Translations under genes and position numbers: made by a program | Part shown: positions 1-64,000 of the stretch, piece by piece | Numbering within the stretch: position 1 is the stretch's first letter | Layout: each line of letters opens with the position of its first letter | Source: Candidatus Woykebacteria bacterium | GTDB lineage: Bacteria; Patescibacteriota; Microgenomatia; Woykebacterales; RBG-16-39-9b | Reading direction: 5' to 3' | Assembly (NCBI GenBank): GCA_040876345.1 | Contig: JBBDPM010000006.1 | Coordinates: 6,803 to 70,802 of the forward strand | Length of the DNA: 64,000 nt | Notes under the pieces: model-generated | Databases searched by the model: none | The model's input: only the letters and a program-made list of their open reading frames with translations | Told to the model about the DNA's origin: nothing

Positions 1-11
1 ACGCACTAGGC

Positions 12-1442
12 TCAGTTTTTCATAGATTCCCTCCTCATCTCCTCTGCTTCTTTCTTGGCTACCTCCGCCCATTGCTTAGCGGTTAGCAGGGTGCCGTCGG
101 CAGCGAATTCCAAGGTATCCTTTATCACCCGCGCAATGTCTTGCTTCGCTGCTGGATCGTTCGCCAGATCTTGGAGAAGCTGCCTTGATACCGGCTCGAG
201 GAAATCGAAACTTCCAGCGCTGACTACCGGTATGACCACACCCTTTGTTTCCTCGTCCTTCTCTTCTGGTGTGAGCGGACTCCCATCCTCCTTTGCCACC
301 ATTCCCATAGCAAGGAAGGTGAGGAACATCTCGTGCTTACGGTAGAATTCCTGGCCGAGCACGATGTGTTGACGGCCGACCCAAGTTTCTTCAACAATCT
401 CCAGCTTGCTGAAGAATCCGTATCTACCCGGAATGTGGGTGGAATCGAGTAGGTAGTCCACTCTCAGGAGTCTGTCCTCGGCTCTCCACTCATACCGCCC
501 GTAGATCTTGTGTTTGAAGGACCAGCGGTTTGAGCAGTATTCAACCCAGGGTGGGTTGGGAATTGAGTTTCGATCACGCCGAGCTCTGAGGAAGAGGTTT
601 CGCTCCTCACAGTGCAGGTAAGTTTCGCCTTGCGCCAGCGCCTCAACCGAGTTGAGAGTCCTTTCCACCTCGTCCGACCAGCTGTCGTCCAGAAAGGCTG
701 TTGCAGTCTGGCATTGGTAGAAAGCGAACTCGCTTGCGAAGCGATAGAAGGTCAAGGCTCCAAATCCACCATCTGTTGCCAGACTAACCTTCCTAAGGTA
801 AGCAGGCAGCTTCTCGACCTCTTCGCGGGACAAGCCCTGGACGTAGTGAGCGACAAGTCGGAAGGCTTCCGCCAGGCACTCTTTAAACTCGGGTGATATA
901 TCACCCTTGTCGTGAGGGTACTTGCCTTCGACTGACGCTTTGGACATTGAGGCGATAAATAGGTAGTTGGCCGTGAGTTCGGTGGCACTCATCCGTACTG
1001 CGTTTCTCCCGTCATGAAAAACAATAGTTTGGGACGATTGCCGGTTGAGCTCCGCCTTCAACTCCTCCCACTCCTCGTCCGTGCAACCCCTGCAAAACTC
1101 CTCTCTGTCCTCCTCTGTGAACTCCCCAGTCAAGTCAATTCGGTAAGGCAGCAGAAGGACTTCGATGTGGGGTGAGAATGTTGGGAGCAGTATGCCGTAT
1201 GGCTTACCCGCCATAGCGATCACCTCAATGAATTGATCTCGTTCCTGCGATGAGAAGTAGGGAGCGTATTGAACGAAGTTATCGGCGAACGAGAGGAATA
1301 CCTCCTTTTCCTCCTCGCTCAGGGTGATCGATCCCTTCACCGCCTCGAAGATGTGCAGAAGCCTCCTGTACAAGAAGATCTTGCACAATCTACTCGATTT
1401 TTTCCGGTTCCGTTTCGATATCCCCTGTCTCTTGGCCGGCAT
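12..1442 (-). CDS. Hypothetical 476-aa protein on a GC-rich island; no recognisable motif
   Basis: Long uninterrupted ORF. Composition is visibly GC-richer than the neighbouring AT-rich genes. I recognised no family motif. Confidence 0.5.
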   Translation of the reverse strand: MPAKRQGISKRNRKKSSRLCKIFLYRRLLHIFEAVKGSITLSEEEKEVFLSFADNFVQYAPYFSSQERDQFIEVIAMAGKPYGILLPTFSPHIEVLLLPYRIDLTGEFTEEDREEFCRGCTDEEWEELKAELNRQSSQTIVFHDGRNAVRMSATELTANYLFIASMSKASVEGKYPHDKGDISPEFKECLAEAFRLVAHYVQGLSREEVEKLPAYLRKVSLATDGGFGALTFYRFASEFAFYQCQTATAFLDDSWSDEVERTLNSVEALAQGETYLHCEERNLFLRARRDRNSIPNPPWVEYCSNRWSFKHKIYGRYEWRAEDRLLRVDYLLDSTHIPGRYGFFSKLEIVEETWVGRQHIVLGQEFYRKHEMFLTFLAMGMVAKEDGSPLTPEEKDEETKGVVIPVVSAGSFDFLEPVSRQLLQDLANDPAAKQDIARVIKDTLEFAADGTLLTAKQWAEVAKKEAEEMRRESMKN

Positions 1443-1595
1443 CGTGATTTCTCCTTTCCCCAGTTGATGAACGAATGTATTGTTAAGGAACCGATGATCT
1501 GTAAAGTGGATTATAAAGCTATGTCAACCTTTTTTCCAGTGCGCTTCAAACCTCACATCTACAAATCCCGCCTTTTGGCCAATTAAGCGATTTTC

Positions 1596-1624
1596 TTGAC
1601 ATAGAAGCAGGTTAATCCTAAGAT
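1596..1624 (+). promoter_or_regulatory. Sigma70-like promoter TTGACA-17-TAAGAT upstream of the 1633 gene
   Basis: TTGACA at 1596-1601, a 17-nt spacer, TAAGAT at 1619-1624, followed by AGAGG and a GTG start. Confidence 0.5.
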
Positions 1625-1632
1625 TTAGAGGC

Positions 1633-2517
1633 GTGACAAAAACTTTTGTTGGACCAGGCATTTTAATAGTTTTTGGCATAATTTTCCTTTTGAATAATTT
1701 TGGGATCTTACCATGGGATGTGTGGCTCTCACTTTGGAAGTTCTGGCCAATAATTTTAATTTTGGTTGGCGTGGAAATACTACTGGGAAAGCCTGCCTCT
1801 ATTAAAACTTTTGTGGTACTCTTCGGATTAGTATTTCTTGTCCCAATAATCCTCTCTTATAACCCAATTACCAACAACCCTCTTGCGACTGAGGAATTTG
1901 AAATAGCCGAAAGCCTGGGGGTGGCAACTTCCGCAAAGATAATCTTGGAATTGCCTGCTTCAACCATTAATATTGGTTCCTTGGAGGGAAGCTCGGCTTT
2001 TCTCACCCAAGGTAAAATAGTCTATAGTGAGGCCGCCAAAAAACCCAGTGTAGAAAAAAAGGAAACTGGCGGAAAAATGGAGTTAACTTTAACTCAATCT
2101 ACCCAAGGTAAACTCCCTTTTATTTCAAATCTAAAAACTAATGCTAATCTCTCCCTAACCTCTCTAATACCTTTAGAAATATTCATTAAGACGGGTGCCT
2201 CCACTGCCAACATTGATCTCTCTAAGCTTAAATCTGAGTACTTGGAAGTAAATTCGGGAGCTTCTAGCTTGAATATTAAACTTGCTGATAATTTTAGCCA
2301 AAAAATATTGATTAAAGCAGGGGCTTCCTCAATTACACTAGAAATTCCTGTAAAACTTGAATCAAAAGTTACCGTCGATTCTCAAGTAAAAAGTGTTGCC
2401 GCGCCGGAAAGATTTAAAAAAACAGCTGATACCTACCAAACCAAGGATTTTGAAAAAGCAAACGTTCGGGGGGAGATAGAAATAAAATCGGCGGCTGGAA
2501 GCATAACAATCAAGTAA
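1633..2517 (+). CDS. Membrane protein with two N-terminal TM helices and C-terminal LiaF/DUF4097-like beta-repeat domain
   Basis: N-terminal hydrophobic helices (ILIVFGIIFLLNNFGILPW..., WPIILILVGVEILL). Repeated GASxxNI(x)L strands in the C-terminal half, as in LiaF-like 'putative adhesin' domains. Confidence 0.55.
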   Translation: MTKTFVGPGILIVFGIIFLLNNFGILPWDVWLSLWKFWPIILILVGVEILLGKPASIKTFVVLFGLVFLVPIILSYNPITNNPLATEEFEIAESLGVATSAKIILELPASTINIGSLEGSSAFLTQGKIVYSEAAKKPSVEKKETGGKMELTLTQSTQGKLPFISNLKTNANLSLTSLIPLEIFIKTGASTANIDLSKLKSEYLEVNSGASSLNIKLADNFSQKILIKAGASSITLEIPVKLESKVTVDSQVKSVAAPERFKKTADTYQTKDFEKANVRGEIEIKSAAGSITIK

Positions 2518-2522
2518 AGTTC

Positions 2523-2551
2523 TTGACAAGATGGCGACCTATTGATAATAT
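2523..2551 (+). promoter_or_regulatory. Consensus-like promoter TTGACA-17-TAATAT at the start of GC-rich island B
   Basis: TTGACA at 2523-2528, 17-nt spacer, TAATAT at 2546-2551. Confidence 0.5.
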
Positions 2552-2665
2552 TTGTTCCAATATGACCAAGAAAAGCAGCGTTCTTAGCCTTGTACTCACA
2601 AAGCTCCTCGTTGTGGGGGCAAAACGATTGCGGGGGTAAGAGTATTTCGCACCTTTTTTTAACAA

Positions 2666-2686
2666 CCCCCGCAAGGGGGTTTTTTA
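2666..2686 (+). terminator. Intrinsic terminator hairpin CCCCC-GCAA-GGGGG plus T6, with an upstream alternative pairing partner (TTGCGGGGG at 2621-2629)
   Basis: CCCCCGCAAGGGGGTTTTTT. The upstream TTGCGGGGG is the exact reverse complement of CCCCCGCAA, so two mutually exclusive hairpins are possible (attenuator-like). Confidence 0.5.
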
Positions 2687-2703
2687 GTGTTTATTTTGAT
2701 CAC

Positions 2704-2776
2704 AAGCCCTTCGTACAATGAAGGACAGCCAGACTACCACTGGAAGACGTGGGTTCGAACCCCGCAGGGCTTACCA
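2704..2776 (+). tRNA. tRNA-like element or pseudo-tRNA: perfect 7-bp acceptor stem, T-arm GTGGG/TTCGAAC/CCCGC, encoded CCA; D and anticodon arms non-canonical
   Basis: AAGCCCT...AGGGCTT-A-CCA pair perfectly. The T-loop is TTCGAAC. The only 7-nt anticodon-type loop (ACTACCA, anticodon UAC) has C at positions 33 and 37 and a 4-bp stem. No D-stem can be drawn. Confidence 0.35.
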
Positions 2777-2809
2777 AAAAATCACTGTGGTGGAAAGGAG
2801 ACACCGATC

Positions 2810-3073
2810 ATGACAATCACGGGTAGCTCAAACCCAAGCGCTGCGTTGCTGAGTATCCCTGGGGTACGGACAAAATGTCCCAAGTGCCCGTCCTGCAATC
2901 GACCGGTTGGCAGAGGAAACAGACACACGGACGCGGATGAACTTGACCATAACGACCAAACTCATGTTCACTGCCCGTATGACGACTGCAGGGAAGTTTC
3001 CCTGGTTCGAGGCGACGAAGACGGGATTGTCCTAACTTCACTTCACCAAAGTGGCGAGTCAATGGCGACTTAG
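2810..3073 (+). CDS. Small Cys-rich zinc-ribbon-like protein (~87 aa)
   Basis: AAGGAG 8 nt upstream of the ATG at 2810. Motifs CPKCPSC...HCPYDDC. GC-rich island. Confidence 0.45.
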   Translation: MTITGSSNPSAALLSIPGVRTKCPKCPSCNRPVGRGNRHTDADELDHNDQTHVHCPYDDCREVSLVRGDEDGIVLTSLHQSGESMAT

Positions 3074-3309
3074 CAAATAAGCAGGTCGTTAGAGAGAGGT
3101 GCAATCATTACTACTGACTTCGGTAGGGCCAAACAAGCACTAGCACGGTCGAGGCAGAAGCTTGATCAAGCTTTGGCGGGTTTAATGGTGGCGGATGAGG
3201 AGTCTGTATTTGTTATCGATCTAGTAACTATCATGAGCCAGGTCGAACAACTAGTGCAGACCATCCATTCGGTACAGAACGGGGTCGAGAGATAAAACAG
3301 GAGGCACAC

Positions 3310-3570
3310 ATGGTAGCTCACCCAAGCAACGAAGCAGAAGAGGTGGGAGACGAGGGGCAGGTGGTCGATGCGAAGGAGCGGCGGAAGTTCCGCGAACGGC
3401 TTATCGCTGCAGGAGGGGCCAATAACCAAACACTCGTGCTGGTGGCTCAAGAAGAACTGCTGAAACACCCTGAGTGGAAGCCAGTGGTGGAAAGCGTACT
3501 GAGAGAGTTGGGATTGCAGTACTTGGCGGAGCAAATACACTGCGGTGCCCCTGCCTTCGCTCATAGCTGA
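3310..3570 (+). CDS. Hypothetical 86-aa protein (island B)
   Basis: Strong RBS ACAGGAGG 6 nt before the ATG. Acidic N-terminus. The overlapping minus-strand ORFs have no RBS. Confidence 0.45.
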   Translation: MVAHPSNEAEEVGDEGQVVDAKERRKFRERLIAAGGANNQTLVLVAQEELLKHPEWKPVVESVLRELGLQYLAEQIHCGAPAFAHS

Positions 3571-3674
3571 ACTCACTTGGCGGAGAGAGACAACCAATGA
3601 AAGCGGACCAGCCGGCATAATATCCGCTTCTCACATCGTTGCCCCGGTATCCGGCTCTGCTGGGGCATATCTTC

Positions 3675-3703
3675 TTGAATTGAACTTAACTTCCTGATAT
3701 AAT
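3675..3703 (+). promoter_or_regulatory. clpP promoter TTGAAT-17-TATAAT giving a (near-)leaderless transcript
   Basis: TTGAAT at 3675-3680, TATAAT at 3698-3703. The clpP ATG at 3715 lies only about 5 nt past the expected transcription start, and there is no SD. Confidence 0.55.
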
Positions 3704-3714
3704 CCACTCCACTT

Positions 3715-4371
3715 ATGGAACTAGTCCCGATGGTTATTAAACGCGACCCAAGAGGGGAACGGGCATATGATATTTACAGCCGGCTGCTTGAGGATAGAAT
3801 TATATTTTTAAGCGGGCCAATTACTGATGAAGTAGCCAATATTATAATTGCCGAGCTTTTATATCTTGAAAATGAAGATAACGAAAAGGATATCAGTATT
3901 TATATAAACTCACCTGGTGGTATGGTTCATTCCACCCTAGCAATGTACGACACCATGAAGTATGTGAAACCTGATATTTCGACGGTCTGCGTGGGTTTAG
4001 CAGCCTCTGGGGCAGCAATTATCCTCTCGGGCGGTAAAAAAGGAAAAAGGTATACTCTGCCAAATTCAAAAATAATGATTCACCAGCCAATGACAGAAGT
4101 GTCAGGCCAGGCAAGTGATATAAAAATCCATGCCGATGAGATATTAAAGCTTAGGAAAAAACTTAATGAGATACTATCCAAAGAAACCAAGAGGCCGATG
4201 TCTCAAGTAGAACAGGACACCGACCGCGATTTTTATATGAGCGCTCAGGACGCTGTGAAATACGGGATTATAGACAAAGTAATCGATTCACGAAAAACTC
4301 TCCCCTCAAGAGCAAAAGAGGCCCCGAAAAAAGAAGCACCAGAGACTAATTTGATCGCAGACCTTAGATAA
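3715..4371 (+). CDS. clpP: ATP-dependent Clp protease proteolytic subunit ClpP (with Lys/Ala/Pro-rich C-terminal tail)
   Basis: [19 protein letters not shown]...INSPGG...MIHQP are ClpP hallmarks. Confidence 0.92.
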
Positions 4372-4446
4372 GGACGGTTAGCTCAGTGGTAGAGCGCTTC
4401 GTTGACATCGAAGAGGCCACAGGTTCAAGTCCTGTACCGTCCACCA
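4372..4446 (+). tRNA. tRNA-Val (anticodon GAC), CCA encoded
   Basis: Cloverleaf GGACGGT/ACCGTCC acceptor, GCTC/GAGC D-stem, CTTCG-TTGACAT-CGAAG anticodon arm (GAC), ACAGG-TTCAAGT-CCTGT T-arm, A-CCA. Confidence 0.9.
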
Positions 4447-4487
4447 TCTTTTACTAATTTTCCTAGATACGATATACTTAGACTAGT

Positions 4488-4718
4488 ATGGATAAAGAAA
4501 AAGTAGAAAACGAAGCAATCGAGGTTGAAGTAGGCAAAGGGTACACCAAGGTGCACCTGTCTACCGGAAAAATAATGATCAACAATTTCCTTGGTGGCCT
4601 TGCTTGGGGATTTGGAACTGTACTTGGAGCAACTATCATTGCGGCCCTTGTTTTATTTGTTTTAAGTAAACTGAACACTGTGCCCATAATTGGCGGGTTG
4701 ATAAATAAAATACAATAA
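4488..4718 (+). CDS. Small membrane protein (76 aa), one C-terminal TM helix
   Basis: ORF with a hydrophobic C-terminal half (GGLAWGFGTVLGATIIAALVLFVL). No family assigned. Confidence 0.4.
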   Translation: MDKEKVENEAIEVEVGKGYTKVHLSTGKIMINNFLGGLAWGFGTVLGATIIAALVLFVLSKLNTVPIIGGLINKIQ

Positions 4719-4754
4719 TGAAAGAAGTCAATTTCGCCAAAACTTAAGATTAAG

Positions 4755-6476
4755 ATGAAGTATCCTCTTGAAACAATTAGGCACTCCAGCGCTCACGTAA
4801 TGGCATCTGCCGTAAAAAATTTATTCCCCGGTACAAAACTTGGTATTGGACCCAGAATTGAGAACGGTTTCTATTACGATTTTGACACTAATCACCGCTT
4901 TTCTGAAGAAGATTTCGAAAAAATCGAAAAAGAAATGTTAAAGATAAAAACCCAGAAACTTGAGTTTGAGAGGAGTGAGAAGAGTGTGGATGAAGCTATA
5001 AAATTCTCGGAAAAGTTACCCGAACCGTACAAAGCCGAGCTTATAGAGAATCTTAAAGACCAGGGGGAGAAAAAAGTCTCCTTTTACAAAACCGGGGATT
5101 TTGTGGACCTTTGCCGCGGTCCCCACGTGAAAAACTCAGCCGAAATTGGAGAATTTAAACTTCTCTCTGTAGCCGGTGCTTATTGGAAGGGTAGCGAAAA
5201 AAACAAAATGCTTCAGCGAATCTATGGCACTACCTGGAACACAAAGAACGAGCTGAACGATTATCTAGAAAAACTAAGTGGGGCAAAAAGGAGAGATCAT
5301 AAAAAACTCGGTCAGGAGCTTTCTTTATTCACTTTTTTGCCAGAAGCTCCGGGTATGCCTTTTTGGTATCCGAAGGGTCTGATTATTGTTAATGAGCTAA
5401 AAAGCTACATTCGGGAATTAAACTCAAAATTTGGATATGAGGAGATTTCCACCCCACTACTTGCTAAAAAATCAGTATGGGAAACCTCTGGGCACTGGAA
5501 CCTTTTCCGAGATAATATGTTCACCTTCGACTTGGAAGAGCAAACCTACGCCCTAAAACCTATGAACTGCCCGGAAACCCTACTTCTTTACAATACTAAA
5601 CAATATAGCTATAAGGACTTGCCGGTAAAATGGGCTGACCTTGATCCTCTTCACAGATATGAAGAGTCAGGAACGCTGCACGGCTTGTTTCGGGTAAGAG
5701 GACTATCCCAAGACGATGCTCATGTTTTTTGCGAGGAAGATAAAATAGGAGAGGCCGTTTCGGAAATAATTGAGATGGCCAAGATCGTTTTCAAAACTTT
5801 CGACTTAAAACCCACATTTTATTTATCCACAAGGCCGGACAAAGCGTTGGGAACCCCAAAAACTTGGGAGAGGGCAGAGAAATCTCTAAAGGAAGTATTA
5901 GAAAAGCAAAAAGTAAATTTTGGGATTAAGGAAAAAGACGGAGCCTTTTACGGACCTAAAATTGATCTTCACGTTGAGGATTCTCTAGGAAGAGACTGGC
6001 AGCTTTCAACAATCCAGCTAGATTTTCAAATGCCGGAGAGGTTTTCCGCTACCTACATTGACGATTCTGGCAACAAAAAAACCCCAGTTCTGATACATAA
6101 AGCCCTTTTTGGTTCCTTGGAAAGATTTCTTGGTATTTTAATAGAGCATATCGAAGCAAGGTTTCCAATTTGGCTCTCCCCTGTCCAAACCAAAGTTTTA
6201 CCAATAGCAGAAAGGCACGCTGACTACGCAAGTCAAGTAGTGGAAAAACTTCGAGAAGAGAAAATCAGAGCCGAGACAGACTCGGGAAATGAAACCTTGC
6301 AGTCAAGAATTAGAAACGCCGAATTACAAAAAATCCCGTATATTTTGGTCGTCGGTGACAAGGAGCAGGTTACAAAAAAAATTTCGGTTCGAAAAAGAGG
6401 CTCAAAAGATTTAACTTCAGAGGACCTTGTGGATTTCATAAGACAAGTCAAGAAGCAAATTGAAAACAGGGAATAA
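4755..6476 (+). CDS. thrS: Threonine--tRNA ligase (lacks the N-terminal TGS domain)
   Basis: HSSAHVMA editing-domain motif, class II catalytic core, C-terminal anticodon-binding domain. 573 aa. Confidence 0.9.
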   Translation: MKYPLETIRHSSAHVMASAVKNLFPGTKLGIGPRIENGFYYDFDTNHRFSEEDFEKIEKEMLKIKTQKLEFERSEKSVDEAIKFSEKLPEPYKAELIENLKDQGEKKVSFYKTGDFVDLCRGPHVKNSAEIGEFKLLSVAGAYWKGSEKNKMLQRIYGTTWNTKNELNDYLEKLSGAKRRDHKKLGQELSLFTFLPEAPGMPFWYPKGLIIVNELKSYIRELNSKFGYEEISTPLLAKKSVWETSGHWNLFRDNMFTFDLEEQTYALKPMNCPETLLLYNTKQYSYKDLPVKWADLDPLHRYEESGTLHGLFRVRGLSQDDAHVFCEEDKIGEAVSEIIEMAKIVFKTFDLKPTFYLSTRPDKALGTPKTWERAEKSLKEVLEKQKVNFGIKEKDGAFYGPKIDLHVEDSLGRDWQLSTIQLDFQMPERFSATYIDDSGNKKTPVLIHKALFGSLERFLGILIEHIEARFPIWLSPVQTKVLPIAERHADYASQVVEKLREEKIRAETDSGNETLQSRIRNAELQKIPYILVVGDKEQVTKKISVRKRGSKDLTSEDLVDFIRQVKKQIENRE

Positions 6477-7072
6477 TGAAAGAAATCGAGGCCGCTTCTT
6501 CAATTATAAGACAGGGCGGGATAGTAATTTTTCCAACCGATACTGTATTTGCTCTGGGCTGCAGAGTCGGTAATCACGAAGCGACAAAAAGGCTCTACGC
6601 TGTTAAACAAAGGCCAGATAATCAACCAACTCTGATATTAGCCGAAAGCCTTGAGCAAGCAACAAAGTACGGTATCTTTGAAAAAGCAGCACTCGCACTC
6701 GCCACCAAATTTTGGCCCGGACCTCTTACAATTGTAGTTAAAGCTAAGAATGAGGCAGCAAAATATATTTTGGGGCCAGGGCACACTTTAGCTATTAGGG
6801 TTCCTAAGTTTAACCCCGTCCAGGAGATACTTAAACAAGTTGGGGATCCTATACTCGCACCTTCGGCTAATTTTAGAGGAAAGCAGGCTACTGCCAAACT
6901 TGGAGAAATTGACAAAAACTTGACGAAACTGGTAGACTACGTACTCGAAATGGAATGTGGTGGGAAGAAACCTTCAACAATAGTTGATGTTTCTGGAAAA
7001 ACCCACCGCATTTTGCGTGAAGGGTCGGTTAGTAAAAAGGAAATAAGTAACCTCTTAACAAAAGGAGATTAA
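6476..7072 (+). CDS. tsaC: L-threonylcarbamoyladenylate synthase TsaC/YrdC family
   Basis: YrdC fold signatures (IVIFPTDTVFALGC, PSTIVD). Confidence 0.85.
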   Translation: MKEIEAASSIIRQGGIVIFPTDTVFALGCRVGNHEATKRLYAVKQRPDNQPTLILAESLEQATKYGIFEKAALALATKFWPGPLTIVVKAKNEAAKYILGPGHTLAIRVPKFNPVQEILKQVGDPILAPSANFRGKQATAKLGEIDKNLTKLVDYVLEMECGGKKPSTIVDVSGKTHRILREGSVSKKEISNLLTKGD

Positions 7073-7104
7073 AAACGCGAAGGTATTATAAATTAAATCA
7101 AAAT

Positions 7105-7614
7105 ATTCGGGCAGATGAGGTTAGGGTTCTGGATGAGGAGGGAAAGCAAGTTGGAGTAATGAAGCTTGCTGATGCATTGGTAAAAGCGCGTGAGAGCGGC
7201 AAGGATTTAATAGAAGTAACAGCCAAAGCAAACCCACCGGTCGTAAAAATTATTGACTTTCAAAAGTTTAGATACGAGGAAGCAAAAAGGGAGCGGCAGG
7301 CGAGAAAAAAAACTAGAGAAACGCACACTAAAGAGATTTGGCTAGGGCCCTCAATTGGTGAGCACGATTTGGAAGTAAGATTGAAGCGTAGTGAGGAATT
7401 CTTTTCAAAAGGCGATCGGGTAAAATTTACCGTAAAATTCTCAGGGCGGGAAATGGCCCACACAGAGCTTGGTTTCAAGCTTTTGGAAAAATTAAAAGAG
7501 ATACTTTCTGAGACAGCTGAAGCTGACGGAGTACCCAGATTAATGGGAAGAAATTTATCTTTATCTTTCCGACCAGTAAAGATAGGGCATAATGAAAACA
7601 AAACACAAAACTAA
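7105..7614 (+). CDS. infC: Translation initiation factor IF-3, probable non-canonical ATT start (first in-frame ATG at 7159)
   Basis: The IF3 N-domain (IRADEVRVLDEEGKQVGVM) is encoded in-frame upstream of the first ATG. ATT at 7105 is in frame, and infC classically uses AUU. Confidence 0.8.
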   Translation: MRADEVRVLDEEGKQVGVMKLADALVKARESGKDLIEVTAKANPPVVKIIDFQKFRYEEAKRERQARKKTRETHTKEIWLGPSIGEHDLEVRLKRSEEFFSKGDRVKFTVKFSGREMAHTELGFKLLEKLKEILSETAEADGVPRLMGRNLSLSFRPVKIGHNENKTQN

Positions 7615-7786
7615 AAAGGGGGCTGCAAAAAGATTTAAACTAACTGCAAAAGGCCACATTTTAAAAAAGGGTGGCTACTCCTCACATTTAAAAGAAAAAA
7701 AATCTAATCGCCGGCTAAGAAAACAAAAAGAGCCCACTAGATTGGTGAAAGGTGATAAAAAAAGAATTATTAAGTTACTAAAATGA
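7592..7786 (+). CDS. rpmI: 50S ribosomal protein L35
   Basis: MKTKHKTKKGAAKRFKLTAKG is an L35 signature. Overlaps the infC end. Confidence 0.9.
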   Translation: MKTKHKTKKGAAKRFKLTAKGHILKKGGYSSHLKEKKSNRRLRKQKEPTRLVKGDKKRIIKLLK

Positions 7787-8148
7787 CAAGAGTAAAATCA
7801 GGAAAAGTCAGAAGAGCAAAACATAAGAAAATACTTCTGCTAGCGAAAGGTTACAGGGGAGCTCGCTCAAAACTAGTAAGAACGGCAAAAGAGGCCGTGA
7901 TGCATGCTGGCTCATATGCCTATGCGGGAAGAAAAGACCGTAAAAGACAAAAGAAGCAGGAATGGATTTTGAATATAAATTCAGCCCTGAAAACACACTC
8001 CATCAGCTACAGCGGTTTTTTCAGCAAACTTAAAGAAGCAAAAATCGATTTAAACAGAAAAACCCTGTCAGAACTAATTGTAAAAGATCGATCTACATTT
8101 GACAAAATAGTTGACAGCGTAAAAACTAGTAAACCTATAGCATCATAA
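7783..8148 (+). CDS. rplT: 50S ribosomal protein L20
   Basis: MTRVKSGKVRRAKHKKILLLAKGYRGARSKLVRTAKEAV is L20. Confidence 0.92.
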   Translation: MTRVKSGKVRRAKHKKILLLAKGYRGARSKLVRTAKEAVMHAGSYAYAGRKDRKRQKKQEWILNINSALKTHSISYSGFFSKLKEAKIDLNRKTLSELIVKDRSTFDKIVDSVKTSKPIAS

Positions 8149-8165
8149 ACACTTGCCCCATAGTC

Positions 8166-8194
8166 TTGACATATTGGATATTTTGTGCTATAAT
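8166..8194 (+). promoter_or_regulatory. Perfect-consensus promoter TTGACA-17-TATAAT
   Basis: TTGACA at 8166-8171, 17-nt spacer, TATAAT at 8189-8194. Confidence 0.6.
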
Positions 8195-8200
8195 AGGCTC

Positions 8201-8301
8201 TTAATTGTGCAGAAGTGAGTTTTTTAGCCTGAATTGGCCATAGTATGGGGAGCTCATGTAGGGCAGGCGTGAGCTTCCCGTATTCGGGCCAATTTTTTTT
8301 T
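8201..8301 (+). ncRNA. Candidate ~100-nt small RNA: consensus promoter followed by a long imperfect hairpin (ATTGGCC...GGCCAAT) and T9
   Basis: Promoter at 8166-8194. Hairpin at 8233-8293 (ATTGGCC/GGCCAAT outer stem, GGGAGCTCA/TGAGCTTCCC inner). T-run at 8293-8301. No ORF with an RBS in between. Confidence 0.4.
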
Positions 8302-8317
8302 ACCCACTCCACACTAC

Positions 8318-8346
8318 TTGACAAATCAAACGTAAATTCTTAGTAT
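8318..8346 (+). promoter_or_regulatory. Promoter TTGACA-17-TAGTAT driving the T-box leader
   Basis: TTGACA at 8318-8323, TAGTAT at 8341-8346. Confidence 0.5.
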
Positions 8347-8352
8347 AGAGGA

Positions 8353-8646
8353 TAACTTAATATTAAAAGCACTGATTCAGAGAGGGCTGATTCGAAAACC
8401 ATACAGAGAGCCAGTTAAGGTGAGAGTCTGGCAGGCGATTAGATCAGTCTATTCACTGAGGAGCTGAAGGCTGAAAAATAATTTTAGTAGGTCATTCCGG
8501 GAACGCCCGTTATAGCGTGATGAACCTTATCACCCTTCAAACAACCGGGTTGAGAGGTTCTAGATTGGTCTTTCTCGGCAACGGGAAGACAAGTAAGGTG
8601 GTACAGCGGCCAAGACTCGCCCTTACAGGGGGGGTCTTTTTTTGTG
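8353..8646 (+). promoter_or_regulatory. T-box riboswitch leader (AAGGTGGTACAGCGG at 8595-8609) with terminator (8614-8645) upstream of aroF-pheS-pheT
   Basis: Near-consensus T-box sequence (consensus AGGGTGGTACCGCG) containing UGGU to pair the tRNA 3' NCCA end. Followed by a GACTCGCCC-TTACA-GGGGGGGTC hairpin plus T8 immediately before the aroF start. Confidence 0.6.
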
Positions 8647-9675
8647 GGAGAACTTATGATTGTAATAATGGAAAAAGATTATTTAAAAAAGGATCTTAAC
8701 TTGGTTATAGATCGAATACATAGAGAAGGGTTAAGAGCCGAGCCAATAATAGGAGTGGAGCGTACAGTTGTTGCCGTAGTCGGGGACATCACAGAAATAC
8801 CAGAAATGAAGTCCAACTTAGAGGAAACGCCTGGAGTGGCCGAAGTTCAAAGAATTAGCACACCATATAAACTCTCTTCTCGGCAAGTGCAGAAAGAAGA
8901 CACTATTGTCGATGTCTCCGGAGTAAAGTTTGGCGCTAAAAATATAGTGGTGATTGCTGGCCCGTGCGCGGTAGAATCTGAAAAGCAAACAGTAGAAACT
9001 GCTATTGCCGTAAAAAAATCTGGGGCGAAGGTTTTACGAGGCGGCGCCTTTAAACCAAGAGCCTCCCCATACAGCTTCCAAGGTTTGGAAAAAGAAGGTT
9101 TGAAAATACTCTCCAAAGCTAGGAAGGAAACTGGACTCCCCGTTGCAACAGAAGTAATTAGCCCAGAGGATGTAGAGCTCGTCTCGGAATATTCTGACAT
9201 CCTCCAAATCGGGGCGAGAAACGCCCAAAACTTTCCCCTTTTAAAGAAGTGTGGAAAAGCAAAAAGACCAATAATACTAAAAAGAGGCCTGGGCGAGACG
9301 ATTGAAGAGTGGTTACTCTCGGCTGAATATATCTTGGAAGGTGGTAATAAAAACGTAATTCTTTGTGAGAGAGGGATAAGAACATTTGAGGTGGCCACTA
9401 GGTTCACCTTAGATATCGATGCAATACCCCTTACTAAAAACCTCTCCCACTTGCCGGTAATTGGGGACCCAAGTCACGGAACAGGGAAAAGAATATTAGT
9501 TAAACCAGTCGCCAAAGCCTGCATTGCCGCTGGTGCTGATGGGCTTATCATTGAGGTTCACCCAAACCCAGAGCAAGCAAAATCTGACTCTCCGCAGCAG
9601 TTGAATTTCAGCGAGTTCGAGATTCTTATGAGGGAGGTCAGGAAAATTGCAAGGGCGGATGGGAGAAAATTATGA
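8644..9675 (+). CDS. aroF: 3-deoxy-7-phosphoheptulonate (DAHP) synthase, type I-beta, with N-terminal ferredoxin-like regulatory domain (Thermotoga-type)
   Basis: IAGPCAVES...VLRGGAFKPRTSPYSFQGL...IGARNAQNF...LKRG...CERGIRTF...GDPSH matches Thermotoga-type DAHP synthase. The true start is probably the ATG at 8656. Confidence 0.85.
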   Translation: MGELMIVIMEKDYLKKDLNLVIDRIHREGLRAEPIIGVERTVVAVVGDITEIPEMKSNLEETPGVAEVQRISTPYKLSSRQVQKEDTIVDVSGVKFGAKNIVVIAGPCAVESEKQTVETAIAVKKSGAKVLRGGAFKPRASPYSFQGLEKEGLKILSKARKETGLPVATEVISPEDVELVSEYSDILQIGARNAQNFPLLKKCGKAKRPIILKRGLGETIEEWLLSAEYILEGGNKNVILCERGIRTFEVATRFTLDIDAIPLTKNLSHLPVIGDPSHGTGKRILVKPVAKACIAAGADGLIIEVHPNPEQAKSDSPQQLNFSEFEILMREVRKIARADGRKL

Positions 9676-9717
9676 AGACTCCGTTAGCAAAAAAGAGCCT
9701 ATGTTATCCTAACTAAA

Positions 9718-10728
9718 ATGAAAAATTTGGAGAAAGTTGAAAAGGAAGCGTTGGAAAAAATAGAAAAGGCCCAAGATAGAAACGAGCTGGAAAGTATCCG
9801 AATTCATTACTTTGGAAGGAAGAGTGGTATTCTAACAATATTAGCCGGGGAGTTGCCAAAACTACCCAACCAAGAGAAAAGAAAAGTCGGACCAGTGTTC
9901 AATAAAGTCAAAAATAGCCTGCAGAAAGCTCTAGCGGAAAAATCTGGGAATTTTCAGGAAGCTAAATCAACTAATACTCAAGAACCCAAAAATTTAGAGA
10001 TGGGAGAAGATTTACCGTTTGACCCAACAATACCAGGTAGGAGCCAAAATATAGCCTCATCCCACCCCTTAACAAGCGTTGTTGATGAGGTTAAGGAAAT
10101 ATTTCACTACCTGGGATTTTCCTGGGTTGATGGGCCAGAGGTAGAACTTGATCTTTACAACTTCCAAAAGCTTTTAATACCAAAGGACCACCCCTCTCGG
10201 GATGTTCAACAAACCTACTATATTAACGACGAGCTGCTTCTGCGAACCCATACTTCCCCAATGCAAGTAAGATATATGGAGACTCATCAGCCTCCAATTA
10301 GAATTATCTCTCCAGGCAGAGCCTACCGACGGGACATGCCAGATGCTACCCATCTTCCCGACTTTTTACAAATTGAAGGCCTTTTAGTTGATACAGAAAC
10401 TTCAATGACCGATTTAATGGGCTCTTTGGATTTTTTTGCAAAGAGAATGTTTGGGGAATCTTCCAGGGTGCGCTTCTACGGCCACAATTTCCCTTACACT
10501 GAGCCGTCAATTGAGATAGAAGTTTTTCACGAAAAGCAAGGCTGGATTGAAATTCTGGGCGCCGGTATGGTTCATCCTGAAGTGCTCCGCGGAAGTGGCG
10601 TAGACCCAGAAAAATATCGCGGCTGGGCTTTTGGCATGGGACCAAACAGATTAGCCATGCTTAAATATGGAATTGATGATATAAGAGCCCTCTACAGTAG
10701 CGACCTTAGGTTTTTAAAACAATTTTAG
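9718..10728 (+). CDS. pheS: Phenylalanine--tRNA ligase alpha subunit
   Basis: HPLT...KDHPSRD...class II motifs FRPSYFPFTEPS-like (NFPYTEPSIE), GWAFGMG. Confidence 0.9.
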   Translation: MKNLEKVEKEALEKIEKAQDRNELESIRIHYFGRKSGILTILAGELPKLPNQEKRKVGPVFNKVKNSLQKALAEKSGNFQEAKSTNTQEPKNLEMGEDLPFDPTIPGRSQNIASSHPLTSVVDEVKEIFHYLGFSWVDGPEVELDLYNFQKLLIPKDHPSRDVQQTYYINDELLLRTHTSPMQVRYMETHQPPIRIISPGRAYRRDMPDATHLPDFLQIEGLLVDTETSMTDLMGSLDFFAKRMFGESSRVRFYGHNFPYTEPSIEIEVFHEKQGWIEILGAGMVHPEVLRGSGVDPEKYRGWAFGMGPNRLAMLKYGIDDIRALYSSDLRFLKQF

Positions 10729-10736
10729 TTTAAATT

Positions 10737-12755
10737 ATGTTAGTACCCCTATCTTGGTTAAAAGATTACGTCAATCTTGAAGAAAACTCAGAGGAATTAG
10801 CCGAAAAACTGGTGTTTTCGGGAACTAAAATCGAAGAGATCTTAAAAAAAGAAGGCGAAACTATCTTTAAACTTGAAATAACTCCTAATCGAGCCGACTG
10901 CTTAGGAATAATCGGAGTGGCCCGCGAAGTAGCAGCGCTCTATGAGAGGGATTTAAAAATCCCGCAGCCATTTTTGGAAACAGTCCAAACTAAAAGAAAA
11001 AAATCCTTGAAGCTTACTCTTAAAGACCCATCGCTTTGCCCTTATTACTCTCTGGGCGTAATTGATAACGTGAGAGTTCAAGAGTCTCCAGACTGGCTTA
11101 AAAAAAGGCTTGAACTAGCCGGGATAAGAGCCATCAACAATGTGGTTGATATAACAAATTACGTAATGATTGAGACAGCGCAACCAATGCACGCTTTTGA
11201 CTTGGACAAAGTCAAAGGGGAGGCGGTTTTGCGCTCTAGTAGAAAGGGAGAAAAAGTGACTACTCTTGATGGGGTAGAGCGGTCATTAAATGAAGGCGCC
11301 ATAATAATTGAGGACTCTGAAAAACTCATTGACCTAGCCGGTTTAATGGGCGGTAAAAACTCTCAAGTTGATAAGGACACATCAACAATTGTACTCCACG
11401 TACCAGTGTATAACCCAGTCTCAATAAGAAAAGCGTCCCAATTTACTGGCCTTAGGACTGAAGCCTCCAACCGCTTTGAAAAAATTCTTGATCCAAACGC
11501 CCACCGCTTTGCCTTTGAAAGAGCCCTTCATCTACTAAAAGTAGAAGCCGAAGGCTCCCTTGCTTCAGAGATTAAAAGCGTCAACTATCCAGTTAAAAGC
11601 TCCCCGTTTACGATACTTACTGACGAAATAGATGAAATTCTTGGAGTCAAAATACCGGAAAAGGATATAGTTAACATTTTAGTGAATCTTGGTTTTGAGG
11701 TCCTGCCAAGCCCCAGTACAGAAGGTCACGCCCTTGAAGTAAGGCCACCGACCTGGAGAGGTGATGTAAAAACAACCGAGGACATCGCCGAAGAGGTGGG
11801 TCGAATCTGGGGCTATAATAGCTTTCCCAAAACCCTGCCAAAAGGGGATATACCGACTCACGAAGACTCGTTTAAACCAGACTGGGAAAGGAAGATAAAG
11901 GGTCTTTTACCATCTATTGGTTTTTACGAAACTTACACTCACGCTCTGATAAGCGCGCAAAACCTAGCAAGGCTTTCCATAAGGGAGACCGAGATTTTGA
12001 AAGTCAATAACCCAATGACAGTTGATTTTGAATACCTTCGCCCCACGCTCTTGAGTGGACTTTTGGAAGGGGTAAGTTTAAACCTTCGAAATTTTAAAGA
12101 CGTATCTTTGTTTGAACTTGGAAGAGCCTTTTCAAAAAAAATAGACTCAAAAACAAAGCTCCCGCTTCAGCCGAAAACACTCACCGCTGTCTCTACTTCC
12201 ATGCGATTTTCGCAAATGAAGGGGGTTGTGGAAGAAATACTTACCAAGCTAAATATTAAACAGGCAAGTTTTGAGATTCTTGAAAAAGAGGGAGTTTGGG
12301 ACAAAAATTTTTCGGCGAAGATTAGTACAGTAAAAGACGAGGTAGGAATTGTGGGCAAAATAGACAGCAAAATCACCAAGAATATATCGATTGATAAAGA
12401 AGTATTCGGATTTGAGATTGATTTTGATAAACTAGTAAAACATGCCTCAAGTGAGATTAAGTATAAGTCTCTCCCAAAATTTCCAGTGGTGTATGAGGAT
12501 TTATCAATTCTCGTTGATCAAAAAATAGCGGTTCAGGAAATACTGGACACAATAGAATCCCTTAAAGAAAAACGGCTCCGATCCGCCACAATTGGTGAGG
12601 TTATACCTTGGCAAGAAAACAAAAAATCAATTCTACTCCACTTGGAATACTCTGATAATCAAAAGACCCTCATCGATGATGAAGCAGCAAACATTCGAAA
12701 GAAAATTGTTGAAAAACTAAACAGTAATTTAGATATAGAGTTAAGAAGTTTGTAG
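10737..12755 (+). CDS. pheT: Phenylalanine--tRNA ligase beta subunit (short form, 672 aa)
   Basis: MLVPLSWLKDYV N-terminus, B3/4 and B5 domain order, C-terminal FDX-ACB-like end. Confidence 0.88.
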   Translation: MLVPLSWLKDYVNLEENSEELAEKLVFSGTKIEEILKKEGETIFKLEITPNRADCLGIIGVAREVAALYERDLKIPQPFLETVQTKRKKSLKLTLKDPSLCPYYSLGVIDNVRVQESPDWLKKRLELAGIRAINNVVDITNYVMIETAQPMHAFDLDKVKGEAVLRSSRKGEKVTTLDGVERSLNEGAIIIEDSEKLIDLAGLMGGKNSQVDKDTSTIVLHVPVYNPVSIRKASQFTGLRTEASNRFEKILDPNAHRFAFERALHLLKVEAEGSLASEIKSVNYPVKSSPFTILTDEIDEILGVKIPEKDIVNILVNLGFEVLPSPSTEGHALEVRPPTWRGDVKTTEDIAEEVGRIWGYNSFPKTLPKGDIPTHEDSFKPDWERKIKGLLPSIGFYETYTHALISAQNLARLSIRETEILKVNNPMTVDFEYLRPTLLSGLLEGVSLNLRNFKDVSLFELGRAFSKKIDSKTKLPLQPKTLTAVSTSMRFSQMKGVVEEILTKLNIKQASFEILEKEGVWDKNFSAKISTVKDEVGIVGKIDSKITKNISIDKEVFGFEIDFDKLVKHASSEIKYKSLPKFPVVYEDLSILVDQKIAVQEILDTIESLKEKRLRSATIGEVIPWQENKKSILLHLEYSDNQKTLIDDEAANIRKKIVEKLNSNLDIELRSL

Positions 12756-12761
12756 TCTCAA

Positions 12762-12797
12762 CGCCGTCTGAAAGTGCTTAAGCAACCTCAGACGGCG
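12762..12797. terminator. 10-bp perfect hairpin (CGCCGTCTGA/TCAGACGGCG) at the pheT end and island boundary; no T-tract
   Basis: Inverted repeat at 12762-12771 and 12788-12797 with a 16-nt loop. Confidence 0.4.
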
Positions 12798-12834
12798 CGT
12801 TGTGTTGGACCGCATTCGGACAAGGCAGTTGACC

Positions 12835-13053
12835 TCATTCCGGCGCTTTCACAACAAAGGCGATCTTCACTTCTCTCCGCCCAAAGACCTCTTCTACCCG
12901 CCAACCAACAAGGTGAGCCGCCTCACCGTAGTAGTACTCCGTAAGGGCAGCATCACGTTCCTCGGTCGTGTAGAGCCCATCTCGATACAGGTCAAGAAGA
13001 GCCGCTACGTGCTCCTCAACTATCCGTTCAGGATCGTCGGTGGTAGTAACCAT
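12835..13053 (-). CDS. Hypothetical acidic 72-aa protein (GC-rich island)
   Basis: ATG at 13051-13053 (minus strand) preceded by GAGGAAG. The product begins MVTTTDDPERIVEEH. Confidence 0.45.
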   Translation of the reverse strand: MVTTTDDPERIVEEHVAALLDLYRDGLYTTEERDAALTEYYYGEAAHLVGWRVEEVFGRREVKIAFVVKAPE

Positions 13054-13421
13054 AACAACTTCCTCATCAGAACAGCAGCCGCAGCTCCCTAACAACATGC
13101 AGCACTTATACCTCAGGAGATTCGAAGATCCCCTCCTGGCAAAATGCCACAGACCTCTCTCTGATGAGCACCGAAAGGGCAGCCAGGAGCTGCCGGCAGC
13201 CTAGGCGATCGGGCCAAACAATGTACGAGACATCCCAGTTGGGTGGGGGCCAGGGGGTGGCACAAGGCCGCCCAACACCCTAAACTGGTGAACTCGCAAG
13301 GCTCAGGTGAGCCGTCCAGCCCTGCCTTGGGAAAGGGTAGCTCTGGGGAGTTCTTCGGTGGGACCCCATCCAGCAAACCCTTTCGGTGCTCATTTAGACC
13401 GCTCAGACCAACCGCCTCATG

Positions 13422-13973
13422 CTATCCTATCGCGCGAATCTTGACTTGGGCTGGTCGGGCTGTTACAACCGGGCCCGGTTGATAACCTCCCCACACGCAA
13501 CGAATCTCTTCCCTATGCGCACGGAAGAAGGTGGGGAACCAAGTGAGGTATTCGAGAACCTCCTCACGAATCCGCCTGTTGATGCTGTACGGGCGGCTTT
13601 CGTTTTGCACTACTTCCCGCCACGTTTGAACTCCGTCAGCACCCACCGCAAGATCCCCCTCGAGCACTGCCCCGAAACGTTGCAGATACCGCTCCACCTC
13701 GAGGCGAAGGCGCTCAAAGTTCTGTAACAGCCTGACTACCTGGTCGTCGTATCCTGGGAAGGGGTTAGGACCCCTAATCACCAAGTCCTTAGCCTTGCCC
13801 CTGGCAAGGTAAGCGAGCCAGAAGATCGTATCCACTGAACCGCGGACCAAACCTTCGGCAAGGACGAGATCGTGTCTTTCGAAACCGATGTTGAGTAGGA
13901 ATTCCCCCGCGAAGTCTTCCGCAGGTCTATCCTCACCAGTTCCCACCCCCTGTGAAGAATCTGGTAGGGTCAT
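13422..13973 (-). CDS. Hypothetical ~183-aa protein (GC-rich island)
   Basis: ORF with an internal ATG preceded by AAGGAGG. No known motif recognised. Confidence 0.4.
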   Translation of the reverse strand: MTLPDSSQGVGTGEDRPAEDFAGEFLLNIGFERHDLVLAEGLVRGSVDTIFWLAYLARGKAKDLVIRGPNPFPGYDDQVVRLLQNFERLRLEVERYLQRFGAVLEGDLAVGADGVQTWREVVQNESRPYSINRRIREEVLEYLTWFPTFFRAHREEIRCVWGGYQPGPVVTARPAQVKIRAIG

Positions 13974-14115
13974 TTGGCGTTTGGGCCTCCTTTCCACTCG
14001 CAAGTCGGTCTGAGCGGCGGGACTGGGTACGAAGCAGCACACTTTCTCGTACTCAATCCCGCACGTTTATTAAAGTACAAGCAGAATATACTATATTTTA
14101 ACCTGAAAAGGCAAA

Positions 14116-16728
14116 TTAGGATGGTTTGAGGTGCTTGATACGCTTATCCGGTAAAATCCCAACCGGGAATTTTTCCAAAGTTCCGAGGCCAGCTGGTAGT
14201 TTGGTCGGGCCGCCACCAGCAACTTCTACATCAATTGTATCTTCCACAGTATCACCAGTACTATTATAAGCGATGACTTTGATTTCGTAATTGTCTGGGT
14301 CTACATCAGAGAACGAAGTGGAGTATGGGGAGGTGGTATCAACCGCATCTGGTGTAAATGAACCACCAAGGTAAAATTCTACTTTGGTTACAGAGGAGGG
14401 CGAAGTAGCCGATGCGTTCACCGTAAAATCACTCCCCACAACATCGTTATCATTTGGGCTCGTTATTGTAACTGTAAAATCAGAAGATCCTCCAGAATAG
14501 GTCTTAGTGTCTTTTTTTGTTGGCGGACAGGGTTTGCAGTACTTAAAGGAAGGTTTAAAGAGCCTAGTGTAAGGATCGGTCATAACAAAATAGGTTTTAT
14601 CCGCGGCCAGGCCGGCTGCCTCGCAAGACTCGTTTACCAAAAGCCCGCTTGGTTTACAAATCCTTACCTTTACGTGCATATCATCCTCTGGCGGGGGCTG
14701 CCACTTAGTAAAAACATCAGTTTTTGTTTTGGCCCCGCTTACCACCTTTTGCCCTGTTAAAGAATTCACTTTTGCACTAACCACACCGGCTGGCCTTTTG
14801 AAATCTTCAACCGGCTGGTTCTTCAAAGCCTGCTCCATGATCGTGCGCCAAATGGGCGCTGCACCAGTAATACCTGAGGCTATTCTAGGACTCATTGGTG
14901 TATTATCATTGTTCCCGACCCAAACACCAACTGTTCTTGTTTTAGTAGTACCAAAAGACCAGTTGTCAATCTTGAGTTCAGAAGTACCAGTTTTCACAGC
15001 CAGTCCTTTGCGAAAGTTTAACCGGTTTGCCCAATATGTTCCATAATCTAAATATTTCGCAGTTGGATCAGATAATATATTAGTGATTAAGTAGTCATGC
15101 TCTGGGGTGACAACTTGCTTACCTTCACTCTTCTTAAACTCTTCGGGGTTAAATTCTTCAATAATTTTCCCATTAGAATCTGTCACTTTCAAAATCGATA
15201 CTGGCTTAACTTCCTTTCCGCCGTTGCCTAAAATTGCGTAGGCATTAGTAAGCTCATAAAGTTTTATGGCGCCCCCACCCAAAGTCAAAGAAAGACCGTA
15301 TTGATTCGGATCATCCAGGGTTGTAATCCCAAAATCCTTCAGAGTGTTAATCATCTCCGAAACTCCGTTAACACCAAGCATTTTCACAGCCGGTATGTTA
15401 CGCGAACTGCCAAGTGCAGTCCGCACTGACATTGGCCCATTGAAGCAGTTACAGTAGTTACCGGGAATATAACTTCCACCAAAATCGGTTTTTTGATCTA
15501 AAAACATGGTGGCTGGGTTATAACCTTTTTTGAACCCGGTAATATAATTAAATGGTTTTAAGGCTGACCCTGGCTGCCTCAGCCCTTGGGTAGCAACATT
15601 AAAGTTGCCGGTTATATCTTTAGCGAAATAGTCTTTTGACCCAACCATTGCTAAAATTTCGCCAGTCTCAGTGTTTTGGATCACCGCCGCACCATTACTC
15701 ATCAAAAGTCCTTTTCCGGTATTCTTAATTTCATCACTCACTGCTTTTTGAGCCATATTCTGAAGTTTTAAATCCAAAGTTGTGGTTACTTGCAGGCCGC
15801 TCTCTTGAATTAGTTTAGGACCGTATTTTTCTTCTAGAAGTTGCTTAACGTACAAGGAAAAATGGGGGGCCACAATACCCTCACCGAATTTAGCAAATTT
15901 CACTTTGGGAAGCTCCTTCAGGGATTTTTGCTCCTGCTCAGTCGTAATATAACCATCTTCCCTCATCCTGCGAAGAACATCTTCTGCCCTTGCTAAATAA
16001 GCTTTTGGATCTGGTCCAAATGGAGAATAGATACTCGGTCTTTGCGGAAAACCAGCTAATATTGCCGACTCTGTAACGCTAAGCTCCCAAACATGCTTAC
16101 CAAAATACTGATTGGCGGCAGCTTCCACTCCCCAAGCCGTACCGCCGTAGGGTATTTCGTTTAAGTAAATCTGTAAAATTTGATCTTTTGAATAACGACG
16201 CTCAATTTGAACTGAAAGGATAAATTCCTTAATTTTTCGAGTTACTGTTCGCTCCGGAGACAGAAGAGCGTTCTTGACTAGTTGCTGGGTAAGAGTGGAT
16301 CCTCCGGAAAGCCTCTTCTCAAAAGCGAGATCGCGCACTGATCTCACCAAACCTCGGACGTCATAGCCTTTGTGCTTATAAAAATTTTGGTCCTCAATTG
16401 AGATTGTCGCTTTCTCAAGATAGTCCGGAACCTGGTCAAGGGTTACTAAAGTTCGGTTTTGATCTCCGTGGACGTTGTAAAGCAGTGTTCCAGAGCGGTC
16501 ATAAATTTTAGTGCTTTGCTCTACATTTCTATCCGTCAATCGATTCGGGGAAGGTATTTCCCGGGCGAAGTAACCAAAAACGATCGCAGTCGAAAGTAGG
16601 GCAAATACGAAGAATATAAAGCCAGCCGTAATCAGAGCACTAGCCAGTTTGATTCTTTTTCGTTTCCAAACTCTTTTGTTAACTAGTTTCCCAGGCTTTT
16701 TTGAAGGCGGTGGAAGCAAAGAATACAT
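14116..16728 (-). CDS. mrcA: Class A penicillin-binding protein (glycosyltransferase + transpeptidase) with C-terminal Ig-like extension
   Basis: GT51 motifs (EDQNFYKHKG, GGSTLTQQLVKN). Transpeptidase SxxK (SGSALKPF). N-terminal TM anchor. Confidence 0.88.
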   Translation of the reverse strand: MYSLLPPPSKKPGKLVNKRVWKRKRIKLASALITAGFIFFVFALLSTAIVFGYFAREIPSPNRLTDRNVEQSTKIYDRSGTLLYNVHGDQNRTLVTLDQVPDYLEKATISIEDQNFYKHKGYDVRGLVRSVRDLAFEKRLSGGSTLTQQLVKNALLSPERTVTRKIKEFILSVQIERRYSKDQILQIYLNEIPYGGTAWGVEAAANQYFGKHVWELSVTESAILAGFPQRPSIYSPFGPDPKAYLARAEDVLRRMREDGYITTEQEQKSLKELPKVKFAKFGEGIVAPHFSLYVKQLLEEKYGPKLIQESGLQVTTTLDLKLQNMAQKAVSDEIKNTGKGLLMSNGAAVIQNTETGEILAMVGSKDYFAKDITGNFNVATQGLRQPGSALKPFNYITGFKKGYNPATMFLDQKTDFGGSYIPGNYCNCFNGPMSVRTALGSSRNIPAVKMLGVNGVSEMINTLKDFGITTLDDPNQYGLSLTLGGGAIKLYELTNAYAILGNGGKEVKPVSILKVTDSNGKIIEEFNPEEFKKSEGKQVVTPEHDYLITNILSDPTAKYLDYGTYWANRLNFRKGLAVKTGTSELKIDNWSFGTTKTRTVGVWVGNNDNTPMSPRIASGITGAAPIWRTIMEQALKNQPVEDFKRPAGVVSAKVNSLTGQKVVSGAKTKTDVFTKWQPPPEDDMHVKVRICKPSGLLVNESCEAAGLAADKTYFVMTDPYTRLFKPSFKYCKPCPPTKKDTKTYSGGSSDFTVTITSPNDNDVVGSDFTVNASATSPSSVTKVEFYLGGSFTPDAVDTTSPYSTSFSDVDPDNYEIKVIAYNSTGDTVEDTIDVEVAGGGPTKLPAGLGTLEKFPVGILPDKRIKHLKPS

Positions 16729-16822
16729 CGTATAAATATAAGTTCTAATATTTTACCATTCTTTAGTTGTCTTGCGCAAAATCTTGATATATAATTACGC
16801 CCTGGAGACAAGTTTTGTTACT

Positions 16823-18019
16823 ATGGAAAAATTTGAACTATTATTTAAACATCTCGAGGAAATCTATCCTTCAAGAGAAAATCTAGTTACGCTGCTGAAA
16901 GAGAGCAAGAAGCTCAAAATATACTTAGGTATTGATCCAACAAGCCCCGAAATTCACCTGGGTCACGCAATCGCTCTCTGGAAACTAAAAGAATTCCAAG
17001 AAGCCGGCCACCAAGTAATTTTGCTAGTTGGAGATTTTACCGCAATGATTGGAGATCCCTCCGACAAAGAAGCCACTAGAAAAAGCCTGAGCCGGGAAGA
17101 AGTTTTAGCTAACACTGCGAACTTTAAGAAACAAGCGTCAAAGATCCTTAATTTTTCCGGAGAAAACGCCGCAAAACTTGAATTTAATAGCCACTGGTTG
17201 GCAAAGCTAACCCTATCTGATCTATTAGATCTTGCCGCAAAAGTAACTGTGCAACAACTCTACGAAAGAGATATGTTCCAAAAAAGACTCAAGGGTGGGA
17301 AACCAATTGGACTGCATGAGTTTTTGTATCCCCTTCTGCAGGGTTACGACTCGGTGGCGATGGCGGTTGATGCTGAACTTGGCGGTAGCGACCAAACTTT
17401 CAATATGCTTTTTGGCCGAACACTGCTTAAAAGCCTGAAACATAAGGAAAAGTTTGTATTAACACTTCCTTTACTTGAGGGGACAGATGGTCAAAAGATG
17501 AGTAAATCCTACGGCAATACTATAAATATTTCTAATTCTTCCACAGATATGTTCGGTAAAGTAATGTCCTTGAAAGATGAGCTTATTATAAAATACTTTG
17601 ATCTTTGCACCAAGGTAGGCTCTGCTGAGATCAAGAAGATGTCCGACCAAATCAAATCTATAAACCCAATGGAATTGAAGAAAAAACTAGCGTTTGAAAT
17701 TGTAGCAATTTACCACGGTAAAAAGGCAGCTCAAGACTCCCAAAAAGAGTTTAGTAGGGTGTTTCAAGAGGGAAAAGCCCCAAAGGGTAAACGAATGTTT
17801 CTCCCAAATAAAATTAACGCTGACGCCACCACAATTTTAGAGAAGCTATCGATGGTAAAAAGTAAAAGTGAAGCTAGAAGATTAATCGAGCAGGGCGGAG
17901 TCTACATAAACGGAAGAAAGGTGGACTCACTATCTGACACCTTTTCACTTGAAACAGGAACGCTTGTTCAAATAGGCAAACTTAGATCAGTATCAGTTGA
18001 AATAAGAAAGGATACATGA
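16823..18019 (+). CDS. tyrS: Tyrosine--tRNA ligase
   Basis: HIGH-type motif (HLGH), KMSKS, C-terminal S4 domain. Confidence 0.9.
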   Translation: MEKFELLFKHLEEIYPSRENLVTLLKESKKLKIYLGIDPTSPEIHLGHAIALWKLKEFQEAGHQVILLVGDFTAMIGDPSDKEATRKSLSREEVLANTANFKKQASKILNFSGENAAKLEFNSHWLAKLTLSDLLDLAAKVTVQQLYERDMFQKRLKGGKPIGLHEFLYPLLQGYDSVAMAVDAELGGSDQTFNMLFGRTLLKSLKHKEKFVLTLPLLEGTDGQKMSKSYGNTINISNSSTDMFGKVMSLKDELIIKYFDLCTKVGSAEIKKMSDQIKSINPMELKKKLAFEIVAIYHGKKAAQDSQKEFSRVFQEGKAPKGKRMFLPNKINADATTILEKLSMVKSKSEARRLIEQGGVYINGRKVDSLSDTFSLETGTLVQIGKLRSVSVEIRKDT

Positions 18020-18044
18020 ATTTTATACGTAAAAACCGCTGGAT

Positions 18045-20138
18045 ATGGGTAGTAGTATCCATATTCGTAGCCATAAGTTTAATTATCTATCCGCTATTTT
18101 TGAGCACAATTTCCGGCTAAAAGTGATTACTCTAAACACCCCCATAGGAAAATTTCCCTTTATTGGTCCTACCTACGCTACTCGATTAAAGAAACTTAAT
18201 ATAGACAACCTCAAGGATCTTTTTTATCACTTTCCTGCAAAGTATGAGGACAGGCAGGTTTCCACAAGAATAAGTGAAGTAAGAGCAGGCGAGAAAGTTT
18301 CTCTGGAGGGAGTGGTGTGGGAAATAAGAAACGTTCGCACGAAATATGGTAAAAACTTGACCTTTGCCTTGATAAACGACGGTTCAGGATCGATAAACTG
18401 CGTTTGGTTCAACCAACCCTACCTTACAAAATCTATTAAACAGGGTCAAAAACTAGGGTTTTCTGGAAAAAGCGAATATTTTAATGCTAATCTTTCCTTA
18501 GTAAGCCCTGATTTTGAAAACCTGGATAATAAAACCTCGCCAATCCACACCAAAGGTTTAGTGCCGATTTACCCTGAAACTGCCGGCGTCACTTCAAAAT
18601 GGCTTCGCAGCCGACTTTCAAATCTTCTTAGCACTAGTACTGGCCTGAAAATCTACGAAGTTTTACCGATGGAAATTGTAAAGAAGTACAAATTTGCAAA
18701 TTGGCTGTTATCGATGAAAAACATCCATTTTCCAGCTAACCTGAACGAACTAGAAAGGGCGAAAGAGAGATTCAAATTTGAGGAGCTATATTTAATACAA
18801 GTAAGAGCTCTTAAGAGAAAAGCGGAATGGAGTAAACAGGCAAAAGTCCAACCTTTTACAATTGATCAGGAAAAGTTACTCAAATTTATAGCTAGCCTTC
18901 CTTTTGATTTGACCAACGCCCAAAAAAGAAGCATCAAAGAAATTATTGGGGATCTGGGCAAAAAAACGCCTATGAATCGCCTTTTGCAAGGAGACGTCGG
19001 AAGTGGCAAAACTGTTATTGCAGCCCTTTCTAGCTACGTGGTTATACTGCAAGGCTACAATACAGTTTTTATGGCGCCAACGGAAATTTTGGCAAACCAG
19101 CACTTTAAGACTCTAGAGACTATCTTAAATCCGTTTGGTATTAGTGTCGGTCTTCAAACAAGCGCCCGGAAAACTAAGGAAGACGCCCATCTAACTGTCG
19201 GGACCCAGGCTCTGCTATTTAAAAACTGGCAACCAAAAACTCTGGGTTTAATAATAATTGATGAGCAGCAGCGCTTTGGTGTTGCTCAAAGAGCCATTTT
19301 GAGAGAAAAGGGTGTTTTTTCTCACTTCCTAACAATGAGTGCTACTCCAATTCCCCGAACCATGGCTCTTACTCTGTGGGGCGATTTGGACTTTTCCGTG
19401 CTGGATGAAATGCCCTCTGGAAGGCAAAGGATAAAAACTTACGTTGTTCCAAAGGAAAAACGAGACAAAGCCTACAATTTCATAAGAAAAGAGATTTTGG
19501 AAGGGCGACAAGCTTTTATAATTTGCCCTTTTATCAACCCTTCCGAGACTCTCTCATCAGTCAGAAGCGCGAAACAGGAGTGGCAAAAGCTCAGTAGTGA
19601 GGTCTTTCCCGATCTAAAGGTGGAACTTTTACACGGAAGGCTTTCATCATCCCAAAAGCAGAGCATTCTGGAGAAGTTTCGCAGGAGAGAAGCTGATATC
19701 TTGGTTTCAACCCCAGTGGTAGAAGTTGGGATTGATATACCAAACGCTGCTGTAATGATGATCGAAGGCTCTGATCGTTTTGGTCTAGCCCAGCTCCACC
19801 AAATTAGAGGCAGAGTGGGCCGAAGCAGTAACCAATCATTTTGCTTTCTTTTTACCGAAAATGACAGCCCCAGTATATTAAGTAGGCTTAGACATCTTGA
19901 AAAAAACTCTAGTGGCCTCTCTCTTGCAGAACTTGACCTCAAACTTCGTGGACCAGGTGAGATTTTTGGTCTGGCCCAAAGCGGGTTTCCGCCACTGAAA
20001 TTAGCTTCTTTTATGGATAAAGAGTTAATTAAAAAAACTCATGAGGCGGCAAAAAAAGTTATCGATGCCGACCCAGAATTAGAAAATTCACCTTCCCTAC
20101 AAGAAATAATGAGAGTCGAAAAAACCACTCCTGATTGA
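18045..20138 (+). CDS. recG: ATP-dependent DNA helicase RecG
   Basis: Wedge/OB N-domain. GDVGSGKT Walker A, DEQQRFGV, TATPIPRT helicase motifs. Confidence 0.88.
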   Translation: MGSSIHIRSHKFNYLSAIFEHNFRLKVITLNTPIGKFPFIGPTYATRLKKLNIDNLKDLFYHFPAKYEDRQVSTRISEVRAGEKVSLEGVVWEIRNVRTKYGKNLTFALINDGSGSINCVWFNQPYLTKSIKQGQKLGFSGKSEYFNANLSLVSPDFENLDNKTSPIHTKGLVPIYPETAGVTSKWLRSRLSNLLSTSTGLKIYEVLPMEIVKKYKFANWLLSMKNIHFPANLNELERAKERFKFEELYLIQVRALKRKAEWSKQAKVQPFTIDQEKLLKFIASLPFDLTNAQKRSIKEIIGDLGKKTPMNRLLQGDVGSGKTVIAALSSYVVILQGYNTVFMAPTEILANQHFKTLETILNPFGISVGLQTSARKTKEDAHLTVGTQALLFKNWQPKTLGLIIIDEQQRFGVAQRAILREKGVFSHFLTMSATPIPRTMALTLWGDLDFSVLDEMPSGRQRIKTYVVPKEKRDKAYNFIRKEILEGRQAFIICPFINPSETLSSVRSAKQEWQKLSSEVFPDLKVELLHGRLSSSQKQSILEKFRRREADILVSTPVVEVGIDIPNAAVMMIEGSDRFGLAQLHQIRGRVGRSSNQSFCFLFTENDSPSILSRLRHLEKNSSGLSLAELDLKLRGPGEIFGLAQSGFPPLKLASFMDKELIKKTHEAAKKVIDADPELENSPSLQEIMRVEKTTPD

Positions 20139-20170
20139 CAGTTGGCCCCCTGGAAAATATAATTGCCTAT

Positions 20171-20380
20171 ATGACACCATTACCAAAGAAAAAAATCTCT
20201 AAAGCTCGGAAGGGCAAAAGAAGAGAAAACATTAAATTAATCTTCCCAAAACTATCAGTTTGCCCAAACTGCTCTGCTCTTAAACTACCCCATAAAGCTT
20301 GTCCGAATTGCGGAACCTACAAAGGAAAGGTAGCAAAGGTAGTAAAAGTAAAAACAAAGGTTACTAAAGGGGGAGCGTAG
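20171..20380 (+). CDS. rpmF: 50S ribosomal protein L32
   Basis: MTPLPKKKISKARKGKRR...CPNCSALKLPHKACPNCGTYKG zinc-ribbon L32. Confidence 0.85.
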   Translation: MTPLPKKKISKARKGKRRENIKLIFPKLSVCPNCSALKLPHKACPNCGTYKGKVAKVVKVKTKVTKGGA

Positions 20381-20860
20381 GTGAAAAAGCAGAACGATCC
20401 AAGACACGAGGGTCGAAAGATTGCTCTTCAAGTCCTTTTCGAATGGAGTTTTAACTCTTTAGATATCAAGGAAATTTTGGAAAGGGATAAAGATATATTT
20501 ATCGAGATCCAGGAAAAAAAGGAGGGGGAGAAACCAGACTTCGACTTAGCTCTCTTTTTGGTAGGAGGTGTTACCGAAAATTTGGATACGCTTGATAAGA
20601 TAATTGAAGATGCGGCCCCAGAGTGGCCAATTAATCAAATAGCCAAGATAGATCTAGAGATTTTGAGATTAGCAATATTTGAGCTTTATATAGCCAGAAA
20701 CGTCCCTCCAAAAGTCTCTATTGATGAGGCAGTGGAACTTGCCAAAGAATTTGGTGGTGAAAACTCAAGTAAGTTCGTTAACGGAGTCTTAGGAACTGTT
20801 GTGAAAGAACTAATGCCGGGGTTAATAGACTCTTCAGAAAAAAAGAAGAAAAGAAATTGA
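20381..20860 (+). CDS. nusB: Transcription antitermination factor NusB
   Basis: RHEGRKIALQVLFEWSF NusB N-terminal motif. Confidence 0.85.
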   Translation: MKKQNDPRHEGRKIALQVLFEWSFNSLDIKEILERDKDIFIEIQEKKEGEKPDFDLALFLVGGVTENLDTLDKIIEDAAPEWPINQIAKIDLEILRLAIFELYIARNVPPKVSIDEAVELAKEFGGENSSKFVNGVLGTVVKELMPGLIDSSEKKKKRN

Positions 20861-20863
20861 CTA

Positions 20864-21097
20864 ATGAACACTTTAGAAGAAATAAAAGAACTAATTTCAG
20901 GTCAATTTGGAGTTGAGAAAGACTCTATCTTACCTGATTCCCACCTTCAGGACGACTTAAATGCAGACCCTCTGAGTATTGCGGATCTTGTTGTTAGCCT
21001 GGAAGACAAATTCAAGTTAAAAATACCTCAAGAAGAAATAATTAAATTTAACAAGGTTTCAGACATTGTAGAATTTATAGAAGACCAAATGGATTAG
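20864..21097 (+). CDS. acpP: Acyl carrier protein-like (DPLS in place of canonical DSL)
   Basis: 77 aa, acidic. LNADPLSIADLVVSLEDKF resembles the ACP helix II region. Position next to rnc as in Firmicutes. Confidence 0.65.
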   Translation: MNTLEEIKELISGQFGVEKDSILPDSHLQDDLNADPLSIADLVVSLEDKFKLKIPQEEIIKFNKVSDIVEFIEDQMD

Positions 21098-21110
21098 AGT
21101 AAAAACAAGT

Positions 21111-21803
21111 ATGGATTTTAGCGAACTAGAAAATAAAATTGGGCTAACATTTAAAGACCAAAATCTTTTGAAAACAGCATTCATTCACCGATCTTATTTG
21201 AATGAACATCCCGAGGAAAAATTACCTAATAATGAAAGGCTTGAATTTTTGGGGGATTCTGTCTTAGGGTTCATAATATCAAACTACCTCTACGAAAAGT
21301 ATCCAAGGAACCCGGAAGGAGATTTAACGAATTTTAGATCTAGCATCGTAAACGCTAAAACTCTAGCTGAAGCTTCCGGTAATCTTGGTTTGGGAGAGTT
21401 TCTTTTTTTATCGAAGGGGGAGGAAGCAACAGGTGGAAAGGAACGGCAATATATTTTAGCAAACACTTATGAATCGCTGCTGGGGGCAATTTATCTCGAC
21501 CAAGGAATAGATGCAGCCTCAAAATTTGTTGATAAAACCCTAATACCCAAGCTTTCGGTAATAATTGAAAAGAAACTCTACAAGGACTTCAAGAGTAAAC
21601 TCCAGGAGGCTTCTCAAGCGAATCACAATGTAACTCCGAGTTATAAGCTTGTATCTGAGACTGGACCGGATCATTCAAAAGTATTTGAAACTGGAGCGTA
21701 CCTAGGTCAGAAGTTGTTGGCTAAAGGTAAAGGTGCTAGCAAACAAGCAGCCGAGCAGGAAGCGGCAAAATCTGCACTTGAAAAATTAGACAAATTAAGC
21801 TAA
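21111..21803 (+). CDS. rnc: Ribonuclease III
   Basis: ERLEFLGDSVL signature and C-terminal dsRBD. Confidence 0.92.
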   Translation: MDFSELENKIGLTFKDQNLLKTAFIHRSYLNEHPEEKLPNNERLEFLGDSVLGFIISNYLYEKYPRNPEGDLTNFRSSIVNAKTLAEASGNLGLGEFLFLSKGEEATGGKERQYILANTYESLLGAIYLDQGIDAASKFVDKTLIPKLSVIIEKKLYKDFKSKLQEASQANHNVTPSYKLVSETGPDHSKVFETGAYLGQKLLAKGKGASKQAAEQEAAKSALEKLDKLS

Positions 21804-21815
21804 AATCCCCTATCT

Positions 21816-22043
21816 ATGGTAAAAATACGATTAGCAAGAATGGGCAGTAAGAATAAGCCAAAATACCGAATTGTTGCTGCAGATGAGAAATTCAAACGAG
21901 ACGGGCGCTTTTTGGAAATACTAGGTCATTATGACCCAACCACTAATCCGTTCTCACTAATAGTGAAGCGGGATAAGCTAGATTGGTGGGTCTCTCACGG
22001 TGCCCAAGTCTCTGAAACGGTCTCAAAACTCGTTTATAAATAG
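21816..22043 (+). CDS. rpsP: 30S ribosomal protein S16
   Basis: MVKIRLARMGSKNKPKYRIV. Confidence 0.92.
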   Translation: MVKIRLARMGSKNKPKYRIVAADEKFKRDGRFLEILGHYDPTTNPFSLIVKRDKLDWWVSHGAQVSETVSKLVYK

Positions 22044-22073
22044 AATCAAAATAAACTTGAGTTAGTAGGTAAA

Positions 22074-22313
22074 ATGAAAGATTTATTAGAATTTATTGTT
22101 AAAGGTATCAGTGAGGATAGTAGCAAGGTCTCTATCTCCGAACAGAAAGAAGAAGGGCTAGACAGCTACACTATTTTCGTTGCTGAAAAAGAAATCGGGA
22201 AAATAATTGGTAAAGGCGGTAAGGTAATAAAAGCAATAAGGACTTTAGTTAAATTAAAAGCAATTAAAGATGGCAGCCGGGTAAGGCTTAACAGCGTAGA
22301 AGCAGCAACTTAA
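22074..22313 (+). CDS. KH-domain RNA-binding protein (YlqC-like)
   Basis: IGKIIGKGGKVIKAIR KH motif. Conserved rpsP-KH-trmD synteny. Confidence 0.8.
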   Translation: MKDLLEFIVKGISEDSSKVSISEQKEEGLDSYTIFVAEKEIGKIIGKGGKVIKAIRTLVKLKAIKDGSRVRLNSVEAAT

Positions 22314-22320
22314 GTCTCTA

Positions 22321-23037
22321 ATGGGAAATCTAACGATCCACGTTTTAACTCTCTTTCCAGATTTCTTCAAAAGCCCCCTTTCAGAGAGCATTCTTGCAAG
22401 GGCAATTAAAAAAGGCTTAATTTCAGTTCAAATTCACAATTTAAGAACTTTTGGCCTTGGGGAAAGGAAAACGGTAGACGATAATCCATACGGTGGTAGC
22501 GCTGGTATGGTTCTCAGAGTGGACGTTTTGGCCAAGGCGGCCGAGAGCGTCTCCTCAAAAGAACGAGGGGGAAAGCCGTATGTAGTACTCCTTGACCCAA
22601 AAGGGAAAAGGTATGACCAGGGAAGAGCCGAAAAACTTTCAAAAAAGAAGGAGGTACTCCTAGTTTGCGGTCATTATGAAGGGGTGGATCAAAGATTTGC
22701 AGATTATTTTTGTGACGAGGTAGTCTCTGTCGGAGATTTTGTTCTCACCGGCGGGGAGACAGCGGCTCTTGTCTTAATAGATTCTATTGTTCGTTTACAG
22801 CCTGGAGTGCTCGGTAAGAAAGAGTCTCTTCAATCCGAATCGTTCTCCTTGACTAAGACTGAGGGTAAAAATAGTAGAATCTTTGACTTTCCAACCTACA
22901 CACGGCCAGAGAGCTTTCAGGGCAAAAAAGTCCCCCCAATTCTTTTGAGTGGTAACCACGCGAAGATAAAACAGTGGAGAGCTAATAAAGCACGCCAACT
23001 TACTTTGAAATTTAGGAAAGATTTAGTACAAGGTTAG
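22321..23037 (+). CDS. trmD: tRNA (guanine37-N1)-methyltransferase
   Basis: HVLTLFPDFF...NPYGGSAGMVL TrmD motifs. Confidence 0.9.
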   Translation: MGNLTIHVLTLFPDFFKSPLSESILARAIKKGLISVQIHNLRTFGLGERKTVDDNPYGGSAGMVLRVDVLAKAAESVSSKERGGKPYVVLLDPKGKRYDQGRAEKLSKKKEVLLVCGHYEGVDQRFADYFCDEVVSVGDFVLTGGETAALVLIDSIVRLQPGVLGKKESLQSESFSLTKTEGKNSRIFDFPTYTRPESFQGKKVPPILLSGNHAKIKQWRANKARQLTLKFRKDLVQG

Positions 23038-23792
23038 TTGCCAAAAGGGTTTGCGACCCCAGTCCGACCTTCTTGTATTTGAATATCCGTGAAGTTAATA
23101 AATTTATCAATTAGTAGAAGAGTACGTTCATTATCAGCAGAAAGCGCAGGAATCTGCTCCGCAGCAAGATCATCGCTAGAAAACTCAACTGGTCTAAAAG
23201 GAATTGAGAGTTGAAATAAAATCTGAAATTTACTGCCTTCAGAATCGGTTGCGGCAAGGGAGTCAATAGATGATATTCGCTTTGCCATCTCAAGCTTTTC
23301 TAAAAAGGCCTCAAGAGACGAAACGCTTCCACTTAAAGAAAGTTTTAAAATTAAAGAGTCCTTAGAAAGCTGCCCTGAGGGAGCCGCCGGTTGAGTTTGC
23401 GCGGCAGTAGCACTTGCTGTTGCTGCTTTGGCAGACTCTGTACTTACTTTCCCTGGCGTCAAGCTTATTTCGTCAACTGCTAAGTTAGATCCAAGCGCTA
23501 AATTCTGAAGCCCAACAACAAGCGGGGCAACTTGTTTCCCGGCAGGCAGAGCAATATTTGCTTCGGAAAGCTTTTGGTTTATTTCAGCTTCATCAAGGGA
23601 GTTTAGAGTACCTAATTTATTTGAAAGGTTTCTCAACCTTTCACGATCGTTATTTAGACTATTATTAGTCTCTCTAACATTCCTTAAAAGGGGCAATATC
23701 ACAAAAGGAATAATGACAAGTATTGTTACTGCTATAAGAGCCGGTACCGCCAAGGCTTTTAAATTTTTCAGATCGATATTAAAAAGTTTCAT
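23034..23792 (-). CDS. pilO: Type IV pilus assembly protein PilO-like
   Basis: N-terminal TM, coiled-coil, position after pilN. Confidence 0.65.
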   Translation of the reverse strand: MKLFNIDLKNLKALAVPALIAVTILVIIPFVILPLLRNVRETNNSLNNDRERLRNLSNKLGTLNSLDEAEINQKLSEANIALPAGKQVAPLVVGLQNLALGSNLAVDEISLTPGKVSTESAKAATASATAAQTQPAAPSGQLSKDSLILKLSLSGSVSSLEAFLEKLEMAKRISSIDSLAATDSEGSKFQILFQLSIPFRPVEFSSDDLAAEQIPALSADNERTLLLIDKFINFTDIQIQEGRTGVANPFGN

Positions 23793-24357
23793 CTTTGGCC
23801 ACCAGTCCTCTGGGTATGAAAGTCATATCGATTACAAATTTATAAGAACTTTTGTTTTCATTGCTTAGATTGCTAAGAATCACCTTATTAAACTTAGGTG
23901 TGTAACGCTCGGAGATAATTGCTTTTATAAGTTTGCTTAAAGAAGCCGAATTGTTAGCAACCCCACCAATACTTACGTCTCCATCACTATTAACGTCAAT
24001 GTTCTCGATCTTGACTGCCCCAGACTCCTCGGCTAAGTTTGATATATTGGCGACAGCACTTGATACTGGTACTTCCTCATCCAAAGTCTTCTGGATTTGA
24101 TTAAGCTTATCCACCAGGGCACGTTGGGAAATTTCCTTCTCTTTCTGAGCGACTATTTCACCTTCCAATCTTTGTGATTCTTTTTCCACACGGGATCTTG
24201 TTGTTTGAAGAAAGAGCTGGTATGAAAATATGCCGACTAAAATAGCCGAAACTCCAAGTAAGGCTCCTATTGAGGATACGTTGAGTTTGCGCTTATAGAC
24301 TTCCTTCTTTGCTTCGTCTTCGGCGATTTGTGGTAGTAAGTTTATACCTTGAGCCAT
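23779..24357 (-). CDS. pilN: Type IV pilus assembly protein PilN
   Basis: INLLP N-terminal motif plus TM helix. Confidence 0.75.
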   Translation of the reverse strand: MAQGINLLPQIAEDEAKKEVYKRKLNVSSIGALLGVSAILVGIFSYQLFLQTTRSRVEKESQRLEGEIVAQKEKEISQRALVDKLNQIQKTLDEEVPVSSAVANISNLAEESGAVKIENIDVNSDGDVSIGGVANNSASLSKLIKAIISERYTPKFNKVILSNLSNENKSSYKFVIDMTFIPRGLVAKDETF

Positions 24358-24362
24358 ATTAA

Positions 24363-25406
24363 TTAGATTGATTTTAAACCAAGACCCACGGCAACAGTGT
24401 AAGAAGTGCCGTCAGTGACAAGTCTCTGGGATACTTGGGAAGGTAGTGAGATTCCTTCCCACGGATTTCCCAGCTGCACTTCCAAACCTAAAGCCTCAGC
24501 CAGATATAACACCAAGCCGGGCAGTTTTGCAGTCCCTCCGGTAAGAACAACTCTCTTAACCGGCGACTCAGGGTGTTTGCCAACGTAGTATGCAAGCGCT
24601 CTTCTTATCTCATTGACAACAACATCAAATATTGGCTTTATTGCTTGCATCACTTTACCCTCAAGCTGAGTTGCATCAAGTCCATAAGTTTTCATATATT
24701 CGGTGGCCTGATCCAGCTCAAAACCAAGTTCTTGAGCTACACCGCGAGCAAGTGCTAACCCGCCAGTAGCAATTGACCTGGTAAAATTTATTTGGTTTGC
24801 ACTAACAATAGATAGATCAGTAGTCGAGGCCCCAATACTAATAATCATGGTGGTGGGGGTGCCTTCAACTCTCTGGACTAAGGACCTGACCACGGCGGTG
24901 ATTTCTGTCTCAAGAGCAATTGCGGAAAGTCCAGCCGTTTTCATAATTCGTAAATACCTATTGATTAAAACTTTTGGGGCGGCAACAAGCAGAACTTCTA
25001 CTTTTCCACCGGCAGAAGGAGCTGCAACCTTTGGGTGTGAGAGTATCTGCCAATCAAGACGCACCTCAGTCATTGGTATTGGAACGTATTGCTCTGCTTC
25101 CCACTGTATTGCACTTCTTACTTCCTTGTCAGAAAGGCTAGGAAGCTCAACAACTCTTGTAAATATTTGCGACTCAGGCAAAGCCGTTATCACTTTATCA
25201 GTGCTTATATGAGCCTCGTGATGAAGTTTTTTTATAGTTTCGGAAAGTAGAATAATGTCTTCTTCGGAATCAGATGTTGCGCTTTGGGCGGGTGTAGGAA
25301 CTTGGCCGGCTGCTATAAAAACTGGCCGACTAGTTTGACCACCCAGCTGAACAGCTTTTATGCTATGCGTTCCGATATCAAGACCAAAATGATTAAGGGC
25401 AGGCAT
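24363..25406 (-). CDS. pilM: Type IV pilus assembly ATPase-fold protein PilM
   Basis: Actin-like fold; FGLDIGTHSIKAVQL. Confidence 0.85.
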   Translation of the reverse strand: MPALNHFGLDIGTHSIKAVQLGGQTSRPVFIAAGQVPTPAQSATSDSEEDIILLSETIKKLHHEAHISTDKVITALPESQIFTRVVELPSLSDKEVRSAIQWEAEQYVPIPMTEVRLDWQILSHPKVAAPSAGGKVEVLLVAAPKVLINRYLRIMKTAGLSAIALETEITAVVRSLVQRVEGTPTTMIISIGASTTDLSIVSANQINFTRSIATGGLALARGVAQELGFELDQATEYMKTYGLDATQLEGKVMQAIKPIFDVVVNEIRRALAYYVGKHPESPVKRVVLTGGTAKLPGLVLYLAEALGLEVQLGNPWEGISLPSQVSQRLVTDGTSYTVAVGLGLKSI

Positions 25407-25562
25407 GCTTTAGTAAGTAGTAAATTGATTACTAGTCATTAATTAACTATATAAATAGTAACATAGTGCAGAGGAGGCTGGCAAGTACCTACAATAAGGG
25501 GTTAGAGATTAGTTAGTTTATTTTGTCCTACTAACCTATAATTAACTAAGCGCTAACTTCTT

Positions 25563-26534
25563 TTACTTGGTGAGATTTGTACCTGAAAATAGTACGTAGT
25601 CAAAAATGGCTGGTAAGGCCGGGAATTGGCGAACTACCTTTAGCTTCCTCGTAACCCCAGAATTAGTAGTGCCGGTAGACTCAATTTCAGATCCTTGAAT
25701 TGGTAGATCCCAACCATTACCCTTAACTGCTATCGGATGGGCAACAAGGTTGTACAAAAACCTAATCCTCGCAAGTACAGGCACACTTGCATTACCAATC
25801 CCTTCAAGATCCAAAAGGGCTGAGTTACAGTCACTAATACCACTTCTGATATCAAAAGTCTGCACAAATTCGAAGTCAATCTTGCCGACATTAGTATCTG
25901 TACCAGGTGGCGTACTCACATCATCCGGCGCATCCGTACTATTAAGGCAGAAATTATTACCAGCTCCTCCACCAATACGACCATTATTTGGATCAAATGC
26001 AAACTTTCGTAGCTTAAAGGCCCCACCTTCCAAATACACCACCGTCACTTCCATCGCCGGTGCATTTGCTCCACGCCCAATCCCTTCATGACCCCAAAAA
26101 ATATCAATATTGGCAGGGTTTCCAGCAGCCGGTACTGGGCTTCCACTACCCAAGTTATTAAAATCAACAAGCAAACTTATTTGCACCACTTCGTCTTTAC
26201 TCACTTCGCTTGGAAAAGAAAAGGCGTTAGACCCAGCACTTATATCTTTAACTGAAATTTTAGCTTTTGTTTGGTTTAAGGTGGAGAAATCTAATTCTGG
26301 CAAAGTGCCGCTAAAGGAAGAGTCCCCCTCAAGCTTCTTAAGTGCTTCTTCTACTCCAGCCTCAGCTGCAAAATAAGCTCTGTTGGATTCATCGCTTGTA
26401 GTTGTTGTACGAATGTCAGTAATGGACCTTGAAGCAACAGAGAGCACAATCGCGAGCCCGACTACTAAAACAAGAAGAAAAACTATCAATATTTGACCGG
26501 ACTGCTCTTTAGTGTGTTGGGAAGTTTCTTTCAT
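25563..26534 (-). CDS. PilX-like / minor-pilin-associated protein (N-terminal TM, large extracellular domain)
   Basis: N-terminus QSGQILIVFLLVLVVGLAIVL resembles a PilX_N-type anchor. Sits within the pilus locus. Confidence 0.45.
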   Translation of the reverse strand: MKETSQHTKEQSGQILIVFLLVLVVGLAIVLSVASRSITDIRTTTTSDESNRAYFAAEAGVEEALKKLEGDSSFSGTLPELDFSTLNQTKAKISVKDISAGSNAFSFPSEVSKDEVVQISLLVDFNNLGSGSPVPAAGNPANIDIFWGHEGIGRGANAPAMEVTVVYLEGGAFKLRKFAFDPNNGRIGGGAGNNFCLNSTDAPDDVSTPPGTDTNVGKIDFEFVQTFDIRSGISDCNSALLDLEGIGNASVPVLARIRFLYNLVAHPIAVKGNGWDLPIQGSEIESTGTTNSGVTRKLKVVRQFPALPAIFDYVLFSGTNLTK

Positions 26535-26613
26535 TTCAGGCAGGGCTTTAAAATTTTAAGCCTTAATTAAATGATAAACTCTACTTCAGTAGGTAGTCAA
26601 GTACTATTATGAT

Positions 26614-27351
26614 CTAGGCGGCGACATTACCTATGCAGCTCACCACTACCATATCGTGATATCCAGAAGAGTCTGTCCAGGTAACCACTACTGATACTTG
26701 CTTAGATTCATCATAATAGAGTCCATCGCTATCTGAGTCATAATCGTTACATTTACTCAGACCCCCATCCACGACTCTTGTATCAGCGACATACAGAGCT
26801 CTTTTGAAATTTACACCACCAATATTAACCTCAAAGTATGGCTCAGAATCCCCATTACCATGAAGACACCAGGAGTAAGAGTGGGAAGATGGTAGGGCAC
26901 CCCCTGTCGAGCAGTCAGTTGGGTTAGGCTCATCCGGTTCGTGAATACCGTATCTGTGACCATAAATAGGGCTTCTTGTGTTGCCCACAGCTACAAATTT
27001 GGTAAGTACGGGCTCATCACATAAAGGTTCTGTAGGGCAGCCGGATATGGTTTCGGTGATATCACATTCATAAAGCTTGCTAAAACTTGTGTAACCGGCT
27101 GCACACGGGGCTACCGGATTTTGCATTGTAATCACAGCTTTTGGATCATCCAAACTCCTGATACTCATCACTACCTCTAAACTTTGTTGGGCGAGTTTGC
27201 TTGCTACTTCTTGATTCTTGGAAAAAGTTGCGTTTCGGTTGGCACGGGCGGCAAGACCAAGTATTGCGGTAACTATTAGCGTACCGACGGCTATAGCGAT
27301 CACAACCTCAACTAATGTTTGGCCTTTATTGGCAGGATCCTTAGCATTCAT
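26614..27351 (-). CDS. Type IV prepilin-like protein (class III signal KGQTLVE)
   Basis: G|QTLVEVVIAIAV prepilin cleavage and hydrophobic helix. Paralog of 27945-28655. Confidence 0.8.
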   Translation of the reverse strand: MNAKDPANKGQTLVEVVIAIAVGTLIVTAILGLAARANRNATFSKNQEVASKLAQQSLEVVMSIRSLDDPKAVITMQNPVAPCAAGYTSFSKLYECDITETISGCPTEPLCDEPVLTKFVAVGNTRSPIYGHRYGIHEPDEPNPTDCSTGGALPSSHSYSWCLHGNGDSEPYFEVNIGGVNFKRALYVADTRVVDGGLSKCNDYDSDSDGLYYDESKQVSVVVTWTDSSGYHDMVVVSCIGNVAA

Positions 27352-27966
27352 TTAAAAAACTCTTGTGCCAACGGTAGTTTCAAAAGGGAGATTTATTTGG
27401 TAATCATTTCTGGTAGGGGCGCCTATTCCTTGGGCAACTGTGAAAGCAAATAAAACAATTTGCTGTTGATTTACAGTGCCAGTAATTGTAAACACATCGT
27501 TTGCCCCTGCCACATTAACATTATCACATACAATATTTACTCCTGAGGTACTATCAGTATTGGTCAGAACCTCAAGGTTTCCGCTGAGTTGAATCTCTCT
27601 TGTAAACCTTCCATTATCACTGCCTGTAGATCCCACGCATTTCCAGTCTACATACTCGTCACGATGTTTAATAGTTATACCGTTAGTTCCGTTCGGTGTA
27701 ATACTGAGAGCCGGGCGAATATCTCGTTCAAAAAGATCTATTATAATTGCAGCGTTTTGACGCGCTTCGTTAGTTACTTGTGTTTTGTTCTGGGAGCGCA
27801 GAATTCCAATAAATACGCTGGAAGCAATCCCTATTAAAATACCCAGAATTGCCGTGACCACCAGAAGCTCAAGGATAGTGAATCCTTGGCTACCAAAAAC
27901 CTTGTTTTTTTCATTATCAACCTTAAATTTGCGTTTCATGCTATTTAAGTCTTCTTGCCAATACAA
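27352..27966 (-). CDS. Minor pilin-like protein (GFTILELLVV)
   Basis: Prepilin motif SQGFTILELLVVTAILGIL. Confidence 0.8.
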   Translation of the reverse strand: MYWQEDLNSMKRKFKVDNEKNKVFGSQGFTILELLVVTAILGILIGIASSVFIGILRSQNKTQVTNEARQNAAIIIDLFERDIRPALSITPNGTNGITIKHRDEYVDWKCVGSTGSDNGRFTREIQLSGNLEVLTNTDSTSGVNIVCDNVNVAGANDVFTITGTVNQQQIVLFAFTVAQGIGAPTRNDYQINLPFETTVGTRVF

Positions 27967-28655
27967 CTAACATCTGATTTTCGGTGTGTACCTGCTTGGT
28001 CTGTCCACTTAACAACAATCGTGAATTGCTTGATGTGTCGGAAATTAGCATTTTGATTGCATTTACTAACTGGGGGAGTATCCGCAATAAAAAGCCCTGT
28101 TGTGTAAGTCACTCCACCGATGTTGATTAAGAAATCTTTTTGATCATCACCGTTACCATGAATACACCAAGAAGATGATGCAGGAATATTTTCAGGCGCA
28201 ATATTAGCTTCATCAGTCCGGCAAGGTAAGGCGGGCAAGTACGTAGGATCTCCTGAGACATGAAAAGCGTATCTTAATCCGTAGCTAGGGTTTACATAAT
28301 TATCAGAGGTGCTGACAAAATTTGTTAACGGTGGATCGTCGCAATGAGAGCCGCAAGGAGTATCTGGAAGATCACATTCGAAAAGACCGTTAAAGTTTGT
28401 AAGCTGGTTACAAGGCGCACCATCTTTTCTGGGAATTATAGCCCTCGGATCATTCAGGGCTTTTATATTCCTTACTATCTCTATCCCTTGTTGACCAAGT
28501 TTGGAAGCTTGCTCTTGATTTCTGGCAAAATTTGCGTTGCGATTGCTTCTGGTGGCTAGTCCTAAAATTGCGGTTATGAATATTGCCCCGACTGCCAAGG
28601 CAATCAAAACTTCAATTAAAGTCTGCCCTTTTTTGGATTTTAAATAAGTCTTCAT
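27945..28655 (-). CDS. Type IV prepilin-like protein (KGQTLIE), paralog of 26614-27351
   Basis: Near-identical N-terminal 60 aa to the 26614 gene. Confidence 0.8.
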   Translation of the reverse strand: MKTYLKSKKGQTLIEVLIALAVGAIFITAILGLATRSNRNANFARNQEQASKLGQQGIEIVRNIKALNDPRAIIPRKDGAPCNQLTNFNGLFECDLPDTPCGSHCDDPPLTNFVSTSDNYVNPSYGLRYAFHVSGDPTYLPALPCRTDEANIAPENIPASSSWCIHGNGDDQKDFLINIGGVTYTTGLFIADTPPVSKCNQNANFRHIKQFTIVVKWTDQAGTHRKSDVSCIGKKT

Positions 28656-28670
28656 GTCATCTAATAACTA

Positions 28671-29390
28671 CTAGTTTGCCGTAATTTGGCCTGATTTATC
28701 CACAGTTACAGAATGGGTTGTAGTACCTTCTGTAAGCGAAATTACGGCCCGACGACAATTTGGATACGTTATGTCACTTATTAACGTCGCAGTAATAAGA
28801 TCGATGGTACCATAGTAGAATTGTATATCCCGAAGAGACTTGAAATTTATTACTAAAATGTCGCCTGCTGTATACCCACAATCTGTACCATCAGATTTTG
28901 TTACGCTGATAGAGCTAACTTTAACATTCGGCGGTAGTTTCACTATATCTGTTGGGCCCCCTTGAATATCCCCAGGTGGGGTTCCTGGGGCGGGTGTACA
29001 AGCCTGGGCTCGATTGTATTTTATTGAGGTGGGCAACGTGGATTTATCAAAGGCTAAGTAGTGCCCGCGAAGATTATAATCGTCAATACTGTCCGATAAA
29101 GCGGCTCCGCTACTATTATAGGCGTCCGTTTTGCAACTTTGGTGCTTAAGCCCAGATACAGCTCTGTTTTGGGATTCGCGAAACTTGGATTTTAGTTCTG
29201 AAGCACCCCTAGCCACGTTTTGCCCCCGATTAAAGCTGTTATAAGCTGCCACCGCTCCACCAGTAAGAAGACCAATAATCGCAACTACAACAAGAAGCTC
29301 GATAAGCGTGAAGCCTTGGGAAAAATTAGGAACTATAAATGAGAAATGAGATTCAGTCTTTTTTGAATTATATTTCGGGGCAGAGAGCAT
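28671..29390 (-). CDS. Type IV prepilin-like protein (GFTLIELLVVVAIIGLL)
   Basis: Class III signal peptide motif. Confidence 0.8.
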   Translation of the reverse strand: MLSAPKYNSKKTESHFSFIVPNFSQGFTLIELLVVVAIIGLLTGGAVAAYNSFNRGQNVARGASELKSKFRESQNRAVSGLKHQSCKTDAYNSSGAALSDSIDDYNLRGHYLAFDKSTLPTSIKYNRAQACTPAPGTPPGDIQGGPTDIVKLPPNVKVSSISVTKSDGTDCGYTAGDILVINFKSLRDIQFYYGTIDLITATLISDITYPNCRRAVISLTEGTTTHSVTVDKSGQITAN

Positions 29391-29451
29391 AAATAAAGTG
29401 TAACAAAGAAGTAATATACATGCAACAAATCGCTAACCCCTCATCTCTAAT

Positions 29452-29955
29452 CTACTCATTGGAGACCTTGTAGTTGTATACATTATCCCCAGGCCAGTCG
29501 TGACAGTCTTCGTAGTTGTAAGTGGTGGAGCCCTCTGGTGGGTTCTCCAAAACAGCAAGTAGGACGTATGTATTTCTGTCTTTGTGGAGATAAAAATAGT
29601 CTTTACCCGTACCAGCATTAGCAGGGTCTTGGGGGATTCCACTCGGAAAGTATGGACTCAGAGCATCCTTAGCTTCAGGAATCGTTATCGTAACTATCCT
29701 ACCGCAAAAACCAACTTGCCCAGGCAACTCTCGGTTTTCTTCATAATAAGCTTCAAGAGCGTTTGCGATTTTTAATAAATCTTCTTTTCTATTATCATCA
29801 TTAAAATTTCTTAAAAAATAGACTGGAGTGTATTTGGAAAGATTAAAACTGGGATTATAAAAAGAATAAGCAGTCAAAGCTCCATATAGAAAAGCAACTA
29901 TTATTATTAACGAAATTATCCCTATTCCTTTTTGATTAATTCTAGTGAAATTCAT
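29452..29955 (-). CDS. Pilin-fold protein lacking canonical prepilin cleavage motif
   Basis: N-terminal TM plus a GspG-like block IANALEAYYEENRELPG. No G-F-T-L-I-E. Confidence 0.45.
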   Translation of the reverse strand: MNFTRINQKGIGIISLIIIVAFLYGALTAYSFYNPSFNLSKYTPVYFLRNFNDDNRKEDLLKIANALEAYYEENRELPGQVGFCGRIVTITIPEAKDALSPYFPSGIPQDPANAGTGKDYFYLHKDRNTYVLLAVLENPPEGSTTYNYEDCHDWPGDNVYNYKVSNE

Positions 29956-30449
29956 TAATCAGGGCAGATGAAATATTGGTAAGTAGTATCCCACCCCGTA
30001 GGGTTTTGGGCTACGCCCCCACATTTAGCAAATGTAGCCGTGTCTTCTGGGGTAGGGTATTGAAGTGTTACAGCGGCTCGATATTCCAAATCTGGTACAT
30101 TAATAGGGGCGGGGTAGTTTTCTCCTCTGTAAACCCAATCAGTACCACATGTTCCAGCGGGCAGTTGCCTTGTATAAGCAGTTACTAACTTTGTGGTTAA
30201 GTTTGTGCACTCAGCTGCTTGACTAGCGTTGTCTTTTGGATAATGTTGTGTTGCTGCCGATTGATTGTCATTAAAATAAAGTTGCAGAGCGTGTTTGAGC
30301 TCTTGCATCTCCTGCCTCTTTTTACTATCTCTTGCTTCTCCAATTAATCTGGCCGGATTTATAGCAATGACTGCAATAGTTACCAAAATCCCAATAATTG
30401 CGATAACCACCAAAAGCTCTATTAATGAGAAACCCTTTATATTCTTCAA
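29955..30449 (-). CDS. Type IV pilin (KGFSLIELLVVIAIIGIL)
   Basis: Class III signal; pilin alpha1 helix. Confidence 0.8.
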   Translation of the reverse strand: MKNIKGFSLIELLVVIAIIGILVTIAVIAINPARLIGEARDSKKRQEMQELKHALQLYFNDNQSAATQHYPKDNASQAAECTNLTTKLVTAYTRQLPAGTCGTDWVYRGENYPAPINVPDLEYRAAVTLQYPTPEDTATFAKCGGVAQNPTGWDTTYQYFICPD

Positions 30450-30502
30450 AAATATTCCCCCTTATACATATTATTTAATCCAAAAAATAGCTCTAATTAT
30501 CT

Positions 30503-30931
30503 CTACGGACATATATTAGCAGCTGGAACAACCCCCAAACTTGTTACTTGCCTATCTGATTGTCGATATATCCACCAGGTCGGAGGGTTAGTTGTTCTAC
30601 CTTGTTCCCAAACACAAATATCAGTGGTAGCACCAACTGCCGGTGTAAAATCAAAAGCGACTGTTGCAGCAAGTTGACCGTCTCCACCAGCACTACCTTC
30701 CACATCCGCCACAGAATTGCAATTGTCAAGGTTGCCGTTTTGCCGAGTTACACAACTGGTTAGCAAGGTACCAGACGCTCGTACGTTTGCTTGGGATCTT
30801 TGATCTGCAGCTTCCCGTAACCGCTCGGCTGGGTTAATGGCAACAACTATAATAACAACCAAAATTGCAATAATTGCGATTACGACCAAAAGCTCAATCA
30901 ATGTAAAACCTGCATCTTTCGCACTTGTCAT
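30503..30931 (-). CDS. pilA: Type IV pilin, probable major pilin (C-terminal Cys pair), tandem paralog
   Basis: AGFTLIELLVVIAIIAIL. C-terminal C...C (disulfide D-region). About 80% identical to the 30995 gene. Confidence 0.8.
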   Translation of the reverse strand: MTSAKDAGFTLIELLVVIAIIAILVVIIVVAINPAERLREAADQRSQANVRASGTLLTSCVTRQNGNLDNCNSVADVEGSAGGDGQLAATVAFDFTPAVGATTDICVWEQGRTTNPPTWWIYRQSDRQVTSLGVVPAANICP

Positions 30932-30994
30932 TTGAATTTAATAGCTACTAAGAACTAATAGCTATTAAATTGGGTGTTACCGCTATGATTAACC

Positions 30995-31447
30995 CTAAGG
31001 ACACGTATTAGCTGCAGGTGCAGCTGCCTGGACCAAGCTTCGAACCTGTCCATCTGAAGCCCGATATATCCACCAAGTTGATGCAGAAGTTGTTCTTCCC
31101 TGTTCAAATACACAAATGTCAGTTGTTGCACCAACTGCCGGTGTAAAATCAAAAGTAACTGTGGATGCAAGTTGGCCATCCCCACCAGCAGCAGCCTCAA
31201 CGTCAGTTTGACTATTACAGTTATCAAGGTTACCATTTTGGCGAGTTACACAAGTACTTAACAAAGTACCAGAAGAACGCACGTTGGAGGCTGCTCTTCT
31301 ATCGGCAGCTTCTCTAAGTCTTTCCGCCGGGTTAATGGCGACAACCACAATTACCACCAATATAGCAATAATGGCGATTACGACCAAAAGCTCGATAAGG
31401 GTGAAACCCTTTTGATCTCTTAATTTCGAGATTAATCTATCTTTCAA
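30995..31447 (-). CDS. pilA: Type IV pilin, probable major pilin, tandem paralog
   Basis: KGFTLIELLVVIAIIAIL. Same architecture as 30503-30931. Confidence 0.8.
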   Translation of the reverse strand: MKDRLISKLRDQKGFTLIELLVVIAIIAILVVIVVVAINPAERLREAADRRAASNVRSSGTLLSTCVTRQNGNLDNCNSQTDVEAAAGGDGQLASTVTFDFTPAVGATTDICVFEQGRTTSASTWWIYRASDGQVRSLVQAAAPAANTCP

Positions 31448-31550
31448 GAGTATTCACCCCCTTTCGAAGAAATACAGAGTATTTCAGTAAAATTGTTAGT
31501 TTTATTGGGGAAATAAAATACTTGTGGGCCGAGTTTTTGTTCATCTGGGT

Positions 31551-32336
31551 CTAGTAAATCCTTAGATACCACTCTAACACCTGCTGTCCCCAGAGTAGAG
31601 CAATAAGGGCTCCAATAGACAAGAAGGGACCAAAGGGCACCGTTTGCCCAATCCTTCTTCTCCCTACAATTATAAGTATAATTGACGCTAATGCCCCTGT
31701 CAAGAAGGCCAAAAACAACCCAATTAAAAGCTTACTAATTCCAAGGGCTAAACCTAAAAATAAGGCGTATTTCACGTCCCCTCCACCCATACCCTTACCA
31801 CGGGTAATTAAAACTAGAGCGTAGAAGAAGGCGCCTGCTATAAGTCCGGCCAAAATGTCATAAAAGAGCTGGGAGGCAAGTGATAAGAAAAGAAAAATTA
31901 TCTTAAAAGCAAAGACAATCGCGATAGAGGGGAGAATTACTTTGTCGGGGATGAGACCATCCTTTATATCCGTGATAAAGATTATAATTAAGACCGAAGT
32001 TACGAATAGAACATAAGCAAGATTAAGATATTGGACCTGGGAAGTTGGATGTAAGATGTAAAATGCTAGAGAAAATAGAAATACAGTGGAGAGCTCGACC
32101 AAAGGATACTGAACAGAGATCTTTTTTTTACAATAGTGGCACTTCCCCTTCAAAAAAACAAAACTTAAAATCGGGACGAGATCGACTGTTCCGAGATTGT
32201 GTTTACAGTGCGGGCAACGAGAACGGTCCACGAAAATCGATCCACCATGGATTGAGCGGTAGGCGACGACGTTGAGAAAAGATCCCACACAAGCGCCTAG
32301 GATAAAAGTTATTACCAAAGATGATAGGATTGTCAT
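31551..32336 (-). CDS. pilD: Prepilin peptidase (A24 family) with N-terminal CxxC...CxxC
   Basis: Polytopic membrane protein with Zn-finger CPHCKH...CHYCKK and catalytic Asp context. Confidence 0.85.
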   Translation of the reverse strand: MTILSSLVITFILGACVGSFLNVVAYRSIHGGSIFVDRSRCPHCKHNLGTVDLVPILSFVFLKGKCHYCKKKISVQYPLVELSTVFLFSLAFYILHPTSQVQYLNLAYVLFVTSVLIIIFITDIKDGLIPDKVILPSIAIVFAFKIIFLFLSLASQLFYDILAGLIAGAFFYALVLITRGKGMGGGDVKYALFLGLALGISKLLIGLFLAFLTGALASIILIIVGRRRIGQTVPFGPFLSIGALIALLWGQQVLEWYLRIY

Positions 32337-32339
32337 CGA

Positions 32340-33539
32340 TTAAAAGGCCGAGGTGATGTTGTAGATCGGCAAGATAATTGATATAACAAGGCCGGCTACC
32401 ATAATACCCAGCACAATCATAATTATTGGCTCGAGCGCAGTGGTAAGGTTTTTAACTTGGTGCTCAACCTCAAGTTCATAATAAGTTGAAACTTTGTTTA
32501 AAACTTCATCCATTTTACCTGTCTCTTCACCCACTGCTATCATCTGTGGCATTAAGGGTGGGAACGTTTGATCCTGGGAAATTGCTTTTGAAAGTTGGGC
32601 CCCTTTTTCAACCAAGGTTGTAGCTCTACTAATTGCTTGCCGGTGAATAGCGTTGGAGGCAACATTTCCGGAAATTTTTAAAGCTTCGAGTATAGGAACT
32701 CCAGCTCCAACTAACGCGCCAAGAGTTCTAGTCAGCTCCGTAAGAGATGAATCCCTGTTTAGCTTCCCGAAAATCGGCACTTTAAGGAGCAGCTTATCAA
32801 TAACTAGTGATCCTTGAGGAGTTTTACGATAACGCCTTAGTGCCGAGAACCCAACCACACCCAGTATTATTACTAGCCACCAAAACCGGATCATAAAATC
32901 ACTAACGAAGATTAATATCACCGTTGGTAAAGGCAGAGAGATATCCAAGTCTGTGTAAAGTTCGGTAAGTTTTGGAACAACGAAAATAAGGATTATCACT
33001 GCAACCATTGTCATCGCCACCATGATAATAATCGGGTAAACAAAGGCGCCTTTAACTTTGCTTTGAAACTCTCTGTCCTTCTCCAGAGTATTTGCTAAAT
33101 TTAGTAGTACCTGATCAAGTGTCCCGGAACTCTCGCCGGCCCTGACAATATTTATATACGCTATCGAAAAAACACCAGAATGTTTAGATAAGGAGTCAGC
33201 AAACGTAGAGCCCCCTTGGATGTCCTCGGCTATTTCCTTAATTACTTCTCTAAATTTTTCCTTCTCTGTTTGCTTTTGTAATATCACCAAAGAATCTGTA
33301 AGAGGAAGACCGGAAGTGATCATTGTAGCAAGTTGCCTAGTGAAGTTAGCGATGTCACCAATTTTTACGCCGCCAAAAAAACTAAAGCTTGAAATTCCGG
33401 CTTTGTTAGCTTCTATACTTACAACAACATAACCCCGGTCGTGAAGAATTGAAGCTGCCGCTCTTGTCGTAGCCGCCTCTATAAGACCTTCTTTAGTAGC
33501 TCCTTTTAAATCTCTTACAACGTATTTAAACTGTTCCAT
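32340..33539 (-). CDS. pilC: Type IV pilus platform protein PilC (GspF family)
   Basis: Duplicated GspF domains; three TM segments. Confidence 0.85.
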   Translation of the reverse strand: MEQFKYVVRDLKGATKEGLIEAATTRAAASILHDRGYVVVSIEANKAGISSFSFFGGVKIGDIANFTRQLATMITSGLPLTDSLVILQKQTEKEKFREVIKEIAEDIQGGSTFADSLSKHSGVFSIAYINIVRAGESSGTLDQVLLNLANTLEKDREFQSKVKGAFVYPIIIMVAMTMVAVIILIFVVPKLTELYTDLDISLPLPTVILIFVSDFMIRFWWLVIILGVVGFSALRRYRKTPQGSLVIDKLLLKVPIFGKLNRDSSLTELTRTLGALVGAGVPILEALKISGNVASNAIHRQAISRATTLVEKGAQLSKAISQDQTFPPLMPQMIAVGEETGKMDEVLNKVSTYYELEVEHQVKNLTTALEPIIMIVLGIMVAGLVISIILPIYNITSAF

Positions 33540-33581
33540 AATTAATTGGCCACTCGGTGGTTACTCACCATTAACTAATTT

Positions 33582-34646
33582 CTACTTTTCTCCTTTTTTA
33601 ACTTCACGCATCAGCTCCTCACTCTTCAAACTGTAAGAAAGGGCAGTCTCCAAGGAGATTTTTCCACCCTTTATGAGCGTGGCCAGCGAGTTCTCCAGGG
33701 TTATCATGCCGATTTGAGAAGAAGTCTGGATTACATTATCGATAAGATGCGTTTTTCCCTCTCGGACTACATTACGAACAGCTGAAGTAGCTAGCAATAT
33801 CTCGAGAGCAGGGTAGCGACCACCAGCGGTAGCCGGGACCAATCTCATCGAAATTATCGCTTCAATCACATTAGAAAGCTGAAGTCTTATTTGATCTTGC
33901 TGATTTTCGGGGAAAACGCCGACGATACGATCAACTGTTTGGGCAGCCGAATTTGTATGCAAGGTGGCAAAAACTAAATGCCCAGTCTCCGCTATTGTCA
34001 GAGCTGCCTCAATCGTCTCGTAATCTCGCATCTCACCAACCAATACAACATCTGGGTCCTCCCGCAAAACACTGCGCAAGGCAATCTCCCAAGAGTGAGT
34101 ATCTAGGTGCATTTCTCGCTGGGCAATTAACGCTTTTTTGGACGGATAAACATATTCAATCGGGTCCTCAACGGTAAGTATGTGAACAGATCTTGTCTGG
34201 TTAATCTCATTTAGAATCGATGCGATTGAAGTAGACTTTCCGTGCCCGGTCGGGCCCGTTAGTAATATAAATCCCTGTCTGAGTTTTGAAAAATTACTCA
34301 GAACTTTGGGCAAGTGCAGCTCATCTAAGCTAGGTATTCGGGAAGGAATCAGTCTCAGAGCAGCTGATAAATAACCCTTTTGGTAAAAAGCATTGACTCT
34401 AAATCTTGCTAGCTGCCCCAGGGCGAATGAGAAATCTATCTCTTTGTTGGTCATTAAAAGCTCTTTTTGCTCTGGTGTGCAGAGCGAAAGGACAAGTTTT
34501 TCAATGTAATCAGGCGTTGGCGAACCAGCTCTTGTTAGAGGAGTGAGCTTACTATCAATACGCAAAGTGGGGTAAACACCTACCATTAGGTGCACATCGC
34601 TTGCCCCACGCCTAAGTGCTTCTTCTAAAATTTCTTGTATTCCCAT
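33582..34646 (-). CDS. pilT: Twitching motility retraction ATPase PilT
   Basis: GPTGHGKST Walker A, His-box ATLHT, about 350 aa without an N-terminal GSPII domain. Confidence 0.85.
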   Translation of the reverse strand: MGIQEILEEALRRGASDVHLMVGVYPTLRIDSKLTPLTRAGSPTPDYIEKLVLSLCTPEQKELLMTNKEIDFSFALGQLARFRVNAFYQKGYLSAALRLIPSRIPSLDELHLPKVLSNFSKLRQGFILLTGPTGHGKSTSIASILNEINQTRSVHILTVEDPIEYVYPSKKALIAQREMHLDTHSWEIALRSVLREDPDVVLVGEMRDYETIEAALTIAETGHLVFATLHTNSAAQTVDRIVGVFPENQQDQIRLQLSNVIEAIISMRLVPATAGGRYPALEILLATSAVRNVVREGKTHLIDNVIQTSSQIGMITLENSLATLIKGGKISLETALSYSLKSEELMREVKKGEK

Positions 34647-34754
34647 AGTGCACTCCTTTCAGTTACTTATAGTTATAGGATCTAAGATTTATGATTTAGG
34701 ATTTGCATACAGTTCTTATTGTGATTAAAATCCTACATCCTAAATCCCATATCC

Positions 34755-36530
34755 TCATTCAATCGCAACTCTAAGAACTTCCTCGACCGTTGTTATACCT
34801 TCGATTACCTTCAAGTAGCCGTCTTGAGGAACTGTCACCATCCCTTCTTCAATGGCTAGCTTTTCAATTTCATTTGAAGGAGCTCTTTCAAGAATAAGCT
34901 TACCAATTTTATCGGTAATAGAAAGTACTTCATAAATACCAATTCTTCCTAGATAACCAGAATCGCCACACTTGTCGCACCCTTCCCCTTTAAAAAGCTT
35001 GAGTTTCTGATTATCTTCAAGTTCATGGATATCTTTTTGTTCCTCGGGGGATAATTTTTGAACTATAGCTTTGTTTTTAACAAGATTGCCTAAAATTTTC
35101 TGAATATCTTCAACTGCCTGGGCTGGAGCATCATACTCCTTTTTACAATGTTCGCAGATTTTACGAACAACTCTTTGAGCAACAACAGCTGTCATGGAGG
35201 AGGCGATTAGAAAGGTCTCCATACCCATGTCTAAAAGCCGGGGTAGGGCACCAGAAGCGCTGCTTGTGTGTAGAGTAGAAAAGACTAAGTGCCCGGTTAA
35301 AGATGCTTGTATTGCAAGGCCAGCCGTTTCAGAATCCCGAATTTCTCCAACCATTATTACGTTCGGGTCTTGCCGCAGAAAACTCCTAAGGCCGGAAGCA
35401 AAAGTAAGACCAGCTAATGGATTAATCTGGACCTGGTTTACACCTGGGATTTGATATTCAACTGGATCTTCCAAAGTAACTATGTTTACCCGAGGAGAGT
35501 TTATTTTAGAAAGAGCCGCAAAAAGAGTGGTGGTTTTACCAGATCCAGTTGGCCCAGTTATAAGAATGATGCCGTTGGGTCGAACAATACCTTGTTCAAA
35601 GGCTCGCAGGGCCGTACCCCGCAGCCCCAGCTCTTGCAAAGTTGGAGCTTGCCCGGCTTTGGGCAAAAGTCTCATCACAATTTTTTCCCCGTGAACAGTC
35701 GGCAAGGTAGAAACACGCAAATCAACTATTTTATCTCCAAGTTTGAATGTGAACCTACCGTCTTGCGGAATTCTTTTCTCATCAATCTTCATGTTGGAAA
35801 GAATTTTTATTCTTGAAACTAGGGCATCATGCACTTTAGTTGGTAGGAAAAGCCTCTCTTGCAAAACACCGTCTATTCGATACCTCACCCGAGTTCTATC
35901 CTCTGAAGGCTCAACATGAATGTCGCTTGCCCGACCCTTCATTGCGTATTCCACCAAAGTTGAGGCAATCTTTGCAACTGGAGCTTCTTTAATAACTTCC
36001 TCAACCTTTTCCAAGTCTTTAATTTCTTCCTTTGCCTCGACTGTCGCTTCCTGTTCCTCCAAAGCCTGGGAAACTTCCGTGGTCAAACTTTGCCCATATT
36101 TGTCTTGAATTGCCTGGCTAATTAAAGCCGGGGTCGATATAAAAGGCTTAATTTTCTTGGCGCTTTTTCGCTCAATAAACTCAATTACCTGCAGATCGAG
36201 AGGGTCGGCCATAGCAACCGAGAGTGTACCAGTGGATTTATCATATTCAAAGGGGATAAGTACGTAACGACGGGCAACCGGCTCGGGGATAAGTTGCAAA
36301 ACTTCGGCGTTTATAGGTTTGGTAGTTGGGTTGATATACGAGATCCCAAGCAGCTCACCTCTAGCCGCGGTTAGATCTTCCAGGGTAACGAAGTTATGCT
36401 CGAGAAGAAGTTCCTCAACGGATTTTCCAGTGTTCAGAGATTCAAGCTTTACCAAAGAAACTTTTTCTTGCGGAAGTTTACCTTGTTCAAATAAAACGTC
36501 TTCAACGCCTTTGTCTGTTATTGTTGCCAT
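34755..36530 (-). CDS. pilB: Type IV pilus assembly ATPase PilB (GspE family)
   Basis: N-terminal GSPII domain, GPTGSGKTTT Walker A, CxxC tetracysteine motif. Confidence 0.88.
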   Translation of the reverse strand: MATITDKGVEDVLFEQGKLPQEKVSLVKLESLNTGKSVEELLLEHNFVTLEDLTAARGELLGISYINPTTKPINAEVLQLIPEPVARRYVLIPFEYDKSTGTLSVAMADPLDLQVIEFIERKSAKKIKPFISTPALISQAIQDKYGQSLTTEVSQALEEQEATVEAKEEIKDLEKVEEVIKEAPVAKIASTLVEYAMKGRASDIHVEPSEDRTRVRYRIDGVLQERLFLPTKVHDALVSRIKILSNMKIDEKRIPQDGRFTFKLGDKIVDLRVSTLPTVHGEKIVMRLLPKAGQAPTLQELGLRGTALRAFEQGIVRPNGIILITGPTGSGKTTTLFAALSKINSPRVNIVTLEDPVEYQIPGVNQVQINPLAGLTFASGLRSFLRQDPNVIMVGEIRDSETAGLAIQASLTGHLVFSTLHTSSASGALPRLLDMGMETFLIASSMTAVVAQRVVRKICEHCKKEYDAPAQAVEDIQKILGNLVKNKAIVQKLSPEEQKDIHELEDNQKLKLFKGEGCDKCGDSGYLGRIGIYEVLSITDKIGKLILERAPSNEIEKLAIEEGMVTVPQDGYLKVIEGITTVEEVLRVAIE

Positions 36531-36601
36531 TTGAGCAGATTTATCAAAGTCTATCTACTATTTTACGGTTAGCATCAGTATAATGTCAATCGCAAAGTTA
36601 C

Positions 36602-39213
<2,612 letters not shown>

Positions 39214-39339
39214 AAACCCCAAGGTGCCCTAACTAGCCCACCTCTAAGGTGTGATTATGCGCCCGAAGAGAAAACTTAATTAAACGTCCAAATTTCCCAA
39301 AAATATTACCTCATAGTAACGAATCGGCTGGGTCTGTGT

Positions 39340-39382
39340 TATAATACGTTCGCCAACGGCTCTGGACGTTCCTAGGAACGTT
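39340..39382 (+). promoter_or_regulatory. -10 TATAAT followed by three ACGTTC half-sites, including a 16-bp perfect palindrome ACGTTCCTAGGAACGT (39366-39381)
   Basis: Palindrome read directly. It sits about 100 nt upstream of the island ORF at 39480, overlapping the putative transcription-start region. Confidence 0.5.
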
Positions 39383-39479
39383 ACGGATACTAGTTAGGTA
39401 ACGGAAAGGAGAGCCGAAAACTGAATAGTAGGACAGGAACCTAGCCCGTCGCGCACGATGGAGTAGAAGGAGAAGAAAA

Positions 39480-40007
39480 GTGCGACAACTAGCCGAACTT
39501 CCCACAATCAGCATGAATACCTTTCGGATTGTCGGCCTTGAATGGGCTGGTAGTGACGAAAGGGCATCCGAGTTCACAAAAAGCGTCCTTAAGCGCCTTG
39601 CGGGTGGCGAAAACCCCCAAATCGCGATCTTTCTGGAACGGGTTTTCGAGCGTTTTAGGAACCGGGATGGGTTTCCAATGAACGCAACCTTGCTCTACGC
39701 ATGCAGCGTCTACCGGATGCTTGAAGTCGAAGCCCAAGGACAACTGCCGGTTGTGTCAACCGACACCGGAGCACCAATCCAGGTAGAGTATCTGCGTGAT
39801 CCAGAAGGATTCTACGCTAAACTCGTCATGGAAGTTGAGAAGAAGAATCCAGTTGTTCTGGAATCAGTTCTTCTTATAAACGTGTGGTACGCCCTTGCGG
39901 GAGATCTTGCCTCCGCAGCGGAAATACCACGTCCCGGACTGGCGCTTTACAAGATGCTCGAGAGCCAAATAGAATCAAATAGGCTCTCGGAATCTCTCGG
40001 CTATTAA
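39480..40007 (+). CDS. Hypothetical 175-aa protein on the GC-rich island between gyrB and gyrA
   Basis: GTG start with GAAGGAG 8 nt upstream. Followed by a terminator-like hairpin ACGA-GGGG-TCGT plus T-run near 40185. Confidence 0.5.
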   Translation: MRQLAELPTISMNTFRIVGLEWAGSDERASEFTKSVLKRLAGGENPQIAIFLERVFERFRNRDGFPMNATLLYACSVYRMLEVEAQGQLPVVSTDTGAPIQVEYLRDPEGFYAKLVMEVEKKNPVVLESVLLINVWYALAGDLASAAEIPRPGLALYKMLESQIESNRLSESLGY

Positions 40008-40266
40008 CGTCTACCTGTACCTTTCCTGTACCTCTACCAAAGGAGAGGGTTAAGATACAACTAGTTAGTATTAGTTGTGTTATCAGGCAGATTGATACCC
40101 GTTATAAAAAACGGGGCTGCCTAACCTAAGCAAATCAATTCGTTGGTTTTCTTAGGGGGAAAAATGACCCCAATTAGCATAAAGCTACGAGGGGTCGTTT
40201 TTCTTTTCTATCCGCTAAAAAGCTTTCAAATATTTAACTAACCTAACTTTCAAGCAACCACCAATC

Positions 40267-40295
40267 TTGCCACGCTCTATAAAACCATATATAAT
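40267..40295 (+). promoter_or_regulatory. gyrA promoter TTGCCA-17-TATAAT, leaderless transcript
   Basis: -10 ends 8 nt before the gyrA ATG at 40304. Confidence 0.55.
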
Positions 40296-40303
40296 ACTTC
40301 TTC

Positions 40304-42823
40304 ATGGCTGAATCAAACGAAGAAACCCCTCAGGAACCAATTGAAAAAAGCAATCTTGGAAAAATCGCCCCGGTTGAAATAGTCGACGAGATGCAGCGCT
40401 CGTATTTGGATTACGCCATGAGCGTTATTGTTTCTCGTGCGCTACCAGATGTAAGAGACGGCCTCAAACCAGTCCACCGGCGAATTCTTTACGCTATGCA
40501 CGAGATTGGTCTTACTCACAGCGCAAAATACCGAAAAAGCGCTACTGTCGTGGGAGAAGTGCTTGGAAAATACCACCCTCATGGTGACAGCCCAGTTTAC
40601 GACGCCCTAGTGCGCCTTGCCCAAAACTTTGCCATGCGTTACCCACTTGTTGACGGTCAGGGAAACTTTGGCTCAGTGGATGGGGATCCGCCAGCCGCCA
40701 TGCGTTACACTGAGGCTCGCATGGCCGAGATTGCTAATGAGCTTCTGGATGACCTTGAAAAAGACACCGTAAACTTTGTCGACAATTTTGACGCTACCCG
40801 CAAAGAACCAAACGTTCTTCCTGGAAAACTTCCAAATTTACTACTCAACGGCTCGGCTGGAATTGCCGTCGGCATGGCTACCAACATTCCGCCTCATAAC
40901 TTAGTCGAAGTCTGCGACGCCATAATTTTTTTGATTGACAATCCCGAAGCAGACGTTGAACAGCTAATGAATTTTATAAAAGGGCCAGACTTTCCTACAG
41001 GTGGGGCAATTTTTGACATTAATGAGATAACGGCTGCGTACGCTACGGGCAAGGGAAGAATTGTCATGAGGGCAAAAGCCGAGATTGAAGAAGACCGAAT
41101 GGGTAAATTCAAAATTATCGTCTCAGAGATACCATACCAAGTAAACAAATCACTTCTAATTGCCAAGGTGGCCGATTTAGTAAAAGACAAGAAGCTGGAT
41201 GGAATTTCGGATCTCCGGGATGAATCAGATAGGCGCGGGATGAGAATTGTATTTGAACTAAAGAGGGATGCCAAACCAAAAAACCTACTAAATCAACTAT
41301 ATAAACACACCGCCATGCAGCTTGCCTTCAACGTGAACACAGTTGCTTTAGTTAATGGCACTCCGCAAACCCTGACTCTTAAACAAATCTTGAGCGAATA
41401 CATCCGCCACAGGCAAGAAGTTGTCATTAGACGAACCAAATTTGAATTAGAAGCTGCTAAAAGACGGGCTCACATCTTAGAGGGGTTGAAAATCGCCTTA
41501 GATCATCTTGACGCGGTTATAAAAACTATTAGGGAGTCGGCTAATGCAGATATAGCCAGAACCAACTTGATGGAAAAGTTTAAACTGACTGAGATTCAAG
41601 CAACGGCTATTTTGGATATGCAACTTCGCCGTCTTGCCGCCCTTGAGCGAAAACAAATTGAAGATGAGTATAAACAGGTTTTGAAAACTATCGCTCATCT
41701 GGAGGATCTTCTTGCCTCTCCAAAAAAGATTCTGGCGGTGATAAGTAAGGAACTTACCGAGATCAAAGAAAAATACGGTGACGAGAGAAGAACAAGAGTC
41801 TACAAACAAGGTGTAGGGGAATTTTCCGAAGAAGATCTCATCCCCTCTGAACAAGCCATTGTGACTGTAACCAAAGAGGGCTACATAAAAAGAAGCCCGA
41901 CCTCAACTTTCCGCACGCAAGCCAGAGGTGGCCGAGGAGTAAGTGGTCTCACCATGAAAGATGAAGATCAGGTAGCCAATATTTTTTCGGCCAACACTCA
42001 CGATTCAATTATGTTCTTTACGAACAAAGGAAAAGTGTATCAACTCAAAATATATGATCTTCCGGAAGGATCCCGCTTTTCTAAAGGTCAGGCAGTAGTT
42101 AATCTTATCGAAATCGAACAAGGAGAGATGGTAACTTCGATAATTAATATTCCCAAAAATATCAAAACTGGCTACTTGTTCATGGCTACAAAAAAAGGAA
42201 TTGTGAAAAAAACGGATATTAAGGAATTCGCCAACATTAGGCGAAGTGGAATTATCTCCATAAACCTAGCCAGCGGTGACGAACTCTCCTGGGTGACTAT
42301 GACCGGGGGAACAGACAATATAATAATGGTAACCAAGACGGGTATGTCTATATACTTCTCCGAGAAAGACGTGCGAACCATGGGTCGGCCAACTGCCGGT
42401 GTTCTCGGAATACGGTTGAAGGAGGGTGATGAGCTGATCAGCATGGATAAGGCGACTAAAGACCATCTTCTTCTTGTGGTAACCCAAAAAGGTTTTGGCA
42501 AGAAAAGCAGGCTATCTGACTGGCCCTTGCAGAGAAGGTCTGGCTCCGGTGTTAAGGCGGCCGAAATTGTAGCGCGAAACGGGAAAGTAGTTGGCGGTAT
42601 TATCCTGGAAAAAGAAGATAGTGACTTTATAATAACTTCACAGGGAGGCCAAGTTATTAAATCCCCCCTAAAAGGAGTCCCCACTCTTACAAGACAAACC
42701 CAAGGAGTAATTCTAATTCGGTTGGCAAAGAAAGATGATGTGGTAGCTGCCGTTACTTCAATATCTAAAGAGCCAATAGAACAAGAGAAAAAGGAAGCTA
42801 AAAAACCAAGAGGCGAGGCTTAA
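40304..42823 (+). CDS. gyrA: DNA gyrase subunit A
   Basis: [13 protein letters not shown], catalytic Tyr in [11 protein letters not shown]-terminal beta-pinwheel repeats. Confidence 0.92.
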
Positions 42824-44055
42824 GGGATAGGAAATTTCGAGGATAGTGAACGGGCTTCTTTCAAGACCTCACCGTAAACTTTTTCATTACCAAGATTATT
42901 GACCACTTTAACGGTAAGCTCTCCAATTGTTCTCATCTCTTTCTCCCTCATCCCTCTCGTTGTTACAGCTGGTGTGCCAAGTCGGATGCCACTTGTTACA
43001 AATGGTGTACGGGTTTCGCGCGGCACTGTATTTTTGTTTGAAATTATCCCGCTCGCTTCAAGAGCTAAAGAAACTTCCTTGCCGGTTGGTCCCTCCGACC
43101 CAAGGTCAACAAGTACCAAGTGATTATCAGTACCACCACTTACAAGGCGCAGACCTCCATTAGTCAAGCCCTCAGCCAAAGCTTTAGCATTCTTAACAAT
43201 TTGTTGGCCATATTTTTTGTAAGAGGGGGTTGAGGCCTCCTTTAAGGCCACAGCGATCGCGGCGGTAGTGTGATCGTGCGGACCTCCCTGAAGGCCAGGA
43301 AATACTGCCTTATCAATCTTTTTGGCAATCTCTTCATCATTTATCAAAAGCATCGCGCCACGAGGACCCCGCAGTGTTTTGTGAGTAGTTGTCATTATTA
43401 CATCTGCAATTCCAACAGGGCTGGGATGAACACCGGCTACTATCAAGCCAGTAATATGAGAGGTGTCTGCTAAAAGGTAAGCTCCAACTTCGTCGGCAAC
43501 CCTGCGAAATTCCTTCCACTCTACAATCCTTGGGTAAGCCGTAAAGCCGCAAACGATGACTTTTGGCTTGTGCTTTTTGGCAAGGGATAGTATCTCGTCA
43601 AAATTTAATCTTTCTGTTTCTTTGTCCACTTCGTAGCCGATTGCACTAAAGATTTTTCCAGAAAAATTAACTGAGGCGCCGTGGGTTAAGTGCCCACCAG
43701 ACGTCAGCGACAAACCCATAATTGTCTCACCTGGCTCAGTAAGTGCCATGTAAGCTACTTGATTTGCAGGAGAGCCAGAGTAAGGCTGGACGTTGGCAAA
43801 GTTAACGTCAAAAAGTTTCTTGGCCCGTTCAATTGCCAATGATTCAACTTCGTCTACCCATCTATTCCCAGCGTAATAACGCTTGTGGGGGTAGCCTTCT
43901 GAGTATTTATTGGTGAAAACACTTCCGGTGGCCTCCAAAACTGCCCTGGAAACATAATTTTCCGAAGGTATCAGGTTAATATCTTCAGCTTGACGTTTCT
44001 CTTCTTTTTTTATAATGTCAAAAACTTTGGGGTCGAAGAATTCGAGGCCTTTCAT
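42820..44055 (-). CDS. glyA: Serine hydroxymethyltransferase
   Basis: PLP-Lys motif [13 protein letters not shown] and SHMT N-terminal motifs. Confidence 0.92.
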
Positions 44056-44150
44056 GTTACCAGGCTACCACAAGAAACCCCAAAAAGCAATTTACTTATT
44101 AAGACTTATAGTGTATAATACTTTCATTCTAGTAAGAGAGGAGGTGAAAC

Positions 44151-44480
44151 ATGGAAACACCGAGAAGTTTCCTCTACCTGGCACTGCTGCACCACGGCAA
44201 GTTACTGGTTGAGCGTTTGGATGTTAGGGAACGTACTCCCGCAGCCGTAGCCCTAATCGCTCACTGGTACCAGATAGGGGAGATAAGCAGACAGGACGAG
44301 GAGTCCCTATTCAATTGCTGGAGGGAGCTTTCCTTGCACGTCTTTGCTTGTAGTAAAGATAAAGAGCAGAGACGTGAGGAAAATCTCGTGACTAGCCGGC
44401 AAGACTTTGCGGAAGTTCTAATATCTGGATACGCGGAGTTCCGCAAATGTCTTGATCAACGCCTGGCCAAAGCTGCCTAG
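44151..44480 (+). CDS. Hypothetical 109-aa protein (GC-rich island)
   Basis: Very strong RBS GAGGAGGTG 7 nt before the ATG. Followed by a 9-bp hairpin GCGGTGTTG/CAACACCGC. Confidence 0.5.
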   Translation: METPRSFLYLALLHHGKLLVERLDVRERTPAAVALIAHWYQIGEISRQDEESLFNCWRELSLHVFACSKDKEQRREENLVTSRQDFAEVLISGYAEFRKCLDQRLAKAA

Positions 44481-44652
44481 GGGGATCAAAAAAGTTCGGC
44501 GCACAGGTCGGGCGGTGTTGGCTGGTATTTGGGAGCAACACCGCTCAAACTCTCCATTAACACCTGATTTTTAACTATTTTAGCTAGGTATAAGATGCCT
44601 AACGCAAGATGCGATAATACCTGAGAATCCGAGAAGCTCGAAGGTTTCGAAG

Positions 44653-45579
44653 TTATAGAGCAATCTTATTCCCGGAGTGAAAAGCTTTATGAACCTCTTT
44701 TAACTGTTTATTCGTTATGTGGGTATAAATCTGGGTTGTGGAAATATTTGCATGACCAAGCATTTCTTGAACACTGCGTATATCCGCCCCGTTTATCAGA
44801 AGATCAGTTGCAAACGAATGCCGAAGGGTGTGCGGAGTTGCCTTGATTGGAATTTTTGCCTGTTTAACGTATTTCTCAAGTATCCGCTCAATTGAACGCG
44901 GCGACAGCCTCATTTTTTCACCACCTCTGCTTGGGTCTTCCTTGCCAGAATAGCGAATAAAGGCTGGTTTAAAAGGGTCCTTCCTCTGGCCAAAATACTT
45001 TGCCAGCCACTCTTTGGCGGCATCTGATAAGAAAACAATCCGCTCCTTCCTCCCTTTCCCGACCACTCCAAAGTCACCTTTATCTAAGTTAATTTGGTCT
45101 CGATCTAGTTTTTGTAGCTCTGAAACACGCAAACCAGTAGAGAAGAGGGTCTCAAGCAAAGCTTTGTCACGTACACCTTCAATTTTAGAAATATCAGGCG
45201 CGGACAAAAGTCTATCCAAATGTTCGTCATCCAGCACCTTAATTGGCCGAGGCTCTTGCTCACCAAGTTCGATTTTTTCGGCGGCCAAAGTCTCGATATC
45301 GTGCTTGGCAAGGTAGCGAAGAAACGCTCGCAAAGCGATAATAAAATAATTTTGGGTGACTCGTTTTAAGGAAAGGCCGGTTTTTTCATCTACGTAGCGG
45401 GCAAGGAAAACTCGGTATTTGCGGACCATCTCTTGGTCAATCTCCTTTGGGTCAATATCTTTCGCGAAAGATAGGAAGCGCCGCAGGTAATGGTCATAGT
45501 TACGAATTGTCAGCTGAGAAGCGTTCCTTTCAATCTCCAAATATTCTAAAAAATCAGTGATAAGTTTGGACAGTTTCAT
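44653..45579 (-). CDS. xerC: Tyrosine site-specific recombinase, XerC/XerD-like
   Basis: C-terminal R..HxxR..Y catalytic box (HTLRHSFATDLL...LGHANISTTQIYTH). Confidence 0.85.
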   Translation of the reverse strand: MKLSKLITDFLEYLEIERNASQLTIRNYDHYLRRFLSFAKDIDPKEIDQEMVRKYRVFLARYVDEKTGLSLKRVTQNYFIIALRAFLRYLAKHDIETLAAEKIELGEQEPRPIKVLDDEHLDRLLSAPDISKIEGVRDKALLETLFSTGLRVSELQKLDRDQINLDKGDFGVVGKGRKERIVFLSDAAKEWLAKYFGQRKDPFKPAFIRYSGKEDPSRGGEKMRLSPRSIERILEKYVKQAKIPIKATPHTLRHSFATDLLINGADIRSVQEMLGHANISTTQIYTHITNKQLKEVHKAFHSGNKIAL

Positions 45580-45644
45580 AGATAGTATTATAACATATTG
45601 TGCGACGCAAAAACACTTCTTAAACCTGCTATAATACGCAAACG

Positions 45645-46217
45645 ATGGGTAAGATCTTTGACCACATTTTAAATAGAAACCTTGCTCACGTGACTAGATT
45701 TAATAATCGACCCCAGCATTTTCCAGAAAGTGTTGCTGAGCATTCCTTTTACGTTGCCTACATTACTCAGGTGCTTTGTTGGCTTTTGGAGGAGCGGAAA
45801 ATTAAGGTTGACACCAAAAAAGCGCTGCAGATGGCCTTAATTCACGATCAAGAAGAAGGCTTTAGCGGGGATATTTTGAATCCTTTTAAGCACTTTAATC
45901 AAAAAGTTTACAACGCAATCAAAGAAGTGAACAAGGAAACAATTGGCATGATGTTTGAGGATTTACCGGAAAAGACAGCCGAGGATTTTGTGGCTCTTTG
46001 GCGTGAAGAAACAGAGAGGGCTTCAATTGAATCTCAAATAGTAAAAATTGCCGACATTCTATCTTTAATATCCAAATGTTATGAGGAAATAGAAGCCGGC
46101 AATAACTATTTTTCGCAGATTTATAAAAAAGAGCTTAAAAATTTGAAAACGCTGGAATATTCTTGGTGGAAGAAAATCCGCGATCAAGTCCTCTCCGGAG
46201 CAGTGAAGCAGGCTTGA
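45645..46217 (+). CDS. HD-domain phosphohydrolase (YfbR-like 5'-deoxynucleotidase)
   Basis: H..HSFYVAY...HD(QEEGFSGD) HD motif. Confidence 0.7.
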   Translation: MGKIFDHILNRNLAHVTRFNNRPQHFPESVAEHSFYVAYITQVLCWLLEERKIKVDTKKALQMALIHDQEEGFSGDILNPFKHFNQKVYNAIKEVNKETIGMMFEDLPEKTAEDFVALWREETERASIESQIVKIADILSLISKCYEEIEAGNNYFSQIYKKELKNLKTLEYSWWKKIRDQVLSGAVKQA

Positions 46218-46590
46218 TGCTTAACCTCATTTAACCAATCAATTTCGCCCTATAGTGTTGAAAAGCCTGTCACGGTATGTTAAAATCTTTATCGGATGCC
46301 CGGCTACAATTGTGCTGAGGGACTGACCAGTCGCAGCTCCAGCTTAGGCCTATTAAAAAATATTTTTAGGCCGAACCGATGGCAGAGGGCAACTTCTGTG
46401 CAAAGGGAAGGACTGGCGCCGGGCAAACCTTCACCGACTCCGTCTTCGTCGAGTCTGGCTCGATTAGGACGTGCGTTGGAAGGGTGGGTATGAGAAAGTT
46501 CACGAACCGAGAATTCAGCACCGACAACGCTGGATACGCTTGGCCAATCGTGATTCCGGATCACGACTCCTCTACCACCCCGCCTCATTT

Positions 46591-47775
46591 TTAAGAACCA
46601 ATTATTAGCAAAGTAGCAAGCACTACAGAATCTTTCCCAAACTTTTCTCTTAAAACATCAACTCTTTTCTCAAGCTCTAATCTTTTTTCACGGACTGATT
46701 CGAATAATAACGGCTGAATTACTCCGTCGGGCCCAGTGTTAAATTGAGAAACACCGATTCCAACCAACCTGAGGGGAGTTTTTCCGTCCCAAAGTTCTTT
46801 TAATAAGGTTTCGCCCATCTCATAAACTTCTTTCGTTATGTTGGTTGGGTAGGGGAGTACTCTTTGGCGAGAAACAGTCCGAAAATCGGCGTAACGAATT
46901 GTAACGTAAACGCATCGCCCAAGATATTTTTCCGACCTTACCTCTTCACCAACTTTTTCTACTAGTTTCTGCAGCATCGCCAAGATAAATTTTAAATCAT
47001 TACTATTTTTCGCAAAAGTTTCGCTGCGGGAAACTGATTTGGCTTCCACCCGAGGTATAAACCAAATTGTATCTTCGCCGTTGGCAGAGTGCCAAAGATT
47101 AATCGCAACTTGTCCCCAGGCTTTAATTTTCCCATAAGAAACACAGGCTAACTCTCCCAAAGTTATGACACCTAGGCGGTGAAAATACTCTTCCATTTTT
47201 CTACCAATTCCTGGCAGTTCTATAATAGGTAGGGGAGAGAGAAATTCTTTTTCGGCTCCTTTTGGCACGTAAGTTAACCCATCGGGTTTTTGAAAATCAG
47301 AAGCAACTTTAGCAACCACTTTAGTTGAAGCGATACCAATTGAGGCTGTAATCCCAACTTCTTTTTTGACTTCGTCTTTTATTTTCTTTGCCACGCTAGT
47401 CAAATCCGAATAAATCAAATCAGTGTTCGAAAAATCAAGAAAAGCTTCATCAATCCCAATCCGCTCTACTTTCGGAGCGTACCTAGCTGCTATTGAAAAA
47501 ACTGCATCGGACACTTTTATATATTCTTCGTAGTGACCACCTACAACAATGCAAGATGGACAGAGCCTCAGAGCTTGGAAAAGAGGCAGGCCGCTTTTTG
47601 CCCCGTACCGACGGGCTTCGTAAGAAGCAGTTGCCACAACCCCGCGGGGGACGCTTCGACCGTGTGGATCCACCCGACCAACCAAAATTGGTTTCCCCAG
47701 CAAAGAAGGGTTAAGTTTTTGCTCAACACTGGCAAAAAAAGCATCCAAGTCTAAGTGCATCCAAGAAGAGCGTGT
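46591..47775 (-). CDS. dinB: DNA polymerase IV (Y-family); true start probably the internal Met at 47775
   Basis: HLDLDAFFASVE catalytic motif; palm, fingers and little-finger order. Confidence 0.85.
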   Translation of the reverse strand, partial: TRSSWMHLDLDAFFASVEQKLNPSLLGKPILVGRVDPHGRSVPRGVVATASYEARRYGAKSGLPLFQALRLCPSCIVVGGHYEEYIKVSDAVFSIAARYAPKVERIGIDEAFLDFSNTDLIYSDLTSVAKKIKDEVKKEVGITASIGIASTKVVAKVASDFQKPDGLTYVPKGAEKEFLSPLPIIELPGIGRKMEEYFHRLGVITLGELACVSYGKIKAWGQVAINLWHSANGEDTIWFIPRVEAKSVSRSETFAKNSNDLKFILAMLQKLVEKVGEEVRSEKYLGRCVYVTIRYADFRTVSRQRVLPYPTNITKEVYEMGETLLKELWDGKTPLRLVGIGVSQFNTGPDGVIQPLLFESVREKRLELEKRVDVLREKFGKDSVVLATLLIIGS

Positions 47776-48120
47776 CATAAGTATATTCTCCGAAATATAT
47801 ACGAATAAGTCAATTCGGACAAAGTGGATCAAAATAGTAAAAACTTAACATGGTTAGCTCAGACAACAAGTCTGAGCGCAGCACGCGAGAGTACTCTAGC
47901 CCATGAAATGGTCGCAGAGCGACTAGTGAGGTAATTTAGTTACGGAACGTGATATAATCGCCGCAGCCGGAAGTAGGAGAGTAGACCTGGCAACCGGGAT
48001 GACCCAGGAAAGTGGTTGAGGTCTCTAAGTCAATCACGGCTGACTCGGGAATAGGGGACCCGCGCCTTAACCGCAAGCGCAAAAAACCAACGAAAGCCAC
48101 GCACATTCACACTGGAGGTA

Positions 48121-49440
48121 ATGATGCAACTAACGAAGCCGAGAAACCTAGAACGGGTGGTTGTCACCGGAATGGGCGGAGAAACACCGCAAGGTGACTT
48201 AGAGCAAACCTGGGCGTCGGTGCTTGGCGGAAAGAGTGTAATCAAGCCCGTTGTCTACTCCATCCAGACACCAACCGAAGTGGGAAACCGGGGCAGAATC
48301 AAAAAACGAACCACCGTCAGGGAAGAAGTCTATCTAACCGCACCCCTGCCAGATGGGTGGGACAACGAACTTGACCCCAAAGACAAGAGAAGGACCGATG
48401 TCAACGGTCAGCTTCTTGTCTTGGGCATCGGCCGAGCCCTGAATTCAGCTTGCCTAACCGAGCGCGATCGAACTGATGTCGGTCTCATCACGGGCACCAA
48501 TCTGGTCTTCACCGAGTACAACGTCGACCAGATCGAGTGCTACATTCACTTTGGTGTAGCTGACCCATTGGCAGCAGCCAAAGTGATGATCAACAACGCC
48601 GCTGGCTACGGCGCAATTCGCTACGGTCTTGGCGGCCCCAACTTCGCCCTCTCCTCCGCTTGCGCAAGCGGTAGCATGGCGGTGGGGGAAGCGTTCAGAA
48701 AAGTCCAGTACGGGGACGCGCCAATCATGTTGGCGGCTGGAGTTGAAGGTGCCACTCACCCACAGAACCTCTACGCTTTCGAACAGGCAAAGGCCTACTC
48801 CACATCCCTCGATAAGGGAGCGGCAGCGAGTCGTCCCGGAAGCTGTTCTCGGGATGGGTTCGTAATGGGAAACGGCTGCGTCGTGCTCGTCCTCGAGTCT
48901 CTCAACTCGGCACTCGACAGGGGAGCGCCAATTTTGGCGGAAATCATTGGCTACGGCAACACAGACGATAAGGACAGCCTCTACGACCCTCCTGAAGATG
49001 GCGAAGGTCTCAAAAGAGCGATCATCAGATCTTTGCAAGACGCAGAGATCTACGATCAGCTCGCGGAGATAGCCGACCAATGCTACTACAACGGCCACAC
49101 CACAGGAACGCCTAATGGAGATAGCGCCGAACTGATGGCTATTAGGGACGCCTTCGGCCCAAAGGCCGTGAGGATGCTCAAGATGAGCTTCACCAAGAGC
49201 AGTACAGGCCATCTTCTCGGTTGTGCTGGTGCCCTTGAAGCTGCTCTGTGTGTTATGGTCATCCAGGACCAATTGATCCCACCAACCATCAACCTGGACG
49301 ATCCTGACACAAAGCTTGGTGGTCTCCAGGTTGTCAAAGACAACCCACTGGCAGCGACCATCAACTACACGATTAGTCCGTCTGCCGGCTTTGGCGGTCA
49401 CAACGGGTGCGTCGTTATCAGAAAGTGGAAAGGGGAGTAG
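48121..49440 (+). CDS. Stand-alone beta-ketoacyl-ACP synthase (FabF/KAS-II-like), GC-rich
   Basis: RVVVTGMG, active-site Cys SSACASG, His motifs NGHTTGTPNGD and GHLLGCAG. GGAGG 7 nt upstream. No other fab genes adjacent. Confidence 0.8.
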   Translation: MMQLTKPRNLERVVVTGMGGETPQGDLEQTWASVLGGKSVIKPVVYSIQTPTEVGNRGRIKKRTTVREEVYLTAPLPDGWDNELDPKDKRRTDVNGQLLVLGIGRALNSACLTERDRTDVGLITGTNLVFTEYNVDQIECYIHFGVADPLAAAKVMINNAAGYGAIRYGLGGPNFALSSACASGSMAVGEAFRKVQYGDAPIMLAAGVEGATHPQNLYAFEQAKAYSTSLDKGAAASRPGSCSRDGFVMGNGCVVLVLESLNSALDRGAPILAEIIGYGNTDDKDSLYDPPEDGEGLKRAIIRSLQDAEIYDQLAEIADQCYYNGHTTGTPNGDSAELMAIRDAFGPKAVRMLKMSFTKSSTGHLLGCAGALEAALCVMVIQDQLIPPTINLDDPDTKLGGLQVVKDNPLAATINYTISPSAGFGGHNGCVVIRKWKGE

Positions 49441-49520
49441 TAGGGATTGAAAGGATAGGGAGCAACGCTCTGCTGGTGTGCGCCTAACGGCCTGGCAGTA
49501 CCCAGTAGAGCGTCTCCACT

Positions 49521-50315
49521 TTAAGTCTTAGACTTTCTCCACCTTGAATCAAGCGCTTCTTGTTCACTACAAAACCAACGCTCACCCTTACTCTCATCAA
49601 TCACTATCTTGTCGTAATATTTTTGGCCGAGTAAATGATAAATTTTCTCGCCAGAACTTGATATATTTCCTTTTATTAGGCATTGGCCAGACTGAGACTG
49701 AGTCTGATAGGTAGGATTAGTAACTCCAACAGCGTCGCATACTCCCCAAAGACCCTTATTATTTTCTCGAGCAAATTTTTCAGCTTTATTAAAACGATCC
49801 TGAAGTTTTACATCTGGTGGATAAGGGGAAGAATGAGCAAAACCTTCTTTAACCAAAATTTCGTTCATCAAAGTATCTCCAACCCAGATATAACGAAGAA
49901 GTCTCCCGTATTTGTCAGTCTCAGAAATGTCTTTTTCCAGCTTTACCTTTTTACCCTCAACCAAACTTCTATTTTTGGCAGTTGCTTCTTTTCCAAAGCA
50001 TTGTACCGACTTTCGGGGATCTACGGTTTCTGGTGTATCAATACCAATATAACGCACTTTTTGCCCACCCTCAAGCTCAACAGTATCTCCATCGACTACT
50101 TTTGTTACTAAAACCTCATCCCCTTTAGGAGAAGACAACCCATCAACATCAGTACCTGAGGGTGGGTTAAAAGTTTGACCACCCACTTGACCTCCAATTT
50201 CTTTCTTTACTATTTCTTCGGTTGTCTGTCGTGATAGTGAAGAGGAAACAAGAATAGTAGCGCCAAAGACTATTAACAGTGTGGAAATGAACGCCAAATA
50301 ACCTTTACTTTTCAT
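49521..50315 (-). CDS. Membrane-anchored thermonuclease (SNase family) with C-terminal Cys-containing module
   Basis: N-terminal TM. SNase motifs VVDGDTVEL...RYIGIDTPE...RLLRYIW. Confidence 0.75.
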   Translation of the reverse strand: MKSKGYLAFISTLLIVFGATILVSSSLSRQTTEEIVKKEIGGQVGGQTFNPPSGTDVDGLSSPKGDEVLVTKVVDGDTVELEGGQKVRYIGIDTPETVDPRKSVQCFGKEATAKNRSLVEGKKVKLEKDISETDKYGRLLRYIWVGDTLMNEILVKEGFAHSSPYPPDVKLQDRFNKAEKFARENNKGLWGVCDAVGVTNPTYQTQSQSGQCLIKGNISSSGEKIYHLLGQKYYDKIVIDESKGERWFCSEQEALDSRWRKSKT

Positions 50316-50359
50316 AAAGCGCCTTCAAGTATAACCCCACTTGTTCCGCATAGCAAACT

Positions 50360-51022
50360 ATGCTAATAATTAGTAAATACGTGGGTGAACAAATAAATTT
50401 CACGACAGCAGATGGTGTAAGTATTTCGGCATCATTTGTACAATCTCCAACCCCTAAAAATACAGTGGTACTTTTGCTTCACCAACTGCGGAAAGACAGA
50501 TCCATCTGGGACGCTCTTGTGCAAAAGCTCGCTACCTCTGGTTTTTCTTCACTAGCGATTGATTTTCGAGGCCACGGTCAAAGTGGTGGTGGTAGCTGGG
50601 AAGACTTCAGCGATGATCAATTTAAAGCGATGATAGGAGATGTCGAGGCAGCCGGAAGATATTTGAAGGAAAGGTTACCCTCTTCAGAAATAGCGATCAT
50701 TGGCGCAAGTATTGGTGCTAATCTCGCCCTGAATTATGCCGTTAAAAATGAGGTTTCTAGAGTTGTGCTTTTATCCCCAGGTCTATCTTATCATGGGATA
50801 ACCACCGAAGAGGCCGCTTCAGGGCTTTCCAAACCCCTTTTTGTAGCCGCAAGCTCAGATGATCCCAACCCTGCTATGGACGCCATGAAAAGAATTGAAG
50901 AGCTAGCCATGACGCCAGATTCTTTGTTAAAAGTAGTCACTTATTCTGACGCCGGCCACGGTGTAAATATGTTCTCTAAGTATCCCCAGCTTCAAGACGA
51001 AATCGTGCTGTGGCTCAAATGA
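50360..51022 (+). CDS. Alpha/beta hydrolase
   Basis: Nucleophile elbow GASIG; Asp/His in the C-terminal part (DAGHG). Confidence 0.7.
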   Translation: MLIISKYVGEQINFTTADGVSISASFVQSPTPKNTVVLLLHQLRKDRSIWDALVQKLATSGFSSLAIDFRGHGQSGGGSWEDFSDDQFKAMIGDVEAAGRYLKERLPSSEIAIIGASIGANLALNYAVKNEVSRVVLLSPGLSYHGITTEEAASGLSKPLFVAASSDDPNPAMDAMKRIEELAMTPDSLLKVVTYSDAGHGVNMFSKYPQLQDEIVLWLK

Positions 51023-51495
51023 AAAAGGAAAATTTTCCTCTCATAATCCTAGCACTCCTTATAATACTTCTTTTAACAATAGGTGTTTTTATAGTCTCGT
51101 TTTTACCAAAAAAGCAGGAGACCGCAACTAAACCCCCAACTGTGACAATTGGAGGCAAAATAATAAACGTGGAAGTTGCGGATTCGCCGGAAGAGAGAGA
51201 AAAAGGTCTATCTGGACGAGATTACTTGGGAGAAGGCGCTGGAATGATTTTTGTCTTTGAGGAAAAAGGCTACCCGACATTTTGGATGAAAAGTGTTAAA
51301 TTCCCATTGGATATGGTTTGGGTAAATGAAAACAGAATTGTAGATATTACTCACAATGCTAAAGTAGAGGAGAAGAGCAGCAATCTCACTATTTATAAAC
51401 CGAAAGAATCTGTTAACTACGTTTTAGAAGTAAAGGCTGGCTTTACCCAAGAAAACAATATAAAAATCGGTGATTTAGTTGAACTTGTCTTGTAA
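51010..51495 (+). CDS. DUF192 family protein
   Basis: N-terminal TM, then VEVADSPEEREKGLSGRD...GMIFVF...PLDMVW pattern. Confidence 0.7.
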   Translation: MAQMKKENFPLIILALLIILLLTIGVFIVSFLPKKQETATKPPTVTIGGKIINVEVADSPEEREKGLSGRDYLGEGAGMIFVFEEKGYPTFWMKSVKFPLDMVWVNENRIVDITHNAKVEEKSSNLTIYKPKESVNYVLEVKAGFTQENNIKIGDLVELVL

Positions 51496-51583
51496 AAACC
51501 CGATTGACTAAATAGTAGAAAACAGGTTAAAGTTTATATAGCTTTTTTAAAACAAATCATATCTCTAAAAGGAGGTGATTTTA

Positions 51584-51733
51584 GTGATATTTGACAACCC
51601 AGTTCCAACTTCAGATCCAAATCCAGTGCCAGGTGGTGACCAGGGTGGTGCAGCTCCAACAGGTGACGGCGAAGGCCAGGGAGGCGACGCTCAACCTAGT
51701 GGTGATGATAAGCCAGCCGGTGGTGGAATGTAG
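51584..51733 (+). CDS. Small Gly/Pro/Asp-rich peptide (49 aa) with perfect Shine-Dalgarno
   Basis: AAAGGAGGTGA 6 nt before the GTG. ORF VIFDNPVPTSDPNPVPGGDQGGAAPTGDGEGQGGDAQPSGDDKPAGGGM. Absent from the >=60-aa ORF track. Confidence 0.45.
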   Translation: MIFDNPVPTSDPNPVPGGDQGGAAPTGDGEGQGGDAQPSGDDKPAGGGM

Positions 51734-51814
51734 AATTTATTAATTCTTTCATCAAATCTTTAAGAAAAATTAAATACTTTCTTAATTAGTTTGTTTGGTG
51801 ATGGGGGCGAAGAC

Positions 51815-52318
51815 TTACCTGGTTTTGGAAAAATTGGTAACTAAGGCAATTGATCCGTTTGGTATTATGTGAACTGAACCGTCTTTGTCGCGTAGTTTTA
51901 CAGTCCGAAGTGTCATTTTCTCAACATTACCTTTTTTTCCGGAAATTTCAACTTCGTCTCCTTCACTAAACTGATTTTCCATTAGGATAAAGGCGCCAGA
52001 GATAACATCTTTCACTAGTGTCTGGGCGCCAAAGCCAACTGCCAAACCCAAAATACCTGCACTTGCAAGAAGTGGGGTTATATCAAATCCAATTTCCCGA
52101 AGAATCATAAATGCAGCCACTACCCAAATCAGTGTCGAAATGGCCGCTTTTACAAGACTTGTAAGAGTTTTAAGCCTCTTACCTTTGGGGGTACCAGCCG
52201 AAATAGCCACCACAAAGCTTTTAGTTAGAAATTGAGTGGCTAGCCAAGTAAGAAAGGCGATTAATAATATGTAGATGATTTTTATCGTGCTTACAGTAAT
52301 TTCCACCGCTTTAATCAT
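51815..52318 (-). CDS. mscS: Small-conductance mechanosensitive channel (MscS family)
   Basis: Two TM helices plus a pore-lining Gly/Ala-rich helix (AGILGLAVGFGAQTLV) and beta-domain. Confidence 0.8.
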   Translation of the reverse strand: MIKAVEITVSTIKIIYILLIAFLTWLATQFLTKSFVVAISAGTPKGKRLKTLTSLVKAAISTLIWVVAAFMILREIGFDITPLLASAGILGLAVGFGAQTLVKDVISGAFILMENQFSEGDEVEISGKKGNVEKMTLRTVKLRDKDGSVHIIPNGSIALVTNFSKTR

Positions 52319-52589
52319 AACACAAAAACTCTATTTGAAATTTAAACTTCTTTAAACTAAACTTTCCTTATGAAAACTGGTTTAGCCACACTTGCGTTAC
52401 ACGGAGGCTCAGCCAAAAGTTAGTAAAATACCGTAAAGTATACGTTTGCTCACATAGGTAAAGACGGTACACCTTGTGGTACAGCGCCTCCAAACTTCAC
52501 TTCTTTGACCCATAGTCTTGTATTTTAGTTCTATTTACATTAAAATAAGATCAGAGGACAAATCAGCGAGGATAGAGTTCAAGGAGGAT

Positions 52590-52913
52590 ATGAGGAATAT
52601 AATGAAACAGCTCCGACCAGTCCCCCTGGCAATTCTGGCGGCCTTGTCATTGTACCCACGCCCAGTCTCAGAGATTGCAACGGAAGTAGGGGAAATGATT
52701 GGCGAACCAGTCAGCGCACCAACTCTCTACGGAGTGACTGGATCCCTTCTCAGGCTTGGGTAACTTGAGGTTGACACGAACCGTACCATCAATCGGCGCT
52801 CCCTCTACCTGAAAATCACCAAAATCAGGCACCGAGCGCTCGAAGAGGGTACACGGAGACTGGAGCGCCTCACAAGCTACCTACGTCAACCTTCACTTAG
52901 GCCAGTAACCTAG
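52590..52913 (+). pseudogene. PadR-family transcriptional regulator interrupted by an in-frame TAA (52761-52763)
   Basis: The N-terminal winged-helix part (PLAILAALSLYPRPVSEIATEV...APTLYGVTGSLLRLG) and the C-terminal part (LEVD...NRRSLYLKITKIRHRALEE) are in the same frame, separated by a single TAA. AAGGAGG upstream. Confidence 0.55.
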
Positions 52914-53028
52914 TGCTTGGCATCTTGAAAGGAGGTAAGAAGAGAGATGCCACATCTATTCAATTAAGAATTAATAATTCAGAATTAAAAATCCCTTAAA
53001 CATCTAAAGTGTACCTCTTTTTTTATTT

Positions 53029-54093
53029 TTATGTTAAATCAGAAGGCAAGGCTGTTTTTTCTATTCTAATTCCAAGTGTTTTGGCCAGATCAGCTCTCTT
53101 CCAAGGTGCATCTACCTCAATATCTGGTAGCCCGGAAACTTTTCTAATTGGCGGCTGATGAGGATCTTTCCTAAGTGTTTCCGGGATTAAGTCTTCTTCC
53201 CAAACGTAGCGCCGCTCCACTCTCTCGCCAGTATCAAAATCAACCATCTCCTGCGTCTTCGGAATTGTAACTTCGTAATCAACTTTGTCTTGCTGTTCAG
53301 CGCGATAAAAGATCAGTCTGACTTCGTCACCAGTAGTAACAATTTGTAATTTCTTACCACCGAAATTAAGTTCCTCAACTTCCCCAAAGGACTGGGTATG
53401 ACCATCATGCTCTAATTTTTCTGCGCCGTTTTTTAAGGTCAAAATTAAATCAGACCTATGAAATCGGAACTCTGGTTTATAATCACTTCTAAAAATTTCT
53501 GTGGCACGATTAACTGTAACCTCACTTAGTTCCTCTTGTTCGTATGTAACCTCCAAACCCTCATCTCTAACAATCTGAAAAAAACGCATATCATCCCGAT
53601 ATCTTCTTAACCAAACGGCTTCAGAAGTCGGCATCTTAAAACCTTGATGACTCTTACTTCCTTTTAATAGATCAGGAGAAATCTGATCTCTACCAAGGCT
53701 AAACTCCGAATATGGTTTGTCAAGTGATGTATTTACCCAAAAACTTGATTGTATCTCGAAGTCGATAATCTTTTGATCATCTTCCAACAATCTTTGATTA
53801 AACCTGTAAAAATATCTTGCTCCTGAAATTGAATCTCCGTGATCAAATCTATCCGCCGCAAAAAGGTGATCTGGGTCAATTTGTCGTGGATTACCGTCAA
53901 GTAGTACCACACGTCTGTCAGCGAACTTTTGAAACTCTTTTTTTACATATTCTGGAATTGAAATATCAACTGAGCCTAATGGGGTAGAGGATTCATCACT
54001 ATTTGGGCCGTTATTGATTTCCTTGGGGATTCCGGTTATGTCTTCCGGACCAACCGGATTCTCATATTCATCAACGGCTAACATCAAATTCAC
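53029..54093 (-). CDS. Hypothetical 354-aa acidic protein co-transcribed with a receiver domain
   Basis: Start overlaps the stop of the upstream receiver gene (ATGA). No motif recognised. Confidence 0.6.
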   Translation of the reverse strand: MNLMLAVDEYENPVGPEDITGIPKEINNGPNSDESSTPLGSVDISIPEYVKKEFQKFADRRVVLLDGNPRQIDPDHLFAADRFDHGDSISGARYFYRFNQRLLEDDQKIIDFEIQSSFWVNTSLDKPYSEFSLGRDQISPDLLKGSKSHQGFKMPTSEAVWLRRYRDDMRFFQIVRDEGLEVTYEQEELSEVTVNRATEIFRSDYKPEFRFHRSDLILTLKNGAEKLEHDGHTQSFGEVEELNFGGKKLQIVTTGDEVRLIFYRAEQQDKVDYEVTIPKTQEMVDFDTGERVERRYVWEEDLIPETLRKDPHQPPIRKVSGLPDIEVDAPWKRADLAKTLGIRIEKTALPSDLT

Positions 54094-54503
54094 TCCAAAC
54101 CAAATTCTTTAAGATCCACTTGCGCGGGGCCTTTGGTGAAATGATCGTTTACCGCTTGAAGCACTTGGGAGGGAAGTACTCGGGCTTTAAGAAGATATCC
54201 TTGAGCTCCAATCTCAAGAGCTTGTTTAATGATAGATCCTTTACCTAAGTTAGTTAACAAATAAATTGGGGTGTCTTTATTTTGATTCCCGGGAAGCCTT
54301 ACTTCCTTGAGAACGTCAATACCAGTTTTCTTAGGAAGCATTATATCCAAAAGGATTAAATCGTACTTCTGAGTTTTAGTTTTCTCCACACCTTCCATGC
54401 CATCTTCAGCAATAAAAGTCTCGTAGTCACCTTTATTTAACTCTCTGGCATAAATATCGCGGATAAAAACATCATCCTCAATAAGTAGTATCTTTTTTTC
54501 CAT
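54090..54503 (-). CDS. Single-domain response regulator (CheY-like receiver)
   Basis: KILLIEDD...DLILLDIMLPKKTG...K receiver signature (phospho-acceptor Asp in LLDIMLP). Confidence 0.85.
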   Translation of the reverse strand: MEKKILLIEDDVFIRDIYARELNKGDYETFIAEDGMEGVEKTKTQKYDLILLDIMLPKKTGIDVLKEVRLPGNQNKDTPIYLLTNLGKGSIIKQALEIGAQGYLLKARVLPSQVLQAVNDHFTKGPAQVDLKEFGLE

Positions 54504-54607
54504 ATCCTTAGTAAAATTAAAACATAAGTAGATTGCCTTGTCTAGAAGCTTTTCTGTTGGGATTTGGTAATTGATAAGCAGTCCCTTTCCTGGTATTTTA
54601 TTAGTGC

Positions 54608-55216
54608 ATGGAAAACTTTCCCGAGGAAAGCACTAATGTAATCAAAGTCTCACCACCATCAACTTCTTCAGATAGAAGATCTTTAATTATTGCTCTCTTT
54701 GCGGTTTTGCTCATAATTGGCATCTTAACCTTCGCAGCTGGCTTCCTTATTGGTAAGCTAAATTATGCTGCTTCCAACAATAAAATCTCCAAAGAATCTT
54801 CGCCTTCAGCGGCGATTGCTGGCTGGTCTCTGTATAAAGATGACGAGGCTCAATTTGCGCTCTCCCATCCAAAAGAGTGGGACACCAAAAAGCACGAAAA
54901 AAGTGATTATGAGGGCGTAAAAATAAGCTCCAAAAAAGGCTACGTTGATCTAACTCTACTAACGGATCAACCCTTTAGCCTGAGTGAGAAACACCAAAAA
55001 GCTTTGGATAAAGAAGAGCCATTAGAAATATCGGTGGGCGAGAAAAAAGCTTCGGGAACTTCTTATAAGTACAAGGCGGGTAACTATCTAATGGTCCTTG
55101 TCCTACCAGATACTGAAACTACGCCTCAAGTAACATTTTGGCTGGAGGCTGATGAGGACCAAACTAAAGATGAAGCCCTGAAGATAGTCGAATCATTCAA
55201 GTTTTTTAGTAATTAA
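54608..55216 (+). CDS. Hypothetical membrane-anchored protein
   Basis: One TM (LIIALFAVLLIIGILTFAAGFLI), then a soluble domain. Confidence 0.5.
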   Translation: MENFPEESTNVIKVSPPSTSSDRRSLIIALFAVLLIIGILTFAAGFLIGKLNYAASNNKISKESSPSAAIAGWSLYKDDEAQFALSHPKEWDTKKHEKSDYEGVKISSKKGYVDLTLLTDQPFSLSEKHQKALDKEEPLEISVGEKKASGTSYKYKAGNYLMVLVLPDTETTPQVTFWLEADEDQTKDEALKIVESFKFFSN

Positions 55217-55220
55217 AGCT

Positions 55221-55619
55221 GTGCAAAAAACTTTCTTAGTCGAAACGAAAAGGGCAAAAGAAGTAATTGATATTACAAGTCAGGTAGAGAGCAGTATCGA
55301 CAATGTAGAGGAAGGGCTCTGCCTTGTATTTAATCTTCACACTACTTGTAGCGTAATGCTCGGAGAATTTGAGCCAGGCCTCGACCAAGATTTTATTAAC
55401 ATGTTTGAGCAGCTCAAACCAAAAGGTCCTTTTAAACACGCGCATGAGCCAGACCACGCACCTTCACACTTATTCAGCAGTATGGTAGGGGAGCAAGTGT
55501 TAGTTCCAGTCAAAAGTGGGCAAATGGTACTCGGTACCTGGCAAAGCATAATGCTTGTAGAATTCGACGGGCCAAGAAGCCGAAAAATCGTTGTTCAAAC
55601 AATTGGTCAAACGAAATAA
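55221..55619 (+). CDS. yjbQ: YjbQ/UPF0047 family (secondary thiamine-phosphate synthase-like)
   Basis: HTTCSV...GTWQSIMLVEFDGPRSR family motifs. Confidence 0.75.
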   Translation: MQKTFLVETKRAKEVIDITSQVESSIDNVEEGLCLVFNLHTTCSVMLGEFEPGLDQDFINMFEQLKPKGPFKHAHEPDHAPSHLFSSMVGEQVLVPVKSGQMVLGTWQSIMLVEFDGPRSRKIVVQTIGQTK

Positions 55620-55668
55620 CCAAAAGGAAGCTTGCGTTAAGTTTTCTTTTTAGTTAAACTAGCCTCAA

Positions 55669-56541
55669 ATGAAAAAATTCTTGCCCGCCGTCATTGTTTT
55701 GATTGTAATAGTAATTGTGGCTTCTGGCGGCTACTTTATCTACAAAACCCTCAAAGGTGGGAGCTCCACAGTAGTTTCTCAAAATGTGAGTGAAGAAGAG
55801 AAAAAAGAAAAGGCAAAGCAAGAAAGAGCCGAGCAGCAAGATCTTCTTCTGGAAAAACTGAAAGTTCTGTTCAAGCAGCAAGCCCCTGGTGCAAGCTTTA
55901 GTGTTGCCGTCTATGATCTAAATAATGATGAGTATTTTGGCTTCAATGATACTAAAGCTCAACACGCAGCCTCAGTATCCAAAGTTTTCACCTCAGTTTA
56001 CACCTACTATCTGTCCGAACAGGGTAAATTCAGCTTAACAGACATTCTAGGTGCTTATAACGTAGAGACTCAGATCAAGTACCTTATAAACCAAAGTAAT
56101 GAACCTAGCTGGGAGTTGATAGATGAATTAATAGGGAGAGACCCACAAAACAAGTTTGCAAAAAGTCTTGGTTTTGCAACAGTGGATCTACGCCTGGGCA
56201 AAAACATAATGTCTCCCAAAGATGCAACCATGCTTTTGGTGAAACTTGCCAAAGGGGAGATTATTTCGGAAGAAAACAGAGATAAGCTCTTCTCTTACAT
56301 GCAAAATACGGAAAGCGAAAATTTCTTCTCCCCTGGCTTTCCTCAAGGCACAATTTTTTATCATAAAACTGGTAAATACTTAGGTGAGGGACATGATAAT
56401 GCTTACGTAGCCCATCCGCAAAATCCATTTGTTCTGACTGTTTTTAGTAACAATACAGCCGCTCCGAGCCTAGTTGGCAGAGGAAAAGTCATGACTCTAG
56501 TAGCCCAAGAGGTTTATAATTATTTCGATAGTTTGAAATAG
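55669..56541 (+). CDS. Class A beta-lactamase-like serine hydrolase (SxxK), membrane-anchored
   Basis: N-terminal TM; SVSK motif; beta-lactamase/PBP-like length. Confidence 0.6.
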   Translation: MKKFLPAVIVLIVIVIVASGGYFIYKTLKGGSSTVVSQNVSEEEKKEKAKQERAEQQDLLLEKLKVLFKQQAPGASFSVAVYDLNNDEYFGFNDTKAQHAASVSKVFTSVYTYYLSEQGKFSLTDILGAYNVETQIKYLINQSNEPSWELIDELIGRDPQNKFAKSLGFATVDLRLGKNIMSPKDATMLLVKLAKGEIISEENRDKLFSYMQNTESENFFSPGFPQGTIFYHKTGKYLGEGHDNAYVAHPQNPFVLTVFSNNTAAPSLVGRGKVMTLVAQEVYNYFDSLK

Positions 56542-56558
56542 GAAGGGAGGTGAAATAA

Positions 56559-56732
56559 ATGGACAAAAAATCTGCCTTTATAGGGCTAATTGCTCTTTCG
56601 GCATTATCAGTATTTGTAGCCGCTCTTGATTACCTTGCAGATTTAACGCTTTTTAATCTAGGCGCGGATTCCTGGATGTTAGTCGGAATCGCCCTTGGTG
56701 TTTGGGCCCTGATTGTCAAAGAATGGAGCTAG
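56559..56732 (+). CDS. Small membrane protein (57 aa, two TM helices)
   Basis: GGGAGGTGA 7 nt before the ATG; hydrophobic helices. Confidence 0.45.
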   Translation: MDKKSAFIGLIALSALSVFVAALDYLADLTLFNLGADSWMLVGIALGVWALIVKEWS

Positions 56733-57089
56733 AAATACCCTAATATAATCGAATTATCTAATTCGAATTTATTCGAATAAAATTCGGTTGCATTGTCATG
56801 GAAGCAACCGAAAACAGTCCTCAAGATAAAATCCGAACCCGTTGCCTACATTAAAAGAGACCTCGATCTCATTAAAGATTGATCTTACAACCTCTTTAAT
56901 CTAACCCCATAGTTATTGACTCATCCGTATAAATGTGCCAATATTTACCTCTTACGTAAGCCAAACGAGCTTGTGCTAGATGAAGAGAGGAGAAGCAACG
57001 TGGAAATCACGTACGAAAGCACGATCTAACTCAAGGATCTCACAGCGATTGCTAGGGAGATCCTGCCTCAAGTCCTGGAAAAACTGGTA

Positions 57090-57416
57090 GTGGGAGACGG
57101 GCTTACTAACCCTGTCCAAACAACCCTGATCCTCCCGGAAGGCCTCGAACTGGACATTACGTCTGCAAAGGGTTTTACCCCTTTGACCGAGGATGATCTC
57201 GACAGAATGGCCAAGGGTTGGGCCGAAAAGTTCCTCGAACAACTGACGATCCGCGGCATCGAGATCTACTCGGACTTCGATCACAAGGGTGTCATACTCG
57301 AACAGGAACTGGCACCTGAAGATCGGGCTTTCATACTCGTCATGCAAGTGCAACTATCCAGAAGCTGCGACAAGCAATCGGCACGGCCTAGAATTAGAAA
57401 GAGGAGGTTCCCTTGA
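57090..57416 (+). CDS. Hypothetical 108-aa protein (GC-rich island), GTG start
   Basis: ORF with a 9-codon upstream ORF carrying AGAGGAG; overlaps the next gene by 4 nt. Confidence 0.4.
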   Translation: MGDGLTNPVQTTLILPEGLELDITSAKGFTPLTEDDLDRMAKGWAEKFLEQLTIRGIEIYSDFDHKGVILEQELAPEDRAFILVMQVQLSRSCDKQSARPRIRKRRFP

Positions 57417-57682
57417 AGATATCGGGAGAAATAACTTTCGACCAGATCGTATTGGCTGGTTCGAACTTCCTTTCGGCCTTGGAAAAGCCAGAGGAACACA
57501 AGCAAATGACTGTCGAGGGGTACACCGAAATGTTCCTTGACGGTCTGAAAGATCGAGGAATCTCCACGTGGGACGAGCTTCTCGCTGAGGACAATCGCGA
57601 GATCTTCACCGAAAGTGACCAAAAGGAGGCAGACCCACTGATGCGTCAGTTCTTAGCGGTGATCCTCCACGAAGTCACTTAA
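57413..57682 (+). CDS. Hypothetical acidic 89-aa protein (GC-rich island), TTG start
   Basis: GAGGAGG 6 nt before the TTG. Overlapped (TTGA) with the upstream ORF stop, consistent with an operon. Confidence 0.4.
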   Translation: MKISGEITFDQIVLAGSNFLSALEKPEEHKQMTVEGYTEMFLDGLKDRGISTWDELLAEDNREIFTESDQKEADPLMRQFLAVILHEVT

Positions 57683-57834
57683 CAGTCCCAACAGGGACCG
57701 TAAGCACCTGACTGCAGGGTCACAATCTTCGGAACGTGGCCCTTGCTCCTGAGGAAATCTTTGAAAAAAAGGTTTCTTGAAGAGCAAGATTACTTGTCTT
57801 GTGCAAAGACTTTTCTTGACTGAGGAAGGCAATT

Positions 57835-58197
57835 ATGACAGCTCTCTCACCAAATGCTCTAGGGATCCAACTTGGATTCTCAGGAAACCTGAGACGATTA
57901 GTTGTCGTACTTGTACCCATTATGCTCTTTCCAAAAGACAACGGAAAGCAGATAGAGGTGGTGGAAGTCTTTGACAAGGCCTCCGTGAGACTCATGCGGT
58001 ATAAAAACCTAGCCAGCGTTGGCTTCGGTGTACGCTACCGCCTAGGTCCGTCGGTGCTCGTGTGCTTCCTTCCATGGGTCCTAAAAAGAGGAAAGTGGAG
58101 GGCTAGATCACACCTGACCACCACTTCATCTATAAATTTCCAAACATTCTTCAATATCAGTTATTTAAAACAGCTTTATCTTTTGTATGGAGTATGA
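57835..58197 (+). CDS. Hypothetical 120-aa protein
   Basis: GAGGAAGG upstream of the ATG. An alternative minus-strand ORF at 57720-57995 cannot be excluded. Confidence 0.3.
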   Translation: MTALSPNALGIQLGFSGNLRRLVVVLVPIMLFPKDNGKQIEVVEVFDKASVRLMRYKNLASVGFGVRYRLGPSVLVCFLPWVLKRGKWRARSHLTTTSSINFQTFFNISYLKQLYLLYGV

Positions 58198-58564
58198 ACT
58201 TGAATAAGGAGAGGGCTCGGTGGTGGAGGTGAGATCCTCAACAACACCAAGCCTTCCGAGCAGGGCGGTGATGGTGCAATAACCGGCAGGGGTTTACTAG
58301 CACACCACCCGAACTCTCTCTTGAGTTCTTGGAGGGGGATAATCCAGTTCCTAAGCCTGGATCACTTGCAACACGGTCAAGAGGGTGCAGCTTGATATTG
58401 GGCTGAAATATCCGCGCATCATCCTCTAAACCCAAACCATCCCGTGAGGTAGACGGTTAGTTTGCAAGGAGCAGCAAGTTTTACCGACTTAAGCTCAATC
58501 CCCGTCCCTGTGGGCCGATTATAACATATTATTTCGTAGGTACAAATCCAGTATAATAGAGCTG

Positions 58565-59179
58565 ATGATAAAACTGTTATCTTTTGGCGCAATAATCTTA
58601 CTTATTGCTGGTGGCGTTTTGTTTTTCTTAGTAAAAAGATCTGAAGGTGAAAAAATTAGTCGAGATGATTTAATCATATTTTTTGGTGACAGCTTAACAG
58701 CTGGGGTTGGAGCAGTTCTTGGGGAAGATTACCCCTCCGTGGTTGCAAAAGATATTGGCCTGACCAACTCAATCAATGCCGGGATCTCAGGCGACACTAC
58801 TGAAACTGCCTTACAAAGACTGGAAATAGATGTGTTATCTAAAAAACCCTCTTTAGTAGTTGTTTTCCTGGGTGGAAATGATTTTCTAAAGAGAGCCCCA
58901 ACGAAGGAGACAACGGAAAATGTAGACGAGATCGTCCGCAAAATTTCTGAGACAGGATCTAAGGTTATTTTAGTTCACATTCGATCTAACATCTTGAGCG
59001 ATAAATACCTATCTCCTGCTGAAGAAATCGCTAAAAAATATAAAGCAGAGTTTGTGGCCGATGTTTTGAACGGAATTTTAACTAACCCTGAACTTATGTC
59101 CGATCAAATCCATCCTAATGCACAAGGATATAAGATACTAGCAAAGCGTATTGGGGCAGCTGTCAGAAAGTTCTTGTAA
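58565..59179 (+). CDS. SGNH/GDSL hydrolase
   Basis: FFGDSLTAG block I; GGND block. Confidence 0.75.
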   Translation: MIKLLSFGAIILLIAGGVLFFLVKRSEGEKISRDDLIIFFGDSLTAGVGAVLGEDYPSVVAKDIGLTNSINAGISGDTTETALQRLEIDVLSKKPSLVVVFLGGNDFLKRAPTKETTENVDEIVRKISETGSKVILVHIRSNILSDKYLSPAEEIAKKYKAEFVADVLNGILTNPELMSDQIHPNAQGYKILAKRIGAAVRKFL

Positions 59180-59202
59180 AGGAGTATAATTCCACCTGAT
59201 CT

Positions 59203-59772
59203 ATGAAAAAACCACCCAAAGTTAAAATCTACACAAGGACTGGAGATAGGGGTGAGACTTCTCTTTATGGCGGTAAAAGAATTAGCAAGGATCATCTTAG
59301 GGTTGAAACCTACGGGACAATTGATGAATTAAACGCTGCTCTTGGAACTGCCCATTCTTTTATTACTGACACTAAAATTCGAACGATTATTGAGAAAATT
59401 CAAAACGAACTTTTTAATATTGGTGCTGAGCTTTCAACTCCTACCAAAGTTGGAAAAGATACAAAACAAAAATTCTCTATAGGTAAAGAAAAAATACAAT
59501 ATTTGGAGAATGTAATAGATCAGTTAGATGAAAAATTACCGCTGCTTAGGAATTTTATCTTGCCCGGGGGATCAAATGCCTCGTCGTTATTACAACTTTC
59601 CCGTTCCATAGCAAGAAGAGCCGAAAGACGGCTAATAACTCTTTCCAGAAAAGAAGAAATCAACGAAAATCTTCTCTCTTACATAAATAGGCTCTCTGAC
59701 TTCCTTTTTGTTCTAGCTCGTTATTTGAATAAAAAGACCAACGGCAACGAAACAATCTGGAAAAAAGAATGA
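59203..59772 (+). CDS. ATP:cob(I)alamin adenosyltransferase (PduO-type)
   Basis: KIYTRTGDRGETSL N-terminal motif, which I read as the PduO/MMAB family. Confidence 0.8.
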   Translation: MKKPPKVKIYTRTGDRGETSLYGGKRISKDHLRVETYGTIDELNAALGTAHSFITDTKIRTIIEKIQNELFNIGAELSTPTKVGKDTKQKFSIGKEKIQYLENVIDQLDEKLPLLRNFILPGGSNASSLLQLSRSIARRAERRLITLSRKEEINENLLSYINRLSDFLFVLARYLNKKTNGNETIWKKE

Positions 59773-60881
59773 GACAAAAATCAATCCTAATTATTGGCTT
59801 GTTAACTTTTGTTTTCATAATTTATTTCTTTAAGCCAAAAATTTCTTTAGCTCCCCAAATTTTGGAATCTCCAAATGCTACGCAAAAAGAGCAAAAAGAA
59901 GAAATACAAATTCCAAAACTTTCAATTGGTGCCATCTTTGATGACAAGCTTGACACTGAGGGTTTAGACCAATCTAAGATCATCAGATTAATTGCAACCG
60001 GAGATGTAATACCAGCAAGAGGTGCAAATTGGCCCTCCGTTACAAGTGGAGATTTCACTTACAATTGGAAGAAAACTGCTTCATTTTTAAAAAATGGTGA
60101 CATAACCTTAATTAACCTTGAGTCACCCCTCACAAAAAATTGCCCGTTAATAAATGAAGGCTTTACTTTTTGCGGAGATGCTAGGCATGTTCAGGGAATT
60201 CTTTACTCAGAAGTAGATTCTGTTTCAATTTCCAACAACCATATTGGAAATTTTGGTCAGGAAGGAATAAATGAAACAACTAGCCTTCTTGAAAAAAACA
60301 AACTGGGTTGGAGTGGGTTTGGCCATTTAGACACTCAAACAGTAAAGGGGATTAGATTTGGCTTTTTAGCCTACAACGGAGTTGGCCAAAATCTCGATCT
60401 TGAAAAAATCAAATCTGAAATAAAAACTCATAAGTCCAAAGTCTATATACTAGTTGTTTCGATTCACTGGGGAGACGAGTATGTTTTGGTACCACGCGCC
60501 TATGGAAATATTGCACCAGATGATCCCAAAAAAGTGGGCCCAGAATTGATCGATGCAGGAGCAGATTTAATAATCGGAAATCACCCTCATTGGGTTCAGG
60601 GAGTTCAAATTCACGAAGACAAATTGATCGCCTATGCTCACGGGAACTTTATTTTTGACCAAACCTGGAGCAAAGAGACCCAAGAAGGGGTAGTAGGGGA
60701 GTACTTGTTTTATATTGATGATAAAAGCAAGGAGTCTAAAAAAGTTAACTTAATTGACGCTCTTTACCATCCAATTCTGGTGGATAAATCCTACCAGCCA
60801 CGATTTCTCTCAAAAAAGTCCGGACAACACATACTTGACCGCATGCTTAAATCCTCAAACCTTATTTCATCTAATAAATAG
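59769..60881 (+). CDS. CapA/PGA-synthesis family metallophosphatase-fold protein
   Basis: GDV..AR, NLESPLT, GNHPHW motifs. Confidence 0.7.
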   Translation: MRQKSILIIGLLTFVFIIYFFKPKISLAPQILESPNATQKEQKEEIQIPKLSIGAIFDDKLDTEGLDQSKIIRLIATGDVIPARGANWPSVTSGDFTYNWKKTASFLKNGDITLINLESPLTKNCPLINEGFTFCGDARHVQGILYSEVDSVSISNNHIGNFGQEGINETTSLLEKNKLGWSGFGHLDTQTVKGIRFGFLAYNGVGQNLDLEKIKSEIKTHKSKVYILVVSIHWGDEYVLVPRAYGNIAPDDPKKVGPELIDAGADLIIGNHPHWVQGVQIHEDKLIAYAHGNFIFDQTWSKETQEGVVGEYLFYIDDKSKESKKVNLIDALYHPILVDKSYQPRFLSKKSGQHILDRMLKSSNLISSNK

Positions 60882-60923
60882 TTTTTTGACAACAAAATAT
60901 AAACTACTGTAACATTAAATTAC

Positions 60924-62147
60924 ATGGATCAAAACCAAATACCCGTCCCTATTAGTCTCACCCACCTACCAAAATCTCAAGATAATAATCCAGAAATCCA
61001 AGCTGACCATCCTAAAAAAAGGCTATTGTTAAATAAAAAAATTTCCTTCGCCTTTTTAGGCTTGTTAATAACGGTTGGCGGCGCCTTTATTGTTGTTTTA
61101 CCACGCGCCCAGACCGTGAGATTTGCAGGCTCTGCAAGAGAATCTTTATCTACCTCTTTCACTAATCTAGATTCCGTAAACTCTTCCCTCAATTCCCTTT
61201 TCAAGTTCGCAACAAGCTCAGAAGATAGTGTTAAACTTACCAAATTAACTGACACTTTTGAAAAATTTGATTTGATTTTGGGGGCAATTACGGAAAATGG
61301 CCCAGAACAAAAGGCAGAAGACGCTAACTTGGGCGTAAGACTATCTTTATTAGTGAGAACCTTAACTGGTGTGTTTCAAAATCTTGAGATTTCAGAGCAA
61401 GGCGAGGTTTTGTTTAAAGAAAAGGTAAAGGGCTTCACCACACCCGCCAATGATCCCCGTAAACTTTATCGTGACCAAAGAGATCTTGCTACAAAAGTAC
61501 TCTCATCTGTGAAATCTTCTGAAAACTCTCTAGAAATATTGGAGAAAAGTCTTGGGAAAAACCAAACCCCAAGTTCCTTATCCTCCCTTAAAAAGGATTT
61601 ATCAGACATTCGGGAAAGCTCCGAAAAGTACACTTCGGAAGCGGAGAAAACCGGTAACTATTATGTTCTTATATCTGATCTTTCAATTGAACTTGAAGGG
61701 GCTTTTGAGACCTTTCAACTCTCACTGGACTCGACCAACAACGTATCTTCCTTAGTTTCAAGTTTTGATGAGGCTTCAAAAAGCCTAAAGAAGCTAAAGG
61801 GAAGTCTTGACTCAATTCCTGAAAAGGAGCGACCAAAAGGAATAGCCGACTTACACAACGACTCAATAGAGCTTTTTGACTTGGTAATAAAGTATTTTGA
61901 CTCATTGAAAGTATCCGCAATTAAACAAGACGAAAATGCTATACTAGATCTGTCACTAAAAACTTCGGTAAAATTAAACCAGTTAGTTTTGGCAGGCAGA
62001 GACCACGAAATATCGTTTTGGAAGAATAATGAAAATCTAAATTCCTACGATAGTTTAAGTGATAGTCACACCAAAGTCCTAAGTCAGTTGGAAAAGACAA
62101 AAGAAGAGAGCAACATATTCGTGTTGAAATTCATGGGGGTAAGATGA
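60924..62147 (+). CDS. Hypothetical membrane-anchored protein (407 aa)
   Basis: One TM (FAFLGLLITVGGAFIVVL); extracellular Ser/Leu-rich region. Confidence 0.5.
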   Translation: MDQNQIPVPISLTHLPKSQDNNPEIQADHPKKRLLLNKKISFAFLGLLITVGGAFIVVLPRAQTVRFAGSARESLSTSFTNLDSVNSSLNSLFKFATSSEDSVKLTKLTDTFEKFDLILGAITENGPEQKAEDANLGVRLSLLVRTLTGVFQNLEISEQGEVLFKEKVKGFTTPANDPRKLYRDQRDLATKVLSSVKSSENSLEILEKSLGKNQTPSSLSSLKKDLSDIRESSEKYTSEAEKTGNYYVLISDLSIELEGAFETFQLSLDSTNNVSSLVSSFDEASKSLKKLKGSLDSIPEKERPKGIADLHNDSIELFDLVIKYFDSLKVSAIKQDENAILDLSLKTSVKLNQLVLAGRDHEISFWKNNENLNSYDSLSDSHTKVLSQLEKTKEESNIFVLKFMGVR

Positions 62148-62728
62148 GCTTTAAAATTTGTGTTTCTGGCGCAGCTGAAGGAGATTGTGTTAATAAGGAG
62201 ACCCTAGAAAAAGCTGAAAAAGTAGGGGGGTCTATCGCCAAAGCAGGAGCAGTATTAATCACCGGGGCCACGACTGGAATACCGCATGCAGCCGCCAAAG
62301 GAGCAAAAAAGAAAGGCGGAATGTCAATTGGCTTCTCTCCAGCGGCCAGTAGAGGAGACCATATTAACCGCTATCACTTACCAACTAATTATCTTGATCT
62401 AACCGTTTACACAGGCTTTGGATACGCTGGAAGAAATTTGATTTTAACTAGAAGCGCTGATGCAGTAATTATTGCCTGTGGCCGTATTGGCACTCTAAAC
62501 GAGTTTACAGTGGCCTTTGAAGACAAAAAACCGATTGGTATTTTAGAAGATTCTGGTGGAGTTGCGGATGAAATCGAAGAACTCACCCGAATTGCTCATA
62601 AACACGAATGCAAAGTTCTATACGATTCAGATCCAGAAAGCTTGGTTAAGGGTTTGATAGAGGATCTAAAAGCAAAGTACCGCGAAGATAAAGAGAAACT
62701 TTCGCCCATCGGCCATCCTCCAGATTAA
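62144..62728 (+). CDS. LOG/TIGR00725 family Rossmann-fold protein
   Basis: GGxxGxM...GRIGTLNEF pattern of LOG-like proteins. Confidence 0.65.
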   Translation: MSFKICVSGAAEGDCVNKETLEKAEKVGGSIAKAGAVLITGATTGIPHAAAKGAKKKGGMSIGFSPAASRGDHINRYHLPTNYLDLTVYTGFGYAGRNLILTRSADAVIIACGRIGTLNEFTVAFEDKKPIGILEDSGGVADEIEELTRIAHKHECKVLYDSDPESLVKGLIEDLKAKYREDKEKLSPIGHPPD

Positions 62729-62731
62729 AAC

Positions 62732-63373
62732 GTGCACAAGACTAACTCAATTAACAAAGTTCTAAATATTTTACAAAAAACTTATGCTGGGCAAAAAGGA
62801 GCCGTGGAACTTGGTGATCCTTATAAAGTCTTATTCGCAACTATAATTTCCCAAAGAAACAAAGACGAGCTCACTGAAATTGTAGCGGCTAGATTGTTTA
62901 AAAAATATCCGAGCGTAGAGTCCCTTTCAAAAGCAGATACAACCGACTTGGCAAAAATTATTTATCCGTCTGGCTTTTACAACACAAAAGGAAGAGTTAT
63001 GGTTGAAGCTGCTAAAGAGATCGCTGATAGATTTGCTGAGAATATTCCCAATCGAGTTGAAGAACTTACTTCATTGCCAGGGGTTGGACGTAAAACTGCC
63101 AATTGCGTGCTCGTTTATGGCTACAATCTACCCGCGATAATTGTCGATACTCATGTTCACCGCATTAGCCAAAGACTTGGTTGGCTAAAATCAAAAAATC
63201 CAGAAGAGACCGAAGTTAAACTCGGAAGAATCGTCCCCAAGAAATACTGGAAAATCATCAACACCGTGATGGTAAAGCACGGTAAATCAATCTGTTTACC
63301 GATTGGTCCTAAATGCCACATTTGCCCAATATTAAATTACTGCCCCTATGGTCAGAATCGAGTTAAAAGTTAA
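62732..63373 (+). CDS. nth: Endonuclease III
   Basis: HhH-GPD (LPGVGRKTA) and a C-terminal 4Cys Fe-S cluster. Confidence 0.85.
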   Translation: MHKTNSINKVLNILQKTYAGQKGAVELGDPYKVLFATIISQRNKDELTEIVAARLFKKYPSVESLSKADTTDLAKIIYPSGFYNTKGRVMVEAAKEIADRFAENIPNRVEELTSLPGVGRKTANCVLVYGYNLPAIIVDTHVHRISQRLGWLKSKNPEETEVKLGRIVPKKYWKIINTVMVKHGKSICLPIGPKCHICPILNYCPYGQNRVKS

Positions 63374-63430
63374 GGTTGCGGGTAAGATCCAAGAGGGAGT
63401 AAAATGCAATTAGAAAGAAGGTGAGGACGT

Positions 63431-63688
63431 ATGGCCAAGGAAAAAGAAATAGGAAAAGTTAGTCATTTCTACGACAAAATAAGTGTCGGTGTAGTAAAGC
63501 TATCTGACAAATTAAAGGTGGGGGATAAAATCCATATCCAAGGCTCCCACGATGATTTTAAGCAAACCGTGGAAAGCATGCAACTTGAGCACAAACCGAC
63601 TGATGAAGCTAAGAAGGGTAACGAGGTTGCAATAAAAGTGGCGCAAAAAGTCCACGACAACGACAAGGTTTACAAAGTGGAAGACTGA
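63431..63688 (+). CDS. Small beta-barrel protein (EF-Tu domain-2-like)
   Basis: 85 aa; GKVSHFYDKISVGVVKL...VGDKIHIQG pattern. Confidence 0.45.
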   Translation: MAKEKEIGKVSHFYDKISVGVVKLSDKLKVGDKIHIQGSHDDFKQTVESMQLEHKPTDEAKKGNEVAIKVAQKVHDNDKVYKVED

Positions 63689-63719
63689 AGTTAATTTTTG
63701 ACTTTTGAACTAATTTATT

Positions 63720-64000
63720 ATGTATATAGGGATTGATATTGGTGGTACCCACATCAGAGTCGCCAAAGGATCGGGCAGAAAAATTTCAGAAAAAGTTGAT
63801 TTTCCCACAAAAACGTTTGCCGAAAACAGAAACGAGATTGCAAACGCTGTATCTAAATTGGGCAGTGATGGTGTGAAGATGGTCGGCGTCTCCGCTCCGG
63901 GACCAATTGGGTACCGAGACAGCAAAATTATCGATCCAAACAAATTTACAGGTTGGACCGGCATGGATTTAAAAAAAGAGCTGAGCGAGGCCTTAAACCT
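63720..64000 (+). CDS. ROK-family sugar kinase (glucokinase-like), 5' partial (runs off the window)
   Basis: MYIGIDIGGTHIRVA N-terminal ATPase motif. Confidence 0.7.
   Translation, partial: MYIGIDIGGTHIRVAKGSGRKISEKVDFPTKTFAENRNEIANAVSKLGSDGVKMVGVSAPGPIGYRDSKIIDPNKFTGWTGMDLKKELSEALN

Follow-up and report, generated by a model that had tools for sequence, protein, structure and literature searches.

In AT-rich genomes, GC-rich intergenic regions reportedly mark structured non-coding RNAs, and the GC-IGR approach of the Breaker laboratory makes use of this. Integron cassettes, in turn, are usually promoterless. For streamlined aquatic prokaryotes, flexible genomic islands (fGIs) of a 'replacement' and an 'additive' kind have been described (Lopez-Perez, Martin-Cuadrado & Rodriguez-Valera 2014, PMC4033161), and the defining evidence for replacement fGIs is SNP peaks in the bordering genes of close strains (PMC4033161). 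For the Patescibacteria, most of the transfers detected have Patescibacteria as both donor and recipient, and up to 13% of the genome is attributed to HGT (PMC12455944).

Here we analyse a stretch of 64,000 nucleotides (the window) which is part of a 586-kb contig from a MAG of the uncultured Candidatus Woykebacteria (CPR/Patescibacteria). The GC-rich patches in it are real, short and variable slots between conserved AT-rich housekeeping genes. The orphan genes inside them change fast or are replaceable and have their own composition and translation signals. At least nine slots of 0.4-1.8 kb each are found in 58 kb and occupy about 16% of the sequence. An earlier sequence-only reading had placed nine spans in intergenic gaps. 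Every span is indeed flanked by backbone genes, and island 1 runs about 84 bp beyond the window start. The islands and their features are as follows.

1..1632, minus strand: island 1 (GC 0.53, GC3 0.64), continuing beyond the window start
12-1442, minus strand: SD-led ORF of 476 aa, island 1; a 190-bp divergent promoter region lies before LiaF
2518..3714, plus strand: island 2 (GC 0.51-0.52)
2523-2551: promoter of island 2
2664-2681: terminator
2704-2773: tRNA-like element, 32.5 bits against the Rfam tRNA model
2810-3073: Cys-rich ORF of 87 aa with SD
3310-3570: ORF of 86 aa with SD
3640-3667: hairpin
12756..14115, minus strand: island 3 (GC 0.57), one minus-strand transcription unit in the PheT-PBP1 spacer
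14114-14085, minus strand: promoter of island 3
14062-14017, minus strand: leader hairpin, followed by the SD
13973-13422, minus strand: first ORF, 183 aa
13421-13099, minus strand: structured non-coding stretch
13098-12835, minus strand: second ORF, 87 or 72 aa
around 12805-12765: bidirectional terminator hairpin
39214..40303, plus strand: island 4 (GC 0.50) between gyrB and gyrA, with a leader of roughly 130 nt
39480-40007, plus strand: ORF of 175 aa
40116-40162: conserved hairpin element of 48 nt, then a terminator-like hairpin
40267-40295: gyrA promoter
44056..44652, plus strand: island 5 (GC 0.48-0.51) between the SHMT and Xer recombinase genes
44091-44119: promoter of island 5
44151-44480, plus strand: ORF of 109 aa, SD GAGGAGGTGA
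46218..46590, plus strand: island 6 (GC 0.51-0.54)
46258-46286: promoter of island 6, with about 300 nt downstream that lack an SD-led ORF
47833..49520, plus strand: island 7 (GC 0.55, GC3 0.62)
48121-49440, plus strand: FabF-like beta-ketoacyl-ACP synthase (KAS) gene, 439 aa, with a 288-nt upstream region
52319..53028, plus strand: island 8 (GC 0.49)
52590-52763, plus strand: SD-led ORF, in frame on to 52913 after its TAA stop
56733..58564, plus strand: island 9 (GC 0.49-0.51), about 0.9 kb of it without a confident ORF
57090-57416, plus strand: ORF of 108 aa, overlapping the next
57413-57682, plus strand: ORF of 89 aa, SD AGAGGAGGT 5' of 57413

The claimed compositional contrast is confirmed by measurement. 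All nine spans have 48-57% GC (in order 0.53, 0.51, 0.57, 0.50, 0.48, 0.54, 0.55, 0.49 and 0.49) versus 41.3% for the backbone outside them and 42.9% for the whole window. Backbone genes (n = 55) have a mean GC of 0.413 (sd 0.025, maximum 0.455), against which the island ORFs with 0.50-0.57 reach z = 3.4-6.4; the excess is mild in islands 5, 8 and 9. Roughly half of the DNA in the islands is free of confident ORFs, and the non-ORF DNA is also richer in GC (0.47) than backbone intergenic DNA (0.36). Codon usage differs as well: islands and backbone have a GC of 0.55 and 0.38 at 4-fold sites and an NNC/(NNC+NNT) fraction of 0.73 and 0.41. The dinucleotide signature separates the two by a delta* of 105 (null 27 +/- 9, maximum 55). 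The native and presumably highly expressed genes for L32, ACP and IF3 deviate in the opposite direction at 4-fold sites (0.18-0.31, islands 0.47-0.63), and an AT-rich composition is also found in other accessory genes of this genome. By correlation of tetranucleotide z-scores, the closest match to the islands is their own backbone (r = 0.56; at most 0.43 for 60 other genomes).

The sharp compositional change is the sole support for an artefact, be it a chimera of assembly or binning, as considered in the sequence-only reading, or contamination that became joined to the contig. In Logan, the separate runs SRR27977658 and SRR27977662 have assemblies that match the window with 100% identity at 737-22755 and 8250-22755, ranges which take in both junctions of islands 2 and 3. 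Furthermore, the islands are embedded in the 586-kb contig, where synteny is conserved to either side, and GC-rich segments occur at the corresponding loci in relatives from unrelated samples and other studies. Because of the two identical assemblies and the segments in the relatives we reject this explanation, which is hardly credible.

Islands and backbone also differ in their translation signals. With the anti-SD, 14 island ORFs form a duplex with a median energy of -10.0 kcal/mol, whereas the median for 59 backbone genes is -1.7. A GGAGG-like site accompanies all seven island starts listed in the sequence-only reading; the start at 13053, however, belongs to the minus strand and is internal to the ORF 12835-13098. 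Most backbone genes lack an SD, and many look leaderless with TATAAT a few bases 5' of the ATG, just as had been proposed. Every slot has a sigma-70-like promoter and forms a transcription unit of its own. Among the ORF-bearing slots, several have a long, often structured 5' leader. A strong SD is present in most slots, together with one to three small ORFs restricted to the lineage. The FabF-like synthase occupies one slot, and another may hold structured RNA only. The ORF of island 8 has no match in Pfam and, judged from its reading frame, might be a pseudogene or be read through.

It could be argued that the islands are mainly structured non-coding RNA genes, GC-rich in an AT-rich genome, in which ORFs are incidental, the more so as ORFs can be assigned with confidence to only about half of the island DNA. 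As a class, the islands are more stably folded than their dinucleotide shuffles (mean z -0.7 versus -0.13, Mann-Whitney p = 9e-5), so that the claim of hairpins stands in this respect; generic promoter and terminator scans were not clearly above chance. The excess in folding stability is modest. In island 6, with its promoter and no SD-led ORF, the fold z-score is -3.25 and the stretch of about 300 nt is possibly a structured non-coding RNA, for which Rfam gave no match. Island 3 has fold z-scores of -2.7 and -2.9; the latter belongs to its centre, which has 60% GC, no codon periodicity and a 17-bp closing stem. The leader hairpin of island 3 shows compensatory changes at at least 10 pairs. 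Nevertheless, the long ORFs have coding periodicity, an SD and membership in real protein families: the 476-aa protein has 27 homologs and a confident AF2 model, island 7 encodes a KAS enzyme, and the island 4 protein is 58% identical to that of relative L114. By our own estimate, a 476-codon open frame at 53% GC arises by chance with about 1e-9. No Rfam family matched even at E <= 5. We therefore regard islands made mainly of RNA genes as improbable.

We compared the slots with those of relatives, that is, syntenic genomes with core proteins of 60-85% identity. The position of a slot is constant, but what it contains varies: nothing at all, other content, or sequences diverged to 25-58% identity. 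Clean empty sites exist for islands 1, 4, 6, 8 and 9. In L117 and L120, 5 bp separate the CTP_transf-like gene from LiaF, the two neighbours of island 1. The gap between gyrB and gyrA, singled out in the sequence-only reading, measures 1090 bp here versus 5-52 bp in four relatives (L089, L085, L086, L097). YfbR and DinB, the neighbours of island 6, abut in L089; MscS and g54090, around island 8, abut in relatives. Island 9 is missing from L089 and L091, where a homolog of orf56559 lies directly before g58565 or g59203. This clean presence and absence supports gain or loss for these five islands. In other relatives the YfbR-DinB spacer harbours at least four unrelated fillers, some of them AT-rich.

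Other slots are conserved to some degree. Islands 2, 4, 5 and 7 have same-locus homologs of 30-58% identity: the Cys-rich ORF of island 2 in the likewise GC-rich LiaF-ClpP slot of L117 (39%), the island 4 ORF between gyrB and gyrA of L114 (58%, GC-rich, SD-led), the island 5 ORF in L114 and L089 (30-34%) and the island 7 synthase in L114. Together with island 3 and its conserved leader, this speaks in part against the acquisition proposed in the sequence-only reading. The orthologs of islands 4, 5 and 7, here and in L114, are still GC-rich and SD-led although their 4-fold sites are saturated (30-42% identity). The PheT-PBP1 spacer contains a GC-rich island of 1.0-1.4 kb also in L115, L116, L117, L120 and L121, thus in six of six genomes. 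The ORFs are almost unrecognisable between them, the first ones weakly similar. Conservation extends over about 110 nt of promoter and leader, and promoter, hairpin and start position are kept in all six, which looks like a vertically inherited native operon.

The main rival explanation sees in the islands lineage-specific genes of native origin which evolve fast, are inherited vertically and are held GC-rich in situ, either by selection for stable, structured, SD-dependent mRNAs or because recombination hot spots undergo GC-biased gene conversion; the empty sites would be deletions. The same-locus homologs which stay GC-rich and SD-led past synonymous saturation and the constancy of island 3, with the residual similarity of its first ORFs, agree with it, as do the GC-rich, well-folding non-coding DNA, the tetranucleotide usage and the lack of a donor in the databases searched. 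One compositional style with a narrow GC range is moreover common to seven genomes (the window's and six relatives) and distinct from their backbones: delta* is 48 between the islands here and those of the relatives, 85-105 between island sets and backbones, and 34 among backbones. However, the clean sites of 5-52 bp would need several precise independent deletions, the fillers of one slot are wholly unrelated and in part AT-rich, and accessory genes elsewhere in the genome are AT-rich. Gene conversion would have to shift 4-fold sites by about 17 points, and we know of no report of GC-biased conversion this strong in bacteria.

Two protein families bear on the same question. The island 7 synthase matches Pfam PF00109 and PF02801, scores under the cutoff of the NCBIfam fabF model and shows Cys-His-His motifs by eye in its translation. 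Its nearest homologs (58% identical) are both from Patescibacteria and the remainder are about 40% identical. At this locus L085 and L091 have other, non-sister KAS genes, and L089 and L097 have none. Thus three non-sister KAS lineages adjoin DinB, and genes of one slot are not mutual closest relatives, contrary to descent in situ. The 4-fold GC is 0.38 for the L114 copy, near its own backbone, and 0.54-0.57 for the copy here, which fits different residence times. The 476-aa protein of island 1 belongs to a small family (27 homologs, 33-43% identity) and its AF2 model (pLDDT 79.6) matched no known fold. In three other CPR-like contigs the family is AT-rich (GC3 0.18-0.28) and SD-less, in contrast to the GC3 of 0.64 and the SD here. 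On balance we consider in situ maintenance a rather unlikely, but serious, alternative.

A further possibility is that a single known type of mobile element, such as integron cassettes, MITE/IS elements, prophage remnants or tRNA-targeting islands, has given rise to the islands as its copies or its cargo. In its favour, the ORFs are small and orphan, a tRNA-like element sits at the edge of island 2 and a tyrosine recombinase gene adjoins island 5. This recombinase, however, is a conserved Xer-type backbone gene which is 78-84% identical in relatives carrying different islands. Similarity between islands was found neither at the DNA nor at the protein level, so that they are not 'repeated' copies, and searches of the islands for terminal repeats, shared or not, TIR, TSD, att sites, integrase and transposase were negative. 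None of eight attC-like core pairs in the window falls inside an island. No donor was found among 5.8e9 proteins, among 1.84e9 representatives (only relatives of 33-43% identity), or in phage and plasmid records, viral contigs, PHROGs and PADLOC; homologs of island genes come solely from Patescibacteria-like contigs. A known mobile type is thus very improbable. The 'family of small horizontally acquired cassettes' keeps its empty sites and foreign composition and initiation signals but loses shared sequence, termini, att sites, donor and mobility gene. A single 'unusual regulatory or selfish element' is unsupported; the leader hairpin of island 3 does look regulatory.

We tentatively prefer, with a probability of about 0.45, to see the slots as flexible genomic islets that receive their genes from a GC-richer pool; this pool would use SD and be limited to Patescibacteria. 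This reading is favoured by the dichotomy in composition and SD, by assemblies that are identical across island junctions, by empty sites and unrelated content, by an island style shared while backbones agree separately, by the opposite 4-fold bias of highly expressed native genes, and by the 476-aa family, the KAS residence times and the Patescibacteria-only homologs. It is weakened as donor, mobility genes and att/TSD/TIR were not found, as the narrow GC range in seven genomes argues against diverse donors, and as the tetranucleotides are closest to the own backbone. Saturated yet GC-rich orthologs (islands 4, 5, 7) also speak against foreign origin since neutrality should erase the signature, and so does the native-looking island 3.

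The chromosome has two compositional compartments: a core of syntenic, AT-rich (41% GC), mostly SD-less or leaderless housekeeping genes, and the slots. We infer the following mechanism for the latter. The slots would be islets of both additive and replacement kinds. Cargo from Patescibacteria relatives, or from their unsampled mobile elements, would be inserted or swapped by recombination in neutral spacer DNA. In some cases this recombination might be anchored on conserved flanks, for example the leader and terminator of island 3. Amelioration of the cargo would be only partial.

Known systems resemble the slots in part. Integron cassettes, CALINs and isolated attC cassettes are likewise small, mostly orphan single-gene units which vary by genome, but the slots lack attC, IntI and an array, and each unit has its own promoter. 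With GC-IGRs the islands share length, high GC in an AT-rich genome, a covarying hairpin (island 3) and significant fold z-scores (island 6 and the centre of island 3); unlike GC-IGR RNAs, most have bona fide SD-led protein genes, and Rfam gave no match. Classical horizontally acquired genomic islands also show deviant GC, codon and dinucleotide usage, patchy distribution and many ORFans. They are typically far larger, however, and the slots have no integrase, transposase, flanking repeats or identifiable donor, and several keep their position, and to a weak degree their sequence, among relatives with saturated synonymous sites. Like the slots, fGIs occupy fixed positions between core genes with unalignable content in each genome, some vary by presence and absence, and their borders have no clear hallmarks of illegitimate recombination. 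But fGIs are multi-gene clusters of tens of kb with surface glycosylation cargo, compared among strains of one species, whereas the slots here span 0.4-1.8 kb with one to three genes for soluble orphan proteins, compared among genus- or family-level relatives, and all of them are GC-rich and SD-led, opposite to the backbone.

The GC profile of the window, taken with a sliding window, shows nine peaks where the sequence-only reading had placed GC-rich islands in an AT-rich backbone, with a GC content of 0.48–0.57 in the nine spans against 0.413 outside. The backbone consists of ordinary bacterial housekeeping genes (ClpP, ThrRS, PheS/T, PBP1, TyrRS, RecG, GyrB/A, SHMT, Xer recombinase, DinB and a pilin array), and 55 of its genes vary little in GC content (mean 0.413, sd 0.025, maximum 0.455). 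Ten island ORFs reach 0.50–0.57, that is, z = 3.4–6.4 above the backbone genes, and the non-ORF DNA differs as well (0.47 within the islands versus 0.36 in the backbone spacers). Codon usage is likewise far from uniform. The GC content at fourfold degenerate sites is 0.55 in the islands and 0.38 in the backbone, and the share of C-ending codons among the twofold pyrimidine-ending codons is 0.73 versus 0.41. The island proteins contain more Arg, Ala, Cys and Trp and less Lys and Ile. With GC normalised, the islands taken together have a dinucleotide signature at delta* = 105 from the backbone, whereas equal-size backbone samples give 27 ± 9. In GC, delta* and fourfold GC the islands thus have the atypical composition of horizontally acquired genomic islands.

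The two classes of genes also differ in their translation signals. The median duplex energy with the anti-Shine–Dalgarno sequence is −10.0 kcal/mol for the island ORFs versus −1.7 kcal/mol for the backbone genes, so the claim that strong Shine–Dalgarno (SD) sites mark the islands and are mostly missing from the backbone holds. Leaderless backbone transcripts had also been proposed; a TATAAT box lies only a few bases 5′ of the ATG in many backbone genes (gyrA, xer, yfbR and clpP among them), as expected of leaderless mRNAs. Strong SD sites are present in some backbone genes too (pilins, nusB and g33582), from which we infer that the ribosome is able to use them. The pilin-like paralog array (27300–31450, minus strand) has a repeated N-terminal motif (repeat families D1–D3), and some of its genes have strong SD sites.

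For a comparison of the slots, that is, the spacer positions between conserved core genes, we used relatives with core proteins 60–85% identical to those of the window (loci L085, L086, L089/L115, L091, L097, L100, L102, L109, L114, L116, L117, L120 and L121). These were obtained by a DinB scan of JGI metagenomes and by look-ups of PheT homologs and of homologs of the FabF-like beta-ketoacyl-ACP synthase (KAS) of island 7. A GyrB scan of the GTDB species genomes gave nothing above 65% identity, and none of the relatives found exceeds about 85% amino-acid identity in its core genes.

The nine islands of the window and the same slots in relatives
Island 1, CTP_transf-like gene to LiaF, with a 476-aa ORF (12–1442, minus strand): flanking genes 5 bp apart in L117 and L120, 1.7 kb between them in the window
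Island 2, LiaF–ClpP spacer: in L117 GC-rich, 1.2 kb, holding a tRNA-like element and a small Cys-rich ORF of 39% identity; also GC-rich in L116
Island 3, PheT–PBP1: an island of 1.0–1.4 kb with 47–60% GC in all six genomes examined
Island 4, gyrB–gyrA spacer, with a 175-aa ORF (ISL4): spacer of 52, 34, 34 and 5 bp in L089, L085, L086 and L097; in L114 a homologous 177-aa gene, GC-rich and SD-led, at the same place
Island 5, with a 109-aa ORF (ISL5): L114 and L089 have homologs of 30–34% identity at this place
Island 6, YfbR–DinB: the two genes abut in L089; elsewhere at least four unrelated fillers, part GC-rich, part AT-rich
Island 7, with the KAS gene: ortholog in L114 (58% identity); other KAS genes at the same place in L085 and L091; none in L089 and L097
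Islands 8 and 9: flanking genes adjacent in relatives

On the suggestion of acquired cassettes the same loci in related genomes give a divided answer. The sites of islands 1, 4, 6, 8 and 9 are empty in at least one relative, the absence from relatives that characterizes horizontally acquired genomic islands, yet islands 2, 4, 5 and 7 have homologs at the same locus, and islands 2, 3, 5 and 7 occupy sites that are filled in several relatives. The repeated use of the same location is the property of replacement flexible genomic islands (PMC4033161): the PheT–PBP1 slot is filled in six of six genomes, and the YfbR–DinB and DinB–SNase slots in many. Across genomes the contents of a slot are unalignable or just 25–36% identical, and a like function is seen in the KAS slot alone. 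In this slot, the synthases of L085 and L091 share 31–36% identity with that of island 7, which is no closer than generic bacterial FabF (37–47%), and they do not group with it in a neighbor-joining tree. The compositional style of the islands is shared between genomes. The pooled islands of six relatives lie at delta* 48 from the window islands, while both sets are 85–105 from either backbone and the backbones differ mutually by 34. The island genes of L114 have a GC3 of 0.50–0.55 (vs. 0.27–0.37), an NNC fraction of 0.66 (vs. 0.29) and strong SD sites.

Accessory genes are not all GC-rich: directly upstream of the window, HicAB modules and two genes encoding membrane proteins have 34–39% GC. 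Also upstream (contig L122, 13146–14405) there is a 1.7-kb insertion relative to L120 with two AT-rich membrane-protein ORFs. Within the window, a 354-aa AT-rich ORF (53029–54093, minus strand) has no Pfam domain and is lacking in relatives, whose MscS and g54090 genes are direct neighbors; this ORF represents an accessory gene of native composition, unlike the GC-rich islands. A further GC peak of 600 bp (54–55%) is found about 9–9.5 kb past the window end between genes for a P-type ATPase and an MFS protein (contig L123, 19480–20096).

An artefact was among the explanations considered at the outset, but an assembly or binning chimera is effectively excluded. The Logan assemblies of two separate runs, SRR27977658 and SRR27977662, match the window with 100% identity over 737–22755 and 8250–22755 and span islands 2 and 3. 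The PheT of the window is encoded on the 586-kb contig JBBEDR010000006.1 of GCA_040881185.1 as well as in Logan assemblies of two separate runs, and relatives from unrelated projects have GC-rich segments at the same loci. The notion of a single family of cassettes had to be given up too. Repeat finding, all-vs-all blastn and tblastx within the window found the islands similar neither to one another nor to the backbone, which rules out one repeat family. The boundaries share no terminal direct or inverted repeats and no repeats of at least 9 nt, the sole repeat being a chance-level 8-mer at island 6. A regular expression for the R″/R′ cores of attC sites (RYYYAAC...GTTRRRY) matched eight times in the window, never inside an island, and the loop motif of island 3 (see below) is not enriched as a common motif of all islands.

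Mobility genes are equally missing from the islands. No island encodes an integrase or transposase, and in the Pfam, NCBIfam, PHROGs and PADLOC scans, which took in the island ORFs of the window and of the relatives, the FabF-like synthase was the sole match. IntI was not found near the islands; the only tyrosine recombinase (44653–45579) is a conserved Xer-like backbone gene, which adjoins island 5 and is 78–84% identical in relatives with different islands. With tblastn, 13 concatenated island ORFs matched none of 50,697 phage and 72,556 plasmid records, and scans of viral contigs with the 476-aa protein and its family alignment likewise found nothing. We consider a single known mobile-element family effectively excluded. 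A donor lineage was not found by similarity, the best non-self matches being Patescibacteria with at most 58% identity, nor by signature, since among about 60 diverse genomic loci none resembled the islands (minimum delta* 81). In tetranucleotide z-scores the islands correlate at 0.56 with their own backbone and at no more than 0.43 with about 60 other genomes.

No tRNA target of integration is present at the islands apart from a weak tRNA-like element that borders island 2 on its left (2704–2773, plus strand). This element is degenerate, scores 32.5 bits with the Rfam tRNA model and encodes a CCA end; its anticodon loop reads UAC (Val), and ARAGORN did not call it as a tRNA. In L117 another tRNA-like sequence, with ACCA as its end, occupies the same place, and the L116 contig begins within a tRNA there. 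The element of the window could be an unusual but genuine tRNA, or what remains of an integration targeted at a tRNA.

For two of the island proteins, the KAS and the 476-aa protein, the searches gave known domains or a set of homologs. The KAS of island 7 matches PF00109 (2e-37) and PF02801 (3.5e-22), and the motifs ACASG, GHTTGT and STGHLLG of the Cys-His-His triad can be read by eye from the translation. Its NCBIfam fabF score of 313 bits lies under the equivalog cutoff of 494; by domains and triad motifs the gene is thus a putative, divergent member of the FabF/KAS II group. The 476-aa ORF shows coding periodicity. A word-indexed search had returned only the protein itself, but a strict ORFan it is not, as a full phmmer search gave 27 homologs with 33–43% identity and E values down to 2e-49. 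In three CPR-like contigs the homologs (L118 8001–9305, L124 793–2085 and L125 294–1562) have a GC3 of 0.18–0.28 and no SD site, whereas the ORF of the window has a GC3 of 0.64 and a strong SD site. The family is therefore not intrinsically GC-rich. In about half of the island DNA there is no confident ORF. The SD-led ORF of island 8 (52590–52913, plus strand) has an in-frame TAA at 52761–52763, and the 49 codons that follow are still in frame; it could be a pseudogene, a case of read-through or a sequencing error. The impression from the sequence that its product is a winged-helix regulator was not confirmed by Pfam.

We suggest, with a probability of roughly 0.45, that the islands are flexible genomic islets fed from a GC-richer, SD-using gene pool of Patescibacteria, and this is the best-fitting reading in view of the sites left empty in relatives, the slot contents unrelated to one another, the KAS genes that are not sisters, and the contrast in composition and initiation signals. 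Small autonomous transcription units would be gained, lost or replaced at fixed spacer positions between core genes, and their cargo would be drawn from a pool which has so far been seen in Patescibacteria only. In line with this, most detectable transfers in Patescibacteria are reported to be among Patescibacteria themselves (PMC12455944). Of the initial interpretation, a variable and possibly transferred compartment is retained, and the cassette family and the chimera are dropped.

The main rival is that the islands are native fast-evolving genes whose high GC content is maintained in situ, either through selection for RNA structure or through biased gene conversion at hot spots of recombination. 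We consider this less likely than the islet reading, although several observations favor it and at the same time weaken the reading as flexible islets: neither donor nor mobility machinery was found, the GC range is narrow over all islands, the island style persists past synonymous saturation, and the leader of island 3 is conserved. The saturation argument runs as follows. Between the genome of the window and L114 the fourfold sites are saturated (30–42% identity), so that under neutrality an ancestral composition should have decayed. ISL4, which is 58% identical to its L114 counterpart along the whole length, ISL5 and KAS are nevertheless still GC-rich in both genomes. At the conserved fourfold sites, the KAS of L114 has a GC content of 0.38, near its backbone, and the copy of the window 0.54, away from its backbone. 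The islands are also not simply highly expressed native genes. The presumably highly expressed native genes for L32, ACP and IF3 have a raised NNC fraction (0.54–0.70) but a low fourfold GC (0.18–0.31), so that high expression in the native manner does not by itself account for the island style. What makes the islands of interest is the cause of their shared composition, for which the transferred pool, tentatively preferred, and the less probable GC bias in place both have to be weighed.

RNA structure bears on this rival as well. The hairpins reported at first sight are in part substantiated: as a class the islands fold more stably than dinucleotide shuffles (a mean z of −0.7 versus −0.13; p = 9e-5), but the effect is modest. 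The individual elements are as follows.

14017–14062, minus strand: leader hairpin of island 3 between the promoter and the SD site of the first ORF, loop AGUGUGCUGCUU, in six genomes
46258–46590, plus strand: island 6, a strong promoter-like site (TTGAAA-17-TAAAAT with an upstream TG), then about 300 nt of GC-rich DNA and no SD-led ORF
40116–40162, plus strand: 48-nt element upstream of the gyrA promoter, a hairpin CCTAAG...CTTAGG followed by a terminator-like hairpin
8363–8627, plus strand: T-box leader upstream of the DAHP synthase gene (8644–9675)

In island 3, about 110 nt from the PBP1 stop codon are conserved. They comprise a promoter (TTGCxx-17/18-TAxxAT) and the two-tier hairpin, followed at a constant distance by SD site and start codon. 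The loop AGTG(T)GCTGCTT is conserved, and the hairpin comes in two sequence types that differ on both arms of the stem at 10 or more base pairs with the pairing kept. It matches no Rfam family. The ORFs behind this leader are not recognisably homologous across the six genomes, the best pairs reaching 27–28% identity with E = 2e-5 to 0.007 within this tiny set. The center of island 3 (323 nt, 60% GC) has no codon periodicity, a 17-bp closing stem and a fold z of −2.9. Island 6, with a fold z of −3.25, may be a new non-coding RNA private to the genome of the window. A purely non-coding RNA explanation covers at most these parts of islands 3 and 6. In Rfam only tRNA-Val, the weak tRNA-like element and the T-box outside the islands matched at E ≤ 5; no known RNA family was assigned to an island at this or at the gathering threshold. 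The T-box scores 84.6 bits, below the gathering threshold of 93 (E = 7e-17), and suggests that a CPR bacterium controls its synthesis of aromatic amino acids by sensing tRNA. The 48-nt element is 92% identical to L114 despite the saturated fourfold sites and is therefore under constraint.

A more far-reaching and in our opinion improbable view is that the islands form a second, actively sustained compositional compartment in Woykebacteria-type CPR genomes. In dedicated intergenic expression slots, furnished like island 3 with a structured leader behind a conserved promoter, cargo would be exchanged continually or would hyper-evolve under a GC-biased process. If true, SD-dependent orphan proteins and RNAs would form a pool apart from the leaderless core, and ultra-small symbiotic bacteria would have a previously undescribed genome organisation or way in which genes are born and turned over.

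The genomes of CPR bacteria (Patescibacteria) are tiny and thought to be streamlined. In the genome of the window about one sixth of a 58-kb stretch consists of short, compositionally alien units with their own promoters which turn over between relatives while the core remains syntenic. Were this general, GC content, fourfold GC, NNC preference and SD sites would together be a simple signature for the accessory genes, and for candidate genes of host interaction or regulation, in uncultured CPR bacteria, and two modes of translation initiation would be seen to coexist within one genome and to track the origin or class of a gene. Since the same slots can be compared over many metagenomic relatives, the islands would also be a bacterial test bed on which to tell GC-biased conversion and horizontal transfer apart. 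For experiments, concrete targets are offered by the conserved hairpin of the leader and by the RNAs that may be new.

Compared with known flexible genomic islands, the islands of the window differ in three aspects: their miniature scale, their GC-rich and SD-led style within a leaderless, AT-rich CPR genome, and their recurrence at the same slots in relatives.

Follow-up and report, generated by a model that had tools for sequence, protein, structure and literature searches.

The region considered here lies between a LiaF-like gene and clpP in a Woykebacteria-like member of the Patescibacteria, bacteria of ultra-small size, within a stretch of 64 kb that was analysed as a whole and is hereafter called the window. 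The slot order (LiaF-like gene, module, clpP) and the whole layout of the module recur, by sequence comparison, in about 17 related patescibacterial loci, designated below by L numbers. In Woykebacteria-like Patescibacteria the module is single-copy and chromosomal. It comprises a promoter, a leader ORF, a switch, a tRNA-like element and genes of small proteins (table 1). An earlier note on this DNA had listed a promoter, two pairings, a T6 terminator, a tRNA-like element and an ORF, and all of them are present, with one coordinate displaced by 7 nt. Absence from related genomes and a lack of hairpin conservation had been named as grounds for dismissing the locus; the opposite was found, as the elements recur and their pairings covary.

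Table 1. Features of the module and its downstream border (coordinates refer to the window)
Feature	Position	Strand	Details
Sigma-70-type promoter	2523..2551	+	-35 TTGACA (2523-2528), 17-nt spacer, extended -10 TG-n-TAATAT (TG 2543-2544, TAATAT 2546-2551)
Leaderless leader ORF	2562..2639	+	25 codons, MTKKSSVLSLVLTKLLVVGAKRLRG; stop TAA 2637-2639; frame and position conserved
Region 1	2588-2594	+	CCUUGUA; inside leader ORF; pairs with G-box in MFE fold
Apical hairpin	2603-2620	+	Inside leader ORF
G-box (region 2), antiterminator strand	2628..2637	+	TTGCGGGGGT; last base is first base of leader stop codon
Intrinsic terminator (regions 3 and 4)	2664..2685	+	AACCCCC-GCAA-GGGGGTT 2664-2681; T6 2680-2685
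Pseudo-tRNA-Val(UAC)	2704..2776	+	Acceptor 7/7, canonical T-arm, A73-CCA; D and anticodon arms degenerate
Shine-Dalgarno (SD) of Zn-ribbon ORF	2794..2801	+	AAAGGAGA
87-aa Zn-ribbon-like protein	2810..3073	+	ATG 2810, stop 3073; invariant CPxC...H...HxHC..C...S...G
Possible second small ORF	3107..3295	+	62 aa from ATT 3107, 40 aa from TTG 3173; SD-like GAGAGAGGTG upstream; weakly supported
86-aa "HPEW" small protein	3310..3570	+	SD ACAGGAGG upstream
Module-ending hairpin	3640..3667	+	TGCCCCGGTATCCGGCTCTGCTGGGGCA; kept in L001, L003, L032, L034
clpP promoter	3675-3703	+	3′ of module-ending hairpin

The promoter had been judged a good one, and this view is upheld by 10 of 12 matches to the consensus, by the presence of the TG and by a TTGACA that is invariant and identically positioned in 14 aligned relatives. 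The region following it had been described as untranslated, which is probably incorrect, since a conserved and essentially leaderless ORF of 22-28 codons is located there across the loci. Its ATG lies 36-43 nt past the start of the -35 box (15 loci). Frame 0 is free of internal stops in all 15 ATG-initiated leaders; stops are found in frame +1 of every counted locus and in frame +2 of 10 out of 16. The type of the terminal stop codon varies (TAA, TAG, TGA), but its location is constant, 0-8 nt past the G-run. In L032 the leader begins with GTG and ends two codons early. The peptides follow the pattern M..K....LV...LL.G....RG, with a modest excess of Leu, Val and Ile (14%, 10% and 7%, respectively) and one semi-conserved Val (GUA) at codon 11. 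Runs of identical codons, as expected of tandem regulatory codons, were not found in the leaders, and no Pfam leader family matched the peptide. The ORF is missed by gene callers, and it had also been overlooked in the first reading of this DNA.

RNAalifold applied to MAFFT alignments of the leaders recovered the terminator alone, with stems out of register, and for this reason per-sequence folding and duplex analysis were used. The C5-GCAA-G5 terminator with its T6 was confirmed as earlier described. In the case of the mutually exclusive pairing proposed for it, the strand CCCCCGCAA is found at 2666-2674 as reported, whereas its partner TTGCGGGGG is located at 2628-2636 and not at 2621-2629. 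The complete duplex of TTGCGGGGGT with ACCCCCGCAA (2665-2674) has 10 bp and an energy of -20.4 kcal/mol (z = -4.3 versus shuffled leaders). In nearly all loci the terminator 5′ arm finds its most favourable pairing with the G-box, with energies from -11.8 to -20.4 kcal/mol and z values as low as -4.4. The competition between this antiterminator and the intrinsic terminator, both claiming the terminator 5′ arm, is conserved and covarying in about 16 relatives. For instance, three-way covariation was seen in L032 (GGGGCT/AGCCCC) and L014 (TGGGGGT/ACCCCCA). The nucleotide sequence of the G-box is conserved across three different reading frames and therefore the constraint acts at the RNA level.

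When the nascent RNA is folded, region 3 is the partner of the G-box in 10 of 14 loci, and region 1 in the other four, the window included. At full length, the MFE folds of 12 loci out of 14 still contain the terminator, and the apical hairpin occupies the same place, with different stem sequences, in nearly all of the 14 folded relatives. Within about 275 kb (the window plus related loci), a terminator of this type occurs at this locus only. An Rfam E-value scan of 2523-2690 returned no credible known RNA family, and a riboswitch, SRP, 6S and tmRNA were rejected for this stretch accordingly. No promoter was found on the + strand of 2552-3675, between the switch and the downstream ORFs, and downstream expression would depend on read-through. 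Similarly, in every locus compared, the tRNA(-like) elements and ORFs downstream of the switch have no promoter of their own. The cis-regulatory switch that the earlier note had placed before the small-protein gene is in this way corroborated: it is promoter-driven, its competing pairings are conserved and covary, and no promoter intervenes.

Judged by sequence, the arrangement of a stop codon on or just past a G-box that competes with a terminator is that of a leader-peptide transcription attenuator. A short ORF, predicted to be translated, lies between promoter and terminator, and its presence makes a ribosome, rather than a ligand, the most likely reader of the switch. The stop codon abutting the G-box is what suggests that the position of the ribosome would decide which hairpin is formed. 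The promoter would start a nearly leaderless mRNA, the first 25 codons of which form the leader ORF within a four-segment attenuator. A ribosome at the leader stop would cover the G-box, so that transcription is terminated by the 3:4 hairpin at about 2686, by analogy with the trp, ilv and leu attenuators. When translation is absent, 1:2 and 3:4 would form, which is expected to cause termination too. A ribosome stalled early, around the conserved Val codon 11 (GUA), would leave the G-box free for region 3 and RNA polymerase could read through. Both the coupling to the ribosome and the signal sensed are putative.

The read-through RNA would begin with a pseudo-tRNA derived from tRNA-Val(UAC), whose decoding half has decayed and whose acceptor stem, T-arm and ACCA are intact. 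All parts of the 73-nt element described earlier (perfect acceptor stem, TTCGAAC T-loop, encoded CCA, degenerate D and anticodon arms) were found. The acceptor AAGCCCT/AGGGCTT has 7/7 pairs and is followed by the T-arm GTGGG-TTCGAAC-CCCGC and an encoded ACCA. Together these parts make a minihelix: an acceptor of 7 bp sits on a T stem of 5 bp, the loop contains T54 and A58, and the 3′ end is NCCA. The tRNA finders, recommended earlier as a check, recognize the element at relaxed settings: ARAGORN reports tRNA-Val(tac) once the threshold is lowered to 85% or below, and nothing at 90%, 95% or its default, and the Rfam tRNA model (RF00005) gives a full-length match (model positions 1-71) of 32.5 bits, just above the gathering score of 29. 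On the decoding side, the anticodon loop A-C-U-A-C-C-A places C at positions 33 and 37, in lieu of U33 and a purine 37, and its stem carries a G27:A43 mismatch. The D loop AAUGAA is without G18G19 and its stem has an A12:G23 mismatch. The element is designated a pseudo-tRNA because U33, R37 and G18G19 are missing. A suppressor-tRNA reading (CUA within the loop) was rejected, as the register of the loop gives UAC. A tmRNA or permuted tmRNA adjoining clpP was also rejected, with no match by ARAGORN or the Rfam tmRNA models; in L007 there were only chance-level partial matches to permuted-tmRNA models.

In a strict scan of both strands of the window for acceptor, T-arm and NCCA, only the pseudo-tRNA and a genuine tRNA-Val(GAC) at 4372 were recovered. 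Alone, the element is not more stable than its shuffles (z = -1.1), and in a 258-nt context the MFE fold loses its acceptor stem. Model substrates composed of acceptor stem and T-arm are cleaved by RNase P (PMC11143913). The acceptor stem, T-arm and ACCA of the element would make such a minimal substrate, from which its cleavage is inferred. RNase P would then cut the pseudo-tRNA out and separate the leader from the SD-led mRNA of the Zn-ribbon and HPEW proteins.

In relatives, the equivalent position holds real tRNAs, tRNA-likes or bare acceptor and T-arm minihelices, constantly located 8-18 nt past the terminator. Strict acceptor and T-arm matches directly after the attenuator were obtained in 10 loci, made up of the window, L001, L003, L005, L007, L015 and L023 and, through a downstream tRNA-Leu, L002, L004 and L023. 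Real tRNAs at the slot are Val-TAC (L002, L023), Leu-GAG (L002, L004, L023) and a UCA tRNA (L005). The tRNAs of the module score 45-65 bits versus 68-75 bits for host tRNAs. L002 and L023 contain a split tRNA-Val with a nested copy, and the tRNA-Val of L002 is interrupted by an insertion. In L007, L009, L013 and L015, both the D arm and the anticodon arm are missing and the element is a minihelix of 43-47 nt. L013 and L015, otherwise 93% identical, differ by a compensatory A:T to T:A change in the acceptor. The CCA is not universal, being replaced by ACCG in L009 and ATCA in L013 and L015, and absent in L034. The recurrence of tRNAs, pseudo-tRNAs and minihelices at this position with compensatory changes is an indication that the minihelix is kept for a reason. 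It suggests maintenance for a function, most likely processing by RNase P as far as sequence allows a judgement. The earlier idea of a tRNA-like regulatory module may hold: the element descends from a tRNA, selection seems to have preserved the half with acceptor and T-arm, and its role is putative.

The Cys-rich 87-aa ORF led by an SD, as predicted earlier, was verified. Gene callers extend it across the pseudo-tRNA, to 128 aa. Invariant residues of this putative zinc ribbon are C26, C29, C55 and C60 together with H39, H52 and H54. Its AF2 model is a small all-beta domain with a pLDDT of 66.6, for which Foldseek gave nothing with E < 1, and the best Pfam score is below the cut-off (PknG_rubred, 18 bits vs 28.5). 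As to its function, nothing was learned from Pfam, PHROGs, a PDB sequence search, AF2 or Foldseek. The family has four representatives in a set of 1.84 billion (1.84e9), all encoded at this slot, and therefore the protein is not a promiscuous cargo of mobile elements. The homologues P0002-P0004 and the L005 ORF share the slot, and homologue searches gave only locus-specific relatives. Between the window and L003, the differences in the GDEDGIVL block are confined to third codon positions. For the possible ORF at 3107-3295 no homologue was found by searching. The HPEW protein is recorded in NCBI as a hypothetical protein of Candidatus Woykebacteria and has a homologue at the same slot in L032/L033 (E = 1.8e-6); the WP homologues are at the same slot too. 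Module ORFs have strong SDs, and the flanking host genes examined are mostly without one. None of the other GC-rich islands of the window carries paralogues of the module ORFs. Several module ORFs of relatives are interrupted by in-frame stops, and selection on the protein cargo is accordingly uneven.

Several other explanations were weighed. The tRNA-like element could be a decaying tRNA-Val(UAC) pseudogene in a fast-turnover tRNA hot spot, with its arms intact by chance or recent decay and no present function. Real tRNAs do occupy the slot in L002, L004, L005 and L023, their lowered scores fit a graded series of decay, and the split tRNA-Val with its nested copy is in keeping with turnover, as are the decaying module ORFs and the weak folding z. 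Neutral decay, however, should hit all arms equally, whereas in at least 10 lineages all pairs of the acceptor (7/7) and T stem (5/5) persist beside lost or scrambled D and anticodon arms, with bare minihelices as the extreme. The compensatory change between L013 and L015 and the constant spacing after the terminator also argue against it, and this explanation, although it deserves the most attention among the rivals, is considered somewhat unlikely. That the element is a functional, if unusual, tRNA-Val(UAC) is very hard to accept. The Rfam score above gathering and the presence of U8, A14, A21, a canonical T-loop, A35-C36 and A73-CCA would allow it, but C33 and C37 break two near-universal rules of the anticodon loop, G18G19 is missing, G27:A43 and A12:G23 are mismatched, the end is A1-U72, and ARAGORN rejects the element down to its 90% threshold, in a host with tRNAs of about 70 bits.

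The GC-rich stretch 2690-3700 (53% vs about 41%), named island B, begins exactly at the tRNA-like element, and this raises the question of a mobile element integrated at a tRNA gene, of which the tRNA-like element would be the attachment-site remnant. In contrast to host genes, the island ORFs carry strong SDs and reach GC3 values of 0.52-0.62, further GC-rich islands in the window have a foreign appearance, and an insertion interrupts the tRNA-Val of L002. The remnant attachment site considered in the earlier note did not find confirmation, though: a second copy of the tRNA 3′ half does not occur within 64 kb (26-mer with up to 3 mismatches, 14-mer with up to 2), the scanned island and flanking ORFs match no integrase or recombinase family, and the Zn-ribbon, HPEW and WP genes are confined to this syntenic slot in the same order, next to LiaF-like proteins that are 39-69% identical. 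A phage origin was rejected, as a comparison with 50,697 phage records showed no similar DNA and PHROGs gave only noise. Integration is accordingly thought to have little probability. Slightly more credit, yet still not much, is given to a stand-alone gene of a 25-aa peptide, or a dual-function small RNA, at 2562-2686 with its own terminator, where downstream genes would be expressed by leak-through only and the complementarity of the G-box would be a by-product of its resemblance to the terminator 3′ arm. The recognizable peptide pattern, the strong promoter and the terminator kept in most full-length folds are compatible with such a gene. On the contrary, the G-box nucleotides are kept in three frames and their flanks pair with loop bases that the terminator alone leaves unconstrained, the downstream elements lack promoters in all loci, and the peptide has charged residues in its middle and matches no known family.

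Taken jointly, the data are best read as a vertically inherited expression unit, in which an attenuator, processing at a pseudo-tRNA and a small-protein mRNA are combined; its probability is put at roughly 0.5. A purely vertical origin does not explain the GC excess of the module, which is 5-16 points above the host in all 13 loci. A more tentative proposal, regarded as unlikely, is that the conserved core is the RNA itself: a ribosome- or tRNA-sensing attenuator would gate a CCA-ended minihelix derived from tRNA-Val, with the small proteins as secondary cargo. In the ancestor, a tRNA-Val(UAC) gene may have been under autoregulation by this attenuator, exerted via the conserved GUA codon of region 1. 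The minihelix would then function as an RNA by itself: it could be a bacterial "t-element", a punctuation processed by RNase P, or alternatively a decoy or sensor, CCA-ended and possibly valylatable (A35, C36, A73), that is set free when translation is under stress.

To our knowledge, the regulatory RNA mechanisms of Patescibacteria (CPR) are almost uncharted, because the organisms are uncultured and their genomes minimal. With the expression unit described here, putative translation-coupled attenuation on a leaderless mRNA can be tested in a compact and conserved example. Across its relatives a natural series can be followed, with functional tRNA, pseudo-tRNA and finally bare minihelix, and the half recognized by RNase P is all that is retained. 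If the minihelix is processed, it would be a bacterial counterpart of the plant mitochondrial t-elements and would illustrate how punctuation of mRNAs can arise by exaptation of decayed tRNA genes. Should a tRNA-Val gene have been the ancestral target of the attenuator, tRNA supply would have been under leader-peptide attenuation. A literature search found no described case of leader-peptide control of tRNA operons and nothing relevant on tRNA-like elements in Patescibacteria/CPR. The combination of a leader attenuator, a decayed tRNA-Val gene and rare small proteins is so far undescribed.

Among known systems, tRNA and protein genes share one transcript in E. coli thrU-tyrU-glyT-thrT-tufB, secG-leuU and tyrT-tpr, the last with a small ORF after the tRNA. 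RNase P, along with other RNases, cuts such bacterial co-transcripts apart; unlike the present element, their tRNAs are functional and do not follow a leader-peptide attenuator. Integrative elements targeted to tRNAs (attL/attR at tRNA 3′ ends) similarly have a compositionally distinct island beginning at a tRNA-like 3′ end, but here there is neither an integrase nor a direct repeat, and the cargo is syntenic clade-wide. The tRNA-like domain of tmRNA and the minihelix substrates of RNase P (PMC11143913) resemble the element, as they too combine an acceptor stem and a T-arm with NCCA and have no functional anticodon arm. A tag reading frame, pseudoknots and G3:U70, as in tmRNA, are absent from it, in agreement with the silence of the tmRNA models. 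Plant mitochondrial t-elements are tRNA-like structures that define mRNA ends via RNase P and RNase Z (PMC1920247). In both cases a degenerate tRNA-like structure adjoins an mRNA, the acceptor and T-arm are kept while decoding is lost, and a role as processing signal is presumed; the t-elements are organellar and experimentally mapped, whereas the present element is bacterial, has an encoded CCA and would be cleaved by inference. Finally, the attenuators of amino-acid operons (trpL, hisL, leuL, ilvL/ivbL, thrL, pheL) differ from the locus in that here the start is leaderless, no run of cognate regulatory codons exists, the host is a patescibacterium, ribosome dependence is putative, and a tRNA or pseudo-tRNA with ORFan mini-proteins, rather than biosynthetic enzymes, is found downstream. 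Nevertheless, they share with it a short leader ORF and an intrinsic terminator, an antiterminator strand overlapping the ORF end, with which the terminator must compete for its 5′ arm, and an upstream segment of the ORF able to sequester that strand, which is the same 1:2, 2:3, 3:4 logic.

The host of the window is a Patescibacterium, and its GC content of ~41% is interrupted by several islands at 50–57%. For a stretch that lies between the genes of a LiaF-like protein and ClpP, an earlier note had described a promoter, an RNA switch, a tRNA-like element and a small Cys-rich protein; this observation is confirmed and all features it listed were found in the window (table), the sole coordinate error being the position of TTGCGGGGG, which is 2628–2636 and not 2621–2629. 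The segment comprising the long hairpin and the terminator folds with –45.7 kcal/mol (z = –3.4). The 86-aa product appears in NCBI as 'MAG: hypothetical protein WD231_03055 [Candidatus Woykebacteria bacterium]'.

Features between the LiaF-like gene and clpP, with the flanking genes (window coordinates)
Feature	Position	Remarks
LiaF-like membrane protein gene	1633–2517	upstream of the module; Pfam LiaI-LiaF-like_TM1 and LiaF-TM
Promoter	2523–2551	TTGACA-17-TG-n-TAATAT
Long imperfect hairpin	2568–2660	followed by the intrinsic terminator
Intrinsic terminator	2664–2681	T6 at 2680–2685
tRNA-like element	2704–2776	73 nt
87-aa ORF (Zn-ribbon-like)	2810–3073	SD-led
Doubtful ORF	3107–3295	
86-aa ORF (HPEW)	3310–3570	SD-led
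Hairpin	3640–3667	
clpP promoter	3675–3703	
clpP	3715–4371	leaderless
tRNA-Val(GAC)	4372	directly after clpP

The LiaF-like protein as an anchor retrieved two genome and 28 metagenome loci, and Zn-ribbon homologues added three further loci, including the complete 915-kb chromosome OZ246414.1 (loci are designated L001, L002 and so on). The LiaF–clpP synteny is kept wherever the contig extends far enough. The two genes are 264 nt apart in L011 and L012, which lack the module, and 570–1600 nt apart in ~17 other loci. All of the latter show an identical order, that is, a TTGACA promoter, a short ORF, a G-box, a C4–6...G4–6 terminator with a T-run, at least one tRNA or tRNA-like element, SD-led small ORFs, a conserved hairpin and the clpP promoter. 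A terminator of this type did not occur again in ~275 kb of window and loci. Both results indicate a single-copy, locus-specific and clade-wide module rather than a sporadic insert.

The region following the promoter, formerly considered untranslated, carries a conserved predicted leader ORF in 15 ATG-initiated loci. Its ATG is located 36–43 nt past the start of the –35 box and only ~7–13 nt past the –10 box, and the mRNA is therefore essentially leaderless. The ORF has 24–28 codons (22 with a GTG start in L032) and no internal stops in any of the 15 loci, whereas the +1 frame is interrupted in every locus counted and the +2 frame in 10 of 16. The type of the stop codon varies (TAA, TAG, TGA) but its position is kept: among the 15 loci measured, it follows the G-run by 0–2 nt in 11 and by 7–8 nt in four. 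The peptides are moderately rich in Leu, Val and Ile, and codon 11 is semi-conserved as Val, in most cases GUA; in the window this codon falls in region 1, the pyrimidine-rich segment of the ORF.

Within the leader, duplex analysis showed the G-box (region 2) as the best partner of the terminator 5′ arm (region 3), with energies of –11.8 to –20.4 kcal/mol and z of –1.1 to –4.4 against shuffles. Its nucleotides are kept in three different reading frames (CGG GGG in the window, GGG GGA in L009, G GGG GA in L007), so the constraint acts on the RNA. The G-box also covaries with the terminator: GGGGCT accompanies AGCCCC...GGGGCT in L032, TGGGGGT accompanies ACCCCCA in L014, and four G accompany four C in L003. 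The pairing reaches the loop bases, which the terminator alone leaves unconstrained. In nascent-RNA folds lacking the terminator 3′ arm (region 4), the G-box of 10 of the 14 loci is paired with region 3, and that of the remaining four, including the window, with region 1 inside the ORF. An apical hairpin is found within the ORF in nearly all loci, with differing stem sequences. The alternative-hairpin switch originally suggested thus holds, with a leader ORF added to it. No promoter was found between the terminator and position 3675, and therefore everything downstream depends on read-through. On the best explanation, the leader would act as a leader-peptide attenuator gating a transcript which starts with a tRNA-Val-derived minihelix and continues into a small-protein operon.

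The tRNA-like element scores 32.5 bits with the Rfam tRNA model (gathering score 29), as compared with 68–75 bits for genuine host tRNAs. In the permissive search proposed earlier, ARAGORN reports a tRNA-Val(tac) only with thresholds lowered to 85%. The element is canonical in its acceptor stem (7/7), its T-arm (GTGGG-TTCGAAC-CCCGC) and its A73-CCA end. A mismatch interrupts the D stem, and G18G19 are missing from the D loop; in the anticodon arm, a G:A mismatch disrupts the stem and the loop reads ACUACCA, with C33 and C37. These defects rule out a decoding tRNA. In relatives, the elements at this slot form a graded series from genuine tRNAs (Val-TAC in L002 and L023, Leu-GAG in L002, L004 and L023, a UCA anticodon in L005) through cloverleaf-like pseudo-tRNAs (L001, L003, L004, L010, L032) to bare acceptor and T-arm minihelices of 43–47 nt ending in ACCA, ACCG or ATCA (L007, L009, L013, L015). 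The element of L034 is without CCA.

Such a series could be produced by neutral decay of a tRNA gene. However, a scan under strict criteria (7/7 acceptor, 5/5 T stem, T54, A58, G53:C61) matched intact elements immediately 3′ of the attenuator in the window itself and in six further loci, besides tRNA-Leu genes further downstream in three; with an NCCA tail, both strands of the 64-kb window contain only the tRNA-like element and the real tRNA. Furthermore, L013 and L015, 93% identical here, differ by a compensatory A:T to T:A exchange in the acceptor stem. This recurrence and the exchange argue against neutral decay, and the acceptor/T-arm half seems to be under selection, with the decoding half free to decay. 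The folding of the element is thermodynamically unexceptional (z = –1.1), and its acceptor stem is not formed in the MFE fold of a longer context. The smallest substrate of RNase P consists of this acceptor/T-arm half (McClain, Guerrier-Takada, Altman; reviewed in PMC11143913). The minihelix is probably a signal for RNase P processing.

Further tRNA arrangements were seen at the slot. In L002 (4703–4889) and L023 (6163–6349), a well-formed tRNA-Val(TAC) is split in the anticodon loop by ~114 nt holding a second, lower-scoring tRNA-Val(TAC), and the two halves, when joined, give a canonical tRNA again; either an insertion with a replacement tRNA of its own or an intron-like organisation could account for this. 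The tRNA of L005 (1443–1515, 64.6 bits in Rfam) follows the attenuator and its UCA anticodon is opal-suppressor or SeC-like; in the closely related L001, this slot holds a degenerate copy. A conserved element of ~90 nt, 'GGAGGG...CCCCTCCA', lies directly 3′ of the attenuator in L002 (4611–4700), L007 (6082–6165) and L009 (6051–6135), with variants in L013/L015 (~6069–6120). It matches no Rfam family and, with its closing helix and a T-arm-like hairpin with a TGCAACT loop, appears to be another type of tRNA-like RNA, one that lacks CCA.

The module looks foreign in composition and SDs, being 5–16 GC points above the host in all 13 loci measured (window 2704–3640 and equivalents in 12), with a GC3 of 0.52–0.62 in its ORFs versus 0.35–0.41 in the host and with strong SDs, whereas SDs or leaders are often missing from the host genes examined. 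In the window, several host genes have no SD, and clpP is apparently leaderless (–10 TATAAT at 3698–3703, ATG at 3715), likewise in all relatives. The remnant attachment site proposed in the earlier note was not upheld, as no att repeat in the 64 kb, no integrase among the flanking ORFs scanned, no phage similarity and no copy outside the LiaF–clpP slot was found. The GC excess may stem from recurrent exchange between related lineages or from selection on RNA structure.

The window has other GC-rich stretches. A 476-aa ORFan (1–1450, minus strand, 53% GC, GC3 0.64, strong SD), without a Pfam or PHROG family, is inserted between CTP_transf_like and LiaF-like genes that are adjacent in L032–L034. 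An island at 12751–14100 (56% GC), between pheT and a PBP1A-like gene, has minus-strand ORFs of 87 and 206 aa without homologues in the fetched loci. Those at 47851–49600, encoding a 439-aa ketoacyl-synthase-like protein, and 56951–58450, with short ORFs only, are probably horizontally acquired. Direct repeats of 43–300 nt (65–81% identical) at five places in 27843–31408 seem to represent a hydrophobic N-terminal segment conserved among tandem paralogous genes, possibly pilin-like, on the minus strand.

The Zn-ribbon ORF has relatives in L003 (E = 1e-11) and L005 (E = 1e-9). When 1.84 billion representatives were searched exhaustively with a profile, only four family members were found; the genes of all four lie in the LiaF–clpP slot. 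Residues C26, P27, C29, H39, H52, H54, C55, C60, S64, G68 and L75 are invariant. In the GDEDGIVL block, the window and L003 differ at third codon positions only, and the gene is therefore under protein-level selection. The public gene call (P0001, 128 aa, 2687–3073) starts at GTG 2687 and reads through the pseudo-tRNA; the SD and the homologues of 62–67 aa show ATG 2810 to be the true start. The protein was below threshold in Pfam, matched only generic zinc fingers in PDB and, with an AF2 model of pLDDT 66.6, had no Foldseek match at E < 1. L032 and L033 encode a homologue of the HPEW protein, and the WP family is common to L001, L003 and L032 but absent from the window. The order Zn-ribbon, HPEW, WP, the lineage-specific losses and some in-frame stops point to vertical descent with decay. 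Such stops, with the frame kept, occur in conserved ORFs of L032 (4335–4337), L034 (3840, 3882, 3930) and L009 (~6311). The L034 TGA is aligned to a Trp conserved in the WP family, and a TAG breaks the HPEW homologue of L032, a complete genome, where a single tblastn HSP spans it; pseudogenisation or read-through may be responsible.

The 1:2 / 2:3 / 3:4 anatomy of the leader is that of the classical leader-peptide attenuators, but unlike them no run of regulatory codons was found in its peptides. For the tRNA-like element, the closest functional analogy is that of the plant mitochondrial t-elements (PMC1920247). Individually, the ingredients are already known; what is new is that they are combined, together with a leader ORF that is itself leaderless, the series of pseudo-tRNAs and a host from the CPR.

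Follow-up and report, generated by a model that had tools for sequence, protein, structure and literature searches.

The DNA upstream of the DAHP synthase, pheS and pheT genes very probably encodes a T-box riboswitch of class I, which senses tRNA-Phe and attenuates transcription. This reading, including the mechanism proposed below, is the best overall explanation of what we found in the analysed stretch of 64 kb (hereafter, the window). A preliminary description, based on the letters of the sequence, had proposed T-box control of this gene group in a reduced genome, and the window comes indeed from a Candidatus Woykebacteria MAG (CPR/Patescibacteria). The coordinates of the features are collected in Table 1.

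Table 1. Position of the leader elements, promoters and downstream genes in the window
Feature	Position	Strand	Basis and details
Sigma-70-type promoter	8318..8346	+	-35 TTGACA 8318-8323, 17-nt spacer, -10 TAGTAT 8341-8346
T-box leader	8363..8627	+	RF00230 model positions 1-219 of 219
Stem I	8369..8464	+	pairs projected from cmscan alignment
K-turn/GA motif at the base of stem I	8369-8375 with 8460-8464	+	GCACUGA with GGAGC; cmscan alignment
AG bulge	8402-8409; 8403-8410	+	UACAGAGA; ACAGAGAG; cmscan alignment
Distal loop	8416-8426	+	UAAGGUGAGAG, contains GGUGAGA; cmscan alignment
Specifier UUC (Phe)	8452..8454	+	3' side of the specifier loop, followed by purine A8455
Stem II with GAA/AGUA S-turn elements	8467..8496	+	cmscan alignment
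Stem IIA/B pseudoknot	8498..8518	+	six-leader covariation, helices 7-8
Stem III	8568..8590	+	helix 9 of the six-leader comparison
Antiterminator	8595..8624	+	cmscan alignment
T-box sequence	8595-8608	+	AAGGUGGUACAGCG; 12/14 versus consensus AGGGUGGUACCGCG
Intrinsic terminator	8612..8643	+	stem 8612-8638 (ViennaRNA), U7 8637-8643; found in terminator scan
DAHP synthase RBS	8646-8650	+	GGGAG; outside both alternative helices, 3 nt past the U-run
Type I-beta DAHP (3-deoxy-7-phosphoheptulonate) synthase, N-terminal ferredoxin-like regulatory domain	8656..9675	+	NF006421, 484.8 bits (cut-off 335)
Putative extended -10 promoter	9702..9710	+	TGTTATCCT; ends 7 nt before the pheS ATG
pheS, phenylalanine--tRNA ligase alpha subunit	9718..10728	+	TIGR00468, 312.9 bits (cut-off 237)
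pheT, phenylalanine--tRNA ligase beta subunit	10737..12755	+	672 aa; TIGR00472, 550 bits

Family match and conserved fold of the leader

The full-length match to the Rfam T-box model RF00230 reached 84.6 bits, with an E-value of 6e-19 on the region and of 7e-17 on the 64-kb window scanned with all 4227 Rfam families. A chance origin of the match is excluded, and it was the only T-box found by the Rfam scan of the window. The curated gathering score of RF00230 is 93 bits, and the scan of the window at gathering thresholds did not report the T-box: default Rfam annotation misses the leader because its score lies below that value. We rejected the "no T-box" outcome of the gathering scan, as the E-value scan returned a full-length match under the cut-off. 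For the same reason, the absence of a significant Rfam hit, which the preliminary description had named as a sign against a T-box, is wrongly obtained from a default scan, and the scan with RF00230 that it had suggested did find the riboswitch.

Five homologous leaders on related Woykebacteria contigs (L083, L169, L170, L172, and L173) scored between 74.6 and 86.6 bits against RF00230, all under the gathering score. The low scores are due to lineage-specific departures from the model (the missing S-turn described below and a linker insertion), and not to a partial match. The window's own leader and these five were aligned with MAFFT and analyzed for covariation, using slid partners and 500 shuffles as controls. 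Across the six leaders, 90.2% of the cells were paired, versus 32-43% with slid partners, and 18 pairs (29 cells) had changed on both sides, versus 2-4 in the slid controls; none of the 500 shuffles equalled the observed pairing or covariation values. The comparison with the five homologous leaders supports the predicted T-box fold.

The stem I and specifier-loop architecture expected from the preliminary description was found by the cmscan alignment, and its helices covary among the six leaders. More precisely, helices 1-5 of stem I are 82-100% paired, with changes on both sides in 9 of 21 pairs. The K-turn, the AG bulge (AGAGA), and the distal loop (GGUGNRA) are all present, and their motif positions vary little or not at all across the six leaders. 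Stem I is followed by stem II, the IIA/B pseudoknot, and stem III, and then by the antiterminator. Helix 6 of stem II is 92% paired, with two pairs changed on both sides, and stem III has compensatory double changes in 6/7 pairs. In the pseudoknot, IIA pairs CGG (8498-8500) with CCG (8507-8509) and IIB pairs ACGC (8503-8506) with GCGU (8515-8518); the pair 8503/8518 is A-U, G-U, U-A, or G-C depending on the leader, the remaining pairs being invariant.

The specifier is UUC, aligned with the model columns that are occupied by UAC in Tyr T-boxes, and its identity matches the pheS, pheT, and DAHP synthase genes downstream. The four letters UUCA are invariant in the six leaders while the preceding base is A or G, and this variation rules out AUU as the reading frame. 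According to TBDB, UUC is the specifier in ~99% of Phe T-boxes (PMC7778990).

In the specifier loop the leaders depart from the family. All six lack the S-turn of stem I (loop E; AGUA/GAA), a strongly conserved part of the Rfam consensus that the Firmicute leaders of which we inspected the alignments (L052, L065, and L082) do have. The 5' side of the loop reads AGAGGG (AAAGGG or AAGGAG in the others) and the 3' side UCUAUUCA (CCAUUCA in the others). In place of the S-turn, two G-C pairs (A-U in L172) lengthen the helix, leaving a 4x5 internal loop, AAAG/AUUCA.

Alternative helices, promoter and proposed mechanism

As previously described, AAGGTGGTACAGCGG stands exactly at 8595-8609, with agreement to the T-box consensus at 12 of 14 positions. 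It provides the 5' part of an antiterminator made of helix A1 (8595-8598/8621-8624) and helix A2 (8606-8609/8617-8620), with a 7-nt bulge, UGGUACA, at 8599-8605, the seventh nucleotide of which is A and not C. Both the T-box sequence and the bulge are invariant in the six leaders. When the 3' arm of the terminator was left out, the antiterminator was the minimum free energy fold of the five related leaders; for the window's own leader the minimum was a different fold, with the canonical antiterminator at -2.9 kcal/mol.

The core of the terminator is GACTCGCCC/TTACA/GGGGGGGTC at 8614-8636. ViennaRNA extended the hairpin to 8612-8638, with a stability of -16.3 kcal/mol (z -3.4), and one of 200 shuffles was equally good. 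The hairpin is thus as the preliminary description gave it, followed by seven Ts and not eight. The same description had the T-box sequence overlapping the 5' strand of the terminator; the overlap is instead with the 3' strand of the antiterminator, as the terminator 5' arm (8614-8623) reuses CUCGCCCUU (8616-8624). In all six leaders CGCCCUUAC is common to the terminator and the antiterminator, making the two helices mutually exclusive, as a T-box would require. The terminators range from -10 to -21.6 kcal/mol, versus -2.9 to -3.9 kcal/mol for the canonical antiterminators.

The promoter proposed for the leader was also recovered: it has 10/12 consensus matches in the consensus scan, and the form TTGACA-17-TAnnAT, more precisely TTGACA-17-TA(G/A)(T/G)AT, is found at the equivalent position of each of the six Woykebacteria leaders. 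Transcription of the leader would start at about 8353.

tRNA-Phe carries an A73 discriminator, and the bulge UGGU fits tRNA-Phe because of it; we presume that the tRNA-Phe of this organism has A73 as well, together with a GAA anticodon. No tRNA-Phe gene was found in the window, the only tRNA of which is tRNA-Val(GAC), or in ten Woykebacteria loci.

From these elements we infer both the binding of the tRNA and the sense of the regulation. After the start of transcription from the promoter at 8318-8346, stem I would offer UUC to the GAA anticodon of tRNA-Phe, while the tRNA elbow is expected to rest on the AG bulge and the distal loop. An uncharged tRNA, having a free 3' end, would pair through ACCA with UGGU (8599-8602) in the antiterminator bulge. 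This pairing would stabilise the weak antiterminator and block the stronger terminator, letting RNA polymerase read into DAHP synthase and then, since no terminator follows that gene, into pheS-pheT. With charged tRNA-Phe the terminator would form, and transcription would end at about 8643.

Downstream genes and reach of the control

DAHP synthase, directly 3' of the T-box, is intact in the window, with PF18152 covering residues 1-68 and PF00793 residues 89-330. The preliminary description placed its start at the end of the terminator (GTG 8644); the start is most likely ATG 8656, preceded by the RBS GGGAG. The pheT product aligns at residues 29-670 with positions 147-798 of the model, so that it lacks ~146 N-terminal residues relative to the bacterial model. 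Among the annotated genes, which cover 4.7-16.7 kb and most ORFs of 23-63 kb (~20 ORFs lie outside), no other shikimate-pathway gene was found. A minus-strand cluster at 23-36 kb, suspected from its gene sizes to be a His/Trp/aro operon, turned out to be a type IV pilus cluster.

Directly before pheS there is a second promoter-like box. The motif TGTTATCYT occurs upstream of the pheS ATG in 10/12 Woykebacteria loci, at a distance of 5-8 nt (7 nt in seven of them), including all the T-box-less loci except L086 and L176. No Shine-Dalgarno sequence was seen before pheS in the Woykebacteria loci compared. In the window, the extended -10 geometry is found at 7/57 genes versus 0.7% of random positions, a 17-fold enrichment at gene starts. 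Thus, pheS probably also keeps an extended -10 promoter of its own, from which a leaderless mRNA would be made, and because of this conserved box pheST may be largely independent of the T-box. In its strongest form, this would mean that the T-box controls DAHP synthase only and that pheS-pheT is essentially driven by the 9702-9710 promoter. We consider this doubtful, although a real possibility. The gap between DAHP synthase and pheS is 42 nt and contains no terminator (none was found on the + strand between 9400 and 13500), making read-through unavoidable when the T-box is open. Furthermore, the T-box is well kept in L170 and L172, where DAHP synthase is gone, and in L170 it abuts pheS at a distance of 37 nt, with the -10 box degenerated to TGTCTT. 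The persistence of the T-box beyond DAHP synthase and the degenerate box of L170 suggest that pheST expression benefits from the T-box.

In sum, the T-box would above all gate DAHP synthase, and its effect on pheST is probably limited to some additional read-through transcription. The proposed control of aroF-pheS-pheT therefore holds for DAHP synthase and has to be qualified for pheST, whose conserved extended -10 is present also in relatives lacking the T-box. As pheS probably has its own promoter, the T-box would add starvation-induced transcription on top of a basal pheST level from the 9702-9710 promoter.

Origin of the leader and comparison with known systems

Among the relatives, an intact T-box accompanies a truncated DAHP synthase in L169 and a pseudogene in L173, and it is also intact in L170 and L172, from which DAHP synthase is deleted; other relatives have neither the T-box nor DAHP synthase. 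Because the T-box persists beside a variable DAHP synthase and other relatives lack both, promoter, T-box, and DAHP synthase look like an inserted cassette. In one subclade of Woykebacteria, the cassette would have entered the stretch bounded by a conserved hairpin element and by the pheS promoter; DAHP synthase would have been eroded later in several lineages, with the T-box retained. The PheS proteins of the six T-box lineages share 67-85% mutual identity, and their neighbour-joining tree is star-like at ~70% identity, which fits a single gain with repeated loss or a lateral spread of the cassette.

Outside the clade, pheS was adjacent to DAHP synthase in none of 80 DAHP synthase loci from species-representative genomes. 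The T-boxes among these 80 loci belonged to Firmicute or Mollicute loci only, with none near the closest DAHP synthase homologues (L003-L037). Similarly, no T-box motif was found in 80 PheS loci from JGI metagenomes, among which the sole close relative was L086 (58%).

The leader could also be read as a decaying, non-functional relic, brought in together with DAHP synthase by horizontal transfer. All six leaders score under the Rfam gathering threshold, none retains the S-turn of stem I, the bulge is altered, and the associated DAHP synthase is decaying in sister lineages. Nevertheless, at 67-85% PheS identity every helix is kept by compensatory changes, the specifier and the T-box sequence are invariant, promoter and terminator are intact, and in L170, L172, and L173 the leader outlasts the DAHP synthase gene. 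Neutral decay would have broken helices, specifier, promoter, and terminator, and this makes a relic very improbable.

The architecture and the order of the elements are those of the class I T-boxes of Firmicutes (RF00230; Bacillus subtilis tyrS and pheS; glyQS). Both have the K-turn, the specifier followed by a purine, the AG bulge, the distal loop, and the stem II S-turn, as well as IIA/B, stem III, the 14-nt T-box, the 7-nt UGGN bulge, and the competing terminator with its U-run. The window leader differs in its host, in the 4x5 loop replacing the AGUA/GAA S-turn of stem I, and in its bulge, UGGUACA instead of UGGNACC.

With the class II T-boxes of Actinobacteria (Mycobacterium ileS), it shares the discriminator domain with the UGGN bulge and a non-canonical specifier loop in stem I; in class II leaders, however, stem I is ultrashort and the RBS is sequestered, whereas in the window leader stem I has its full length and an intrinsic terminator is present. 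That the window leader is a translational, class II-like T-box, hiding the RBS without terminating transcription, is highly improbable. Translational T-boxes do exist in Actinobacteria (PMC7778990, PMC11297988), and the RBS of DAHP synthase lies just 3 nt past the U-run; but this RBS is outside both alternative helices, stem I retains the K-turn, the AG bulge, and the distal loop, and in each of the six leaders a GC-rich hairpin runs into 5-7 U, as is characteristic of intrinsic terminators.

In Firmicutes, T-boxes 5' of type I-beta DAHP synthase include Phe (UUC; loci L038, L048, L050, and L053) and Tyr (UAC; loci L052, L065, L071, and L082) leaders. The DAHP synthases of these Firmicute loci are 50-57% identical to that of the window and share the ferredoxin-like domain. 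Unlike the Woykebacteria leaders, their T-boxes have retained ACCGCG and a canonical S-turn, and the majority score above the Rfam threshold.

The preliminary description had left open Phe- or Tyr-tRNA sensing, with UUC in GAUUCG (8389-8394) or UAC in CAUACAGAGAG as candidate specifiers. Phe stands, although at another UUC (8452-8454), and Tyr does not. To a Tyr-specific T-box using UAC 8402-8404 (CCAUACAGAGAG), or to the other UUC at 8391-8393 (GGCUGAUUCGAAAACC), we give hardly any credence: although Tyr T-boxes precede DAHP synthase in the four Firmicute loci, and the UGGU bulge cannot discriminate Phe from Tyr because tRNA-Tyr has A73 too, the UAC lies within the AG bulge, a platform for the tRNA elbow that does not present codons, and is not conserved in relatives (AAU in L083, UAA in L172), the UUC belongs to the 5' strand of one of the stem I helices and is not conserved either (AUCGCC in L083, AACCAA in L172), and the canonical specifier position holds an invariant UUC followed by A, in an operon that includes pheST.

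The tRNA-Phe-specific T-box can also be compared with Escherichia coli thrS-infC-rpmI-rplT-pheMST, a gene neighbourhood of which the window shares thrS, infC, rpmI, rplT, and pheST. In E. coli, pheST is attenuated via ribosome stalling on a Phe-rich leader peptide, responding to tRNA-Phe charging. The logic of attenuation is the same; the window leader lacks a conserved leader peptide, and direct binding of the tRNA is proposed instead. A leader-peptide attenuator was rejected: the match to Phe_leader (RF01859) was of 15.2 bits versus a gathering score of 55 (E 9.5) and covered the terminator only, and the sole short ORF with two Phe codons (~8207-8245) sits in an insertion present in the window only.

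T-box hosts in surveys are Firmicutes, Actinobacteria, Chloroflexi, Deinococcus-Thermus, and a few delta-proteobacteria (PMC3766115). We found no open-access paper linking T-boxes to CPR/Patescibacteria, Saccharibacteria, or Microgenomates. The T-box mechanism is ordinary; it is the occurrence in this lineage (CPR, Woykebacteria) for which no published report was found. As such a mechanism is known, and Firmicutes already have Phe T-boxes on DAHP synthase, the significance is moderate. Tentatively, and at somewhat less than even chances, this could be the first documented T-box lineage of the CPR, invisible to default Rfam annotation, working without the stem I S-turn to which specifier presentation is ascribed, acquired as a self-contained cassette and co-opted for pheST after the decay of its cargo, with the stages preserved in sister lineages.

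The curated Rfam threshold systematically misses the whole lineage (6/6 members at 75-87 bits), and because of this CPR riboswitch censuses probably undercount. With these leaders, nature provides a test of whether a specifier can be presented without the S-turn of stem I. DAHP synthase is unusual for a CPR genome and looks like a transient acquisition, and the relatives form a clear evolutionary series: the cis-regulatory RNA survives the loss of the gene it originally preceded and ends directly on the neighbouring one. A verified CPR clade would extend the host range of T-boxes to ultra-small, largely regulator-poor bacteria.

A T-box leader and its predicted transcriptional switch

The presence of a T-box upstream of the DAHP synthase (DAHPS)-pheS-pheT genes had been claimed in the preliminary description, which asked for a scan with the Rfam T-box family. 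The RF00230 model matched the region over its full length (positions 1-219) with 84.6 bits; E is 6e-19 in the regional scan and 7e-17 when the whole window is searched with all 4227 families. This score is below the curated cut-off of 93 bits, and the default scan of the window at gathering thresholds returned tRNAs only and no T-box: the match surfaces under E-value reporting and not under gathering-threshold reporting. Every canonical element is present in the alignment: K-turn, specifier loop, AG bulge (ACAGAGAG), distal loop (GGUGAGA), stem II with GAA/AGUA, stem IIA, stem III, the T-box sequence, and the antiterminator with its 7-nt bulge. A 40-nt insertion lies in the variable linker after stem IIA/B, where Firmicute examples are also expanded. 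The T-box-like sequence and the promoter were both found exactly where they had been placed (see the table), as was the GC-rich terminator hairpin, although its T-run has seven T and not eight.

Positions of the features in the window
Feature	Position	Strand	Details
tRNA-like match	2704-2773	+	RF00005, 32.5 bits
thrS	4755-6476
Small-RNA-like unit	8166-8305	+	between rplT and the T-box promoter
Promoter of the small-RNA-like unit	8166-8194	+	GCCCCATAGTCTTGACA-17-TGnTATAAT
T-box promoter	8318-8346	+	TTGACA-17-TAGTAT
T-box leader	8363-8627	+	RF00230 match
3' side of specifier loop	8448-8455	+	UCUAUUCA
UUC specifier	8452-8454	+
T-box sequence	8595-8609	+	AAGGTGGTACAGCGG
Terminator hairpin	8614-8636	+	GACTCGCCC/TTACA/GGGGGGGTC
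Strand shared by antiterminator and terminator	8616-8624	+	CUCGCCCUU
Terminator T-run	8637-8643	+	seven T
DAHPS ribosome binding site (RBS)	8646-8650	+	GGGAG
DAHPS	8656 (best start, ATG)	+	type I-beta, N-terminal ferredoxin-like domain
Extended -10-like box of pheS	9702-9710	+	TGTTATCYT
pheS	9718-10728	+	downstream of DAHPS
pheT	10737-12755	+	downstream of pheS
tyrS	16772-18019
Type IV pilus cluster	23034-36530	-	PilM, GspG-like pseudopilin, PilC, PilT, PilB
xerC	44653-45579

Five more full-length leaders (L083, L169, L170, L172, and L173) were recovered via PheS and DAHPS relatives. They belong to distinct lineages, with PheS 67-71% identical to that of the window, and score 74.6-86.6 bits, all below the threshold. 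The six leaders were aligned with MAFFT, without structure fitting, and the Rfam structure and the IIA/B pseudoknot were projected through the window row. Paired cells were 90.2%, against 32-43% when the 3' partners were slid by 1-3 columns, a percentage flattered by a structure that comes from a consensus fitted to one of the six sequences. Counts of double changes are less affected: 18 pairs (29 cells) varied at both positions, compared with 2-4 pairs after sliding. None of 500 column shuffles reached the observed values. In stem III, 6/7 pairs are compensatory, and the pseudoknot pair 8503/8518 reads A-U, G-U, U-A, and G-C across leaders.

The Rfam consensus has the stem I S-turn in upper case and the Firmicute T-box-DAHPS alignments inspected (L052, L065, and L082) contain it, whereas all six Woykebacteria leaders lack this specifier-loop motif (5' AGUA, 3' GAA). 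It is replaced by two added pairs lengthening the helix; these are G-C in the majority of leaders, with G-U in the window and a compensatory A-U in L172. The result is a compact internal loop in which AAAG (four nucleotides) faces A-UUC-A (five). Moreover, the final bulge nucleotide is A instead of C (UGGUACA) in 6/6 leaders. These changes, specific to the lineage, and the linker insertion account for the sub-threshold Rfam scores. Mechanistically, the element is a class I T-box: apart from the missing stem I S-turn and a score under the Rfam gathering threshold, it agrees with the class in all the structural features testable here.

In the cmscan alignment, UUC and the following A8455 occupy the model columns of UAC-A in Tyr T-boxes, and UUCA-CUG is invariant among the six leaders. 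The specifier is UUC in about 99% of Phe T-boxes (PMC7778990). The AUU reading frame was rejected: the base before UUC is A in five leaders and G in L173. The two sites proposed in the preliminary description for a UUC or UAC specifier correspond in fact to the 5' strand of a stem I helix and to the AG bulge, neither of them conserved. The UGGU bulge predicts an A73 discriminator in the cognate tRNA, and tRNA-Phe carries A73; no tRNA-Phe gene was present in the window or in the comparison loci searched.

The antiterminator and the terminator are mutually exclusive, a point on which the preliminary description had made its reading depend: the same nine nucleotides serve as antiterminator 3' strand and as terminator 5' arm. 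When its 3' arm is included, the terminator folds with -16.3 kcal/mol (8610-8646, z -3.4), or -21.6 for a 57-nt segment, and a competing terminator is present in 6/6 leaders. With this arm withheld, the segments of the relatives take up the canonical bulged antiterminator fold; the MFE fold of the window segment is another one, and its canonical antiterminator reaches just -2.9 kcal/mol. Canonical antiterminator pairs are weak (-2.9 to -3.9 kcal/mol), as expected where the tRNA must stabilise the element. Since the RBS is outside both helices, the predicted switch is transcriptional and not translational.

Genes behind the leader and the probable pheS promoter

The DAHPS start codon is 13 nt past the leader end, thus DAHPS would certainly be gated by the T-box. 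The intergenic gaps are 42 nt for DAHPS-pheS and 8 nt for pheS-pheT, and no + strand terminator was predicted between 9400 and 13500, so antitermination should lead to read-through into pheST. Upstream, the neighbours are thrS, a tsaC-like gene, infC, rpmI, and rplT. DAHPS and PheS are identical to proteins of the 'Candidatus Woykebacteria bacterium' MAG GCA_040881185.1 (CPR/Patescibacteria). PheT has 672 aa, aligned to positions 147-798 of the bacterial PheT model, with the N-terminal ~146 model residues missing; a short PheT (667-672 aa) is common to all Woykebacteria relatives.

The extended -10-like box TGTTATCYT precedes the pheS ATG in 10/12 Woykebacteria loci, including loci without a T-box. 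Its end is 7 nt from the ATG in seven of these loci and 5-8 nt from it in three, and no Shine-Dalgarno (SD) sequence precedes pheS in any of the Woykebacteria loci compared. Only 8/57 window genes carry an SD. An extended -10 box (TGnTAnnnT) that ends 4-10 nt ahead of the start codon occurs at 7/57 genes (0.7% at random positions), among them pheS and xerC (7 nt) and the gene at 45645 (9 nt). Together, the boxes and the few SDs suggest that leaderless mRNAs are frequent in this CPR genome. Thus pheS probably has its own basal promoter, to which the T-box would add starvation-induced transcription. The T-box is intact despite the loss of DAHPS in L170 and L172, and the L170 T-box is just 37 nt away from pheS, next to a degenerate -10 box; both observations argue for selection on the T-box effect on pheST.

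Neighbouring elements

Upstream of the T-box promoter lies a conserved, unannotated small-RNA-like unit with no match in Rfam. It has a perfect extended sigma-70 promoter and a 25-bp hairpin (loop AGGGCAG) followed by a T-run; the apical 25 nt (CATGTAGGGCAGGCGTGAGCTTCCC) are invariant, and eight lower-stem pairs show compensatory changes. All 13 Woykebacteria-type loci that span the region have its core, with or without a T-box (among them L086, L166-L170, and L172-L176), and 0/162 other loci compared have it. The unit may encode an abundant sRNA (about 70-105 nt) or act as a protein-binding element.

The tRNA-like match is barely over the gathering score of 29; its acceptor stem and T-arm are good, its D-arm is poor, and its anticodon loop (ACUACCA, C at position 33) is aberrant. 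It has no ARAGORN call, lies within ~800 nt without called genes in the NCBI-derived locus L085, and is perhaps a tRNA pseudogene or the remnant of an integration site. The large type IV pilus cluster, which includes many unannotated small genes, is typical CPR content with no relation to the T-box.

Probable origin and erosion of the promoter/T-box/DAHPS cassette

Sister lineages show DAHPS at different stages of loss. The gene is intact behind a T-box in L083, and intact with only 37 nt of upstream sequence surviving in L084. In L169 (2586-3461), the T-box ends 13 nt before a DAHPS core limited to residues 60-339, without the ferredoxin-like domain. In L173 (553-973), it precedes a pseudogene in which residues 1-104 are joined out of frame to 297-339, the internal deletion and frameshift leaving a 111-aa ORF that encodes just the ferredoxin-like domain. 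L170 and L172 retain the T-box without DAHPS, and L166, L167, L174, L176, and L086 have neither, with an rplT-pheS gap of about 200 nt.

DAHPS and PheS diverged alike (65-76% and 67-73%), which is consistent with a single ancient acquisition basal to this ~70%-identity clade and repeated erosion afterwards. The PheS tree is star-like, and the cassette may instead have spread laterally via the conserved flanks. As for its source, a foreign origin would agree with two traits: the cassette brings its own -35/-10 promoter, and its gene belongs to the minority of window genes that have an SD. The Rfam scan found a single T-box in the whole 64 kb, and thrS and tyrS had no match even at E <= 0.01, so the aminoacyl-tRNA synthetase genes of this genome are not generally under T-box control. 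This agrees with a Phe T-box that arrived as part of the cassette. The closest DAHPS homologues outside the clade are 57-63% identical, taxonomically mixed, and without T-boxes; Firmicutes have T-box-DAHPS units with both UAC and UUC specifiers. No donor was found among the DAHPS loci compared, and no further shikimate-pathway gene among the annotated window genes, a set covering 4.7-16.7 kb and most ORFs of 23-63 kb (all but about 20 ORFs).

The T-box hosts in published surveys are Firmicutes, Actinobacteria, Chloroflexi, Deinococcus-Thermus, and Geobacter (PMC3766115). No report of T-boxes in CPR bacteria was found in the open-access literature searched, and one may exist elsewhere. DAHPS-pheST behind one leader occurs in 0/80 other DAHPS loci. 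The element is a real T-box. Firmicutes already have Phe T-boxes that control DAHPS, so this type of regulation is no novelty as such; what appears to be new is the CPR host, the stem I without S-turn, and the joining of DAHPS with pheST behind one leader.
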